Source: the human T2T-CHM13v2.0 reference genome, Homo sapiens | Direction of reading: 5' to 3' | DNA length: 64,000 bases | Assembly: GCA_009914755.4 (NCBI GenBank) | Contig: CP068257.2 | Location: forward strand, 10,816,001-10,880,000 | Position numbers and translations under genes: made by a program | The notes under the pieces: generated by a model | What the model was told of the DNA's origin: nothing | The model's input: only the letters and a program-made list of their open reading frames with translations | Database searches by the model: none | Part shown: piece after piece, positions 1 through 64,000 of the stretch | Layout of the letters: every line of letters starts with the position of its first letter | Position numbering within the stretch: position 1 is the first letter of the stretch

Positions 1-730
1 TATTTATATATAATATATAAAACATATATAACATATATCATATGATATATATTATATACCATATATATTATGTATCATATGTTGTATATTATATATCATG
101 TATTGTATATCATATATATCATCTGGTGTTTTATATATATCATATACCATATATTGTATATATTATATATAATATATGGTGTATATTAGATATAATATAT
201 GATATACATTATATTATATTAAATAATACATTAAATATAACTCATATATTATATATAACATATATAGTATATAACATATATAATATATAACATATAGTAT
301 ATATAATATGTAACATAGCTTATATATAATATATAACATATACATATTATATATTTAATATATGTATTATACATATAAATTATTATATATATAATATATA
401 ATGCATATTATATATATGTCAAAATATATATGTCGTATTGTATATAATTATATGCTGTTATATATTATTATGTATCATATATGTTACATATATAATATAT
501 ATAATGTATGTTATATACTTAATACGTTTATTATACTTGTAATATTTATGTGATATATAATATATATCTCATAAAATATATATTATATGTCATTGTAGAT
601 ATATAATGTATTTTATCAATTATATTACATATAATATATATAATAGATGCAGGATGTAAAACAAAATTATATGTATTTTATAAATATGTATATTATACTA
701 TATATTAAGTATACTATATTTATATATATG
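1..730. repeat. AT-rich low-complexity / degenerate TA-type simple-repeat block
   Basis: Seen directly: almost only A/T with occasional C/G ('tatatataatatataaaacatatataacatatatcatatg...'). Imperfect TA, TATATAA and CATATA motifs, no 42-bp periodicity, no HSat1 anchor 'ctgtacataaaatatcaaagtaccc'. Ends at 'tatatatatg|tgggtgccct' (about 730). Confidence 0.8.
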
Positions 731-1293
731 TGGGTGCCCTATTTCCCATCTCATAACTTATTTTAAGAAGCACAGCATAATAATGTGTGGGCTTGGGATT
801 CAGTTTTTAAAACAAAACACTGAGCCTTCAATGACCTTTCGGTCTAGGTAAAAGCACTCCTGTCTTCCTGGCAGCAGTTGGACCTCACAATGTGGATTGT
901 TACCTCACCCTGCAAAGTTGATGCCCTATCGCCATGGTGACGAGATTAGGGATCTCCTGCTCTTGGTCCTAAGGGCCACTGCCTGTGCTGTGTTTTTCAA
1001 AGGTCAGAACAGATTGAACCTTTGTGGTTTTATTTTCCCTCATTTTGATTTTTCTCATGGGGAACCTATGTTGCTGCATTGAAGGTATATTCATACTGGC
1101 CTTTCAAATGCGAACTCTTCAAATTACTACTTAATGCTTTCAAAATATGTTATTTAGAAAATTATCCTCTGTATTTTCCATATGCAGTTATAAATATGTT
1201 TCATGGTTATGTTTTATTCCTCAGTTTAAATATTTGATTATTGTACCAAGCAGAGAACATTTGAAATTTTTTTTCATTTAGAAAATATGTATC
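731..1293. other. Unique-sequence island (unidentified; possibly an ancient interspersed-repeat fragment) between AT-rich blocks
   Basis: About 40% GC, non-periodic, retains several CpGs ('tcgccatggtgacgag', 'ttcggtctagg', 'tgcgaactc'). Contains the 61-aa ORF 897..1082, which I do not regard as coding. I cannot assign it to a known repeat family by eye. Confidence 0.4.
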
Positions 1294-1586
1294 TTGGCTC
1301 AGGCCTGTAATCCCAGCACTTTTGGAGGCCAAGGCAAGAGGATCACAAGGTGAGGAGATCAAGACCATCCTGGCCAATACAGTGAAACGCTGTCACTATT
1401 AAAAATCCAAAAAATTAGCTAGGCATGGTGGCAGCTGGTGTAGTACCAGTGCGGTGTAGTCCCAGCTACCAGGGAGGCTGAGGTAGGACAATCGCTTGAA
1501 CACGTGAGGCACATGTTGCAGTGAGCAAAGATGGCGCCATTGTACTCCAGCCTGTGCAACAAAACAAGATGCTGTCTAAAAAAAAA
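1294..1586 (+). mobile_element. Alu SINE, plus orientation, lacking its first ~10 bp, CpG-decayed, with poly(A) tail at 1578-1586
   Basis: Seen: 'tggctcaggcctgtaatcccagcacttttggaggccaaggcaagaggatcacaaggtgaggagatcaagaccatcctggccaatacagtgaaac...aaaaattagctaggcatggtggc...gtcccagctaccagggaggctgaggtaggacaatcgcttgaac...gcagtgagcaaagatggcgccattgtactccagcctg...tctaaaaaaaaa'. This matches the dimeric Alu consensus (left monomer, A-rich linker, right monomer, A-tail). Most consensus CpGs are mutated to CA/TG. There is a short internal duplication 'ggtgtagtaccagtgcggtgtagtcccag'. Subfamily not assigned. Confidence 0.9.
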
Positions 1587-2132
1587 TTATATATGACATA
1601 TACCATATATTATATAATATGCTTTACATGTAATATATAATGTCATATATATTATATGTCATAATATGTAATATTTATCATGTCATATTATATATATATT
1701 ATATATGTTATGTAATATATATTATATAATACATATACATTATATATATTATAGATGAAAATATATAGTTATATATAATGTAATATAAAGTTATATATAA
1801 TAAAATGTATAACATGTCTAATATGCCATATGATATATAATATATATATTTTGTTACATATTTTAATTTATATATAATAAAATATATATAATTGTATAAT
1901 TATATGTAATATAAATAAATATATAATCATATAATTATATATATAATACAAATAATTATGTATATAATTATATCATTATGTAGTTATATGTATAATTATA
2001 TAAGTGTCATTATATATAATATAGTATATAACATATAAAATATATAATATATAATATATAATGTACAATATATGATACATATGTATATTTAATATATCAT
2101 AATATAATTTATATGTTAATATTTGATATTAT
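1587..2132. repeat. AT-rich low-complexity block (degenerate ATATATAAT/GTCATAT-type)
   Basis: Seen: immediately after the Alu A-tail the sequence returns to nearly pure A/T ('ttatatatgacatataccatatattatataatatgc...'). No 42-bp monomer anchor appears until 'tgctcccaaactatataacatatactgtacataaaatatcaaag' at about 2133. Confidence 0.8.
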
Positions 2133-5100
2133 GCTCCCAAACTATATAACATATACTGTACATAAAATATCAAAGTTTGCAAACTATTCCATACTGTACA
2201 TAAAATATCAAAGTACCGAATCTATATATTATATACTGTACATAAAATATCAAGGTACCGAAAATATATATTAGTGTACATAAAATATAAAAGTACACCA
2301 AATATATATTCTATGCTGTACATAAAATATCAAAGTACCCCAAATATATATTCTATATTGTAAATAAAATATCAAAGTACACAAACATGTATTATCTACT
2401 GTACATAACATATCAAAGTACCCAAACTATATATTATATACTGTACACAAAATATCAAATTACACCAAATATATATTCTATACTGTACAAAAAATATCAA
2501 AGTACACCAAATATATATTCTGTACTGTACATAAAATATCAGACTACCCAAACATATATACTGTACTTAATATATCAAAGTACCCAAACTGTATATTTCA
2601 TACTGTACATAAAATATCAAGGTACCCAAAGTATATATTATATACTGTTCATAAAATATCAAAGTACCCATAGTATATATTATAAACTGTACATAAATAT
2701 CAGAGTACCTAAGTTATATATTATATAGTGTAAAAAAAATTCAAAGTACCCAAACTATATATTATGTACTGTACATAATATATCAAAGTAACCAAACTAT
2801 ATATTATATACTATACATAAAATATCAAAGTACCCAAACTGTATATTATATGCTGCACATAAAATATCAAAGTACGCAAAGTATATATTATATACTGTAC
2901 ATAAAATATCAAAGTACCCAAACATTCATTATAAACTCTACATGAAATATCAGGGTAAGCAAACTATATATTATATACTGTACGTAAAATATCAAAGTAC
3001 CCAATGTATATATTATATACTGTATATAAAATATCAAAGTACCCAAAGTATGTGTTATACACTGTACATAAAATATCAAAGTACCCAAACATATATACTG
3101 TACATAAAATATCAAAGTACTCATAGAATATATTATAAACTGTATATAAAATATCAAAGTACCCAAACTATACGTTATATAATGTACATAAAATATCAAA
3201 GTACATCAAATATAGATTATATACTGTACATAAGATATCAAAGTGCCGAATCTATATATTATGTACTGTACATAAAATATCAAAGTACACAAATATATAC
3301 TGTACATAAAATATGAAAGTAACCATTTATAATAAACTGTACATAAAATATCAAAGTACTCAAACTACGTATTATATACAGTACATAAAATATCAAAGTA
3401 CCCAAACTGTATATTATATACTGTACATAAAACATCAAAGTACCCAAACTATATATTATATATTGTACATAAAATATCAAAGAACCCTAACTATATATTA
3501 TATACTGTACATAAAATAAGAAAGTGCATCAAATATATATTATATTCTGTACATAAAATATCAAAGTACACCAAATATATATTCTATACTGTAAATAAAA
3601 TATCAAAGTACCCCAAAAATTTATTATATACTCTACATAACTTATCAAAGTTTGCAAACTATATATTATATACTGTACATAAAATATCAAAGTACCCAAA
3701 GTATATATTGTATAGTGTACATCAAATATGAAAGTTCATCAAATACATATTTTATTCTGTACTTAAAATATCAAAGTACACCAAATATATATTCTATACT
3801 GTACTTAAAATATCAAAGTACACAAACAGGTATTATATACTGAACATAAAATATCAAAGTACCCATACAATATATTATAAACTGTACATAAAATATCAAA
3901 GTACCCAAACTATACATTATATAATGTACATAAAATATCAAAGTACATCAAATATATATTATATACTGTCCATAAAATATCAAAGTGCCGAATCTATATA
4001 TTATATACTGTACATAAAATATCAAAGTACACCAAATATATATTCTATACTGCACATAGAATATCAAAGTACACCAAATATATATTCTGTACTGTACATA
4101 AAATATCAACTACCCAAACATATATACTGTACATAATATATCAAAGTACCCAAACTATATATTTTATACTGTACATAAAATATCAAGGTACTCAAAGAAC
4201 ACATTATATACTGTACATAAAATATGAAATTATATCAAATATATATTATATTAGGTACATAAAATATGAAAGTACATCAAATATAGATTATATACTGTAC
4301 ATAAAATATCAAAGTAACGCAAATATATATTATATACTGTACATGAAATATCAAAGTACACAAACTATTATATACTGTATATAAAATATCAAAATACCCA
4401 CAGTATATATTATGTACTGTACATGACATATCAAAGTAACCAAACTATATATGATACACTGTACATAAAATATCAAGGTACCCAAAGTATATATTATATA
4501 CTGTTCATAAAATATCAAAGAAAGTACATATTATAAACTGTACATAAATATCAAAGTACCGAAGTTATATTATATATTGTAAAAAATATCAAAGTTCCCA
4601 CACTATATATTATGTACTGTACATAACATATCAAAGTAACCAAACTATATATTATATACTGTACATAAAATATCAAAGTACCCAAACTATATATTATATA
4701 CTGTAGATAAAATATCAAAGTACCCAAACTATATATTATATACTGTACATAAAATATCAAAGTACCCAAAGTAGATATTATATACTGTACATAATATATC
4801 AAAGTACCCAAACATTTATTATAAACTCTACATGAAATATCAGGGTAACAAAACTATATATTATATACTGTACATAAAATATCAAAGCACACAAAGTATA
4901 TATTATATACTGCACTTAAAATATCAAAGTACCCAATCTATGTGTTATATACTGTACATAAAATATCAACGTACCCAAACATATATTGTATACCGTAAAT
5001 AAAATTTCAAAGTACTCATATAATATATTATAAACTGTATATAAAATATCAAAGTCCCCAAACTACACGTTATATAAAGTACATAAAATATCAAAGTACA

Positions 5101-6000
5101 TCAAATATAGCTTATATACTGTACATAAAATATCAAAGTGCCGAATCTATATATTATATACTGTACAAAATATATCAAAGTACACAAACTATTATGTACT
5201 GTACATATAATATCAAAGTACACCAAATATATATTCTATACTGTACAAAAAATATCAAACTACACGAAATATATATTCTATACTGTACATAAAATATCAA
5301 AGTACACCAAATATATATTCTATACTGTACATAAAATATGAAAGTACCCAAACAGGTATTATATACTGTACATAAAATATCAAATTACACAAACTATACA
5401 TTATATACTGTACATAAAATATCAAAGTACCCAAACTATATATTATATACTGTACATAAAATATCAAAGTATCCAAACTATATATTATATACTGTACATA
5501 AACTATGAAAGTGCATCAAATATATATTATATTATGAACATAAAATATCAAAGTACCTCAAATAAATGTTATATACTCTACATAAAATATCAAAGTTCGC
5601 AAACTATATATTATATACTGTACATAAAGTATCAAAGTACCCAAAATATATATTATGTACTGTACATAAAATATGAAGGTACATCAAATATATATTATAT
5701 TCTGTACATAAAATATCAAAGTACACCAAAATATATACTGTACATAAAATATCAAATTACACCAAATATATATTATATACTGTACATAAAATATAAGATT
5801 ACCCAAAGTATGTATTATATACTGTACATAAAATATCAAAGTACCCAAAATATGTATAATATACTGTACATAAATTATGAAAGTACCCAAACTTTTATAA
5901 TAAACTGTACATAAAATAATAAAGTACTCAAACTATATATTCTATACAGTACATAAAATATCAAAGTACCCAAACTGTATATTATATATTGTACATAAAA
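2133..6000 (+). repeat. Array-edge zone of diverged HSat1 monomers without clear higher-order periodicity
   Basis: Seen: monomers here carry many private substitutions ('caaagtttgcaaactattccatactg', 'caaagtaccgaatctatatattatatactg', 'tcagactacccaaacatatatactg'). ORF-track peptides in 2.4-5.9 kb do not recur at fixed kb-scale offsets, unlike downstream. Boundaries are approximate. Confidence 0.45.
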
Positions 6001-9000
6001 TATCAAAGTATCCAAAATATATATTATGTACTGTACATAAAATATGAAGGTACATCAAATATATATTATATTCTGTACATAAAATATGAAAGTACTCCAA
6101 AATATATTATATACTGTACATAATATATTAAAGTCGCCCAAATATATATTATATACTGTACATAATAAAGGTCTCCCAAATATATATTATATACTGTACA
6201 TAAAATATGAAGTTACATCAAATATATTTTATATTCTGTACATAAAATCTGAAAGTACACCAAATATATATTATATGCTGCACATAAAATATCAAAGTAC
6301 CCAAAGAATGTATTATATACTGTACATAAAATATCAAAGTACCCAAAATATGTATAATATACTGTACATAAATTATGAAAGTACCCAAACATTTATAATA
6401 AACTGTACATAAAATAACAAACTACCCAAACTGCATATTATATACTGTACATAAAATATCAAAGTACCCAAATTGTATATTATATGGTACACATGAAATA
6501 TCAAAGTACCCAAATATATATTATATGCTGTACATAAAATATTAAAGTACACCAAAATATATACTGTACATAAAATATCAAATTACCCAAAGTATGTATT
6601 ACATTCTGTACATAAAATATCAAAGTACCCAAAATATGTATAATATACTGTACATAAATTATGAAAGTACCCAAACATTTGTAATAAACTGTACATAAAA
6701 TAACAAAGTACTCAAACTATATATTATATACTGTACATAAAATATCAAAGTACTCAAACTGTATATTATATACTGTACATAAAATACCAAAGTACCCAAA
6801 ATATATATTATATACTGTACATAAAATATGAAAGTACCCAAAGTATGTATTATATACTGTACATAAAATATCAAATTACACCAAATATATATTATATACT
6901 GTACATAAAATATCAAAGTACCCAAAATATGTATAATATACCGTACATAAATTATGAAAGTACACAAACATTTATAATAAACTGTACATAAAATAACAAA
7001 GTACTCAAACTACATATTGCATACTATACATAAAATATCAAAGTACCCAAACTGTATATTATATACTGTACACAAAATATCAAAGAACCAAAAGTAAATA
7101 TTATATAATGTACATAAATTATCAAAGTACCCAAAGTATATATTATATACTGTACATAAAATATGAAGGTACATCAAATATATATTATATTCTGTACATA
7201 AAATATCAAAGTACACCAAATATATATTATATACTGTACATAAAATATCAAAGTACCCAAAATATGTATAATATACTGTATATAAATTATGAAAGTACCC
7301 AAATATTTATAATAAACTGTACATAAAATAACAAAGTACTCAAACTGTATATTATATACTGTACATAAAATATCAAAGTACCCAAAATATTTATTATATA
7401 CTGTACATAAAATATCAAAGTACCCAAAGTATGTATTATATACTGTACATAAAATATCAAATTACACCAAATATATATTATATACTGTACATAAAATATC
7501 AAAGTACCGAAAGTACGTATTATATACTGTACATAAATTATGAAAGTACACATTTATAATAAACTGTACATAAAATAACAAAGTACACAAACTATATATT
7601 ATATACTGTACATAAAATATCAAAGTACCTAAACTGTATATTATATACTGTACATAAAATATCAAAGTACCGAAAATATATATGTACTGTACAAAAAATA
7701 TGAAGGTACATCAAATATATATTATATTCTGTACATAAAATATCAAAGTACATCAAAATACAGTATATACTGTACATAATATATTAAAGTGGCCCAAATA
7801 TATATTATATACTGTACATAATATATTAAGGTCTCCCAAATATATATTATATACTGTATATAAAATATGAAGGTACATAAAATATATATTATATTCTGTA
7901 CATAAAATCCGAAAGTACACCAAATATATGTTATATGCTGCACATAAAATATCAAAGTACCCAAAGTATGTATTATATACTGTACATAAAATATCAAAGT
8001 ACCCAAAATATGTATAATATACTGTACATAAATTATGAAAGTACCCAAACATTTATAATAAACTGTACATAAAATAACAACGTACTCAAACTATATATCC
8101 TATACAGTACATAAAATATCAAAGTACCCAAACTGTATATTATATACTGTACATAAAATATCAAATTACCCAAAATATATATTATGTACTGTACATAAAA
8201 TATGAAGGTACATCAAATATATATTATATTCTGTACATAAAATATCAAAGTACACCAAAATATATTATATACTGTACATAATATATTAAAGTCGCACATA
8301 TATATATTATATACTGTACATAATATATTAAGGTCGCCCAAATATATATTATATACTGTACATAAAATAAGAAGGTACATCAAATATATTTTATATTCTG
8401 TACATAAAATCTAAAAGTACACCAAATATGTTATATGCTGCACATAAAATATCAAAGTACCCAAAGTATGTATTATATACTGTACATAAAATACAAAAGT
8501 ACCCAAAATATGTATAATATTCTGTACATAAATTATGAAAGTACTGAAACATTTATAATAAACTGTACATAAAATAACAAACTAACCAAACTGTATATTA
8601 TACACTGTACATAAAATATCAAAGTACCCAAACTGTATATTATACGCTGTACATAAAATATCAAAGTACCCAAAGTATATATAATATACTGTACATAAAA
8701 TATCAAAGTACCCAAAGTATATATTATATACCGTACATGAAATATGAAGGTACATCAAATATATATATTATTCTGTACATAAAATATCACATTACACCAT
8801 ATATATATTATATACTGTACATAAAATATCAAAGTACCCAAAATATGTATAATATACTGTATATAAATTATGAAAGTACCCAAACATTTATACTAAACTG
8901 TACATAAAATAACAAAGTACTCAAACTATATATTATATACTGTACATAAAATATCAAAGTACTCCAACTGTATATTTTATACTGTACATAAAATATCAAA

Positions 9001-12000
9001 GTACCCAAAATATATATTATATACTGTATACAAAATATCAAAGTACCCAAAGTATGTATTATATACTGTACATAAAATATCAAATTACACCAAATATATA
9101 TTATATAGTGTACATAAAATATCAAAGTACCCGAAATATGTATAATATACTGTACATAAATTATGAAAGTACACAAACTTTTATAATAAACTGTACATAA
9201 AATAACAAAGTACCGAAACTATATATTATATACTGTACATAAAATATCCAAATACTCAAAATATATATTACATGCTGTACATAAAATATCAAAGTACCCA
9301 AAGTATGTATTATACACTGTACATAAAATATCAAAGTACCCAAAATATGTATAATATACTGTACATAAATTATGAAAGTACCCAAACATTTATAATAAAC
9401 TGTACATAAAATAACGTACTCAAACTATATATTCTATACAGTACATAAAATATCAAAGTACCCAAAATGTATATTATATACTGTACATAAAATATCAAAT
9501 TACCCAAAATATATATTATGTACTGTACATAAAATATGAAGGTACATCAAATATATATTATTTTCTGTACATAAAATATCAAAGTACACCAAAATATATT
9601 ATATACTGTACATAATATATTAAAGTCGCCTAAATATATATTATATACTGTACATAATATATTAAGGTTGCCGAAATATATATTATATACTGTAGATAAA
9701 ATAAGAAGGTACATCAAATATATTTTATATTCTGTACATAAAATCTGAAAGTACACCAAATATATGTTATATGCTGCACATAAAATATCAAAGTACCCAA
9801 AGTATGTATTATATACTGTACATAAAATACCAAAGTACCCAAAATATGTATAATATACTGTACATAAATTATGAAAGTACCCAAACATTTATAATAAACT
9901 GCACATAAAATAACAATGTACTCAAACTATATATTCTATACAGTACATAAAATATCAAAGTACCCAAACGTTATATTATATACTGTACATAAAATATCAA
10001 ATTACCCAAAATATATATTCTGTACTGTACATAAAATATGAAGGTACAACAAATATATATTATTTTCTGTACATAAAATATCAAAGTACACCAAAATATA
10101 TTATATACTGTACATAATATATTAAAGTCTCACAAATATATATTATATACTGTACATAATATATTAAGGTCGCCCAAATATATATTATATACTGTACATA
10201 AAATAAGAAGGTACATCAAATATATTTTCTGTACATAAAATCTGAAAGTACACCAAATATATGTTATATGCTGCACAGAAAATATCAAAGTACCCAAAGT
10301 ATGTATTATATACTGTACATAAAATACCAAAGTACCCAAAATATGTATAATATACTGTACATAAATTATGAAATTACCCAAACATTTATAATAAACTGTA
10401 CATAAAATAAACTACCCCAACTGTATATTATACACTGTACATAAAATATCAAAGTACCCAAACTGTATATTATACGCTGCACATAAAATATCAAAGTACC
10501 CAAAGTATATATAATATACTGTACATAAAATATCAAAGTACCCAAAGTATATATTATATACTGTACATAAAATATGAAGGTACATCAAATATATATATTA
10601 TTCTGTACATAAAATATCACATTACACCATATATATATTATATACTCTACATAAAATATCAAAGTACGCAAAATATATATAATATACTGTATGTAAATTA
10701 TGAAAGTACCCAAACATTTATAATAAACTGTACATAAAATAAAAAAGTACTCAAACTATATATTATATACTGTACATAAAATATCAAAGTATTCAAACTG
10801 TATATTATATACTGTACATAAAATATTAAAGTACCCAAAATATATATTATATTCTGTACATAAAATATCAAAGTACCCAAAGTATGTATTATATATTGTA
10901 CATAAAATATCAAACTATGCCAAATATATATTATATACTGTACATAAAATATCAAATTACCCAAAGTATGTATTTTATACTGTACATAAAATATCAAACT
11001 ACCCAAATTATGTATTATATACTGTACATAAAATATCAAATTACACCAAATATATATTATATACTGTACATAAAATATCAAAGTACCCAAAATATGTATA
11101 ATATAGTGTACATAAATTATGAAAGTACCCAAACATTTATAATAAACTGTTCATAAAATAACAAAGTACCCAAACTATATATTATATACTGTACATAAAA
11201 TATCAAAGTACCCAAACTGTATATTATATACTGTACACAAAATATCAAAGTACCGAAAATATATATTATGTACTATACATAAAATATGAGGGTATGTCAA
11301 ATATATATTATATTCTGTACATAAAATATCAAAGTACACCAAAATATATACTGTATATAATATATAAAAGTCACCCTACTATATACTGTACATAATATAA
11401 GGTCTCCCAACTATATATTATATACTGTACATAAAATATGAAGGTACATAAAATATATATTATATTCTGTACATAAAATCTGAAAGTACACCAAATATAT
11501 GTTATATGCCGCACATAAAATATCAAAGTACCCAAAGTATGTATTATATACTGTACATAAAATATCAAAGTACCCAATATATGTATAATATACTGTACAT
11601 AAATTATGAAAGTACCCAAGCATTTATAATAAACTGTACATAAAATAACAAACTACCCAAACTGTACATTGTATACTGTACATAAAATATCAAAGTACCC
11701 AAACTGTATATTATATGCTGCACATAAAATACCAAAGTATCCAAAATATATATTATATACTGTACATAAAATATCAAAGTACCCAAAGTATGTATTATAT
11801 ACTGTACATAAAATATCAAACTACGCCAAATATATATTATATACTGTATATAAAACATCAAATTACCCAAAGTATGTATTTTATACTGTACATAAAATAT
11901 CAAAGTACCCAAATTATGTATTATATACTGTACCTACAATATCAAATTACACCAAATATATATTATATACTGTACATAAAATATCAATGTACCCAAAATA

Positions 12001-15000
12001 TGTATAATATACTGTACATAAAATATGAAAGTACCCATTTATAATAATCTGTACATAAAATAATAAAGTACCCAAACTATATATTATATACTGTACATAA
12101 AATATCAAAGTACCCAAACTGTATATTATATACTGTACATAAAATATCAAAGTACCGAAAATATATATTATATTCTGTACATAAAATATCAAAGTACACC
12201 AAAATATATACTGTACATAATATATTAAAGTCACCCAAGTATATATTATATACTGTACATAATATATTAAGGTCTCCCAAATATATATTGTATACTGTAC
12301 ATAAAATATGAAGGTACATAAAATATATATTATATTCTGTACATAAAATCCGAAAGTACACCAAATATATGTTATATGCTGCACATAAAATATCAAAGTA
12401 CCCAAAGTATGTATTATATACTGTACATAAAATACCAAAGTACCCAAAATATGTATAATATACTGTACATAAATTATGAAAGTACCCAAACATTTATAAT
12501 AAACTGTACATAAAATAACAATGTACTCAAACTATATATTCTATACAGTACATAAAATATCAAAGTACCCAAACTTCATATTATATACTGTACATAAAAT
12601 ATCAAATTACCCAAAATATATATTATGTACTGTACATAAAATATGAAGGTACATCAAATATATATTATTTTCTGTACATAAAATATCAAAGTGCACCAAA
12701 GTATATTATATACTGTACATAATATATTAAAGTCGCACAAATATATATTATATACTGTACATAAAAGAAGAAGGTACATCAAATATATTTTATATTCTGT
12801 ACATAAAATCTGAAAGTACACCAAATATATGTTATATGCTGCACATAAAATATCAAAGTACCCAAAGTATGTATTATATACTGTACATAAAATACCAAAG
12901 TACCCAAAATATGTATAATATACTGTACATAAATTATGAAATTACCCAAACATTTATAATAAACTGTACATAAAATAACAAACTACCCCAACTGTATATT
13001 ATACACTGTATATAAAATATCAAAGTACCCAAACTGTATATTATACGCTGCACATAAAATATCAAAGTACCCAAAGTATATATAATATACTGTACATAAA
13101 ATATCAAAGTACCCAAGTATATATTATATACTGTACATAAAATATGAAGGTACATCAAATATATATATTATTCTGTACATAAAATATCACATTACACCAT
13201 ATATATATTATATACTGTACATAAAATATCAAAGTACCCAAAATATGTATAATATACTGTATATAAATTATGAAAGTACCCAAACCTTTATAATAAAGTG
13301 TACATAAAATAACAAAGTACTCAAACTATATATTATATACTGTACATAAAGTATCAAAGTACGCAAACTGTATATTATACACTGTACATAAAATATCAAA
13401 GTACCCAAAATATATATTATATACTGTATATAAAATATCAAAGTACCCAAAGTATGTATTATATACTGTACATAAAATATCAAACTATGCCAAATATATA
13501 TTATGTACTGTACATAAAACATCAAATTACCCAAAGTATGTATTTTATACTGTACATAAAATATCAAAGTACCCAAAGTATGTATTATATACTGTACATA
13601 AAATATCAAATTACAACAAATATATATTATATACTGTACATAAAATATCAAAGTACCCAAAATATGTATAATATACTGTACATAAATTATGAAAGTACCC
13701 AAACATTTATAATAAACTGTACATAAAATAACAACGTACTCAATCTATATATTCTATACAGTACAAAAAATATCAAAGTACCCAAACTGTATATTATATA
13801 CTGTACATAAAATATTAAATTACCCAAAATATATATTATGTACTGTACATAAAATATGAAGGTACATCAAATATATATTATATTCTGTACATAAAATATC
13901 AAAGTACACCAAAATATATTATATACTGTACATAATATATTAAACTCACGCAAATATATATTATATACTGTACATAATATATTAAGGTCGCCCAAATATA
14001 TATTATATACTGTACATAAAATATGAAGGAACATCAAATATATTTTTTATTCTGTACATAAAATCAGAAAGTACACCAAATATATGTTATATGCTGCACA
14101 TAAAATATCAAAGTATCCAAAGTATGTATTATATACTGTACATAAAATATCAAAGTACCCAAAATATGTATAATATACTGTACATAAATTATGAAAGTAC
14201 CCAAACATTTATAATAAACTATACATAAAATAACAAACTACCCAAACTGTATATTATACACTGTACATAAAATATCAAAGTACCCAAACTGTATATTATA
14301 TGCTGCACATAAATTATCAAAGTACCCAAAGTATATATAATATACTGTACATAAAATATCAAAGTACCCAAAGTATATATTATATACTGTACATAAAATA
14401 TGAAGGTACATCAAATATATATATTATTCTGTACATAAAATATCACAATACACCAAATATATATTATATACTGTACGTAAAATATCAAAGTACCCAAAAT
14501 ATGTATAATATACTGTATATAAATTGTGAAAGTACCCAAACCTTTATAATAAACTGTACATAAAATAACAAAGTACTCAAACTATATATTATATACTGTA
14601 TATAAAATATCAAAGTACTCAAACTGTATATTATATACTGTACATAAAATATCAAAGTACCCAAAATATATATTATATACTGTACATAAAATATAAAAGT
14701 ACCCAAAGTATGTATTTTATACTGTACATAAGATATCAAACTACGCCAAATATGTATTATATACTGTACATAAAATATCAAATTACCCAAAGTATGTATT
14801 TTATACTGTACATAAAATATCAAAGTACCCAAACTATGTATTATATACCGTATATAAAATATCAAATTACACCAAATATATATTATATACTGTACATAAA
14901 ATATCAAAGTACCCAAAATATGTATAATATACTGTACATAAATTATGAAAGTACCCAAATATTTATAATAAACTGTACATAAAATAACAAAGTACCCAAA

Positions 15001-15550
15001 CTATATATTACATACTTTACATAAAATATCAAAGTACCCAAATTGTATATTATATACTGTACATGAAATATCAAAGTACCGAAAATATATATTACGTACT
15101 GTGCATAAAATATGAAGGTACATCAAATATATATTATATTCTGTACATAAAATATCAAAGTACACCAAAATATATTATATACCGTACATAATATATTAAA
15201 GTCGCCCAAATATATATTATATACTGTACATAATATATTATGGTCTCCCAAATATATGTTATATACTGTACATAAAATATGAAGGTACATCAAATATATA
15301 TTATATTGTGTACATAAAATATCAAAGTACACATAATATATATTATATTCTGTACAGAAAATATCAAAGTACACCAAAACATATTATATACTGTACATAA
15401 TATATTAAATTCCTGCAAATATATATTATATACTGTACATAAAATATAAAAGTATTCAAAATATGTATAATATACTGTACATAAAATATGAAAGTACCCA
15501 AACATTTATAATAAACTGTACATAAAATAACAAAGTACTCAAACTATATA
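6000..15550 (+). repeat. HSat1 domain with short or irregular higher-order periodicities (about 0.6-2.6 kb), HOR family distinct from downstream
   Basis: Seen: the variant monomer pair 'atgaaagtacccaaacatttataataaactgtacataaaataacaaagtactcaaac' recurs every about 0.3-1.7 kb (for example about 6660, 7290, 8870, 9170, 10700, 11600, 13270, 14490). Minus-strand ORFs starting 'MCTFIIYV.../MGTFIIYV...' recur at 6967, 7553, 9176, 11132, 13702, 14958. ORF 10698..11132 is nearly identical to 13268..13702 (offset 2570). The 'aaaataacaaagtac' variant is rare after about 15.5 kb. Boundaries are approximate. Confidence 0.4.
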
Positions 15551-15774
15551 TTGTATACAGTACATAAAATATCAAAGTACCCAAACTGTATATTATATAC
15601 TGTACAGAAAATATCAAAGTATCCAAAATATATATTATGTACTTTACATAAAATATGGAGGTACATCAAATATATATTATATCCTGTACATAAAATATCA
15701 AAGTACCCAAAGTATGTATTATATACTGTACATAAAATATCAAAGTACCCAAAGTATATATTATATACTGTACA

Positions 15775-17300
15775 TAAAATATCAAAGTACCCAAATTATG
15801 TATTATATACTGTACGTAAAATATCAGAGTACACAAAATATGCATTATATACTGTACATAAAATATGAAAGTAACCAAACATTTATAATAAACTATACAT
15901 AAAATATCAAAGTACTCAAACTATATATCATATACTGTACATAAAATATCAAAGTACCCAAACTGTGTATTATTATATACTGTATATAAAATATCAAAGT
16001 ACCTGAAATATATATTGTATACTGTACATAAAATATCAAAGTACCAAAGTATCTATTATATACTGTACATAAAATATAAACTACCCCAAATATATATTAT
16101 ATGCTGTATATAAAATATCAAAGTACACAAATTATGTATTATATGCTGTACATAAAATATCAAGGTACCCAAAATATATATTGTAAACTGTAGATAAAAT
16201 ATCAAAGTACCCAAAATATATATTATATATTGTACATAAAATATGAAGGCACATCCAATATATATTATATTCTGTACATAAAATATCAAAGTACACCAAA
16301 TGTATATTATATACTGTACATAAAATATCAAAGTACCCAAAGTGTATATTATATACTGTACATAAAATATGAAGTTTCAACAAATATATTTTATATTCTG
16401 TACATAAAATATCAAAGTACCCAAATTATGTATTATATACTGTACGTAAAATATCAGAGTACCCAAAATATGCATTATATACTGTACATAAAATATGAAA
16501 GTAACAAAAAATTTATAATAAACTGTACATAAAATATCAAAGTACTCAAACTATATATCATATACTGTACATAAAATATCAAAGTACACAAACTGTGTAT
16601 TATTATATACTGTATATAAAATATCAAAGTACCTGAAATATATATTGTATACTGTACATAAAATATCAAAGTACCCAAAGTATCTATTATATACTGTACA
16701 TAAAATATAAACTACCCCAAATATATATTATATGCTGTATATAAAATATCAAAGTACACAAAATATGTATTATATGCTGTACATAAAATATCAAGGTACC
16801 CAAAATATATATTTTAAACTGTAGATAAAATATCAAAGTACCCAAAATATATATTATATATTGTACATAAAATATGAAGGCACATCCAATATATATTATA
16901 TTCTGTACATAAAATATCAAAGTACACCAAATGTATATTATATACTGTACATAAAATATCAAAGTACCCAAAGTGTATATTATATACTGTACATAAAATA
17001 TGAAGTTTCATCAAATATATTTTATATTCTGTACATAAAATATCAAAGTACCCAAATTATGTATTATATACTGTACGTAAAATATCAGAGTACCCAAAAT
17101 ATGCATTATATACTGTACATAAAATATGAAAGTAACAAAACATTTATAATAAACTGTACATAAAATATCAAAGTACTCAAACTATATATCATATACTGTA
17201 CATAAAATATCAAAGTACCCAAACTGTGTATTATTATATACTGTATATAAAATATCAAAGTACCTGAAATATATATTGTTTACTGTACATAAAATATCAA
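15775..17300 (+). repeat. Local tandem duplication of a 630-631-bp (about 15-monomer) block, about 2.4 copies
   Basis: Seen: '...ccaaattatgtattatatactgtacgtaaaatatcagagtac...atgaaagtaac(c/a)aaa...tttataataaact.tacataaaatatcaaagtactcaaactatatatcatatactg...tgtgtattattatatactgtatataaaatatcaaagtacctgaaatatatattgt...' starts at about 15775, 16406 and 17037. ORFs 16056..16340 and 16687..16971 (94 aa) match, as do 16230..16532 and 16861..17163 (100 aa), at offset 631. The third copy diverges after about 17300. Confidence 0.7.
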
Positions 17301-17388
17301 AGTACCCAAAATATATACTATATACTGTACATAAAATATGAAGGTACATCAAATATATATTATATCCTGTACATAAAATATCAAAGTA

Positions 17389-20300
17389 CACCTATTTGAT
17401 ATTGTGTACTGTACATAATATATTAAATCACCCAAATATATATTGTATACTGTATATAAAATATGAAGGTACTTCTAATATATATTATATGTTGCACATA
17501 AAATATCAAAGTACCCAAAGTATGCATTACATACTGTACATAAAATATCAAAGTACACAAATTATATATTATATAATGTACATAAAATATGAAGGTTCAT
17601 CAAATATATTTTATATTCTGTACATAATATATCAAAGTACATCAAATATATATTATATACGGTACATAAAATATCAAAGTACCCAAAATATGTATAATTT
17701 ACTGTACATAAAATATGAAAGTAACCAAACATTTATAATAAACTGTACATAAAATATCAAAGTACTCAATCTACATATTATATACAGTATATAAAATATC
17801 AAAGTACACAAACTGTATATTATATACTATACATAATATATCAAAGTACCCAGAATATATAGCATACTGTACATAAAATATCAAAGTACCCAAAATATAT
17901 ATTGTATTCTGTACACAAAATATGAAGGTACATCAAAGATATATTATATTCTGTACATAAAATGTCAAAGTACACCAAATATATATTAAATGCTGTACAT
18001 AATATATTAAAGTTGCCCATATATACATTATATACTGTACATAAAGTATGCACGTACATCAAATATATAGTATATGCTGCACATAAAATATCAAAGTACC
18101 CAAAGTATGTATTATACACTGTACATAAAATATCAAAGTACCAAAACTATATATTACATACTGTAAATAAAATATGAAGGTACCTCAAATATACATTATA
18201 TTCTGTACATAAAATATCAAAGTACACCAAGTATATACTATATAATCTGCATAAAATATTAAATTACCCAAAATATGTATTGTATTGTGTACATAAAATA
18301 TGAAAGTAACCAAACATTTATAATAAACTCTACATAAAATATCAAAGTACTCAAACTGTATATTATATACTGTACATAAAGTATCAAAGTACCCAAACTG
18401 TGTAGTATATACTGTACATAAAATATCAAGGTACCCAAGATATATATTGTAAACTGTAGATAAAATGTCAAAGTACCCAAAATATATACTATATACTGTA
18501 CATAAAATATGAAGGCACATCCAATATATATTATATTCTGTACATAAAATATCAAAGTACACCAAATGTATATTATACACTGTACATAAATTATAAAAGT
18601 ACCCCAAATATATATTATATACTCTACATAAAATATCAAAGTACCCAAAATATATATTATATACTGTACATAAAATATCAAAGTACCCATAGTATGTATT
18701 ATATCCTGTACATAAAATATGAAGGTACATCAAATATATATTCTATTCTGCACATAAAATATCATATTACAACAAATATATATTGTATACTGTATATAAA
18801 ATATGAAGGTACTTCAAATATATATTATATGCTTCACATAAAATATCAAAGTACCCAAAGTATGCATTATATACTGTACATAAAATATCAAAGTACCCAA
18901 AGTGTATATTATATACTGTACATAAAATATGAAGGTTCATCAAATATATTTTATATTCTGCACATAATATATCAAAGTACATCAAATATATATTATATAC
19001 TGTACATAAAATATGAAAGTATCAAAAATATGTATTATATACTGTACATAAAATATGAAAGTAACCAAATATTTATAATAAACTCTACATAAAATATCAA
19101 AGTACTCAAACTACATATTATATACAGTATATAAAATATCAAAGTACCCAAACTGTATATTATATACTGTACATACTATATCAAAGTACCCGAATATATA
19201 GCATACTGTACATAAAATATCAAAGTACCCAAAATATATATTGTATACTGTACATGAAATATGATGGTACATCAAAGATATATTCTGTACATAAAATATC
19301 AAAGTACACCAAATATATATTATATGCTGTACATAATATATTAAAGTTGACCAAATATATATTACATACTGTACATAAAATATGAAGGTACATCAAATAT
19401 ATATTATATGCTGCACATAAAATATCAAAGTACCCAAAGTATGTGTTATATACTGTAAATAAAATATCAAAGTACCCAAAGTATATATTATATACTGTAC
19501 ATAAAATATAAAATACCCCAAATATATATTTTATGCTATACATAAAATATCAAAGTACACAAAATATGTATTATATACTGAGCATAAAATATCAAAGGAC
19601 CCAAAATATATATTATATACTGTACATAAAATATCAAAATACCCAAAATATATATTATATACTGTACATAAAATACCAAAGTACCCAAAGTATATATTAT
19701 ATACCGTACAAAAAATATCAAAGTAGCCAAAATATGTATTATACACTGTACATAATATATGAAAGTACCCAAACATTTATAATAAACTGTACATAAAATA
19801 TCAATGTACTCAAACTATATATTATGTGCGGTACATAAGATATCAAAGTACCCATACTATATAGTATGTACTGTACTTAAAATATCAAAATACCCAAAAT
19901 ATATATTATATACGTTACATAAACTATCAAATACACAAAGTATGTATTATATACTGTACATAAAATAGCAAAGTTCCCAAAATATGTATTATATACTGTA
20001 CATAAAATATGAAAGTACCCAACCATTTATAATAAACTCTACATAAAATACCAAAGTACCCAAACTGTGTATTATATACTGTCCATAAATTATCAAAGTA
20101 CCCAAAATATATATTGAAAACTGTACATAAAATATCAAAGTAGCCAAAATGTATATTGTATACTGTACATAAAATATAAACGTACCCCAAATATATATTA
20201 TATACTGTACATAAAATATCAAAGTACCCATAATACATATTATATACTGTACATAAAATATCAAAGGACCCAAAATAAACATTATATACTGTACATAAAA

Positions 20301-20690
20301 TATCCAAATACTCAAAATATATATTACATACTGTACATAAAATATCAAAGTACCCAAATTATGTATTATATACTGTACGTAAAATATCAGAGTACCCAAA
20401 ATATGCATTGTATACTGTACATAAAATATGAAAGTAGCAAAACATTTATAATAAACTGTACATAAAATATCAAAGTACTAAAACTATATATCATGTACTG
20501 TACATAAAATATCAAAGTACCCAAACTGTGTATTATTATATACTGTCCATAAAATATCAAAGTACCTAAAATATTTATTGCATACTGTACATAAAATATC
20601 AAAGTACCCAAAATATATACTATATACTGTACATAAAATATGAAGGTACATCAAATATATATTATATCCTGTACATAAAATATCAAAGTA
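17389..20690 (+). repeat. One canonical HOR copy (3302 bp) delimited by the 'cacctatt...ttaaatcaccc' landmark
   Basis: Landmark at 17389 and again at 20691. ORF 18694..19092 recurs nearly identically at 21996..22394 (offset 3302). Confidence 0.55.
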
Positions 20691-23600
20691 CACCTATTAT
20701 ATATTGTGTACTGTACATAATATATTAAATCACCCAAATATATATTGTATACTGTATATAAAATATGAAGTTACTTCAAATATATATTATATGCCGCACA
20801 TAAAATATCAAAGTACCCATAGTATGCATTACATACTGTACATAAAATATCAAAGTACACAAATTATATATTATATAATGTACATAAAATATGAAGGTTC
20901 ATAAAATATACTTTATATTCTGTACATAATATATCAAAGTACATCAAATATATATTATATACGGTACATAAAATATCAAAGTACCCAAAATATGTATTAT
21001 TTACTGTACATATAATATGAAAGTAACCAAACATTTATAATAAACTGTACATGAAATATCAAAGTACTCAATCTACATATTATATACAGTATATAAAATA
21101 TCAAAGTACACAAACTGTATATTATATACTGTACATAATATATCAAAGTACCCAGAATATAGAGCATACTGTACATAAAATATCAAAGTACCCAAAATGT
21201 ATATTGTATGCTGTACATAAAATATGAAGGTACATCAAAGATATATTATATTCTGTACATAAAATATCAAAGTACACCAAATATATATTATGTGCTGTAC
21301 ATAATATATTAAAGTTACCCATGTATATATTTTATACTGTACATAAAATATGAAGGTACATCAAATATATAGTATATGCTGCACATAAAATATCAAAGTA
21401 CCCAAAGTATGTATTATATACTGTACATAAAATATCAAAGTACCAAAAGTATATATTACTTACTGTAAATAAAATATGAAAGTACCTCAAATATATATTA
21501 TATTCTGTACATAAAATATCAAAGTAGACCAACTATATACTATATACTCTACATAAAATATTAAATTACCCGACATATGTATTGTATTGTGTACATAAAA
21601 TATGAAAGTAACCAAACATTTATAATAAACTGTACATAAAATATCAAAGTACTCAAACTGTATATTATATACTGTACATAAAGTATCAAACTACCCAAAC
21701 TGTGTAGTATATACTGTACATAAAATATCAAGGTACCCAAAATGTATACTGTAAACTGTAGATAAAATATCAAAGCACCCAAAATATATATTATATACTG
21801 TACATAAAATATGAAGGCACATCCAATATATATTATATTCTGTACATAAAATATCAAAGTACACCAAATGTATATTATATACTATACATAAAATACAAAA
21901 GTACCCCAAATATATATTATCTACTCTACATAAAATATCAAAGTACCCAAAATATATATTATATACTGTACATAAAATATCAAAGTACCCATAGTATGTA
22001 TTATATCCTGTACATAAAATATGAAGGTACATCAAATATATATTCTATTCTGCACATAAAATATCATATTACACCAAATATATATTGTATACTGTATATA
22101 AAATATGAAGGTACTTCAAATATATATTATATGCTGCACATAAAATATCAAAGTACCCAAAGTATGCATTATATACTGTACATAAAATATCAAAGTACCC
22201 AAAGTGTATATTATACACTGGACATAAAATATGAAGGTTCATCAAATACATTTTATATTCTGCACATAATATATCAAAGTACATCAAATATATATTATAT
22301 ACTGTACATAAAATATCAAAGTACCAAAAATATGTATTATATACTGTACATAAAATATGAAAGTAACCAAATATTTATAATAAACTCTACATAAAATATC
22401 AAAGTACTCAAACTACATATTATATACAGTATATAAAATATCAAAGTACCCAAACTGTATATTATATACTGTACATACTATATCAAAGTACCCAAATATA
22501 TAGCATACTGTACATAAAATATCAAAGTACCCATAATATATATTGTATACTGTACATGAAATATGAGGGTACATCAAAGATATATTATATTCTGTACATA
22601 AAATATCAAAGTACACCAAATATATATGATATGCTGTACATAATATATTAAAGTCGAACAAATATATATTACATACTGTATATAAAATATGAAGGTACAT
22701 CAAATATATATTATATGCTGCACATAAAATATCAAAGTACCCAAAGTATGTATTATATACTGTACATAAAATACCAAAGTACCCAAAGTATATATTATAT
22801 ACCGTACAAAAAATATCAAAGTAGCCAAAATATGTATTGTACACTGTACATAATATATGAAAGTACCCAAACATTTATAATAAACTGTACATAAAATATC
22901 AATGTACTCAAACTATATATTATGTGCGGTACATAAGATATCAAAGTACCCATACTATATAGTATGTACTGTACTTAAAATGTCAAAATACCCAAAATAT
23001 ATATTATATACGTTACATAAACTATCAAATACACAAAGTATGTATTATATACTGTACATAAAATAGCAAAGTTCCCAAAATATGTATTATATACTGTACA
23101 TAAAATATGAAAGTACCCAACCATTTATAATAAACTCTACATAAAATACCAAAGTACCCAAACTGTGTATTATATACTGTCCATAAATTATCAAAGTACC
23201 CAAAATATATATTGAAAACTGTACATAAAATATCAAAGTAGCCAAAATGTATATTGTATACTGTACATAAAATATAAACATACCCCAAATATATATTATA
23301 TACTGTACATAAAACATCAAAGTACCCATAATACATATTATATACTGTACATAAAATATCAAAGGACCCAAAATAAACATTATATACTGTACATAAAATA
23401 TCCAAATACTCAAAATATATATTACATACTGTACATAAAATATCAAAGTACCCAAATTATGTATTATATACTGTACGTAAAATATCAGAGTACCCAAAAT
23501 ATGCATTGTATACTGTACATAAAATATGAAAGTAGCAAAACATTTATAATAAACCGTACATAAAATATCAAAGTACTAAAACTATATATCATATACTGTA

Positions 23601-23788
23601 CATAAAATATCAAAGTACCCAAACTGTGTATTATTATATACTGTCCATAAAATATCAAAGTACCTAAAATATATATTGCATACTGTACATAAAATATCAA
23701 AGTACCCAAAATATATACTATATACTGTACATAAAATATGAAGGTACATCAAATATATATTATATCCTGTACATAAAATATCAAAGTA
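20691..23788 (+). repeat. HOR copy, 3098-bp length variant (about 5 monomers shorter than canonical)
   Basis: Same landmark at 20691 and 23789. ORFs 19927..20307 and 23025..23405 are identical (offset 3098). ORFs 20387..20611 and 23485..23709 are near-identical. Confidence 0.55.
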
Positions 23789-26700
23789 CACCTATTATAT
23801 ATTGTGTACTGTACATAATATATTAAATCACCCAAATATATATTGTATACTGTATATAAAATATGAAGGTACTTCAAATATATATTATATGCTGCACATA
23901 AAATATCAAAGTACCCAAAGTATGCATTACATACTGTACATAAAATATCAAAGTACACAAATTATATATTATATAATGTACATAAAATATGAAGGTTCAT
24001 AAAATATACTTTATATTCTGTACATAATATATCAAAGTACATCAAATATATATTATATACGGTACATAAAATATCAAAGTACCCAAAATATGTATTATTT
24101 ACTGTACATAAAATATGAAAGTAACCAAACATTTATAATAAACTGTACATAAAATATCAAAGTACTCAATCTACATATTATATACAGTATATAAAATATC
24201 AAAGTACACAAACTGTATATTATATACTGTACATAATATATCAAAGTACCCAGAATATATAGCATACTGTACATAAAATATCAAATTACCCAAAATATAT
24301 ATTGTATACTGTACATAAAATATAAAGGTACATCAAAGATATATTATATTCTGTACATAAAATATCAAATTACACCAAATATATATTATATGCTGTACCT
24401 AATATATTAAAGTTGCCCATATATACATTATATACTGTACATAAAATATGAACGTACATCAAATATATAGTATATGCTGCACATAAAATATCAAAGTACC
24501 CAAAGTATGTATTATACACTGTACATAAAATATCAAAGTACCAAAAGTATATATTACATACTGTAAATAAAATATGAAGGTACCTCAAATATATATTAAA
24601 TTCTGTACATAAAATATCAAAGTCCACCAAGTATATACTATATACTCTGCAGAAAATATTAAATTACCCAAAATATGTATTGTATTGTGTACATAAAATA
24701 TGAAAGTAACCAAACATTTATAATAAACTGTACATAAAGTATCAAAGTACTCAAACTACATATTATATACAGTATATAAAATGTCAAAGTACCCAAACTG
24801 TATATTATATACTGTACATAATATATCAAAGTACCCAAATATATAGCATACTGTACATAAAATATCAAAGTACCCAAAATATATATTGTATACTGTACAT
24901 AAAATATGAAGGTACATCAAAGATATATTATATTCTGTACATAACATATCAAAGTACACCAAATATATATTATATGCTGTACATAATATATTAAAGTCGA
25001 CCAAATATATATTACATACTGTACATAAAATATGAAGGTACATCAAATATATATTATATGCTGCACATAAAATATCAAAGTACCCAAAGTATGTATTATA
25101 TACTGTACATAAAATATCAAAGTACCCAAAGTATATATTATATACTGTACATAAAATATAAAATACCCCAAATATATATTATATGCTGTACATAAAATAT
25201 CAAAGTACACAAAATATGTATTATGTAGTGTACATACAATATCAAAGGACCCAAAATATATATTATATACTGTACATAAAATATCAAAATACCCAAAATA
25301 TATATTATATACTGTACATAAAATACCAAAGTACCCAAAGTATATATTATATACCATAGAAAAAATATCAAAGTAGCCAAAATATGTATTATACACTGTA
25401 CATAATATATGAAAGTACCCAAACATTTATAATAAACTGTACATAAAATATCAATGTACTCAAACTATGTATTATGTGCGGTACATAACATATCAAAGTA
25501 CCCATACTATATAGTATATACTGTACATAAAATATCAAAGGTCCCAAAATAAACATTATATACTGTACATAAAATATCCAAATACCCAAAATATATATTA
25601 CATACTGTACATAAAATATCAAAGTACCCAAATTATGTATTATATACTGTACGTAAAATATCAGAGTACCCAAAATATGCATTATATACTGTACATAAAA
25701 TATGAAAGTAACAAAACATTTATAATAAACTGTACATAAAATATCAAAGTACTAAAACTATATATCATATACTGTACATAAAATATCAAAGTACCCAAAC
25801 TGTGTATTATTATATACTGTCCATAAAATATCAAAGTACCTGAAATATGTATTGCATACTGTACATAAAATATCAAAGTACCCAAAATATATACTATATA
25901 CTGTACATAAAATATGAAGGTACATCAAATATATATTATATCCTGTACATAAAATATCAAAGTACACCTATTATATATTGTGTACTGTACATAATATATT
26001 AAATCACCCAAATATATATTGTATACTGTATATAAAATATGAAGGTACTTCAAATATATATTATATGCTGCACATAAAATATCAAAGTACCCAAAGTATG
26101 CATTACATACTGTACATAAAATATCAAAGTACACAAAGTGTATATTATATACTGTACATAAAATATGTAGGTTCATCAAATATATTTTATATTCTGTACA
26201 TAATATATCAAAGTACATCAAATATATATTATATATGGTACATAAAATATCAAATTACCCAAAATATGTATTATTTACTGTGCATAAAATATGAAAGTAA
26301 CCAAACATTTATAATAAACTGTACATAAAATATCAAAGTACTCAATCTACGTATTATATACAGTATATAAAATGTCAAAGTACACAAACTGTATATTATA
26401 TACTGTACATAATATATCAAAGTACCCAGAATATATAGCATACTGTACATAAAATATCAAATTAGCCAAAATATATATTGTATACTGTACATAAAATATG
26501 AAGGTACATCAAAGATATATTATATTCTGTACATAAAATATCAAAGTACACCAAATATATATTATATGCTGTACATAATATATTAAAGTTGCCCATGTAT
26601 ACATTTTATACTGTACATAAAATATGAAGGTACATCAAATATATAGTATATGCTGCACATAAAATATCAAAGTACCCAAAGTATGTAATATATACTGTAC

Positions 26701-29700
26701 ATAATATATCAAAGTACCAAAAGTATATATTACATACTGTAAATAAAATATGAAGGTACCTCAAATATACATTATATTCTGTACATAAAATATCAAAGTA
26801 CACCAAATATATACTATATACTGTACATAAAATATTAAATTACCCAAAATATGTATTGTATTGTGTACATAAAATATGAAAGTAACCAATCATTTATAAT
26901 AAAATGTACATAAAATATCAAAGTACTCAAACTGTATATTATATACTGTACATAAAGTATCAAAGTACCCAAACTGTGTAGTATATACTGTACATAAAAT
27001 ATCAAGGTACCCAAGATATATATTGTAAACTGTAGATAAAATATCAAAGTACCCAAAATATATATTATATACTGTACATAAAATATGAAGGCACATCCAA
27101 TATATATTATATTCTGTACATAAAATATCAAAGTACACCAAATGTATATTATACACTGTACATAAATTATAAAAGTACCCCAAATATATATTATATACTC
27201 TACATAAAATATCAAAGTACCCAAAATATATATTATATACTGTACATAAAATATCAAAGTACCCATAGTATGTATTATATCCTGTACATAAAATATGAAG
27301 GTACATCAAATATATATTCTATTCTGCACATAAAATATCATATTACACCAAATATATATTGTATACTGTATATAAAATATGAAGGTACTTCAAATATATA
27401 TTATATGCTTCACATAAAATATCAAAGTACCCAAAGTATGCATTATATACTGTACATAAAATATCAAAGTACCCAAAGTGTATATTATATACTGTACATA
27501 AAATATGAAGGTTCATCAAATATATTTTATATTCTGCACATAATATATCAAAGTACATCAAATATATATTATATACTGTACATAAAATATCAAAGTATCA
27601 AAAATATGTATTATATACTGTACATAAAATATGAAAGTAACCAAATATTTATAATAAACTCTACATAAAATATCAAAGTACTCAAACTACATATTATATA
27701 CAGTATATAAAATATCAAAGTACCCAAACTGTATATTATATACTGTACATACTATATCAAAGTACCCGAATATATAGCATACTGTACATAAAATATCAAA
27801 GTACCCAAAATATATATTGTATACTGTACATGAAATATGATGGTACATCAAAGATATATTATATTCTGTACATAAAATATCAAAGTACACCAAATATATA
27901 TTATATGCTTTACATAATATATTAAAGTTGACCAAATATATATTACATACTGTACATAAAATATGAAGGTACATCAAATATATATTATATGCTGCACATA
28001 AAATATCAAAGTACCCAAAGTATGTGTTATATACTGTAAATAAAATATCAAAGTACCCAAAGTATATATTATATACTGTACATAAAATATAAAATACCCC
28101 AAATATATATTTTATGCTGTACATAAAATATCAAAGTACACAAAATATGTATTATATACTGAGCATAAAATATCAAAGGACCCATAATATATATTATATA
28201 CTGTACATAAAATATCAAAATACCCAAAATATATATTATATACTGTACATAAAATACCAAAGTACCCAAAGTATATATTATATACCGTACAAAAAATATC
28301 AAAGTAGCCAAAATATGTATTATACACTGTACATAATATATGAAAGTACCCAAACATTTATAATAAACTGTACATAAAATATCAATGTACTCAAACTATA
28401 TATTATGTGCGGTACATAAGATATCAAAGTACCCATACTATATAGTATGTACTGTACTTAAAATATCAAAATACCCAAAATATATATTATATACGTTACA
28501 TAAACTATCAAATACACAAAGTATGTATTATATACTGTACATAAAATAGCAAAGTTCCCAAAATATGTATTATATACTGTACATAAAATATGAAAGTACC
28601 CAACCATTTATAATAAACTCTACATAAAATACCAAAGTACCCAAACTGTGTATTATATACTGTCCATAAATTATCAAAGTACCCAAAATATATATTGAAA
28701 ACTGTACATAAAATATCAAAGTAGCCAAAATGTATATTGTATACTGTACATAAAATATAAACGTACCCCAAATATATATTATATACTGTACATAAAATAT
28801 CAAAGTACCCATAATACATATTATATACTGTACATAAAATATCAAAGGACCCAAAATAAACATTATATACTGTACATAAAATATCCAAATACTCAAAATA
28901 TATATTACATACTGTACATAAAATATCAAAGTACCCAAATTATGTATTATATACTGTACGTAAAATATCAGAGTACCCAAAATATGCATTGTATACTGTA
29001 CATAAAATATGAAAGTAGCAAACCATTTATAATAAACTGTACATATAATATCAAAGTACTTAAACTATATATCATATACTGTACATAAAATATCAAAGTA
29101 CCCAAACTGTGTATTATTATATACTGTCCATAAAATATCAAAGTACCTAAAATATATATTGCATACTGTACATAAAATATCAAAGTACCCAAAATATATA
29201 CTCTATACTGTACATAAAATATGAAGGAACATCAAATATATATTATATCCTGTACATAAAATATCAAAGTACACCTATTATATATTGTGTACTGTACATA
29301 ATATATTAAATCACCCAAATATATATTGTATACTGTATATAAAATATGAAGGTACTTCAAATATATATTATATGCTGCACATAAAATATCAAAGTACCCA
29401 AAGTATGCATTACATACTGTACATAAAATATCAAAGTACACAAATTATATATTATATAATGTACATAAAATATGAAGGTTCATAAAATATATTTTATATT
29501 CTGTACATAATATATCAAAGTACATCAATTATATATTATATACGGTACATAAAATATCAAAGTACCCAAAATATGTATTATTTACTGTACATAAAATATG
29601 AAAGTAACCAAACATTTATAATAAACTGTACATGAAATATCAAAGTACTCAATCTACATATTATATACAGTATATAAAATATCAAAGTACACAAACTGTA

Positions 29701-30618
29701 TATTATATACTGTACATAATATATCAAAGTACCCAGAATATATAGCATACTGTACATAAAATATCAAAGTACCCAAAATATATATTGTATACTGTACATA
29801 AAATATAAAGGTACATCAAAGATATATTCTGTACATAAAATATCAAATTACACCAAATATATATTATATGCTGTACATAATATATTAAAGTTGCCCATAT
29901 ATACATTATATACTGTACATAAAATATGAACGTACATCAAATATATAGTATATGCTGCACATAAAATATCAAAGTACCCAAAGTATGTATTATACACTGT
30001 ACATAAAATATCAAAGTACCAAAAGTATATATTACATACTGTAAATAAAATATGAAGGTACCTCAAATATATATTATATTCTCTACATAAAATATAAAAG
30101 TACACCAAGTATATACTATATACTCTGCATAAAATATTAAATTACCCAAAATATGTATTGTATTGTGTACATAAAATATGAAAGTAACCAAACATTTATA
30201 ATAAACTGTACATAAAATATCAAAGTACTCAAACTGTATATTATATACTGTACATAAAGTATCAAAGTACCCAAACTGTGTAGTATATACTGTACATAAA
30301 ATATCAAGGTACCCAAAATATATATTGTAAACAGTAGATAAAATATCAAAGTACCCAAAATATATATTATATACTGTACATAAAATATGAAGGCACATCC
30401 AATATATATTATATTCTGTACATAAAATATCAAAGTACACCAAATGTATATTATATACTGTACATAAAATATCAAAGTACCCAACGTGTATATTATATAC
30501 TGTACACAAAATATGAAGGTTCATCAAATATATTTTATATTCTGTACATAATATATCAAAGTACATCTAATATATATTATATACGGTACATAAAATATCA
30601 AAGTACCAAAAATATGTA

Positions 30619-33389
30619 TTATATACTGTACATAAAATATGAAAGTAACCAAACATTTATAATAAATTGTACATAAAATATCAAAGTACTCAAACTACAT
30701 ATTATATACAGTATATAAAATATCAAAGTACCCAAAGTGTATATTATATACTGTACATAATATATCAAAGTACCCGAATATATAGCATACTGTACATAAA
30801 ATATCAAATTAGCCAAAATATATATTGTATACTGTACATAAAATATGAAGGTACATCCAAGATATATTATATTGTGTACATAAAATATCAAAGTACACCA
30901 AATATATATTATATGCTGTACATAATATATTAAAGTTGCCCAAATATATATTATATACTGTACATAAAATATGAAGGCACATCAAATATATAGTATATGC
31001 TGCACATAAAATATCAAAGTACCCAAAGTATGTAATATATACTGTACATAACATATCAAAGTACCAAAAGTATATATTACCTACTGTAAATAAAATATGA
31101 AGGTACCTCAAATATACATTATATTCTGTACATAAAATATCAAAGTACACCAAATATATACTATATACTGTACATACAATATTAAATTACCCACAATATG
31201 TATTGTATTGTGTACATAAAATATGAAAGTAACCAAACATTTATAATAAACTGTACATAAAATATCAAAGTACTCAAACTGTATATTATATACTGTACAT
31301 AAAGTATCAAAGTACCCAAACTGTGTAGTATACACTGTACATAAAATATCAAGGTACCCAAAATATATATTGTAAACTGTAGATACGATATCAAATTACC
31401 CAAAATATATATTATATACTGTACATAAAATATGAAGGCACATCCAGTATATATTATATTCTGTACATAAAATATCAAAGTACACCAAATGTATATTATA
31501 TACTGTACATAAAATATAAAAGTACCCCAAGTATATATTATATACTCTACATAAAATATGAAAGTACCCAAAATATATATTATATACTGTACATAAAATA
31601 TCAAAGTACCCATAGTATGTATTATATCCTGTACATAAAATATGAAGGTACATCAAATATATATTATATTCTGCACATAAAATATATTACACCAAATATA
31701 TATTATATACTGTACATAAAATATGAAGGTACATCAAATGTATATTATATGCTGCACATAAAATATCAAAGCCCCAAAGTTTGTATTATATACTGTACAT
31801 AAAATATCAAAGTGTCCAAAGTGTATATTATATACTGTACATAAAATATGAAGGTACATCCGATACATATTATATTCTGTACATAAAATACCAAAGTACA
31901 CCAAGTATATATTATATACTGTACATAAAATATTAAATTACCCGAAATATGTATTGTATACTGTACATAAAATATGAAAGTAACCAAACATTTATAATAA
32001 ACTGTACATAAAATATCAAAGTACTCAAACTACATATTATATACAGTATATAAAATATCAAAGTACCCAAACTGTATATTATATACTGTACATACTATAT
32101 CAAAGTACCCGAATATATAGCATACTGTACATAAAATATCAAAGTACCCAAAATATATATTGTACACTGCACATAAAATATCAAGCTACATCAAAGATAT
32201 ATTATATTCTGTACATAAAATTTCAAAGTACACCAAGTATATATTATATGCTGTGCATAATATATTAAAGTCGACCAAATATATATTACATACTGTACAA
32301 AAAATATGAAGGTACATCAAATATATATTATATGCTGCACATAAAATATCAAAGTACCCAAAGTATGTATTATATACTGTACATAAAATATCAAAATACC
32401 CAAAGTATATATTATATACTATACATACAATATAAAATACCCCAAATATATATTATATGCTGTACATAAAATATCAAAGTACACAAAATATGTATTATGT
32501 ACTGTACATAAAATATCAAAGGACCGAAAATATATATTATATACTGTACATAAAATATCAAAATACCCAAAATATATACTATATACTGTACATAAAATAC
32601 CAAAGTACCCAAAGTATATATTATGTACCGTACAAAAAATATCAAAGTAGCCAAAATATGTATTATACACTGTACATAATATATGAAAGTACCCAAACAT
32701 TTATAATAAACTGTACATAAAATATCAATGTACTCAAACTATATATTATGTTCGGTACATAACATATCAAAGTACCCATACTATATAGTATATACTGTAC
32801 TTAAAATATCAAAATACCCAAAATATATATTATATACGTTACATAAATTATCCAATACCCAAAGTATGTATTATATACTGTACTTAAAATAGCAAAGTTC
32901 CCAAAATATGTATTATACACTGTACATAACAAATGAAAGTACCCAACCATTTATAGTAAACTCTACATAAAATACCAAAGTACCCAAACTGTGTATTATA
33001 TACTGTCCATAAATTATCAAAGTACCCAAAATATATATTGTAAACTGTACATAAAATATCAAAGTAGCCAAAATGTATATTGTATACTGTACATAAAATA
33101 TAAACGTACCCCAAATATATATTATATACTGTACATAAAATATCAAAGTACCCATAATACATATTATATACTGTACATAAAATATCAAAGGACCCAAAAT
33201 AAACATTATATACTGTACATAAAATATGCAAATACTCAAAATATATATTACATACTGTACATAAAATATCAAAGTACCCAAATTATGTATTATATACTGT
33301 ACGTAAAATATCAGATTACCCAAAATATGCATTATATACTGTACATAAAATATGAAAGTAACAAAACATTTATAATAAACTGTACATAA
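30619..33389 (+). repeat. Long-range duplicated block A, copy 1 (partner at 59846-62620, offset 29,227-29,231 bp)
   Basis: Near-identical ORF translations with distinctive private variants. 30619..30891 matches 59846..60118. 31182..31613 matches 60409..60840, both carrying 'GNLISYLQ' and 'VQCILHS'. 32412..32696 matches 61643..61927, both carrying 'YIVYILGILIFYVQYIIYIFGPLIF...ILYCMYSI'. 32991..33389 matches 62222..62620. Confidence 0.7.
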
Positions 33390-35035
33390 AATATCAAAGT
33401 ACTAAAACTATATATCATATACTGTACATAAAATATCAAAGTACCCAAACTGTGTATTATTATATACTGTACATAAAATATCAAGGTACCTAAAATATAT
33501 ATTGCATACTGTACATAAAATATCAAAGTACCCAAAATATATACTATATACTGTACATAAAATATGAAGGTACATCAAATATATATTATATCCTGTACAT
33601 AAAATATCAGAGTACACCTATTATATATTGTGTACTGTACATAATATATTAAATCACCCAAATATATATGTATACTGTATATAAAATATGAAGGTACTTC
33701 AAATATACATTATATGCTGCACATAAAATATCAAAGTACCCAAAGTATGCATTACATACTGTACATAAAATATCAAAGTACACAAATTATATATTATATA
33801 ATGTACATAAAATATGAAGGTTCATAAAATATATTTTATATTCTGTACATAATATATCAAAGTACATCAATTATATATTATATACGGTACATAAAAGATC
33901 AAAGTACCCAAAATATGTATTATTTACTGTACATAAAATATGAAAGTAACCAAACATTTATAATAAACTGTACATAAAATATCAAAGTACTCAATCTACA
34001 TAATATATACAGTATATAAATTATCAAAGTACACAAACTGTATATTATATACTGTACATAATATATCAAAGTACCCAGAATATATAGCATACTGTACATA
34101 AAATATCAAAGTACCCAAAATATATATTGTATACTGTACATAAAATATAAAGGTACATCAAAGATATATTATATTCTGTACATAAAATATCAAATTACAC
34201 CAAATATATATTATATGCTGTACATAATATATTAAAGTTGCCCATATATACATTATATACTGTACATAAAATATGAACGTACATCAAACATATAGTATAT
34301 GCTGCACATATAATATCAAAGTACCCAAAGTATGTATTATACACTGTACATAAAATATCAAAGTACCAAAAGTATATATTACATACTGTAAATAAAATAT
34401 GAAGGTACCTCAAATATATATTATATTCTGTACATAAAACATCAAAGTACACCAAGTATATAGTATATACTCTGCATAAAATATTAAATTACCCACAATA
34501 TGTATTGTATTGTGTACATAAAATATGAAAGTAACCAAACATTTATAATAAACTGTACATAAAATATCAAAGTACTCAAACTGTATATTATATACTGTAC
34601 ATAAAGTATCAAAGTACCCAAACTGTGTAGTATATACTGTACATAAAATATCAAGGTACCCAAAGTATATATTGTAAACTGTAGATAAAATATCAAAGTA
34701 CCCAAAATATATATTCTATACTGTACATAAAATATGAAGGCACATCCAATATATATTATATTCTGTACATAAAATATCAAAGTACACCAAATGTATATTA
34801 TATACTGTACATAAAATATCAAAGTACCCAACGTCTATATTATATACTGTACACAAAATATGAAGGTTCATCAAATATATTTTATATTCTGCACATAATA
34901 TATCAAAGTACATCAAATATATATTATATACTGTACATAAAATATCAAAGTACCAAAAATATGTATTATATACTGTACATAAAATATGAAAGTATCCAAA
35001 CATATATAATAAACTGTACATAAAATATCAAAGTA

Positions 35036-36420
35036 CTCGAACTACATATTATATACAGTATATAAAATGTCAAAGTACCCAAACTCTATATTATATACTG
35101 TACATGGTATATCAAAGTACCCGAATATATAGCATACTGCACATAAAATATCAAAGTACCCAAAGTGTGTATTATACACTGCACATAAAATATGAAGGTA
35201 CATAAAATATATATTGTATTCTGTACATAGAATATCAAAGTACTCCAAATATATATTATATGCTGTACATAATATATTAAAGTTGCCCAAATATATATTA
35301 TATACTGTACATAAAATATGAAGGTACATCAAATATATAGTATATGCTGCACATAAAATATCAAAGTACCCAAAGTATGTATTATATACTGTACATAAAA
35401 TATCAAAGTACCCAAAGTATATATTATATACTGTACATAAAATATAAAATACCCCAAATATATATTATATGCTATACATAAAATATCAAAGTACACAATA
35501 TATGTATTATGTACTGTGCATACCATATCAAAGGACCCAAAATATATATTATATACTGTACATAAAATATCAAAATACCCAAAATATATATTATATACCC
35601 TACATAAAATACCAAAGTACCCAAAGTATATATTATATACCGTACAAAAAATATCAAAGTAGCCAAAATATGTATTCTACACTGTACATAATATATGAAA
35701 GTACCCAAACATTTATAATAAACTGTACATAAAATATCAATGTACTCAAACTATATATTATGTTCGGTACATAAGATATCAAAGTACCCATACTATATAG
35801 TATGTACTGTACTTAAAATATCAAAATACCCAAAATATATATTATATACGTTACATAAACTATCAAATACACAAAGTATGTATTATATACTGTACATAAA
35901 ATAGCAAAGTTCCCAAAATATGTATTATATACTGTACATAACATATGAAAGTACCCAACCATTTATAGTAAACTCTACATAAAATAACAAAGTACCCAAA
36001 CTGTGTATTATATACTGTCCATAAATTATCAAAGTACCCAAAATATATATTGTAAACTGTACATAAAATATCAAAGTAGCCAAAATGTATATTGTATACT
36101 GTACATAAAATATAAACGTACCCCAAATATATATTATATACTGTACATAAAATATCAAAGTACCCATAAAACATATTATATACTGTACATAAAATATCAA
36201 AGGACCCAAAATAAACATTATATACTGTACATAAAATATCCAAATACTCAAAATATATATTACATACTGTACATAAAATATCAAAGTACCCAAATTATGT
36301 ATTATATACTGTAAGTAAAATATCAGAGTACCCAAAATATGCATTATATACTGTACATAAAATATGAAAGTAACAAAACCTTTATAATAAACTGTACATA
36401 AAATATCAAAGTACTCAAAC
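35036..36420 (+). repeat. Long-range duplicated block B, copy 1 (partner at 62636-64000, offset 27,597 bp)
   Basis: Seen: 'tactcgaactacatattatatacagtatataaaatgtcaaagtacccaaactctatattatatactg...' at 35036 and at 62636. ORF 35469..35732 closely matches 63066..63329. ORF 35863..36243 matches 63460..63840, both carrying 'GYFVILCRVYYKWLGTFICYVQ'. ORF 35925..36344 matches 63522..63941, both carrying 'MHILGTLIFYLQ'. Confidence 0.65.
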
Positions 36421-39400
36421 TATATATCATATACTGTACATAAAATATCAAAGTACCCATACTGTGTATTATTATATACTGTCCATAAAATATCAAAGTA
36501 CCTAAAATATATATTGCATACTGTACATAAAATATCAAAGTACCCAAAATATATACTCTATACTGTACATAAAATATGAAGGAACATCAAATATATATTA
36601 TATCCTGTACATAAAATATCAAAGTACACCTATTATATATTGTGTACTGTACATAATATATTAAATCACCCAAATATATATTGTATACTGTATATAAAAT
36701 ATGAAGGTACTTCAAATATATATTATATGCTGCACATAAAATATCAAAGTACCCAAAGTATGCATTACATACTGTACATAAAATATCAAAGTACACAAAT
36801 TATATATTATATAATGTACATAAAATATGAAGGTTCATAAAATATATTTTATATTCTGTACATAATATATCAAAGTACATCAAATATATATTATATACGG
36901 TACATAAAATATCAAAGTACCCAAAATATGTATTATTTACTGTACATAAAATATGAAAGTAACCAAACATTTATAATAAACTGTACATAAAATATCAAAG
37001 TACTCAATCTACATATTATATACAGTATATAAAATATCAAAGTACACAAACTGTATATTATATACTGTATATAATATATCAAAGTACCCAGAATATATAG
37101 CATACTGTACATAAAATATCAAAGTACCCAAAATATATATTGTATACTGTACATAAAATATAAAGGTACATCAAAGATATATTATATTCTGTACATAAAA
37201 TATCAAATTACACCAAATATATATTATATGCTGTACATAATATATTAAAGTTGCCCATATATACATTATATACTGTACATAAAATATGAAGGTACATCAA
37301 ATATATAGTATATGCTGCACATATAATATCAAAGTACCCAAAGTATGTATTATACACTGTACATAAAATATCAAAGTACCAAAAGTATATATTACATACT
37401 GTAAATAAAATATGAAGGTACCTCAAATATATATTATATTCTGTACATAAAATATCAAAGTACACCAAGTATATAGTATATACTCTGCATAAAATATTAA
37501 ATTACCCACAATATGTATTGTATTGTGTACATAAAATATGAAAGTAACTAAACATTTATAATAAACTGTACATAAAATATCAAAGTACTCAAACTGTATA
37601 TTATATACTGTACATAAAGTATCAAAGTACCCAAACTGTGTAGTATATACTGTACATAAAATATCAAGGTACCCAAAATATATATTGTAAACTGTAGATA
37701 AAATATCAAAGTACCCAAAATATATATTATATACTGTACATAAAATATGAAGGCACATCCAATATATATTATATTCTGTACATAAAATATCAAAGTACAC
37801 CAAATGTATATTATATACTGTACATAAAATATCAAAGTACCCAACGTGTATATTATATACTGTACACAAAATATGAAGGTTCATCAAATATATTTTATAT
37901 TCTGCACATAATATATCAAAGTACATCAAATATATATTTATACTGTACATAAAATATCAAAGTACCAAAAATATGTATTATATACTGTACATAAAATATG
38001 AAAGTAACCAAACATATATAATAAACTGTACATAAAATATCAAAGTACTCGAACTACATATTATATACAGTATATAAAATGTCAAAGTACCCAAACTCTA
38101 TATTATATACTGTACATAATATATCAAAGTACCCGAATATATAGCATACTGTACATAAAATATCAAAGTACCCAAAATATATATTGTATACTGTACATAA
38201 AATATGAAGGTACATCAAAGATATATTATATACTGTACATGAAATATCAAAGTACCGATAATACATATTATATACTGTACATAAAATATCAAAGGACCCA
38301 AAATAAACATTATATACTGTACATAAAATATTCAAATACTCAAAATATATATTACATACTGTACATAAAATATCAAAGTACCCAAATTATGTATTATATA
38401 CTGTACGTAAAATATCAGCGTACCCAAAATATGCATTATATGCTGCACATAAAATATGAAAGTAACAAAACATTTATAATAAACTGTACATAAAATATCA
38501 AAGTACTCAAACTATATATCATATACTGTACATAAAATGTCAAAGTACCCAAACTGTGTATTATTATATACTGTATATAAAATATTAAAATACCTGAAAT
38601 ATATATTGCATACTGTACATAAAATATCAAAGTACCCAAAATATATACTATATACTGTACATAAAATATGAAGGTACATCAAATATATATTACATCCTGT
38701 ACATAAAATAACAACGTACACCTATTATATATTGCGTACTGTACATAATATATTAAATCGCCCAAATATATATTGTATACTGTATATAAAATATGAAGGT
38801 ACTTCAAATATATATTATATGCTGCACATAAAATATCAAAGTACCCAAAGTATGCATTACATACTGTACATAAAATATCAAAGTACACAAATTATATATT
38901 ATATACTGTACATAAAATATGTAGGTTCATCAAATATATTTTATATTCTGTACATAATATATCAAAGTACATCAAATATATATTATATACGGTACATAAA
39001 ATATCAAAGTACCCAAAATATGTATTATTTACTGTTCATAAAATATGAAAGTAACCAAACATTTATAATAAACTGTACACAAAATATCAAAGTACTCAAT
39101 CTACATATTATATACAGTATATAAAATATCAAAGTACACAAACTGTATATTATATACTGTACATAATATATCAAAGTACCCAGAATATATAGCATACTGT
39201 ACATAAAATATCAAATTACCCAAAATATATATTGTATACTGTACATAAAATATGAAGGTACATCAAAGATATATTATATTCTGTACATAAAATATCAAAG
39301 TACACCAAATATATATTATATGCTGTACATAATATATTAAAGTTGCCCATGTATACATTTTATACTGTACATAAAATATGAAGGTACATCAAATATATAG

Positions 39401-42400
39401 TATATGCTGCACATAAAATATCAAAGTACCCAAAGTATGTAATATATACTGTACATAATATATCAAAGTACCAAAAGTATATATTACATACTGTAAATAA
39501 AATATGAAGGTACCTCAAATATACATTATATTCTGTACATAAAATATCAAAGTACACCAAATATATACTATATACTGTACATAAAATATTAAATTACCCA
39601 CAATATGTATTTTATTCTGTACATAAAATATGAAAGTAACCAATCATTTATAATAAACTGTACATAAAATATCAAAGTACTCAAACTGTATATTATATAC
39701 TGTACATAAAGTATCAAAGTACCCAAACTGTGTAGTATATACTGTACATAAAATATCAAGGTACCCAAAATATATATTGTAAACTGTAGAAAAAATATCA
39801 AAGTACCCAAAATATATATTATATACTGTACATAAAATATGAAGGCACATCCAGTATATATTATATTCTGTACATAAAATATCAAAGTACACCAAATGTA
39901 TATTATATACTGTACATAAAATATAAAATACCCCAAATATATATTATATACTGTACATAAAATATCAAAATACCCATAGTATGTATTATATCCTGTACAT
40001 AAAATATGAAGGTACATCTAATATATATTATATTCTGCACATAAAATATCATATTACACCAAATATATATTATATACTGTACATAAAAGATGAAAGTACA
40101 TCAAATATATATTATATGCTGCACATAAAATATAAAAGTCCCCAAAGTTTGTATTATATTCTGTACATAAAATATCAAAGTATCCAAAGTGTATATTATA
40201 TACTGTACATAAAATATGAAGGTACATCCGATACATATTATATTCTGTACATAAAATATCAAACTACACCAAGTATATATTATATACTGTATATAAAATA
40301 TTAAATTACCCAAAATATGTATTGTATACTGTACATAAAATATGAAAGTATCCAAACATTTATAATAAACTGTACATAAAATATCAAAGTACTCAAACTG
40401 TGTATTATATACTGTACATAAAGCATCAAAGTACCCAAACTGTGTAGCATATACTGTACATAAAATATCAAGGTACCCAAAATATATAGTGTAAACTGTA
40501 GATAAAATATCAAAGTACCCAAAGTATACATTATATACTCTACATAAAATATCAAAATACGCAAAATATATATTGTATACTGTACATAAAATATCAAAGT
40601 ATCCAAACTATATATTATGTACTGTACATAAAATATCAAAGTACCCAAAGTGTGTATTATACACTGCATATAAAATATGAAGGTACATAAAATATATATT
40701 GTATTCTGTACATAAAATATCAAATTACACCAAATATATATTATATGCTGTACATAATATATTAAAGTTGCCGAAATATATATTATATACTGTACATAAA
40801 ATATGAAGGTAAATCAAATATATAGTATATGCTGCACATAAAATATCAAAGTACCCAAAGTATGTATTATATACTGTACATAAAATATCAAAGTACCCAA
40901 AGTATATATTATATACTGTACATAAAATATAAAATACCCCAAATATATATTATGTGCTGTACATAAAATATCAAAGTACACAAAATATGTATTATGTACT
41001 GTACATACAATATCAAAGGACCCAAAATATATATTATATACTGTACATAAAATATCAAAATATCCAAAATATATATTATATACTGTACATAAAATACCAA
41101 AGTACCCAAAGTATATATTATATACCGTACAAAAAATATCAAAGTAGCCAAAATATGTATTATACACTGTACATAATATATGAAAGTACCCAAACATTTA
41201 TAATAAACTGTACAAAAAATATCAATGTACTCAAACTATATATTATGTGCGGTACATAAGATATCAATGTACCCATACTATATAGTATATACTGTACTTA
41301 AAATATCAAAATATCCAAAATATATATTATATACGTTACATAAACTATCAAATACACAAAGTATGTATTATATACTGTACATAAAATAGCAAAGTTCCCA
41401 AAATATGTATTATATACTGTACATAAAATATGAAAGTACCCAACCATTTATAATAAACTCTACATAAAATACCAAAGTACCCAAACTGTGTATTATATAC
41501 TGTCCATAAAATATCAAAGTACCCAAAATATATATTGTAAACTGTACATAAAATATCAAAGTAGCCAAAATATATATTGTATACTGTACATAAAATATAA
41601 AATACCCCAAATATATATTATATACTGTACATAAAATATCAAAGTACCCATAATACATATTATATACTGTACATAAAATATCAAAGGACCCAAAATAAAC
41701 ATTATATACTGTACATAAAATATCCAAATACTCAAAATATATATTACATACTGTACATAAAATATCAAAGTACCCAAATTATGTATTATATACTGTACGT
41801 AAAATATCAGAGTACCCAAAATATGCATTATATACTGTACATAAAATATGAAAGTAACAAAACATTTATAATAAACTGTACATAAAATATCAAAGTACTA
41901 AAACTATATATAATATACTGTACATAAAATATCAAAGTACCCAAACTGTGTATTATTATATACTGTCCATAAAATATCAAGGTACCTAAAATATATATTG
42001 CATACTGTACATAAAATATCAAAGTACCCAAAATATATACTATATACTGTACATAAAATATGAAGGTACATCAAATATATATTATATCCTGTACATAAAA
42101 TATCAAAGTACACCTATTATATATTGTGTACTGTACATAATATATTAAATCACCCAAATATATATTGTATACTGTATATAAAATATGAAGGTACTTCAAA
42201 TATATATTATATGCTGCACATAAAATATCAAAGTACCCAAAGTATATATTGTATACTGTACATAAAATATAAAGGTACATCAAAGATATATTATTTTCTG
42301 TACATAAAATATCAAATTACACCAAATATATATTATATGCTGTACATAATATATTAAAGTTGCCCATATATACATTATATACTGTACATAATATATGAAC

Positions 42401-45400
42401 GTACATCAAACATATAGTATATGCTGCACATAAAATATCAAAGTACCCAAAGTATGTATTATACACTGTACATAAAATATCAAAGTACCAAAAGTATATA
42501 TTACATACTGTAAATAAAATATGAAGGTACCTCAAATATATATTATATTCTGTACATAAAACATCAAATTACACCAAGTATATACTATATACTCTGCAGA
42601 AAATATTAAATTACCCACAATATGTATTGTATTGTGTACATAAAATATGAAAGTAACCAAACATTTCTAATAAACTGTACATAAAATATCAAAGTACTCA
42701 AACTGTATATTATATACTGTACATAAAGTATCAAAGTACCCAAACTGTGTAGTATATACTGTACATAAAATATCAAGGTACCCAAAATATATATTGTAAA
42801 CTGTAGATAAAATATCAAAGTACCCAAAATATATATTATATACTGTACATAAAATATGAAGGCACATCCAATATATATTATATTCTGTACATAAAATATC
42901 AAAGTACACCAAATGTATATTATATACTGTACATAAAATATCAAAGTACCCAAAGTGTTTATTATATACTGTACATAAGATATGAAGGTACATCAAAGAT
43001 ATATTATATTCTGTACATAAAATATCAAAGTACACCAAGTATATATTATATGCTGTACATAATATATTAAAGTCGACCAAATATATATTATATACTGTAC
43101 AAAAAATATGAAGGTACATCAAATATATAGTATATGCTGCACATAAAATATCAAAGTACCCAAAGTATGTATTATATACTGTACATAAAATATCAAAGTA
43201 CCCAAAATATATATTATATACTGTACATACAATATAAAATACCCCAAATATATATTATATGCTGTACATAAAATATCAAAGTACACAAAATATGTATTAT
43301 GTACTGTACATACAATATCAAAGGACCCAAAATATATATTATATACTGTTCATAAAATATCAAAATACCCAAAATATATATTATATACCGTACATAAAAT
43401 ACCAAAGTACCCAAAGTATATATTATATACCGTACAAAAAATATCAAAGTAGCCAAAATATGTATTATACACTGTACATAATACATGAAAGTACCCAAAC
43501 ATTTATAATAAACTGTACATAAAATATCAATGTACTCAAACTATATATTATGTGCGGTACATAAGATATCAAAGTACCCATACTATATAGTATATACTGT
43601 ACTTAAAATATCAAAATACCCCAAATATATATTATATACGTTACATAAACTATCAAATACACAAAGTATGTATTATATACTGTACATAAAATAGCAAAGT
43701 TCCCAAAATATGTATCATATACTGTACATAAAATATGAAAGTACCCAACCATTTATAATAAACTCTACATAAAATACCAAAGTAACCAAACTGTGTATTA
43801 TATACTGTCAATAAAATATCAAAGTACACAAAATATATATTGTCAACTGTACATAAAATATCAAAGTAGCCAAAATATATATAGTATACTGTACATAAAA
43901 TATAAAAGTACCCCAAATATATATTATATACTGTACATAAAATATCAACGTACCGATAATACATATTTTATACTGTACATAAAATATCAAAGGACCCAAA
44001 ATAAACATTATATACTGTACATAAAATATTCAAATACTCAAAATATATATTACATACTGTACATAAAATATCAAAGTACCCAAATTATGTATTATATACT
44101 GTACGTAAAATATCAGAGTACCCAAAATATGCATTATATACTGCACATAAAATATGAAAGTAACAAAACATTTATAATAAACTGTACATAAAATATCAAA
44201 GTACTCAAACTATATATCATATACTGTACATAAAATGCCAAAGTACCCAAACTGTGTATTATTATATACTGTATATAAAATATCAAAATACCTGAAATAT
44301 ATATTGCATACTGTACATAAAATATCAAAGTACCCAAAATATATACTATATACTGTACATAAAATATGAAGGTACATCAAATATATATTACATCCTGTAC
44401 ATAAAATAACAAAGTACACCTATTATATATTGTGTACTGTACATAATATATTAAATCGCCCAAATATATATTGTATACTGTATATAAAATATGAAGGTAC
44501 TTCAAATATATATTATATGCTGCACATAAAATATCAAACTACCCAAAGTATGCATTACATACTGTACATAAAATATCAAAGTACACAAATTATATATTAT
44601 ATACTGTACATAAAATATGTAGGTTCATCAAATATATTTTATATTCTGTACATAATGTATCAAAGTACATCAAATATATATTATATACGGTACATAAAAT
44701 ATCAAAGTACCCAAAATATGTATTATTTACTGTGCATAAAATATGAAAGTAACCAAACATTTATAATAAACTGTACATGAAATATCAAAGTACTCAATCT
44801 ACGTATTATATACAGTATATAAAATATAAAAGTACACAAACTATATATTATATACTGTACATAATATATCAAAGTACCCAGAATATATAGCATACTGTAC
44901 ATAAAATATCAAATTAGCCAAAATATATATTGTATACTGTACATAAAATATGAAGGTACATCAAAGATATATTATATTCTGTACATAAAATATCAAAGTA
45001 CACCAAATATATATTATATGCTGTACATAATATATTAAAGTTGCCCATGTATACATTTTATACTGTACATAAAATATGAAGGTACATCAAATATATAGTA
45101 TATGCTGCACATAAAATATCAAAGTACCCAAAGTATGTAATATATACTGTACATAATATATCAAAGTACCAAAAGTATATACTACATACTGTAAATAAAA
45201 TATGAAGGTACCTCAAATATACATTATATTCTGTACATAAAATATCAAAGTACACCAAATATATACTATATACTGTACATAAAATATTAAATTACCCACA
45301 ATATGTATTTTATTCTGGACATAAAATATGAAAGTATCCAATCATTTATAATAAACTGTACATAAAATATCAAAGTTCTCAAACTGTATATTATATACTG

Positions 45401-47424
45401 TACATAAAGTATCAAAGTACCCAAACTGTGCTGTATATACTGTACATAAAATATCAAGGTACCCAAAATATATATTGTAAACTGTAGATAAAATATCAAA
45501 GTACCCAAAATATATATTATATACTGTACATAAAATATGAAGGCACATCCAGTATATATTATATTCTGTACATAAAATATCAAAGTACACCAAATGTATA
45601 TTATATACTGTACATAAAATATAAAAGTACCCCAAGTATATATTATATACTCTACATAAAATATGAAAGTACCCAAGATATATATTATATACTGTACATA
45701 AAATATCAAAATACCCATAGTATGTATTATATGCTGTACATAAAATATGAAGGTACATCAAATATATATTATATTCTGCACATAAAATATCATATTACAC
45801 CAAATATATATTATATACTGTACATAAAAGATGAAAGTACATCAAATATATATTATATGCTGCACATAAAATATAAAAGTCCCCAAAGTTTGTATTATAT
45901 ACTGTACATAAAATATCAAAGTATCCAAACTGTATATTATATACTGTACATAAAATATGAAGGTACATCCGATACATATTATATTCTGTACATAAAATAT
46001 CAAAGTACACCAAGTATATATTATATACTGTACATAAAATATTAAATTACCCAAAATATGTATTGTATACTGTACATAAAATATGAAAGTAACCAAACAT
46101 TTATAATAAACTGTACATAAAATATCAAAGTACTCAAACTGTGTATTATATACTGTACATAAAGCATCAAAGTACCCAAACTGTGTAGCATATACTGTAC
46201 ATAAAATATCAAGGTACCCAAAATATATAGTGTAAACTGTAGATAAAATATCAAAGTACACAAAGTATACATTATATACTCTACATAAAATATCAAAATA
46301 CGCAAAATATATATTGTATACTGTACATAAAATATCAAAGTATCCAAACTATATATTATGTACTGTACATAAAATATCAAAGTACCCAAAGTGTGTATTA
46401 TACACTGCATATAAAATATGAAGGTACATAAAATATATATTGTATTCTGTACATAAAATATCAAATTACACCAAATATATATTATATAGTGTACATAATA
46501 TATTAAAGTCTACCAAATATATATTATATACTGTACATAAAATAAGAAGGTACATCAAATATATATTATATGCTGCACATAAAATATCAAAGTACCCAAA
46601 GTATGTATTATATACTGTACATAAAATATCAAAGTACCCAAAGTATATATTATATACTGTACATAAAATATAAAATACCCCAAATATATATTATATGCTG
46701 TACATAAAATATGAAAGTACACAAAATATGTATTATGTACTGTACATACAATATCAAAGGACACAAAATATATATTATATACTGTACATAAAATATCAAA
46801 ATACCCAAAATATATATTATATACTGTACATAAAATACCAAAGTACCCAAAGTATATATTATATACCGTACAAAAAATATCAAAGTAGCCAAAATATGTA
46901 TTATACACTGTACATAATATATGAAAGTACCCAAACATTTATAATAAACTGTACATAAAATATCAAAGTACTCAAACTGTATATTATATACTGTACATAA
47001 AGTATCAAAGTACCCAAACTGTGTAGTATATACTGTACATAAAATATCAAGGTACCCAAAATATATATTGTAAACTGTAGATAAAATATCAAAGTACCCA
47101 AAATATATATTATATACTGTACATAAAATATGAAGGCACATCCAGTATATATTATATTCTGTACATAAAATATCAAAGTACACCAAATGTATATTATATA
47201 CTGTACATAAAATATAAAAGTACCCCAAGTATATATTATATACTCTACATAAAATATGAAAGTATCCAAAATATATATTATAGACTGTACATAAAATATC
47301 AAAGTACCCAAAGTGTATATTATATACTGTACATAAAATATGAAGGTTCATCAAATATATTTTATATTCTGCACATAATATATAAAAGTACAGCAAATAT
47401 ATATTATATACTGTACATAAAATA

Positions 47425-49015
47425 CCAAAGTACCAAAAATATGTATTATATACTGTACATAAAATATGAAAGTAACCAAACATTTATAATAAACTGTACA
47501 TAAAGTATTAAAGTACTCAAAGTACATATTATATACAGTATATAAAATATCAAAGTACCCAAACTGTATATTATATACTGTACATAATAAATCAAAGTAC
47601 CCGAATATATAGCATACTGTACATAAAATATCAAAGTACCCAAAATATATATTGTATACTGTACATAAAATATGAAGGTACATCAAAGATATATTATATT
47701 CTGTACATAAAATATCAAAGTACACCAAATATATATTATATGCTGTACATAATATATTAAAGTCGACCAAATATATAATATACTGTACATAAAATATGAA
47801 GGTACATCAAATATATATTATATGCTGCACATAAAATATCAAAGTACCCAAAGTATGTATTATATACTGTACATAAAATATCAAAGTACGCAAAGTATAT
47901 ACTGTACATAAAATATAAAATACCCCAAATATATATTATATGCTGTACATAAAATATCAAAGTTCCAAAAATATGTATTATATACTGTACATAAAATATG
48001 AAAGTAACCAAACATTTATAATAAACTGTACATAAAGTATTAAAGTACTCAAAGTACATATTATATACAGTATATAAAATATCAAAGTACCCAAACTGTA
48101 TATTATATACTGTACATAATAAATCAAAGTACCCGAATATATAGCATACTGTACATAAAATATCAAAGTACCCAAAATATATATTGTATACTGTACATAA
48201 AATATGAAGGTACATCAAAGATATATTATATTCTGTACATAAAATATCAAAGTACACCAAATATATATTATATGCTGTACATAATATATTAAAGTCGACC
48301 AAATATATAATATACTGTACATAAAATATGAAGGTACATCAAATATATATTATATGCTGCACATAAAATATCAAAGTACCCAAAGTATGTATTATATACT
48401 GTACATAAAATATCAAAGTACGCAAAGTATATACTGTACATAAAATATAAAATACCCCAAATATATATTATATGCTGTACATAAAATATCAAAGTTCCAA
48501 AAATATGTATTATATACTGTACATAAAATATGAAAGTAACCAAACATTTATAATAAACTGTACATAAAGTATTAAAGTACTCAAAGTACATATTATATAC
48601 AGTATATAAAATATCAAAGTACCCAAACTGTATATTATATACTGTACATAATAAATCAAAGTACCCGAATATATAGCATACTGTACATAAAATATCAAAG
48701 TACCCAAAATATATATTGTATACTGTACATAAAATATGAAGGTACATCAAAGATATATTATATTCTGTACATAAAATATCAAAGTACACCAAATATATAT
48801 TATATGCTGTACATAATATATTAAAGTCGACCAAATATATAATATACTGTACATAAAATATGAAGGTACATCAAATATATATTATATGCTGCACATAAAA
48901 TATCAAAGTACCGAAAGTATGTATTATATACTGTACATAAAATATCAAAGTACCCAAAGTATATACTGTACATAAAATATAAAATACCCCAAATATATAT
49001 TATATGCTGTACATA
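47425..49015 (+). repeat. Perfect tandem triplication of a 532-bp block (about 12.7 monomers) inside the HOR array
   Basis: Seen: 'ttaaagtcgaccaaatatataatatactgtacat' at 47757, 48289 and 48821 (spacing exactly 532). ORFs 47446..47643 = 47978..48175 = 48510..48707 (65 aa) are identical. ORFs 47757..48302 and 48289..48834 (181 aa) are identical. Copy 1 begins about 47425, where the upstream sequence stops matching. Copy 3 diverges at about 49015 ('atcaaactacacaaaatattt' versus 'atcaaagttccaaaaatatgt'). Confidence 0.8.
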
Positions 49016-52000
49016 AAATATCAAACTACACAAAATATTTATTATATACTGTACATAAAATACCAAAGGACCCAAAATATATATTATATACTGTACATAA
49101 AATATCAAAATACCCAAAATATATATTATATACCGTACATAATATACCAAAGTACCCAAAGTATATATTATATACTGTACAAAAAATATCAAATTAGCCA
49201 AAATATGTATTATACACTGTACATAATATATGAAAGTACCCAAACATTTATAATAAACTGTACATAAAATATCAATGTACTCGAACTATATATTATGTGC
49301 GGTACATAAGATATCAAAGTACCCATACTCTATAGTATATACTGTACTTAAAATATCAAAATACCCAAAATATATATTATATACATTACATAAACTATCA
49401 AATACACAAAGTATGTATTATATACTGTACATAAAATAGCAAAGTTCCCAAACTATGTATTATATACTGTACATAAAATATGAAAGTACCCAACCATTTA
49501 TAATAAACGCTATATAAAATACCAAAGTACCCAAACTGTGTATTATATACTGTCCATAAATTATCAAAGTACCCAAAATATATATTGTAAACTGTACATA
49601 AAATACCAACGTAGCCAAAATGTATATTGTATACTGTACATAAAATATAAACGTACCCCAAATATATATTATATACTGTACATAAAATATCAAAGTACCC
49701 ATAATACATATTATATACTGTACATAAAATATCAAAGGACCCAAAATAAACATTATATACTGTACATAAAATATCCAAATACTCAAAATATATATTACAT
49801 ACTGTACATAAAATATCAAAGTACCCAAAGTATGTATTATATACTGTACATAAAATATCAAAGTACCCAAAGTATATATTATATACTGTACATAAAATAT
49901 AAAATACCCCAAATATATATTATATGCTGTACATAAAATATCAAAGTACACAAAATATGTATTATGTACTGTACATACAATATCAAAGGACCCAAAATAT
50001 ATATTATATACTGTACATAAAATATCAAAATATCCAAAATATATATTATATACTGTACATAAAATACCAAAGTACCCAAAGTATATATTATATACCGTAC
50101 AAAAAATATCAAAGTAGCCAAAATATGTATTATACACTGTACATAATATATGAAAGTACCCAAACATTTATAATAAACTGTATATAAAATATCAATGTAC
50201 TCAAACTATATATTATGTGTGGTACATAAGATATCAAAGTACCCATACTATATAGTATATACTGTACTTAAAATATCAAAATACCCAAAATATATATTAT
50301 ATACGTTACATAAACTATCAAATACACAAAGTATGTATTATATACTGTACATAAAATAGCAAAGTTCCCAAACTATGTATTATATACTGTACATAAAATA
50401 TGAAAGTACCCAACCATTTATAATAAACTCTACATAAAATACCAAAGTACCCAAACTGTGTATTATATACTGTCCATAAAATATCAAAGTACCCAAAATA
50501 TATATTGTAAACTGTACATAAAATACCAAATTACCCAAACTGTGTATTATATACTGTCCATAAAATATCAAAGTACACAAAATATATATTGTAAACTGTA
50601 CATAAAATATCAATGTAGCCAAAATATATATTGTATACTGTACATAAAATATAAAAGTACCCCAAATATGTATTATATACTGTACATAAAATATCAAAGT
50701 ACCGATAATACATATTATATACTGTACATAAAATATCAAAGGACCCAAAATAAACATTATATACTGTACATAAAATATCCAAATACTCAAAATATATATT
50801 ACATACTGTACAAAAAATATCAAAGTACCCAAATTATGTATTATATACTGTACATAAAATATCAGAGTACCCAAAATATGCATTATATACTGTACATAAA
50901 ATATGAAAGTAACAAAACCTTTATAATAAACTGTACATAAAATATCAAAGTACTCAAACTATATATCATATACTGTACATAAAATATCAAAGTACCCAAA
51001 CTGTGTATTATTATATACTGTATATAAAATATCAAAGTACCTGAAATATATATTGTATACTCTACATAAAGTATCAAAGTACCCAAAATATATACTATAT
51101 ACTGTACATAAAATATGAAGGTACATCAAATGTATATTATATCCTGTACGTAAAATATCAAAGTACACGTATTATATATTGTGTACTGTACATAATATAT
51201 TAAATCGACCAAATATATATTGTATACTGTATATAAAATATGAAGGTACTTCAAATATATATTATATGCTGCACATAAAATATCAAAGTACCTAAAGTAT
51301 GCATTACATACTGTACATAAAATATCAAAGTATCCAAAGTGTATATTATATACTGTACATAAAATATGAAGGTTCATCAAATATATATTATATTCTGTAC
51401 ATAATATATCAAAGTACATCAAATATATATTATATACTGTACATAAAATATCAAAGTACCCAAAATATGTATTATTTACTGTACATAAAATATGAAAGTA
51501 ACCAAACATTTATAATAAACTGTACATAAAATATCAAAGTACTCAATCTACGTATTATATACAGTATATAAAATATCAAATTACACAAACTGTATATTAT
51601 ATACTGTACATAATATATCAAAGTACCCAGAATATATAGCATACTGTACATAAAATATCAAAGTACCCAAAATATATATTGTATACTGTACATAAAATAT
51701 GAAGGCACATCAAAGATATATTATATTCTGTACATAAAATGTCAAAGTACACCAAATATATATTATATGCTGTACATAATATATTAAAGTTGCCCATATA
51801 TACATTATATACTGTACATAAAATATGAACATACATCAAATATACAGTATATGCTGCACATAAAATATCAAAGTACCCAAAGTATGTATTATACACTGTA
51901 CATAAAATATCAAAGTACCAAAAGTATATATTACATACTGTAAATAAAATATGAAGGTACCTCAAATATATATATTATTCTGTACATAAAATATCAAAGT

Positions 52001-55000
52001 ACACCAAGTATATACTATATACTCTGCAACAAATATTAAATTACCCAAAATATGTACTGTATTGTGTACATAAAATATGAAAGTAACCAAACATTTATAA
52101 TAAACTGTACATAAAATATCAAAGTACTCAAACTGTATATTATATACTGTACATAAAGTATCAAAGTACCCAAACTGTGTAGTATATACTGTACATAAAA
52201 TATCAAGGTACCCAAAATATATATTGTAAACTGTAGATAAATTATCAAAGTACCCAAAATATATATTATATACTGTACATAAAATATGAAGGCACATCCA
52301 ATATATATTATATTCTGTACATAAAATATCAAAGTACACCAAATGTATATTATATACTGTACATAAAATATCAAAGTACCCAAAGTGTTTATTATATACT
52401 GTACATAAAATATGAAGGTACATCAAAGATATATTATATTCTGTACATAAAATATCAAAGTACACCAAGTATATATTATATGCTGTACATAATATATTAA
52501 AGTCGACCAAATATATATTACATACTGTACATAAAATATGAAGGTACATCAAATATATATTATATGCTGCACATAAAATATCAAAGTACCCAAAGTATGT
52601 ATTATATACTCTACATAAAATATCAAAGTACCCAAAGTATATATTATATACTGTACATAAAATATAAAATACCCCAAATATATATTTTATGCTGTACATA
52701 AAATATCAAAGTACACAAAATATGTATTATATACTGTGCATAAAATATCAAAGGACCCAAAATATATATTATATACTGTACATAAAATATCAAAATACCC
52801 AAAATATATATTATATACTGTACAGAAAATACCAAAGTACCCAAAGTATATATTATATACCGTACAAAAAATATCAAAGTAGCCAAAATATGTATTATAC
52901 ACTGTACATAATATATGAAAGTACCCAAACATTTATAATAAACTGTACATAAAATATCAATGTACTCAAACTATATATTATGTGCGGTACATAAGATATC
53001 AAAGTACCCATACTATATAGTATGTACTGTACTTAAAATATCAAGATACCCAAAATATATATTATATACGTTACATAAACTATCAAATACACAAAGTATG
53101 TATTATATACTGTACATAAAATAGCAAAGTTCCCAAAATATGTATTATATACTGTACATAAAATATGAAAGTACCCAAACATTTATAATAAACTCTACAT
53201 AAAATACCAAAGTACCCAAACTGTGTATTATATACTGTCCATAAATTATCAAAGTACCCAAAATATATATTGTAAACTGTACATAAAATATCAAAGTAGC
53301 CAAAATGTATATTGTATACTGTACATAAAATATAAACGTACCCCAAATATATATTATGTACTGCACATAAAATATCAAAGTACCCATAATACATATTATA
53401 TACTGTACATAAAATATCAAAGGACCCAAAATAAACATTATATACTGTACATAAAATATCCAAATACTCAAAATATATATTACATACTGTACATAAAATA
53501 TCAAAGTACCCAAATTATGTATTATATACTGTACGTAAAATATCACAGTACCCAAAATATGCATTGTATACTGTACATAAAATATGAAAGTAGCAAAACA
53601 TTTATAATAAACTTTACATAAAATATCAAAGTACTAAAACTATATATCATATACTGTACCTAAAATATCAAATTACCCAAACTGTATATTATTATATACT
53701 GTCCATAAAATAACAAAGTACCTGAAATATATATTGTATACTGTACATAAAATATCAAAGTACCCAAAATATATACTATATACTGTACATAAAATATGAA
53801 GTTACATCAAATATATATTATATCCTGTACATAAAATATCAAAGTACACCTATTATATATTGTGTACTGTACATAATATATTAAATCCCCCAAATATATA
53901 TTGTATACTGTATATAAAATATGAAGGTACTTCAAATATATATTATATGCTGCACATAAAATATCAAAGTACCCAAAGTATGCATTACATACTGTACATA
54001 AAATATCAAAGTACACAAATTATATATTATATACTGTACATAAAATATGAAGGTTCATAAAATATATTTTATATTCTGTACATAATATATCAAAGTACAT
54101 CAAATATATATTATATACGGTACATAAAATATCAAAGTACCCAAAATATGTATTATTTACTGTACATAAAATATGAAAGTAACCAAACATTTATAATAAA
54201 CTGTACATGAAATATCAAAGTACTCAATCTACATATTATATACAGTATATAAAATATCAAAGTACACAAACTGTATATTATATACTGTACATAATATATC
54301 AAAGTACCCAGAATATATAGCATACTGTACATAAAATATCAAAGTACCCAAAATGTATATTGTGTACTGTACATAAAATATAAAGGTACATCAAAGATAT
54401 ATTATATTCTGTACATAAAATATCAAATTACACCAAGTATATATTATATGCTGTACATAATATATTAAAGTTGCCCATATATACATTATACACTTTACAT
54501 AAAATATGAACGTACATCAAATATATAGTATATGCTGCACATAAAATATCAAAGTACCCAAAGTATGTATTATACACTGTACATAAAATATCAAAGTACC
54601 AAAAGTATATATTGCATACTGTAAATAAAATATGAAGGTAACTGAAATATATATTATATTCTGTACATAAAATATAAAAGTACACCAAGTATAAACTACA
54701 TACTCTGCATAAAATATTAAATTACCCAAAATATGTATTGTATTGTGTACATAAAATATGAAAGTAACCAAACATTTATAATAAACTGTACATAAAATAT
54801 CAAAGTACTCAAACTGTATATTATATACTGTACATAAAGTATCAAAATACCCAAACTGTGTAGTATATACTGTACATAAAATATCAAGGTACCCAAAATA
54901 TATATTGTAAACTGTAGATACAATATCAAAGTACCCAAAATATATATTATATACTGTACATAAAATATGAAGGCACATCCAATATATATTATATTCTGTA

Positions 55001-58000
55001 CATAAAATATCAAAGTACACCAAATGTATATTATATACTGTACATAAAATATAAAAGTACCCCGAATATATATTATATACTCTACATAAAATATCAAAGT
55101 ACCCAAAATAGATATTATATACTGTACATAAAATATCAAAGTACCCATAGTATGTATTATATCCTGTACATAAAATATGAAGGTACATCAAATATATATT
55201 CTATTCTGCACATAAAATATCATATTACACCAAATATATATTGTATACTGTATATAAAATATGAAGGTACTTCAAATACATATTATATGCTGCACATAAA
55301 ATATCAAAGTACCGAAAGTGTGCATTATATGCTGTACATAAAATATCAAAGTACCCAAAGTGTATATTATATACTGTACATAAAATGTGAAGGTTCATCA
55401 AATATATTTTATATTCTGCACATAATATATCAAAGTACATCAAATATATATTATATACTGTACATAAAATATTAAAGTACCAAAAATATGTATTATATAC
55501 TGTACATAAAATATGAAAGTAACCAAACATTTATAATAAACTGTACATAAAGTATCAAAGTACTCAAACTACATATTATATACAGTATATAAAATATCAA
55601 AGTACCCAAACTGTATATTATATACTGTACATAATATATCAAAGTACCCAAATATATAGCATACTGTACATAAAATATTAAAGTACCCAAAATATATATT
55701 GTATACTGTACATAAAATATGAAGGTACATCAAAGATATATTATATCCTGTACATAAAATATCAAAGTACACCAAATATATATTATATGCTGTACATAAT
55801 ATATTAAAGTCGAACAAATATATATTATATACTGTACATAAAATATGAAGGTACATCAAATATATATTATATGCTGCACATAAAATATCAAAGTACCCAA
55901 AGTATGTATTATATACTGTACATAAAATATCAAAGTACCCAAAGTATATATTATATACCGTATATAAAATATAAAATACCCCAAATATATATTATATGCT
56001 GTACATAAAATATCAAAGTACACAAAATATTTATTATACACTGTACATAAAATATCAACGGACCCAAAATATATATTATATACTGTACATAAAATATCAA
56101 AATATCCAAAATATATATTATATACTGTACATAAAATACCAAAGTACCCAAAGTATATATTATATACCGTACAAAAAATATCAAAGTAGCCAAAATATGT
56201 ATTATACACTGTACATAATATATGAAAGTACCCAAACATTTATAATAAACTGTACATAAAATATCAATGTACTCAAACTATATATTATGTGCGGTACATA
56301 AGATATCAAAGTACCCATACTATATAGTATATACTGTACTTAAAATATCAAAATACCCAAAATATATATTATATACGTTACATAAACTATCAAATACACA
56401 AAGTATGTATTATATACTGTACATAAAATAGCAAAGTTCCCAAAATATGTATTATATACTGTACATAAAATATGAAAGTACCCAACCATTTATAATAAAC
56501 TCTACATAAAATACCAAAGTACCCAAACTGTGTATTATATACTGTCCATAAAATATCAAAGTACCCAAAATATATATTGTAAACTGCACATAAAATATCA
56601 AAGTAGCCAAAATATATATTGTATACTGTACATAAAATATAAACGTACCCCAAATATGTATTATATACTGTACATAAAATATCAAAGTACCGATAATACA
56701 TATTATATGCTGTACATAAAATATCAAAGGACCCAAAATAAACATTATATACTGTACATAAAATATCCAAATACTCAAAATATATATTACATACTGTACA
56801 TAAAATATCAAAGTACCCAAATTATGTATTATATACTGTACGTAAAATATCAGAGTACCCAAAATATGCATTATATACTGTACATAAAATATGAAAGTAA
56901 CAAAACATTTATAATAAACTGTACATAAAATATCAAAGTACTCAAACTATATATCATATACTGTACATAAAATATCAAAGTACCCAAACTGTGTATTATT
57001 GTATACTGTATATAAAATATCAAAGTACCTGAAATATATATTGTATACTGTACATAAAGTATCAAAGTACCCAAAACATATACTCTATACTGTACATAAA
57101 ATATGAAGGTACATCAAATATATCTTATATCCTGTACATAAAATATCAAAGTACACCTATTATATATTGTGTACTGTACATAATATATTAAATCACCCAA
57201 ATATATATTGTACACTGTATATAAAATATGAAGGTACTTCAAATGTATATTATATGCTGCACATAAAATATCAAAGTACCCAAAGTATGCATTACATACT
57301 GTAAATAAAATATGAAGGTACCTCAAATATATATTATATTCTGTACATAAAATATCAAAGTACACCAAGTATATACTATATACTCTGCATAAAATATTAA
57401 ATTACCCACAATATGTATTGTATTGTGTACATAAAATGTGAAAGTAACCAAACATTTATAATAAACTGTACATAAAATATCAAAGTACTCAAACTGTATA
57501 TTATATACTGTACATAAAGTATCAAAGTACCCAAACTGTGTAGTATATACTGTACATAAAATGTCAAGGTACGCAAAATATATATTGTAAACTGTAGATA
57601 AAATATCAAAGTACCCAAAATATATATTATATACTGTACATAAAATATGAAGGCACATCCAATATATATTATATTCTGTACATAAAATATCAAAGTACAC
57701 CAAATGTATATTATACACTGTACATAAAATATCAAAGTACCCAACGTGTATATTATATACTGTACACAAAATATGAAGGTTCATCAAATATATTTTATAT
57801 TCTGCACATAATATATCAAAGTACATCAAATATATATCATATACTGTACATAAAATATCAAAGTACCAAAAATATGTATTATATACTGTACATAAAATAT
57901 GAAAGTAACCAAACATATATAATAAACTGTACATAAAATATCAAAGTACTCGAACTACATATTATATACAGTATATAAAATGTCAAAGTACCCAAACTCT

Positions 58001-59845
58001 ATATTATATACTGTACATAATATATCAAAGTACCCGAATATATAGCATACTGTACATAAAATATCAAATTACCCAAAGTGTGTATTATACACTGCACATA
58101 AAATATGAAGGTACATAAAATATATATTGTATTCTGTACATAAAATATCAAAGTACTCCAAATATATATTACATGCTGTACATAATATATTAAAGTTGCC
58201 CAAATATATATTATATACTGTACATAAAATATGAAGGTACATCAAATATATAGTATATGCTGCACATAAAATATCAAAGTACCCAAAGTATGTATTATAT
58301 ACTGTACATAAAATATCAAAGTACCCAAAGTATATATTATATACTGTACATAAAATATAAAATACCCCAAATATACATTATATGCTGTACATAAAATATC
58401 AAAGTACACAAAATATGTATTATGTACTGTGCATAAAATATCAAAGGACCCAAAATATATATTATATACTGTAGATAAAATATCAAAATACCCAAAATAT
58501 ATATTATATACCCTACATAAAATACCAAAGTACAGAAAGTATATATTATATACCGTACAAAAAATATCAAAGTAGCCAAAATATGTATTATACACTGTAC
58601 ATAATATATGAAAGTACCCAAACATTTATAATAAACTGTACATAAAATATCAATGTACTCAAACTATATATTATGTTCGGTACATAAGATATCAAAGTAC
58701 CCATACTATATAGTATGTACTGTACTTAAAATATCAAAATACCCAAAATATATATTATATACGTTACATAAACTATCAAATACACAAAGTATGTATTATA
58801 TACTGTACATAAAATAGCAAAGTTCCCAAAATATGTATTATATACTGTACATAAAATATGAAAGTACCCAACCATTTATAATAAACTCTACATAAAATAC
58901 CAAAGTACCCAAACTGTGTATTATATACTGTCCATAAAATATCAAAGTACACAAAATATATATTGTCAACTGTACATAAAATATCAAAGTAGCCAAAATA
59001 TATATAGTATACCGTACATAAAATATAAAATTACCCCAAATATATATTATATACTGTACATAAAATATCAAAGTACCGATAATACATATTATATACTGTA
59101 CATAAAATATCAAAGGACCCAAAATAAACATTATATACTGTACATAAAATATTCAAATACTCAAAATATATATTACATACTGTACATAAAATATCACACT
59201 ACCCAAATTATGTATTATATACTGTACGTAAAATATCAGAGTACCCAAAATATGCATTATATACTGCACATAAAATATGAAAGTAACAAAACATTTATAA
59301 TAAACTCTACATAAAATATCAAAGTACTCAAACTATATATCATATACTGTACATAAAATGTCAAAGTACCCAAACTGTGTATTATTATATACTGTATATA
59401 AAATATCAAAATACCTGAAATATATATTGCATACTGTACATAAAATATCAAAGTACCCAAAATATATACTATATACTGTACATAAAATATGAAGGTACAT
59501 CAAATATATATTATATCCTGTACATAAAATATCAAACTACACCTATTAGATATTGTGTACTGTACATAATATATTAAATCCCCCAAATATATATTGTATA
59601 CTGTATATAAAATATGAAGGTACTTCAAATTCATATTACATGCTGCACATAAAATATCAAACTACCCAAGGTATGCATTATATACTGTACATAAAATATC
59701 AAAGTACACAAATTATATATTATATACTGTACATAAAATATGAAGGTTCATCAAATATATTTTATATTCTGTACATAATATATCAAAGTACATCAAATAT
59801 ATATTATATACGGTACATAAAATATCAAAGTACCAAAAATATGTA

Positions 59846-62620
59846 TTATATACTGTACATAAAATATGAAAGTAACCAAACATTCATAATAAATTGTACA
59901 TAAAATATCAAAGTACTCAAACTACATATTATATACAGTATATAAAATATCAAAGTACACAAACTGTATATTATATACTGTACATAATATATCAAAGTAC
60001 CCGAATATATAGCATACTGTACATAAAATATCAAAGTACCCAAAATATATATTGTATACTGTACATAAAATATGAAGGTACATCGAAGATATATTATATT
60101 GTGTACATAAAATATCAAAGTACACCAAATATATATTATATGCTGTACATAATATATTAAAGTTGCCCAAATATATATTATATACTGTACATAAAATATG
60201 AAGGCACATCAAATATATAGTATATGCTGCACATAAAATATCAAAGTACCCAAAGTATGTAATATATACTGTACATAACATATCAAAGTACCAAAAGTAT
60301 ATATTACCTACTGTAAATAAAATATGAAGGTACCAGAAATATACATTATATTCTGTACATAAAATATCAAAGTACACCAAATATATACTATATACTGTAC
60401 ATACAATATTAAATTACCCACAATATGTATTGTATTGTGTACATAAAATATGAAAGTAACCAAACATTTATAATAAACTGTACATAAAATATCAAAGTAC
60501 TCAAACTGTATATTATATACTGTACATAAAGTATCAAAGTACCCAAACTGTGTAGTATACACTGTACATAAAATATCAAGGTACCCAAAATATATATTGT
60601 AAACTGTAGATACGATATCAAATTACCCAAAATATATATTATATACTGTACATAAAATATGAAGGCACATCCAGTATATATTATATTCTGTGCATAAAAT
60701 ATCAAAGTACACCAAATGTATATTATATACTGTACATAAAATATAAAAGTACCCCAAGTATATATTATATACTCTATATAAAATATGAAAGTACCCAAAA
60801 TATATATTATATACTGTACATAAAATATCAAAGTACCCATAGTATGTATTATATCCTGTACATAAAATATGAAGGTACATCAAATATATATTATATTCTG
60901 CACATAAAATATCATATTACACCAAATATATATTATATACTGTACATAAAATATGAAGGTACATCAAATGTATATTATATGCTGCACATAAAATATCAAA
61001 GTCCCCAAAGTTTGTATTATATACTGTACATAAAATATCAAAGTATCCAAAGTGTATATTATATACTGTACATAAAATATGAAGGTACATCCGATACATA
61101 TTATATTCTGTACATAAAATATCAAAGTACACCAAGTATATATTATATACTGTACATAAAATATTAAATTACCCGAAATATGTATTGTATACTGTACATA
61201 AAATATGAAAGTAACCAAACATTTATAATAAACTGTACATAAAATATCAAAGTACTCAAACTACATATTATATACAGTATATAAAATATCAAAGTACCCA
61301 AACTGTATATTATATACTGTACATACTATATCAAAGTACCCGAATATATAGCATACTGTACATAAAATATCAAAGTACCCAAAATATATATTGTACACTG
61401 CACATAAAATATGAAGCTACATCAAAGATATATTATATTCTGTACATAAAATATCAAAGTACACCAAATATATATTATATGCTGTACATAATATATTAAA
61501 GTCGACCAAATATATATTACATACTGTACAAAAAATATGAAGGTACATCAAATATATATTATATGCTGCACATAAAATATCAAAGTACCCAAAGTATGTA
61601 TTATATACTGTACATAAAATATCAAAATACCCAAAGTATATATTATATACTATACATACAATATAAAATACCCCAAATATATATTATATGCTGTACATAA
61701 AATATCAAAGTACACAAAATATGTATTATGTACTGTACATAAAATATCAAAGGACCGAAAATATATATTATATACTGTACATAAAATATCAAAATACCCA
61801 AAATATATACTATATACTGTACATAAAATACCAAAGTACCCAAAGTATATATTATATACCGTACAAAAAATATCAAAGTAGCCAAAGTATGTATTATACA
61901 CTGTACATAATATATGAAAGTACCCAAACATTTATAATAAACTGTACATAAAATATCAATGTACTCAAACTATATATTATGTTCGGTACATAACATATCA
62001 AAGTACCCATACTATATAGTATATACTGTACTTAAAATATCAAAATACCCAAAATATATATTATATACGTTACATAAATTATCCAATACCCAAAGTATGT
62101 ATTATATACTGTACTTAAAATAGCAAAGTTCCCAAAATATGTATTATATACTGTACATAACAAATGAAAGTACCCAACCATTTATAGTAAACTCTACATA
62201 AAATACCAAAGTACCCAAACTGTGTATTATATACTGTCCATAAATTATCAAAGTACCCAAAATATATATTGTAAACTGTACATAAAATATCAAAGTAGCC
62301 AAAATGTATATTGTATACTGTACATAAAATATAAACGTACCCCAAATATATATTATATACTGTACACAAAATATCAAAGTACCCATAATACATATTATAT
62401 ACTGTACATAAAATATCAAAGGACCCAAAATAAACATTATATACTGTACATAAAATATCCAAATACTCAAAATATATATTACATACTGTACATAAAATAT
62501 CAAAGTACCCAAATTATGTATTATATACTGTACGTAAAATATCAGAGTACCCAAAATATGCATTATATACTGTACATAAAATATGAAAGTAACCAAACAT
62601 TTATAATAAACTGTACATAA
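59846..62620 (+). repeat. Long-range duplicated block A, copy 2
   Basis: See copy 1 at 30619-33389. The offset is a constant 29,227 bp up to about 32.4 kb, then 29,231 bp (a 4-bp indel). Confidence 0.7.
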
Positions 62621-62635
62621 AATATCAAAGTACTC

Positions 62636-64000
62636 GAACTACATATTATATACAGTATATAAAATGTCAAAGTACCCAAACTCTATATTATATACTGTAC
62701 ATAATATATCAAAGTACCCGAATATATAGCATACTGTACATAAAATATCAAAGTACCCAAAGTGTGTATTATACACTGCACATAAAATATGAAGGTACAT
62801 AAAATATATATTCTATTCTGTACATAGAATATCAAAGTACTCCAAATATATATTATATGCTGTACATAATATATTAAAGTTGCCCAAATATATATTATAT
62901 ACTGTACATAAAATATGAAGGTACATCAAATATATAGTATATGCTGCACATAAAATATCAAAGTACCCAAAGTATGTATTATATACTGTACATAAAATAT
63001 CAAAGTACCCAAAGTATATATTATATACTGTACATAAAATATAAAATACCCCAAATATATATTATATGCTGTACATAAAATATCAAAGTACACAAAATAT
63101 GTATTATGTACTGTGCATACAATATCAAAGGACCCAAAATATATATTATATACTGTACATAAAATATCAAAATACCCAAAATATATATTATATACCCTAC
63201 ATAAAATACCAAAGTACCCAAAGTATATATTATATACCGTACAAAAAATATCAAAGTAGCCAAAATATGTATTGTACACTGTACATAATATATGAAAGTA
63301 CCCAAACATTTATAATAAACTGTACATAAAATATCAATGTACTCAAACTATATATTATGTTCGGTACATAAGATATCAAAGTACCCATACTATATAGTAT
63401 GTACTGTACTTAAAATATCAAAATACCCAAAATATATATTATATACGTTACATAAACTATCAAATACACAAAGTATGTATTATATACTGTACATAAAATA
63501 GCAAAGTTCCCAAAATATGTATTATATACTGTACATAACATATGAAAGTACCCAACCATTTATAGTAAACTCTACATAAAATAACAAAGTACCCAAACTG
63601 TGTATTATATACTGTCCATAAATTATCAAAGTACCCAAAATATATATTGTAAACTGTACATAAAATATCAAAGTAGCCAAAATGTATATTGTATACTGTA
63701 CATAAAATATAAACGTACCCCAAATATATATTATATACTGTACATAAAATATCAAAGTACCCATAATACATATTATATACTGTACATAAAATATCAAAGG
63801 ACCCAAAATAAACATTATATACTGTACATAAAATATCCAAATACTCAAAATGTATATTACATACTGTACATAAAATATCAAAGTACCCAAATTATGTATT
63901 ATATACTGTAAGTAAAATATCAGAGTACCCAAAATATGCATTATATACTGTACATAAAATATGAAAGTAACAAAACCTTTATAATAAACTCTACATAAAA
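62636..64000 (+). repeat. Long-range duplicated block B, copy 2 (truncated by the window end)
   Basis: See copy 1 at 35036-36420. Blocks A and B are contiguous here at 62620/62636, but about 1.63 kb apart in the first occurrence. Confidence 0.65.

What the first reader, a model, noticed from the sequence alone, without database searches (positions are those of the whole stretch)
6000..17400. Two differently organised satellite domains abut near 15.5 kb
Seen: upstream of about 15.5 kb the array uses a related but distinct monomer set (for example 'aaaataacaaagtactcaaac', 'ttaaagtcgcccaaatatatattatatactgtacataatatattaaggtc') with short, irregular higher-order spacings of about 0.6-2.6 kb. Downstream it switches to the ~3.3-kb HOR. 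The switch coincides with the 631-bp tandem duplication at 15775-17300. Abutting HOR families within one array mark layered expansions of different ages. Exact coordinates are approximate.
Basis: seen in the sequence. Interest (0 to 1): 0.5.

Follow-up and report, generated by a model that had tools for sequence, protein, structure and literature searches.

The report
Two repeat families abut in HSat1A
At the edge of a human 42-bp AT-rich satellite (HSat1A) array, an older block with short irregular higher-order repeats meets a younger block built on a 3.3-kb repeat unit; the boundary is real and sharp, but it is the ordinary layered structure already described for human satellite arrays.

Summary
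The window holds one uninterrupted, single-strand array of 42-bp human satellite 1A monomers (2136-64000). It falls into three blocks that share a monomer consensus but not a higher-order repeat.

- **Block I (2136 to about 5100):** the best 252-bp match elsewhere is about 89% identical.
- **Block II (about 5600 to 15663):** about 95%, with spacings of 502, 1256, 1334 and about 1830 bp.
- **Block III (15664/15790 to 64000):** about 99%. It is a 79-monomer repeat of 3302-3307 bp with many in-register length variants.

No 252-bp window of II matches any window of III at 7% divergence or less (0 of 272,787 pairs). The switch lies within 15664-15789, in three near-consensus monomers common to both families, and it keeps the 42-bp phase. 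A 631-bp, 15-monomer unit repeated 2.4 times (15790-17304) follows at once.

Identity rises in steps from the array edge inward, which fits successive local amplifications ("layered expansion"). The 3.3-kb unit is only the modal length (4 of 15 units), and an older outer block was not mentioned.

This is a known kind of structure in a known satellite, so interest is low.

The parts
1..2135 (.). Non-satellite flank. It holds AT-rich low-complexity sequence (1 to about 730 and about 1590-2135), unique sequence (about 730-1290) and an Alu element with a poly-A tail (about 1290-1590).
   Evidence: Read directly. Rfam gives weak hits to the Alu-derived mir-1268 and to SRP RNA at 1416-1580. An independent contig, L101, matches window 1316-4232 at 98.6% overall and 99.7% over the Alu.
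2136..5100 (+). Block I: the outermost and most diverged HSat1A layer. It keeps only an old period of about 1.86-1.89 kb at about 88-92% identity.
   Evidence: Best 252-bp match is 88.9% at the median, and no partner is 5% divergent or less. Collinearity within the block exceeds the shuffled null, 88.9 against 85.6.
5101..5597 (+). Transition zone between blocks I and II. Its monomers have no close relative in either block.
   Evidence: Best three-monomer matches differ at 8-16 of 126 positions from both blocks. Independent contig L069 spans window 4156-5874 at 98.6%.
5598..15663 (+). Block II: the intermediate layer. It has short modular higher-order repeats (a 12-monomer 502-bp module and a 30-monomer 1256-bp module) in irregular arrangements.
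   Evidence: Best 252-bp match is 95.2% at the median, and every partner at 7% divergence or less lies inside this block. Spacing peaks are 502, 1256, 1334 and 1830 bp.
15664..15789 (+). Junction interval: three 42-bp near-consensus monomers that occur in both families. The switch from II to III happens somewhere inside it, in phase.
   Evidence: These monomers differ at 0-1 positions from members of both blocks. The monomer at 15622 is II-specific (2 differences against 5) and the one at 15790 is III-specific (0 against 3). Monomer lengths across the interval are 42 bp.
15790..17304 (+). Local tandem repeat of a 631-bp, 15-monomer variant unit, 2.4 copies, at the outer edge of block III.
   Evidence: Three-way alignment, with copies 1 and 2 about 98.6% identical. 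The unit combines block III monomer types 3-7, 10, 12-15 and 17 with four local types: 8, 9, 11 and 16.
17305..64000 (+). Block III proper: the young, homogeneous layer built on a 79-monomer repeat of 3302-3307 bp, with in-register deletion and duplication variants. It runs off the end of the window.
   Evidence: Best 252-bp match is 98.8% at the median. Long self-alignments reach 93-97% over up to 5.5 kb. Independent contigs L118, L034 and L001 match at 97.0-97.6% over their full lengths.
25627..28933 (+). One canonical copy of the 79-monomer (3307-bp) repeat of block III. It contains an internal duplication of about 16 monomers spaced 32 monomers apart.
   Evidence: Order of monomer types: types 24-38 recur as 24, 25, 52, 27-36, 56, 38.
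47805..49028 (+). A second local tandem amplification inside block III: a 532-bp unit in about 2.3 copies (starts at 47805, 48337 and 48869, the third incomplete).
   Evidence: Runs of monomer types. A spacing of 532 bp is the top peak in 40-50 kb.

Best explanation
The window is the edge of a human satellite 1A (HSat1A, formerly 'SAR' or satellite I) array. The array grew by successive local amplifications.

1. An old set of monomers survives next to the flank as block I.
2. A later amplification of short multi-monomer modules produced block II.
3. The most recent amplification, of a 79-monomer (3.3-kb) unit, produced block III. That block has since been reshuffled by in-register unequal exchange or slippage between similar monomers, which gives the many unit-length variants and the local 631-bp and 532-bp tandem repeats.

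The II/III boundary is the outer limit of the youngest expansion. It sits in three monomers that both families share, as expected if the join or the spread of homogenisation used homologous, in-phase exchange.

**Shown:** the blocks, their identities, the position and phase of the junction, and the repeat units.
**Inferred:** the order of events in time and the recombination mechanism.

Nothing suggests a function specific to the boundary. It is a by-product of satellite turnover.
For: **Identity of the satellite**
- The period is 42 bp.
- The published 17-bp A unit, ACATAAAATAT[G/C]AAAGT (PMC9032817), occurs 516 times exactly, all on the + strand, against 0 expected by chance.
- G+C is 21-23%.

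**Discrete families**
- No II x III window pair is 7% divergent or less, out of 272,787.
- Monomer-type clusters are almost disjoint.
- Full-unit alignment of II to the block III repeat gives 83%, which is background.

**Age order from edge to interior**
- Median best identities are 88.9, 95.2 and 98.8%.
- Values are flat within each block.

**Seamless junction**
- It is in phase and lies within shared monomers.

**Unequal exchange in register**
- Every unit variant differs by a whole number of monomers, and jumps occur between repeated types.
- Two local tandem amplifications are present.

**Agreement with the literature**
- Higher-order repeats in HSat1, and a periodicity that varies along an array, are reported for the complete human genome, together with the layered expansion model (10.1101/2021.07.12.452052).
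- A 2.97-kb satellite I higher-order repeat has been known since 1993 (PMC8125562).
Against: - Divergence measures time since the last homogenisation, not age as such.
- The other flank of block III is outside the window, so the symmetry that the layered model predicts is untested.
- No independent sequence covers the II/III junction. A junction-specific 29-mer has no hit in three collections, and no fetched contig carries the region.
- Within-type monomer divergence differs little between II (3.8%) and III (3.0%) when measured inside clusters. The clustering threshold caps that measure.
Confidence: 0.75

Rival explanations
1. Edge effect only. There was one amplification history, and the outer part looks different because unequal exchange and gene conversion homogenise array ends less efficiently. 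Blocks I and II would then be decayed copies of the same repeat as block III.
For: Identity falls towards the array edge. II and III keep a weak collinear kinship above a shuffled null, 88.9 against 87.7 +/- 0.23, with closest windows 7.1% apart.
Against: - The change is a step, not a gradient, and identity is flat within each block.
- Block II has its own periodicities (502 and 1256 bp) at 95% identity, and the 3302-bp spacing is absent from it.
- The 79-monomer order of block III does not align to II above the background of 81-83%.
Confidence: 0.12
2. Seeding from another array. Block III did not arise from block II in place. It was brought in from another HSat1A array, for example on another acrocentric chromosome, by ectopic exchange, and then expanded against the resident block II.
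For: - Block III-type sequence is abundant in unrelated human-derived contigs: at least 50 contigs are made almost wholly of III-specific 32-mers, at 97-97.6% identity. It may therefore form large arrays elsewhere.
- Block II-like contigs exist only as paralogues of about 85-89% identity.
- Inter-array seeding is documented for alpha satellite.
Against: - The window cannot show where else the block III family lies.
- The junction is in phase and inside monomers shared by both families, which fits in-place origin equally well.
- This is a variant of the layered model rather than a true alternative.
Confidence: 0.25
3. Assembly artefact. Two different HSat1A arrays, or distant parts of one array, were joined wrongly at about 15.7 kb.
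For: No independent contig spans 15.3-17.3 kb, and the junction 29-mer is absent from the three collections scanned. The join falls in generic monomers, where an assembler could switch paths.
Against: - The 42-bp phase, strand and base composition are continuous across the join.
- The first kilobases of block III are a distinctive local variant, the 631-bp unit with four private monomer types, rather than generic block III sequence.
- The two outer boundaries of the same locus are reproduced in independent contigs.
- Short metagenome contigs would rarely capture a single-copy junction in any case.
Confidence: 0.06

Closest known systems
Human satellite 1A (HSat1A; 'SAR' in RepeatMasker/Dfam; classical satellite I)
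   Same: It has a 42-bp monomer made of a 17-bp A unit and a 25-bp B unit. The A unit matches the published sequence exactly, and the B unit (ACCCAAAATATATATTATATACTGT) is nearly identical by eye to published B1 (not scored). G+C is about 22%, all copies lie on one strand, and the array sits next to an Alu-bearing flank.
   Different: The 378-bp 9-mer periodicity reported as prevalent in the chromosome 13 array is absent; the fraction at 378 bp is 0.003 or less. The organisation here is a 79-monomer unit plus 12- and 30-monomer modules.
pTRI-6 satellite I subfamily with a 2.97-kb higher-order repeat (Kalitsis et al. 1993, as cited in PMC8125562)
   Same: It is a kilobase-scale higher-order repeat of 42-bp satellite I monomers. 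Block III contains variant units of 3012-3013 and 3098 bp, close to that size.
   Different: The canonical unit here is 3302-3307 bp. The pTRI-6 sequence (L01057.1) was not available, so identity with that subfamily is untested.
Layered expansion of alpha-satellite arrays (Shepelev et al. 2009; Altemose et al., 10.1101/2021.07.12.452052)
   Same: Adjacent blocks hold distinct repeat families, homogeneity increases from flank to core, and local 'hyper-local' tandem amplifications occur.
   Different: The satellite is different (42-bp HSat1A, not 171-bp alpha). No kinetochore role is implied. Only one flank is visible, so symmetry is untested. The layers here are only 3-10 kb thick.

Membership tests
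HSat1A / classical satellite I | Tandem 42-bp monomer | tested here: met
   Tandem Repeats Finder gives period 42 and 1480.8 copies over 2136-64000. In the decomposition, 1214 of 1483 segments are exactly 42 bp.
HSat1A / classical satellite I | Alternating A (17 bp) and B (25 bp) units with the published sequences | tested here: met
   The published A unit, ACATAAAATAT[G/C]AAAGT (PMC9032817), has 516 exact hits against 0 expected. The consensus B unit, ACCCAAAATATATATTATATACTGT, matches published B1 apart from the degenerate positions; I compared these by eye.
HSat1A / classical satellite I | Among the most AT-rich sequence of the genome (about 23% G+C) | tested here: met
   G+C is 0.21-0.23 in every 2-kb window of the array. 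Cloned HSat1A is reported at 23%.
HSat1A / classical satellite I | Human pericentromeric or acrocentric short-arm location (chromosomes 3, 4, 13, 14, 15, 21, 22) | not testable with these tools
   No human genome was available to search. The Alu flank and near-identical contigs from human-associated metagenomes show human origin only. The non-alpha-satellite flank argues against the chromosome 3 and 4 arrays embedded in alpha satellite; that is an inference.
Chromosome 13-type HSat1A organisation | Predominant 378-bp (9-monomer) nested repeat | tested here: not met
   The fraction of 30-mers recurring at 378 +/- 8 bp is 0.000-0.003 in all blocks.
Higher-order repeat (HOR) array | Neighbouring monomers diverge by about 20%, while copies of the multi-monomer unit are far more alike | tested here: met
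   Mean pairwise monomer difference is 8 of 42 positions, or 19%. Unit copies are 93-97% identical over 2-5.5 kb, and 98.8% at the best 252-bp window.
Layered expansion model | Discrete adjacent blocks of distinct repeat families | tested here: met
   No cross-block window pair is 7% divergent or less, and the type clusters are disjoint.
Layered expansion model | Homogeneity increases stepwise from flank towards core | tested here: met
   Median identities run 88.9, 95.2 and 98.8%, and are flat within blocks.
Layered expansion model | Mirror-symmetric older layers on the opposite flank | not testable with these tools
   The window ends inside block III at 64000.
Layered expansion model | Independent dating, by embedded transposon ages or presence in other apes | not testable with these tools
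   There are no insertions in the array (the longest monomer is 45 bp), and no ape genomes were available.

The most novel reading that the evidence does not exclude
The 79-monomer (3.3-kb) unit and the 12/30-monomer modules may be HSat1A subfamilies that nobody has catalogued individually. The II/III junction may then be a base-resolved example of how a new satellite layer is seeded: an in-phase exchange inside three monomers common to the old and new families, followed at once by a private 15-monomer tandem amplification. If the same junction anatomy recurs at other HSat1A array edges, it would give a sequence-level rule for how layers form in non-alpha satellites. Locus L066 also shows a block III-like stretch abutting a different HSat1A block.
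Probability: 0.25. Interest if true: 0.35.

Novelty: already known. Interest (0 to 1): 0.15.

Why it matters
This is a textbook-quality small example of satellite turnover: three layers within 16 kb of an array edge and a junction resolved to 126 bp. It could serve as a marker set for telling HSat1A sub-arrays or haplotypes apart, or as a test case for repeat-annotation tools. It reveals no new kind of element and changes nothing about how satellites are thought to evolve.

Tried and rejected
1. **Dot plot with 28-base words.** It was saturated because generic monomers recur everywhere. Words of 60 and 100 bases resolved the blocks.
2. **Sensitive BLAST between blocks.** It timed out on the 48-kb block. 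With lenient scoring on smaller pieces, everything aligns at 81-83% at any monomer offset. That is useful only as the background level.
3. **Independent copies of the junction.**
   - The 29-mer GTACTTTACATAAAATATGGAGGTACATC has no hit in metagenome, prokaryote-genome or viral collections.
   - None of the 134 HSat1A-bearing contigs carries the 15.3-17.3 kb region.
   - L082 looked like a candidate but is only 84.7% identical there.
4. **BLAST of all fetched contigs against the window.** It timed out after three queries and was replaced by 32-mer mapping.
5. **Coding potential.** Open frames reach 182 codons in 2-20 kb. These are expected because 42 bp equals 14 codons in phase. They were not pursued as genes.
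6. **Rfam.** It returned only weak, sub-threshold hits in the flank at 1416-1580 (mir-1268 and SRP RNA, which I read as the Alu).
7. **Chromosome assignment and the pTRI-6 comparison.** Neither was possible, because no human reference and no L01057.1 sequence were available.
8. **Absolute dating.** I did not attempt it. Mutation rates in these regions are uncertain and reported to be unusually high.
Full report
**What the sequence is.** Bases 1-2135 are non-satellite: AT-rich low-complexity sequence, a unique stretch, and an Alu element with its poly-A tail at about 1290-1590. Rfam gives only weak hits there, to the Alu-derived mir-1268 and to SRP RNA.

From 2136 to the end of the window, Tandem Repeats Finder calls a single 42-bp array of 1481 copies. 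Its consensus is CCCAAAATATATATTATATACTGTACATAAAATATCAAAGTA. G+C is 21-23% throughout, with constant strand skews.

The published description of human satellite I gives alternating units: A (17 bp), ACATAAAATAT[G/C]AAAGT, and B (25 bp) (PMC9032817). The A unit occurs 516 times exactly, all on the + strand, where shuffles give none. The consensus B unit matches published B1 apart from its degenerate positions.

This is therefore HSat1A, the 42-bp satellite formerly called SAR (10.1101/2021.07.12.452052), seen at one edge of an array. No monomer is longer than 45 bp, so there are no insertions and no inversions.

**Checking the observation.** I decomposed the array into 1482 monomers by wrap-around alignment to the consensus. 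I then compared them singly and in runs of 3, 6, 12 and 24.

All parts of the array share the same consensus monomer and the same mean monomer-to-monomer difference, about 8 of 42 positions. The longer-range organisation falls into three blocks.

| Block | Coordinates | Median identity of a 252-bp window to its best partner elsewhere |
|---|---|---|
| I | 2136 to about 5100 | 88.9% |
| II | about 5600 to 15663 | 95.2% |
| III | 15664/15790 to 64000 | 98.8% |

The best cross-block values are 85-89%. That is close to what shuffling the order of the target monomers gives.

Counting window pairs at 7% divergence or less gives 355 of 26,796 within II, 7,636 of 656,085 within III, and 0 of 272,787 between II and III. 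Word dot plots at 60 and 100 bases show the same two blocks. Context clustering gives almost disjoint sets of monomer types.

The 3302-bp spacing is absent from 5.7-15.7 kb and is the commonest next-occurrence spacing downstream. Upstream spacings are 502, 1256, 1334, about 1830, 2570 and 2605 bp.

The second has no exact copy but has 7 copies with up to 3 mismatches, again only in block II.

**The junction.**
- Monomer 15622-15663 is still II-specific: 2 differences from the nearest block II monomer against 5 from the nearest block III monomer.
- Monomer 15790-15831 is III-specific: 0 against 3.
- The three monomers between them (15664-15789) are near-consensus types present in both families at 0-1 differences.

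The switch therefore lies within 126 bp, in phase, with no partial monomer and no foreign sequence.

Immediately inside block III is a 15-monomer, 631-bp unit. The copies are 15790-16419, 16420-17050 and a partial third to 17304, and copies 1 and 2 are about 98.6% identical. The unit combines standard block III monomer types with four private ones. It sits just inside the younger block rather than across the switch.

**Anatomy of the two blocks.**

Block III has a clear canonical unit of 79 monomers (3302-3307 bp, for example 25627-28933). That unit carries an internal duplication of about 16 monomers spaced 32 monomers apart.

Using one five-monomer landmark, successive units measure 3302, 3098, 2176, 3307, 4343, 3012, 2092, 3392, 2306, 6749, 2681, 3307, 2386, 3306 and 1378 bp. 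Only four of the fifteen are canonical. Every variant differs by a whole number of monomers, with jumps between repeated or similar types.

Larger duplications exist as well. An 8576-bp offset equal to three units aligns at 96.4% over 5.4 kb. A 532-bp unit is repeated about 2.3 times at 47805-49028.

Block II is built from shorter modules, 12 monomers (502 bp) and 30 monomers (1256 bp), in irregular combinations.

Block II does not align to the 79-monomer unit above the 81-83% obtained at any offset. So it is not a decayed copy of the same repeat. A weak kinship remains: collinearity slightly above the null, and closest windows 7.1% apart, for example II 7130 against III 27472. 'Related but distinct' is a fair description.

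**An extra layer.** Block I (2136 to about 5100) has no partner at 5% divergence or less. It keeps only a faint period of about 1.86-1.89 kb. A 0.5-kb zone at about 5100-5600 has no close relative in any block. Identity thus rises in two steps from the flank inward and is flat inside each block.

**Independent sequences.** A consensus 29-mer retrieved at least 120 metagenome contigs and 14 contigs filed under bacterial genomes. All of them are evidently human contamination.

- At least fifty consist almost entirely of block III-specific 32-mers. Three were checked in full and match at 97.0-97.6%. The block III family is therefore abundant in other human samples.
- L101 reproduces window 1316-4232 at 98.6% overall, and 99.7% over the Alu.
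- L069 reproduces window 4156-5874 at 98.6%. So the flank-to-I and I-to-II transitions are real in another individual.
- Block II-like contigs are only about 85-89% identical, so they are paralogues.
- Nothing covers the II/III junction. That junction rests on this assembly alone.

**Explanation.** The simplest reading is successive local amplification, with the newest family in the interior and older families displaced to the edge. In-register unequal exchange or slippage then reshapes the young block.

The blocks, the steps in identity, the phase and the position of the junction are shown. The temporal order and the recombination mechanism are inferred.

| Rival explanation | Main argument against | Confidence |
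|---|---|---|
| Pure edge effect of weaker homogenisation | The step-like profile and the separate periodicities of block II | 0.12 |
| Seeding of block III from another array | Not excluded; it is a variant of the same model | 0.25 |
| Assembly misjoin | Continuity of phase and strand, and the private 631-bp variant at the edge of block III; it needs reads to exclude | 0.06 |

**Comparison with what is known.**
- Higher-order repeats in HSat1, and a periodicity that changes along an array 'hyper-locally', were reported with the complete human genome. So was genome-wide evidence for layered expansion in alpha satellite.
- A 2.97-kb satellite I higher-order repeat (pTRI-6) dates from 1993.
- The 378-bp 9-mer reported as prevalent in the chromosome 13 array is not present here. 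The flank is not alpha satellite, unlike the arrays on chromosomes 3 and 4.
- The chromosome cannot be assigned with these tools.

**Verdict.** It is an ordinary instance of a known phenomenon in a known satellite. The particular 79-monomer unit and the junction anatomy may not have been described individually, which gives it modest value as a worked example.

Noticed in passing
window 2136-5100: There is a third, outermost HSat1A layer. Its best internal matches are only about 89%, with a faint period of about 1.86-1.89 kb (for example 2791 against 4681 at 92.5%). The finding does not mention it.
   Followed up: yes
window 5101-5597: About 0.5 kb of monomers between blocks I and II has no close relative anywhere in the window: 8-16 differences per 126 bp to the best match.
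   Followed up: partly
window 16601-30564: A multi-unit super-repeat is present. An 8576-bp offset (three consecutive units of 3302 + 3098 + 2176 bp) aligns 16601-21988 with 25177-30564 at 96.4%. Some 252-bp windows are 100% identical at this offset (for example 19768 and 28349).
   Followed up: partly
window 47805-49028: A 532-bp unit is repeated in tandem about 2.3 times inside block III. It is a second very local amplification, like the 631-bp one.
   Followed up: partly
window 1290-1590: An Alu element with a poly-A tail lies 0.55 kb outside the array. Rfam gives a sub-threshold hit to the Alu-derived mir-1268 at 1416-1482.
   Followed up: partly
L121-L134 (for example NZ_JABGCH010000203.1 Modestobacter marinus; JAHWGP010000528.1 Streptomyces sp. 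DH5; NZ_NMUL01000140.1 Amycolatopsis vastitatis): Fourteen contigs deposited as bacterial genome sequence contain human HSat1A. Several are block III-type at 87-89% shared 32-mers. This is human contamination of prokaryote assemblies.
   Followed up: partly
L074 1-8916, L107 1-8656, L075 1-6649, L012 1-10427: These metagenome contigs join block III-type HSat1A (22% G+C) directly to sequence of 40-60% G+C with no satellite. They are probably chimeric assemblies of human and microbial DNA.
   Followed up: no
L066 1-13234 (BNJS01002714.1): This is another locus with layered HSat1A. Block III-specific 32-mers fill about 0-3.7 kb. Generic HSat1A lacking III-specific words fills about 4-7.5 kb. AT-rich sequence with almost no shared words follows. 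It looks like a second example of abutting blocks at an array edge.
   Followed up: partly
window 2000-20000, both strands: Open reading frames of up to 182 codons run through the satellite. Since 42 bp is 14 codons, a frame without a stop codon persists across monomers. These are mechanical and are not evidence of genes.
   Followed up: yes
window 15957, 16587, 17218 and homologous positions in each block III unit: Monomers of unusual length (45, 41 and 39 bp) are fixed at particular positions of the block III repeat. Of the 198 monomers that are not 42 bp, 139 share their length with their type. They are handy diagnostic markers of the family.
   Followed up: partly

What the first reader, a model, noticed from the sequence alone, without database searches (positions are those of the whole stretch)
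15550..64000. ~3.30-kb HOR with about 99% inter-copy identity and many length variants
Seen: landmark spacings cluster at 3302-3308 bp, which is about 79 monomers. Copies about 3.1-9 kb apart translate to peptides differing by 0-2 of 139 residues, while adjacent monomers differ by about 10-25%. That is the signature of an actively homogenised HOR array. Other spacings (3098, 3012, 2941, 2552, about 2386, 2295-2306, about 2176, 1378, about 910-925, and the compound 4333, 5495 and 5755) indicate frequent out-of-register unequal exchange, giving deletion and duplication variants. This is a rich structural-variant substrate for a satellite usually treated as monotonous.
Basis: seen in the sequence. 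Interest (0 to 1): 0.55.

Follow-up and report, generated by a model that had tools for sequence, protein, structure and literature searches.

The report
Satellite 1A 79-monomer repeat with variants
This is the edge of a primate (almost certainly human) satellite 1A array whose 42-bp units are organised into a real 3.3-kb, 79-unit higher-order repeat riddled with deletions and duplications, which is a well-documented example of a known kind of satellite organisation rather than something new.

Summary
From about 17,050 to the end of the window, the 42-bp AT-rich satellite (classical satellite I / HSat1A) is built from one ordered block of 79 monomers (3,302-3,307 bp).

- **Units:** there are 14 landmark-to-landmark units. 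Only 3 are intact 79-mers. The other 11 are collinear deletion or duplication derivatives, with 26 junctions of 19 distinct types.
- **Identity:** same-position monomers are 96.0% identical, against 80.6% for different positions. Whole units are 95-98.5% identical, not about 99%. About 99-100% holds only for each segment's closest relative, in blocks of 0.4-1.5 kb covering 45% of the domain.
- **Coordinates:** the stated start of 15,550 is about 1.5 kb too early. 2,136-15,550 is a different, more diverged domain.
- **Independent support:** 54 metagenome contigs, at least two labelled human gut, carry the same monomer order. Five of the window's junction types recur in them.
- **Commonest form elsewhere:** 22 contigs carry the 72-monomer form (deletion of monomers 30-36, 3,012 bp) and 6 carry the 79-mer path. 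A 2.97-kb satellite I higher-order repeat was reported in 1993, and HSat1 higher-order repeats were reported again in 2021-22.

Verdict: genuine but ordinary. Unequal exchange is inferred, not shown.

The parts
1..645 (.). TA-rich low-complexity flank with a period of about 16 bp, outside the satellite array
   Evidence: TRF; sequence read
1296..1587 (+). Alu-like SINE in the non-satellite flank, which marks the source as a primate genome
   Evidence: Recognised from the sequence (GGCTCAGGCCTGTAATCCCAGCAC... ending in poly-A); recognition rests on my own knowledge. Weak hit to the Alu-derived mir-1268 at 1416-1482, below the gathering score.
2136..64000 (+). Continuous 42-bp satellite array (HSat1A / classical satellite I) in one orientation. 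It runs off the right end of the window.
   Evidence: TRF: period 42, 1,481 copies, 80% matches. GC about 22%. GTAC spacing alternates between 17 and 25 bp.
2136..15789 (+). Outer, older domain that is not the 79-mer HOR. 2.1-7 kb holds diverged monomers. 7-15.5 kb holds an irregular repeat patchwork at lags 1256, 1830, 2570, 3826, 4441 and 5654, at 91-98% identity.
   Evidence: Maps to the 79-mer only in short pieces at 80-92% identity. Nearest-neighbour identities. No blocks of 99% or higher.
15790..17050 (+). Transition zone: a 631-bp (15-monomer) tandem duplication made of HOR-like monomers (72-77, 51-52, 25-31). The two copies are up to 99.3% identical in 420-bp windows.
17051..17388 (+). 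Partial unit (monomers 72-79) that opens the HOR domain
   Evidence: nearest-neighbour identity jumps to 98% at 17,047
17389..20690 (+). Unit 1: intact 79-mer, 3,302 bp
   Evidence: 98.5% identical to unit 4 by MAFFT
20691..23788 (+). Unit 2: monomers 1-49 and 55-79, a 5-monomer (209-bp) deletion; 3,098 bp
23789..25964 (+). Unit 3: monomers 1-22, 41-59, 69-79; 2,176 bp
   Evidence: the 22>41 junction recurs in contig L003 at 97.0%
25965..29271 (+). Unit 4: intact 79-mer, 3,307 bp, used as the reference unit
29272..33614 (+). Unit 5: monomers 1-29 followed by about 5/37-79, 104 monomers, 4,343 bp. The breakpoint is ambiguous because monomers 2-17 and 34-49 are paralogous. The junction window matches the common 29>37 junction.
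33615..36626 (+). Unit 6: monomers 1-29 and 37-79, a 72-monomer, 3,012-bp form with a 294-bp deletion. This is the commonest form in independent contigs.
36627..38718 (+). Unit 7: monomers 1-29, 37-46, 69-79; 2,092 bp
38719..42110 (+). Unit 8: monomers 1-29, 31-37, 20-26, 54-57, 46-79; 3,392 bp. It shares three junctions with unit 10.
   Evidence: the 37>20 junction recurs in L021 at 98.8%
42111..44416 (+). Unit 9: monomers 1-3, 13-29, 45-79; 2,306 bp
44417..51165 (+). Unit 10: compound 162-monomer unit with 9 internal junctions; 6,749 bp
   Evidence: the 66>65 junction recurs in L045 at 97.9%
47433..48912 (+). Perfect (0 mismatches) 532-bp tandem triplication of monomers 40-52, the youngest event in the window
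   Evidence: 100% identity at lag 532
51166..53846 (+). Unit 11: monomers 1-29 and 45-79; 2,681 bp
53847..57153 (+). Unit 12: intact 79-mer, 3,307 bp
57154..59539 (+). Unit 13: monomers 1-3, 19-29, 37-79; 2,386 bp
59540..64000 (+). Unit 14: monomers 1-73 then 41-74, cut off by the window end. It is about 99.3-99.5% identical to 30,859-36,393 except for a 39-monomer deletion.
   Evidence: the 73>41 junction recurs in L026 at 99.1%
19989..20408 (-). It is an artefact of 42 bp equalling 14 codons, not a gene.

Best explanation
The window holds the left edge of a primate, most likely human, HSat1A (classical satellite I) array. The layout from left to right is:
- a non-satellite flank containing an Alu;
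- a diverged outer satellite layer (2.1-15.8 kb);
- a short transition zone;
- from about 17.05 kb onward, a domain built from one 79-monomer (3,302-3,307 bp) higher-order repeat (HOR).

The 79-mer itself contains an older internal duplication: monomers 2-17 resemble 34-49.

**Shown.** The array has been remodelled by deletions and duplications whose junctions keep the 42-bp monomer phase but break the 79-monomer register.

**Shown.** Rearranged multi-unit blocks of up to about 6 kb were later copied again.

**Inferred.** These events arose by unequal sister-chromatid or intrachromosomal exchange, possibly with gene conversion or replication slippage.

The result is a mosaic. Only 3 of 14 units are intact. 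Average copy identity is about 96-97%. Each segment nevertheless has a 99-100% twin somewhere else in the window.

The DNA is non-coding. The long open frames exist only because 42 bp equals 14 codons.
For: **Satellite identity**
- TRF gives period 42 from 2136 to 64000. GC is 22%.
- RsaI (GTAC) sites alternate at 17 and 25 bp, matching the A(17)+B(25) description of satellite I.
- An Alu lies in the flank.
- The same sequence occurs in metagenome contigs, at least two of them labelled human gut.

**Higher-order repeat**
- The unit is 79 monomers.
- Homologous monomers are 96.0% identical and non-homologous ones 80.6%.
- All 14 units are collinear with one monomer order, and this is robust to parameters.
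- At base level, units 2 and 6 differ from the canonical unit by single clean deletions of 209 and 294 bp.
- The monomer-order shuffle control removes the long-range repeats.

**Rearrangement features**
- Odd-length monomers sit mostly at fixed HOR positions (monomers 12, 44 and 76). The main exception is a 34-bp monomer 51 in three copies beside the 52>40 duplication junction, so junctions mostly preserve monomer phase.
- Junction flanks are modestly more similar than random pairs: 0.868 against 0.839, P about 0.006.
- Some junctions are shared between units: 29>37 three times, 29>45 twice, a three-junction cluster twice, and 52>40 twice.
- Blocks at 99.0-100% identity occur at lags from 532 to 33,156 bp.
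- 30.9-36.4 kb matches 60.1-64.0 kb apart from a 39-monomer deletion.

**Independent support**
- 54 contigs carry the same order at 96-98% per monomer, some across more than one full period.
- Junctions 29>37, 37>20, 66>65, 73>41 and 22>41 recur in these contigs at 97-99%.
Against: - No single period dominates. Mean identity at a lag of 79 monomers is only 0.834 against a background of 0.808, and 11 of 14 units are rearranged.
- Identity between copies does not fall with distance. Simple local unequal crossover would not predict this.
- Homology at junctions is only weakly elevated, so non-homologous mechanisms are not excluded.
- Fourteen of the 19 junction types lack independent confirmation.
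- Breakpoints inside the paralogous blocks 2-17 and 34-49 are ambiguous.
- The species and chromosome were not determined directly.
Confidence: 0.85

Rival explanations
1. The real canonical repeat of this satellite is the 72-monomer, about 3.01-kb form lacking monomers 30-36. It may be the 2.97-kb 'pTRI-6' satellite I higher-order repeat (HOR) of chromosomes 13 and 21. On this view the 3.30-kb 79-mer is an ancestral, minority form that survives near the array edge.
For: - In independent contigs the 29>37 junction occurs in 22 contigs and the 29>30 path in 6.
- All three window copies of the 29>37 junction match 22 contigs at 96% or higher, up to 99.1%.
- The 72-mer is present in the window as unit 6, 3,012 bp.
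- The paralogy between monomers 2-17 and 34-49 runs unbroken across the 36|37 boundary. This implies the 79-mer is ancestral and the 72-mer derived.
Against: - Within the window the 29>30 path is commoner than 29>37, about 8 occurrences against 3.
- The contigs are short-read metagenome assemblies selected for the landmark. They favour the highest-coverage path and may pool several arrays or individuals.
- The pTRI-6 sequence (L01057.1) could not be obtained, so the match rests on length only (2.97 against 3.01 kb).
- The large chr13 array is reported to be dominated by a 378-bp 9-mer.
Confidence: 0.5
2. There is no true higher-order repeat. The region is a monomeric satellite overprinted by a few large segmental duplications, and these happen to give recurring spacings.
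For: - The lag-79 periodicity is weak.
- Only 3 intact units exist.
- The best matches lie at many unrelated lags: 8576, 12838, 22913, 27597 and 29231.
Against: - Every one of the 14 landmark-delimited units follows the same monomer order, with copy number 8-18 for each of the 79 positions.
- Independent contigs traverse more than one full period in the same order. Examples are L023 (3,792 bp) and L050 (4,773 bp).
- Spacings of 3302 to 3307 bp are together the commonest long k-mer spacing.
Confidence: 0.05
3. Many of the 'length variants' are assembly artefacts, that is, collapses or false joins in a near-identical tandem array, rather than real structural variants.
For: - Copies 96-100% identical over kilobases are a known difficulty for assemblers.
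- Fourteen of the 19 junction types have no independent support.
- No read data are available.
Against: - Five junction types recur at 97-99% in independently assembled contigs.
- Junctions mostly stay in monomer phase and several are shared between units in differently diverged contexts. That is what inherited variants would look like.
- Copies differ by about 3-4%, which is ample for long-read assembly.
Confidence: 0.08

Closest known systems
HSat1A (classical human satellite I, RepeatMasker 'SAR') higher-order repeats, including the 378-bp 9-mer of the chr13 array (Altemose et al. 2021/22; Lopes et al. 2023)
   Same: Same satellite family: a 42-bp monomer made of 17-bp A and 25-bp B units, about 22% GC, pericentromeric or acrocentric-type sequence. 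The principle is the same too: monomers are grouped into a longer repeat that is much more homogeneous than the monomers. HORs in HSat1 were explicitly reported with NTRprism.
   Different: The period here is 79 monomers (72 in the deletion form), or 3.0-3.3 kb, not 9 monomers or 378 bp. No 378-bp peak appears in the k-mer spacings. This stretch is far more rearranged than a regular HOR.
pTRI-6 satellite I subfamily with a 2.97-kb HOR on chromosomes 13 and 21 (Kalitsis et al. 1993, as cited in PMC8125562)
   Same: Satellite I with a HOR of about 3 kb. The 72-monomer form here is 3,012 bp and is the commonest form in independent contigs.
   Different: Only the length can be compared. The pTRI-6 sequence and its chromosomal location could not be checked. 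The modal unit in this window is 3.30 kb, not 2.97 kb.
Alpha-satellite HOR arrays with structural variants and layered (edge-old, core-young) architecture
   Same: Shared features: an ordered multi-monomer unit; inter-copy identity far above inter-monomer identity; deletion and duplication variants in monomer register; shared variants re-amplified in blocks; a diverged layer at the array edge. Layered expansion and HOR structural variants are described for alpha satellite.
   Different: The monomer is 42 bp rather than 171 bp, with 79 monomers per unit. Only 21% of units are canonical and mean copy identity is about 96-97%. This is less regular and less homogeneous than active alpha arrays (the alpha-satellite figures are from my own knowledge). 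No centromere-protein role is implied.

Membership tests
HSat1A / classical satellite I | Tandem 42-bp monomer | tested here: met
   TRF gives period 42 and 1,481 copies across 2136-64000. Of the monomers, 1,214 are 42 bp and 178 are 41 bp.
HSat1A / classical satellite I | Monomer made of alternating A (17 bp) and B (25 bp) units, defined by RsaI sites | tested here: met
   GTAC spacings are dominated by 17 bp (728 cases) and 25 bp (597 cases), and 785 consecutive spacing pairs are {17,25}. The definition is taken from PMC8125562.
HSat1A / classical satellite I | Extreme AT-richness (about 23% GC) | tested here: met
   GC is 0.21-0.23 throughout the array. Lopes et al. report 23% GC.
HSat1A / classical satellite I | Sequence match to the Dfam SAR (DF0001062) consensus, or RepeatMasker 'SAR' annotation | not testable with these tools
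   No Dfam or RepeatMasker library and no human genome are available. Indirect support comes from the landmark 31-mer, which occurs in 54 metagenome contigs, at least two labelled human gut, carrying the same repeat.
HSat1A / classical satellite I | Primate (African ape or human) genomic context | tested here: inconclusive
   An Alu-like element was recognised by eye at 1296-1587. The only tool support is a sub-threshold hit to the Alu-derived mir-1268. Contigs labelled human gut metagenome match at up to 99%. The species was not proven.
Higher-order repeat (HOR) | An ordered block of distinct monomers repeated as a unit | tested here: met
   All 14 units follow one 79-monomer order. Independent contigs do the same.
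Higher-order repeat (HOR) | Identity between units much higher than identity between monomers within a unit | tested here: met
   96.0% against 80.6%. Units are 96.4-98.5% identical by MAFFT.
Higher-order repeat (HOR) | A regular, dominant period across the array | tested here: inconclusive
   3302-3307 bp is the commonest long spacing, but only 3 of 14 units have it and the lag-79 signal is weak. The window covers only 47 kb of an array of unknown size.
pTRI-6 2.97-kb satellite I HOR (chr13/21) | HOR period of about 2.97 kb | tested here: inconclusive
   A 72-monomer, 3,012-bp form exists in the window (unit 6) and predominates in independent contigs. The window's modal unit is 3.30 kb.
pTRI-6 2.97-kb satellite I HOR (chr13/21) | Sequence identity to clone L01057.1 and location on chromosomes 13 and 21 | not testable with these tools

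The most novel reading that the evidence does not exclude
This array edge preserves the ancestral 79-monomer form of the classical ~3-kb satellite I higher-order repeat. HSat1A would then turn over structurally much faster than alpha satellite. The supporting figures are one rearrangement junction per about 1.8 kb, only 21% canonical units, multi-unit blocks re-copied over 30 kb or more, and Ts/Tv of about 0.8. That would make HSat1A an unusually recombinogenic substrate, possibly relevant to exchange between acrocentric short arms.
Probability: 0.15. Interest if true: 0.45.

Novelty: already known. Interest (0 to 1): 0.22.

Why it matters
The practical value is descriptive. The report provides three things:
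- a clean 79-monomer reference unit;
- a junction catalogue of 19 junction types;
- evidence that a 72-monomer deletion form is the commoner one in other individuals.

These could serve as markers for mapping reads, typing array haplotypes, or measuring structural mutation in HSat1A across pangenome assemblies.

Conceptually it adds little. Higher-order repeats in satellite I have been known since 1993 and were rediscovered in the complete human genome. Unequal exchange producing repeat length variants is textbook satellite biology.

Tried and rejected
- **Base-wise autocorrelation** showed no 3.3-kb peak, because small indels break the register. I replaced it with k-mer spacing analysis and monomer-level analysis.
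- **Monomer-lag identity profile** gave only a weak peak at lag 79. It is not useful alone, because variants shift the register.
- **Permissive BLAST self-alignment** gave 84-97% for long matches. These run through non-homologous stretches and understate identity.
I replaced it with my own diagonal scan.
- **Exact 45-nt landmark search** found nothing in metagenome or bacterial-genome contigs. A 31-nt core then found 54 metagenome contigs. A generic monomer pattern found only two tiny contaminant contigs in bacterial genomes.
- **The window's non-satellite flank (1-2135)** has no match in those contigs, so the chromosome could not be placed.
- **Literature.** I found no text describing a 79- or 72-monomer HSat1A repeat. 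A search for the monomer sequence in papers found nothing. PMC9233505 is not held. One search ('satellite I' plus '2.97') returned only irrelevant papers.
- **Coding interpretation** rejected. The 73 ORFs of 120 aa or more follow from the 42-bp, 14-codon periodicity.
- **First BLAST of contig L025 against the window** timed out. It was redone in bins.

Full report
**What the window is**

TRF finds one continuous 42-bp tandem array from 2136 to the window end. It has 1,481 copies at 80% matches, with consensus CCCAAAATATATATTATATACTGTACATAAAATATCAAAGTA. GC is 21-23% and strand skew is constant, so there are no inversions.

GTAC (RsaI) sites alternate at 17 and 25 bp. This is the A(17)+B(25) construction that defines classical satellite I, now called HSat1A or 'SAR'.

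Left of the array lie a TA-rich low-complexity stretch (1-645) and an Alu-like element at about 1296-1587. I recognised the Alu by eye. The only tool support is a weak hit to the Alu-derived mir-1268. The source is therefore a primate.

The window's landmark core occurs in 54 metagenome contigs, at least two of them labelled human gut metagenome. That points to human host DNA. I could not determine the chromosome.

**Checking the observation**

The spacings are 3302, 3098, 2176, 3307, 4343, 3012, 2092, 3392, 2306, 6749, 2681, 3307 and 2386.

The commonest long spacings of exact 40-mers are 3302, 3098, 3307, 3013, 5483, 2681, 5741 and so on.

I cut the array into 1,483 monomers by wrap-around alignment to the consensus. 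The unit at 25,965-29,271 is exactly 79 monomers. Within it, monomers are 80.7% identical on average.

Shuffling monomer order removes the long repeats. Positions in recurring 100-mers number 20,052 in the real sequence and 30 on average in shuffles. The structure is far beyond chance.

**Is it one higher-order repeat (HOR) with variants?**

Yes. I ran a Viterbi decomposition with 79 reference monomers as states, free progression from i to i+1, and a penalty for jumps.

From 17,389 to 64,000 every landmark-delimited unit is a collinear path through the same 79-monomer order. Intact 79-mers sit at 17,389, 25,965 and 53,847. The other 11 units carry deletions or duplications. Examples:
- unit 2 has monomers 1-49 and 55-79;
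- unit 6 has 1-29 and 37-79;
- unit 11 has 1-29 and 45-79;
- unit 10 is a compound unit of 162 monomers.

There are 26 junctions of 19 distinct types. In 11 of 12 combinations of reference unit and penalty the counts stay at 22-27 junctions and 17-20 types. The most permissive setting gives 35 junctions and 23 types.

At base level, MAFFT shows that units 2 and 6 differ from the canonical unit by single clean gaps of 209 bp (5 monomers) and 294 bp (7 monomers).

Odd-length monomers sit mostly at fixed HOR positions: monomer 12 is 40 bp, monomer 44 is 39 bp and monomer 76 is 45 bp. The main exception is a 34-bp monomer 51 in three copies beside the 52>40 duplication junction. Junctions therefore mostly preserve the 42-bp phase.

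**How similar are the copies?**

| Comparison | Identity |
|---|---|
| Monomers at the same HOR position | mean 96.0%, median 97.6% |
| Monomers at different positions | 80.6% |
| Adjacent monomers | 80.5% |
| Whole units | mean 96.3%, range 94.9-98.4% |
| Neighbouring units | 96.4% |
| Five units by MAFFT, base level | 96.4-98.5% |

It is accurate for nearest relatives. The best homologue of a monomer averages 99.1%, and 74% of monomers have an exact twin. Windows of 420 bp usually have a 98-100% match somewhere in the window. Ungapped blocks of 0.4-1.5 kb at 99.0-100% cover 45% of the HOR domain and none of the outer domain.

Its first three copies differ by 0, 2 and 2 residues, exactly as stated. 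Across all eight copies the differences are 0-10 residues, median 6.

These frames are artefacts. Because 42 bp equals 14 codons, a stop-free frame can stay open across many monomers.

**Structure beyond the unit**

- Identity between homologous monomers does not fall with distance. It is about 96% from under 4 kb to over 30 kb.
- Nearest relatives lie at many lags, including 532, 3013, 3098, 5483, 7355, 8576/8581, 12838, 27597, 29227/29231 and 33156, and 22913 among the nearest-neighbour windows.
- Several junctions are shared between units: 29>37 in three units, 29>45 in two, the cluster 37>20/26>54/57>46 in two, and 52>40 twice. Already-rearranged units were therefore re-amplified.
- 30.9-36.4 kb and 60.1-64.0 kb are 99.3-99.5% identical apart from a 39-monomer deletion.
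- The youngest event is a perfect 532-bp triplication at 47,433-48,912.
- Junction flanks are slightly more similar than random monomer pairs, 0.868 against 0.839, P about 0.006.
- The 79-mer contains an older internal duplication. Monomers 2-17 resemble 34-49 at 95-100%. This makes some breakpoints ambiguous, for example in unit 5.

**Boundaries**

The HOR domain starts near 17,050, where nearest-neighbour identity jumps to 98%. It does not start at 15,550.
- 15,790-17,050 is a 631-bp duplication of HOR-like monomers.
- 2,136-15,789 maps to the 79-mer only in short pieces at 80-92%.
- That outer domain has its own irregular repeats at 91-98%.

This is a diverged outer layer next to a more homogeneous interior, as described for alpha-satellite arrays.

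**Independent sequences**

Fifty-four metagenome contigs of 1-13 kb align collinearly to the tandem 79-mer. They decompose into the same monomer order at 96-98% per monomer. Some cross more than one full period, for example L023 and L050. The HOR is therefore not peculiar to this assembly.

In these contigs the 29>37 junction, which gives the 72-monomer 3,012-bp form, occurs in 22 contigs. The 29>30 path occurs in 6.

Five of the window's junction types recur at 97-99% over 336-bp windows: 29>37, 37>20, 66>65, 73>41 and 22>41. The other 14 types have no such support.

The paralogy between monomers 2-17 and 34-49 runs unbroken across the 36|37 boundary. I infer from this that the 79-mer is ancestral and the 72-mer is a derived deletion that became common.

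Caveats apply. These are short-read assemblies of unknown individuals, selected by the landmark, and they may pool several arrays.

**Mechanism**

- *Shown:* monomer-phase deletions and duplications, re-amplification of rearranged blocks, and a mosaic of near-identical patches.
- *Inferred:* unequal sister-chromatid or intrachromosomal exchange, with possible contributions from gene conversion and replication slippage.

The flat identity-distance relation and the weak junction homology mean that simple nearest-neighbour crossover is not the whole story.

**Comparison with what is known**

- HSat1A is a 42-bp satellite found mainly on chromosomes 3, 4, 13 and the other acrocentrics.
- HORs in HSat1 were reported with NTRprism in the T2T centromere paper.
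- The chr13 array is described as dominated by a 378-bp 9-mer. No such peak is seen here.
- A review records that satellite I 'can form HORs of 2.97 Kb', citing Kalitsis et al. 1993 on pTRI-6 and chromosomes 13/21. This is close to the 3,012-bp form, but I could not obtain L01057.1 to test it.
- I found no text describing a 79- or 72-monomer unit or its variant catalogue.

**Verdict**

This is a real feature of a known kind.

Four parts of the claim need correction:
- the identity figure is too high;
- the start coordinate is about 1.5 kb too early;
- the array is not uniformly 'actively homogenised';
- HSat1A is no longer treated as monotonous.

Interest is low to modest. The most useful by-products are the monomer-resolved unit, the junction catalogue, and the hint that a 72-monomer deletion form predominates elsewhere.

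Noticed in passing
window 1-2135: This is the non-satellite flank of the array. It holds TA-rich low-complexity sequence with a 16-bp period (1-645), a short unique stretch (about 720-1290), an Alu-like element (about 1296-1587, + strand) and more TA-rich sequence up to the array start at 2136. The flank has no match in the 54 related contigs.
   Followed up: partly
window 2136-15789: This outer satellite domain is distinct from the 79-mer higher-order repeat. 2.1-7 kb holds diverged monomers whose best 420-bp match is 65-92%. 7-15.5 kb is an irregular patchwork of repeats at lags 1256, 1830, 2570, 3826, 4441 and 5654 bp with 91-98% identity.
   Followed up: partly
window 47433-48912: A perfect (0 mismatches) 532-bp tandem triplication of monomers 40-52. 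It is the most recent duplication visible in the window.
   Followed up: yes
window 17389-64000, both strands (e.g. 19989-20408, minus strand): The window contains 73 ORFs of 120 aa or more, including a 139-codon frame recurring 8 times. They arise because 42 bp equals 14 codons, so a stop-free frame can stay open across many monomers. They are not evidence of coding.
   Followed up: partly
window 17389-64000: Variants among homologous copies have a transition/transversion ratio of 0.82 (235 transitions, 286 transversions). A 2026 pangenome preprint reports similarly low Ti/Tv for HSat1A.
   Followed up: partly
window 25965-29271 (reference unit): The 79-mer contains an older internal duplication. 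Monomers 2-17 are 95-100% identical to monomers 34-49, an offset of 32 monomers or about 1,340 bp. A distinctive 'ACC-AAACATTTATAATAAA' monomer type recurs at positions 9, 23, 41, 58, 64 and 74.
   Followed up: partly
L025 (BNJS01002714.1) 1-13234: This 13-kb metagenome contig shows another gradient from repeat-type monomers (94-97%) to progressively diverged monomers (about 77-88%). It is not the same edge as in the window. It may be the other end of the array or a different array.
   Followed up: partly
L028, L029, L043 (also L002, L031): In these contigs the satellite abuts non-satellite sequence. The flanks of L028, L029 and L043 have 40-50% GC; those of L002 and L031 are AT-rich (about 25-32% GC). 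They could be true array boundaries or chimeric metagenome joins. I did not examine them.
   Followed up: no
L055 (Streptomyces sp. DH5 contig, 425 bp), L056 (uncultured bacterium contig, 360 bp): Two tiny contigs in bacterial genome assemblies consist of this satellite. They are almost certainly human DNA contamination in those records.
   Followed up: no

What the first reader, a model, noticed from the sequence alone, without database searches (positions are those of the whole stretch)
30619..64000. Near-identical multi-kb blocks about 27.6-29.2 kb apart, differing by a 1.63-kb indel with breakpoints in homologous monomers
Seen: 30619-33389 matches 59846-62620 (offset 29,227 to 29,231) and 35036-36420 matches 62636-64000 (offset 27,597). 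The shared variants are private, not found in other HOR copies ('GNLISYLQ', 'ILYCMYSI', 'GTFICYVQ', 'MHILGTLIFYLQ'). In the second occurrence the two blocks are contiguous. In the first they are separated by about 1,633 bp (about 33.36-35.0 kb). Both junctions fall inside the same 'atgaaagtaaccaaacatttataataaactgtacataaaatatcaaagtact' monomer type. That is what unequal homologous exchange between out-of-register monomers would leave. This suggests either a super-HOR of about 28-29 kb or a recent intra-array segmental duplication. The 64-kb window is too short to tell which.
Basis: seen in the sequence. Interest (0 to 1): 0.6.

Follow-up and report, generated by a model that had tools for sequence, protein, structure and literature searches.

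The report
Recent duplication inside HSat1A-type satellite array
Two stretches of a 42-bp AT-rich satellite array (most likely human satellite 1A), about 29 kb apart, are 99.2% identical and differ by a 1,634-bp deletion whose ends lie in matching repeat units; this is the ordinary way such arrays grow and shrink, not a new kind of element.

Summary
30,619-33,389 matches 59,846-62,620 at 99.2% (23 substitutions, 2 small indels). 35,039-36,403 matches 62,636-64,000 at 99.2% (11 substitutions). Other in-register copies reach only 95.6-97.4%. The two offsets differ by 1,634 bp.

Copy 2 switches cleanly from A-type to B-type sequence inside a 33-bp stretch identical at both copy-1 junctions. That stretch lies in a recurrent "marker" monomer. 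Copy 1 keeps the canonical sub-block order and both parental markers, and copy 2 carries the hybrid marker. The 1,634 bp was therefore most likely deleted in copy 2 by out-of-register homologous exchange.

The window is a 42-bp satellite array with GC 22%, probably human HSat1A. From about 17 kb it is organised in 3.3-kb higher-order repeats built of about 0.59-kb sub-blocks.

The pair is not unique. Similar recent blocks lie 0.53, 5.7 and 8.58 kb apart. No third unit exists to the left, and copy 2 runs off the window end. A 29-kb super-repeat is therefore unsupported but not excluded.

Verdict: an ordinary intra-array segmental duplication or exchange. Low interest.

The parts
1..2135 (.). 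TA-rich low-complexity flank outside the satellite array
   Evidence: TRF finds a 16-bp TA-type repeat at 5-645, and the 42-bp array starts at 2136. The sequence was read at 1741-2400.
2136..15700 (+). Outer, diverged part of the 42-bp satellite array, without the 3.3-kb HOR
   Evidence: Best non-self 1-kb matches are only 90-96%. Mapping onto the reference HOR is ambiguous at 92% or less.
17132..64000 (+). Homogeneous 3.3-kb HOR domain. The canonical unit is sub-blocks a-b-c-d-e-f (589+585+755+709+250+419 = 3,307 bp), each starting with a marker monomer. Many length variants are present.
   Evidence: Marker monomer positions; phase mapping at 96-99% to the reference copy 26297-29603; copy-to-copy identity of 96-99.8%.
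30524..33403 (+). Copy 1, block A (sub-blocks b*, c, d, ef; markers at 30645, 31229, 31980, 32689)
   Evidence: 99.2% identical to 59751-62634. Reciprocal nearest neighbours with exclusive shared variants.
33404..35037 (+). Segment X: 1,634 bp present only in copy 1. It equals sub-blocks a, b and c' (588+585+461 bp). Its closest relatives are 36417-38050 (98.65%) and 29062-30691 (97.98%).
35038..36403 (+). Copy 1, block B (sub-blocks d, ef; markers at 34992, 35701)
   Evidence: 1354/1365 identical to 62636-64000. The next-best copy is 97.4%.
59751..62634 (+). Copy 2, block A' (b*, c, d, ef; markers at 59872, 60456, 61211, 61920)
62602..62634 (+). Crossover interval in copy 2: 33 bp (TATAATAAACTGTACATAAAATATCAAAGTACT) identical to both 33371-33403 and 35005-35037. 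It lies inside the hybrid marker monomer that starts at 62589.
   Evidence: All but 2 of 29 informative sites to the left (33201-33370) follow A, and all 17 to the right follow B. Three-way display.
62635..64000 (+). Copy 2, block B' (d, ef), truncated by the window end
17030..21198 (+). Comparison case: another recent block pair, matching 25606-29779 at 8,576/8,581 bp spacing (98.4% overall). Sub-block ef at 19765 is identical over 669 bp to the one at 28346.
47433..49025 (+). Comparison case: three tandem 532-bp units at 99.8% identity

Best explanation
The window is a 42-bp AT-rich satellite array, most likely human satellite 1A (HSat1A, formerly called SAR). Its inner part consists of 3.3-kb higher-order repeats (HORs). 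Each HOR is made of six paralogous sub-blocks, a to f, averaging about 0.55 kb (250-755 bp). Each sub-block begins with the same 'marker' monomer.

A segment of at least 5.9 kb (b* c d ef a b c' d ef) exists in two direct copies 29.2 kb apart. They were produced by a relatively recent intra-array duplication or exchange: misaligned but HOR-register pairing of sister chromatids or homologues, or a replication-based copy. Both copies have since diverged by about 0.8%.

In the copy-2 lineage, during or after that event, a second out-of-register homologous exchange occurred. It joined the marker monomer at the start of sub-block a to the marker at the start of the next sub-block d. This removed a+b+c' (1,634 bp, about 39 monomers) and left a hybrid marker monomer.

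Shown: the identity, the exclusive shared variants, the breakpoint interval, the sub-block arithmetic, and the existence of other such pairs.

Inferred: the mechanism (unequal homologous exchange), the polarity of the indel, and the human HSat1A assignment.

No cellular function is implied. This is satellite-array turnover.
For: The array:
- 42-bp period, 1,481 copies, 80% monomer identity; GC 21-23%.
- 109 marker monomers where 0 are expected by chance, spaced 589/585/755/709/250/419 bp.

The pair:
- 99.2% identity on both sides of the indel, against 95.6-97.4% to other copies.
- Reciprocal nearest neighbours in six consecutive sub-blocks, with 29 exclusive shared variants.
- Direct orientation only; no inverted repeats of 1 kb or more.
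- Equal divergence of blocks A and B (23/2771 and 11/1365) indicates one event.

The junction:
- Clean A-to-B switch within a 33-bp identical core, which is the longest identical run in the homologous flank.

Polarity of the indel:
- Copy 1 has the canonical order ef|a b c'|d. It also has both parental marker variants, GTAACAAAAC (a-type) and GTATCCAAACATATAT (d-after-c' type).
- Copy 2 has the unique adjacency ef|d, seen nowhere else in the window.
- An independent contig, L053, carries the A-type private variants followed by an X segment.

Context:
- Other non-canonical adjacencies also sit at marker monomers: b|d at 24706 and c'|b* at 30645.
- Comparable recent pairs exist at other spacings.
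- Published work shows HSat1A arrays are structurally very unstable: a 6,763-bp de novo deletion in one transmission and a six-fold array expansion. Unequal crossover and gene conversion are the accepted drivers.
Against: - The right end of the duplicated segment is not visible, so its size and type (tandem, dispersed or conversion) are open.
- The left boundary gives no polarity. The a-tail and c'-tail are nearly identical for the last 126 bp before the marker. The copy-2 context (a|b*) looks canonical, while the copy-1 context (c'|b*) does not.
- L053 comes from a metagenome assembly and may be a chimeric path through repeats. Its X and B parts are only 97.4% identical to copy 1 (X) and 98.3% identical to copy 2 (B).
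- 0.8% divergence is not very recent in absolute terms unless the local mutation rate is raised.
- The HSat1A and human assignment rests on period, composition, literature descriptions and matches to human-associated metagenome contigs. I could not align the window to the SAR consensus or to a human assembly.
Confidence: 0.78

Rival explanations
1. The pair is the start of a full tandem duplication of a ~29.2-kb unit. Unit 1 would be about 30.5-59.7 kb and unit 2 would run from 59.7 kb to about 87 kb. It would have formed by one unequal crossover between b* at 30.6 kb and an in-register b at 59.8 kb.
For: - The spacing equals the distance between the two left boundaries by construction.
- In-register pairing would leave exactly the canonical-looking a|b* junction seen at the left edge of copy 2.
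- Identity is still 99.2% at the last base of the window.
Against: - Untestable in the window, because only 4.25 kb of copy 2 is visible.
- The other recent pairs in the window mostly cover only 36-58% of their spacing: 4.17 of 8.58 kb, about 3.0 of 5.7 kb, 1.99 of 5.48 kb. Partial tracts are therefore the local norm.
Confidence: 0.25
2. A true super-HOR or macro-repeat: three or more units of about 28-29 kb repeated regularly along the array.
For: - A-type private variants occur in two independent metagenome contigs, L053 and L032. This is compatible with more than two A-type copies in human genomes.
- Macro-repeats are known in alpha-satellite arrays.
Against: - No unit exists to the left. 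Positions 1.3-30.5 kb hold the array edge, diverged monomers and different HOR variants.
- There is no dominant 29-kb lag in the autocorrelation: 0.405 against a baseline of 0.336, below the 33,156 lag at 0.54.
- The contigs could equally be allelic versions of the same two loci.
Confidence: 0.1
3. Long-tract gene conversion (non-reciprocal copying) homogenised two pre-existing HOR copies. No new DNA was created.
For: - Conversion is an accepted homogenising force in satellites.
- Six of the 34 substitutions between the copies lie in the first ~215 bp after the marker. One site near the indel junction (62594) carries the B-type base within A-type sequence. Both are compatible with patchy repair.
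Against: - The tract would be 4.3 kb or more. At the copy-1 locus it would have had to insert about 1.3 kb (b* tail plus c) relative to the canonical order c'|d.
- 27 of the 34 differences are alleles unique to one copy rather than alleles borrowed from other copies.
Confidence: 0.15
4. The 1,634 bp was inserted in copy 1 rather than deleted in copy 2.
For: Segment X is 98.65% identical to the next HOR copy at 36417-38050, which could be a donor.
Against: - Starting from A-B-X2, a single unequal crossover gives A-B-X2-B-X2 or a deletion. It does not give A-X-B-X2, so insertion needs two events.
- Copy 1 has the canonical order and unrecombined markers, while the hybrid marker is in copy 2.
- L053 shows A followed by X.
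Confidence: 0.08
5. Assembly artefact: a false duplication, or a false join that produced the indel.
For: Satellite arrays are error-prone to assemble, and no read data were available.
Against: - The copies differ at 34 substitutions and 2 indels spread along 4.1 kb. A falsely duplicated segment would be near-identical.
- Both arrangements use sub-block junctions typical of the array.
- Copy-1-like A-X-B order is seen in an independent contig.
Confidence: 0.03

Closest known systems
Human satellite 1A (HSat1A; RepeatMasker 'SAR'; classical satellite I, probe pTRI-6)
   Same: - 42-bp monomer and GC about 22-23%, which places it among the most AT-rich satellites.
- Long head-to-tail arrays with higher-order structure.
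- The marker 30-mer occurs exactly in 57 metagenome contigs, some labelled human gut or oral. These contigs match the window at 97-98.6% over kilobases.
   Different: - The published predominant periodicity for the chr13 array is a 378-bp 9-mer. This window has about 0.59-kb 14-mer sub-blocks and a 3.3-kb HOR, with no 378-bp signal. It is therefore another array or sub-family (candidates: chr3, chr4 or an acrocentric array).
- The chromosome could not be assigned.
Alpha-satellite HOR arrays with HOR-haplotypes, local recent duplications and macro-repeats (T2T-CHM13 centromere maps)
   Same: - Units are much more alike than the monomers within them.
- Structural HOR variants arise from monomer-register exchanges.
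- Zones of recent duplication sit inside older sequence, with more diverged layers at the array edge (for this window).
   Different: - A different satellite family with a 42-bp rather than 171-bp monomer.
- No CENP-B box or kinetochore role is implied.
- The scale here is a few kb to 29 kb.
Unequal crossing-over model of tandem-array evolution (Smith 1976; from my own knowledge) and de novo HSat1A or alpha-satellite indels seen in pedigrees
   Same: - Direct repeats.
- A deletion equal to an integral number of sub-blocks.
- Breakpoints inside homologous monomers, leaving a hybrid monomer.
- Kilobase-scale HSat1A deletions have been observed in a single transmission.
   Different: Here the event is inferred from sequence alone. 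Sister-chromatid exchange, interhomologue exchange and replication template switching cannot be told apart.

Membership tests
HSat1A (SAR) satellite | 42-bp tandem monomer | tested here: met
   TRF: period 42, 1,480.8 copies, positions 2136-64000. The strongest autocorrelation lag is 42.
HSat1A (SAR) satellite | Extreme AT richness (GC about 23%) | tested here: met
   GC is 0.21-0.23 in every 2-kb bin. The literature value is 23%.
HSat1A (SAR) satellite | Sequence similarity to the SAR/pTRI-6 consensus (alternating 17-bp A and 25-bp B units) | not testable with these tools
String searches of the paper library found nothing. From memory only, the consensus CCCAAAATATATATTATATACTGTACATAAAATATCAAAGTA resembles satellite I.
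HSat1A (SAR) satellite | Human (hominid) genomic origin | tested here: inconclusive
   Exact marker matches occur in 57 metagenome contigs, including ones labelled human gut or oral. These contigs are 97-98.6% identical to the window over 1-4.8 kb. One of them (L045) spans the array edge at 1316-4232. This is consistent with human host DNA, but no human assembly could be searched.
Higher-order repeat (HOR) array | Multi-monomer units more similar to each other than the monomers within a unit | tested here: met
   Monomers are about 80% alike. In-register 3.3-kb units are 96-99.8% alike.
Segmental duplication plus unequal homologous exchange within an array | Two direct copies significantly closer to each other than to all paralogues, with shared derived variants | tested here: met
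   99.2% against 97.4% or less. 29 exclusive shared variants and reciprocal nearest neighbours in 6 of 6 sub-blocks.
Segmental duplication plus unequal homologous exchange within an array | Indel breakpoints in homologous sequence, with a hybrid repeat at the junction | tested here: met
   33-bp identical core at 33371-33403 = 35005-35037 = 62602-62634, with a clean parental switch.
Super-HOR / macro-repeat of about 29 kb | Three or more units at regular spacing, with colinear identity across the whole unit | tested here: not met
   No unit lies to the left of 30.5 kb. Only 4.25 kb of a second unit is visible. Nothing beyond 64,000 can be examined, so the feature is not met within the window and is untestable beyond it.

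The most novel reading that the evidence does not exclude
The two blocks are the first visible units of a regular macro-repeat of about 29 kb (a super-HOR of about nine HOR units) in an HSat1A array, continuing beyond the window. The 1.63-kb deletion would then be a unit-specific variant. This would show that HSat1A arrays expand by multi-HOR cassettes, as some alpha-satellite arrays do.
Probability: 0.1. Interest if true: 0.3.

Novelty: already known. Interest (0 to 1): 0.13.

Why it matters
It matters little beyond documentation. The finding is a clean, base-resolved example of how a human-type AT-rich satellite array turns over. Multi-kb blocks are copied within the array. Sub-block-sized pieces are lost by exchange at the most conserved (marker) monomer.

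Such maps can help date expansions and define HOR-haplotypes in HSat1A, which has been studied less than alpha satellite. The mechanism and the pattern are both textbook.

Tried and rejected
- **Whole-window megablast against itself** returned only the self hit. A blastn run on chunks timed out. I replaced these with chunked megablast and my own seed chaining.
- **The repeat finder** on 30-64 kb was swamped by monomer-level families. It only showed that there are no inverted repeats of 1 kb or more (one search was a parameter error). One pile-up run failed on unsupported BLAST gap costs and was repeated successfully.
- **Searching the paper library** for the monomer sequence on either strand found nothing relevant. 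No supplements are held for the HSAT1 paper.
- **A viral-contig scan** for the marker monomer gave 0 hits.
- **Contig L029** first looked like an independent copy of the ef|d junction. Gapped comparison showed it is a more diverged variant, about 92% identical to everything, and says nothing about that junction.
- **The 'd-head/b-tail hybrid' reading.** From ungapped phase mapping I first read the first sub-block of block A as such a hybrid. On that reading copy 2's left junction looked like the novel one. Gapped alignment showed it is an ordinary b with a 3-bp deletion. I withdrew that reading, and the left boundary gives no polarity.
- **Ungapped autocorrelation** is blurred by the many indels and does not resolve long periods.
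Full report
**What the window is**

Positions 1-2135 are TA-rich low-complexity sequence. From 2136 to the end, TRF reports one uninterrupted tandem array. It has a 42-bp period, 1,481 copies and 80% identity between monomers. The consensus is CCCAAAATATATATTATATACTGTACATAAAATATCAAAGTA. GC is 21-23% throughout, with a constant strand bias (GC skew about -0.3, AT skew about +0.19).

Period, composition and array form match published descriptions of human satellite 1A (HSat1A, 'SAR'). That family has a 42-bp unit made of 17-bp and 25-bp parts and GC of 23%. Its arrays lie on chromosomes 3, 4, 13 and the other acrocentrics.

I could not align the window to the family consensus, because string searches of the literature found nothing. 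However, a distinctive 30-mer from the array occurs exactly in 57 metagenome contigs. Several are labelled human gut or oral metagenomes. These contigs match the window at 97-98.6% over 1-4.8 kb. One of them (L045) spans the array edge at 1316-4232. Human host DNA is the natural reading.

**Internal organisation**

A 'marker' monomer variant (GTAACCAAACATTTATAATAAACTGTACAT, up to 3 mismatches) occurs 109 times where 0 are expected by chance. From about 17.1 kb onward its spacing follows a repeating pattern of 589, 585, 755, 709, 250 and 419 bp. I call these sub-blocks a to f; together they make 3,302-3,307 bp.

Mapping 168-bp windows onto one reference unit (26297-29603) gives 96-99% identity with unambiguous phase from 17.0 kb to the end. 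Between 2.1 and about 16 kb the identity is 92% or less and the phase is ambiguous. The window therefore runs from a flank, through an older diverged layer, into a homogeneous 3.3-kb HOR domain.

Many units are length variants:
- c' = c minus 294 bp
- d' = d minus about 205 bp
- b|d adjacency at 24706
- 838-bp intervals
- three tandem 532-bp units at 47.4-49.0 kb

**The observation**

Global alignment confirms both block pairs.
- 30619-33389 vs 59846-62620: 2748 matches, 23 mismatches, and two small insertions in copy 2. These explain the drift in offset from 29,227 to 29,231.
- 35039-36403 vs 62636-64000: 1354 of 1365 identical, with no gaps.

Seed chaining extends block A slightly, to 30508-33403 vs 59735-62634 (99.10%). 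The diagonal scan shows that near-perfect identity starts at about 30,524.

Other colinear copies match block A at 96.1, 95.6 and 95.6%. They match block B at 97.4% or less.

I aligned every sub-block type across all its copies. The two copies are reciprocal nearest neighbours in all six consecutive sub-blocks:

| Sub-block | Divergence between the two copies | Divergence to the next-closest copy |
|---|---|---|
| b | 1.37% | 2.9% |
| c | 0.53% | 2.7% |
| d | 0.85% | 3.2% |
| ef | 0.60% | 1.9% |
| d | 1.41% | 2.3% |
| ef | 0.30% | 1.2% |

They share 29 variants found in no other copy in the window.

**The indel**

The two offsets differ by 1,634 bp. This equals sub-blocks a+b+c' of copy 1 (588+585+461 bp).

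I compared copy 2 with the two copy-1 junctions at every site where those junctions differ. Copy 2 follows the A side at 27 of 29 informative sites up to 62601. It follows the B side at all 17 informative sites from 62635 onward.

The interval between these points is a 33-bp stretch identical at 33371-33403 and 35005-35037. It is the longest identical run in a flank that is otherwise 83-93% alike in register. It lies in the marker monomer.

Copy 1 shows the canonical order ef|a b c'|d and keeps both parental marker variants. The ef|d adjacency and the hybrid marker occur only in copy 2.

A single unequal exchange turns A-X-B into A-B. Turning A-B-X2 into A-X-B-X2 needs two events.

An independent contig, L053 (4,773 bp), carries ten clusters of A-type private variants.
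- It has 5 mismatches in 1,920 bp against copy 2 and 12 against copy 1.
- It takes the non-unique allele at most sites where the two copies differ, as expected of their common ancestor.
- It continues into an X segment.

Caveat: L053 may be a chimeric assembly path, and its X and B parts are only 97.4% identical to copy 1 (X) and 98.3% identical to copy 2 (B).

I conclude, at roughly 0.9 against 0.1, that the 1,634 bp was deleted in the copy-2 lineage. Blocks A and B have the same divergence (0.83% and 0.81%). This indicates one duplication event, with the deletion at or after it.

**The left boundary**

I first read the first sub-block of block A as a d/b hybrid. Gapped alignment shows it is an ordinary b carrying a 3-bp deletion, which I call b*.

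Copy 2 sits in a canonical context (f a | b*). Copy 1 sits in a non-canonical one (a b c' | b*). The last 126 bp of a and c' are almost identical. The boundary therefore cannot be placed more precisely than about 30.52-30.59 kb. It also gives no direction.

A tandem duplication by in-register pairing of b* (30.6 kb) with a b at 59.8 kb would leave exactly this picture. A dispersed copy or a long conversion tract would leave the same picture.

**Is it a super-HOR?**

Within the window the answer is no.
- There is no unit to the left.
- Copy 2 is cut off after 4.25 kb.
- The autocorrelation has no dominant 29-kb lag.

The pair is also one of several recent block pairs at unrelated spacings:

| Pair | Spacing | Identity |
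|---|---|---|
| 17030-21198 / 25606-29779 | 8.58 kb | 98.4% overall; one 669-bp sub-block identical |
| 38271-41214 / 43969-46955 | 5.7 kb | about 98.5% |
| 22751-24738 / 28234-30216 | 5.48 kb | 98.9% |
| 32329-35139 / 35341-38151 | 3.01 kb | 98.1% |
| 47433-49025 (532-bp triplet) | 0.53 kb | 99.8% |

Most of these cover only about a third to a half of their spacing. The local norm is therefore a patchwork of partial copies.

I give about 0.25 to a full two-unit 29-kb tandem duplication. I give about 0.1 to a regular macro-repeat of three or more units.

**After the duplication**

Of the 34 substitutions between the copies, 27 are alleles unique to one copy (19 in copy 1, 8 in copy 2). Only 5 involve alleles that both occur in other copies. 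The differences are therefore mostly new changes rather than borrowed variants.

Transitions to transversions are 16:18. This is in line with the low Ti/Tv reported for HSat1A.

The age can only be bracketed, as a rough inference.
- With the short-arm de novo rate of 1.33e-7 per bp per generation, 0.8% divergence corresponds to about 3e4 generations.
- With a genome-average rate (my own knowledge), the figure would be about ten times more.

**Comparison with what is known**

HSat1A arrays are documented as highly dynamic. Reports include a 6,763-bp de novo deletion in one transmission, a six-fold array expansion, and variable numbers of insertions on chromosome 4.

HORs in HSat1 were reported from T2T-CHM13, with periodicity that varies along arrays and hyper-local expansion. 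Unequal crossover and conversion are the accepted drivers.

The 3.3-kb HOR and 14-mer organisation here differs from the 378-bp 9-mer described for the chr13 array. This is likely another array or sub-family. That is a matter of cataloguing, not of kind.

**Verdict**

The unequal-exchange reading of the indel is supported and refined. The super-HOR idea is unsupported in the window and only testable with more sequence. The phenomenon is ordinary satellite-array turnover.

Noticed in passing
window 1-2135 and 2136-17100: The window contains the left edge of the array. A TA-rich simple-sequence flank comes first. Next is about 14 kb of diverged monomers, with best paralogue matches of only 90-96% at local spacings of about 1.25, 1.83, 2.57, 3.8 and 5.65 kb. 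Three 630-bp units follow (markers at 15871, 16501, 17132) before the homogeneous 3.3-kb HOR domain starts. The result is a layered, older-outside pattern.
   Followed up: partly
window 47433-49025: Three tandem 532-bp units (markers at 47472, 48004, 48536) are 99.8% identical. This is the youngest event in the window.
   Followed up: partly
window 19765-20433 vs 28346-29014: A 669-bp sub-block (e+f) is identical base for base in two HOR copies 8,581 bp apart. It lies inside a 4.2-kb block pair (17030-21198 / 25606-29779) that is 98.4% identical overall. This duplication or conversion is younger than the one in the finding.
   Followed up: partly
window, marker monomers (109 sites, e.g. 24706, 30645, 62589): About 126 bp before and 130 bp after each marker monomer are almost identical among all six sub-block types. 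Several non-canonical adjacencies (b|d, c'|b*, ef|d) sit exactly there. This conserved core may act as the preferred site for out-of-register exchange. I did not test it statistically.
   Followed up: partly
L053 (OUNP010000315.1), L032 (SDBS01267428.1), L045 (VNIW01003077.1): Metagenome contigs carry this satellite, presumably as host contamination. L053 and L032 hold the A-type private variants. L045 spans the array edge (window 1316-4232) at 98.6%. Some variants that are pair-specific within the window (around 32487-32515, 35235-35268 and 31057-31102) are common in many contigs, so they are widespread elsewhere in the family.
   Followed up: partly
window 2136-64000: There is a constant strand asymmetry (C over G, skew about -0.3; A over T, about +0.19), and all repeats are in one orientation. 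No inversion or transposon interruption occurs anywhere in the 62 kb of array.
   Followed up: no
window 30645-30860 vs 59872-60087: Six of the 23 substitutions between the A blocks fall in the first 215 bp after the marker, several of them in pairs (30732/30737, 30809/30812). This may be a patch of later micro-conversion or the heteroduplex end of the exchange.
   Followed up: no
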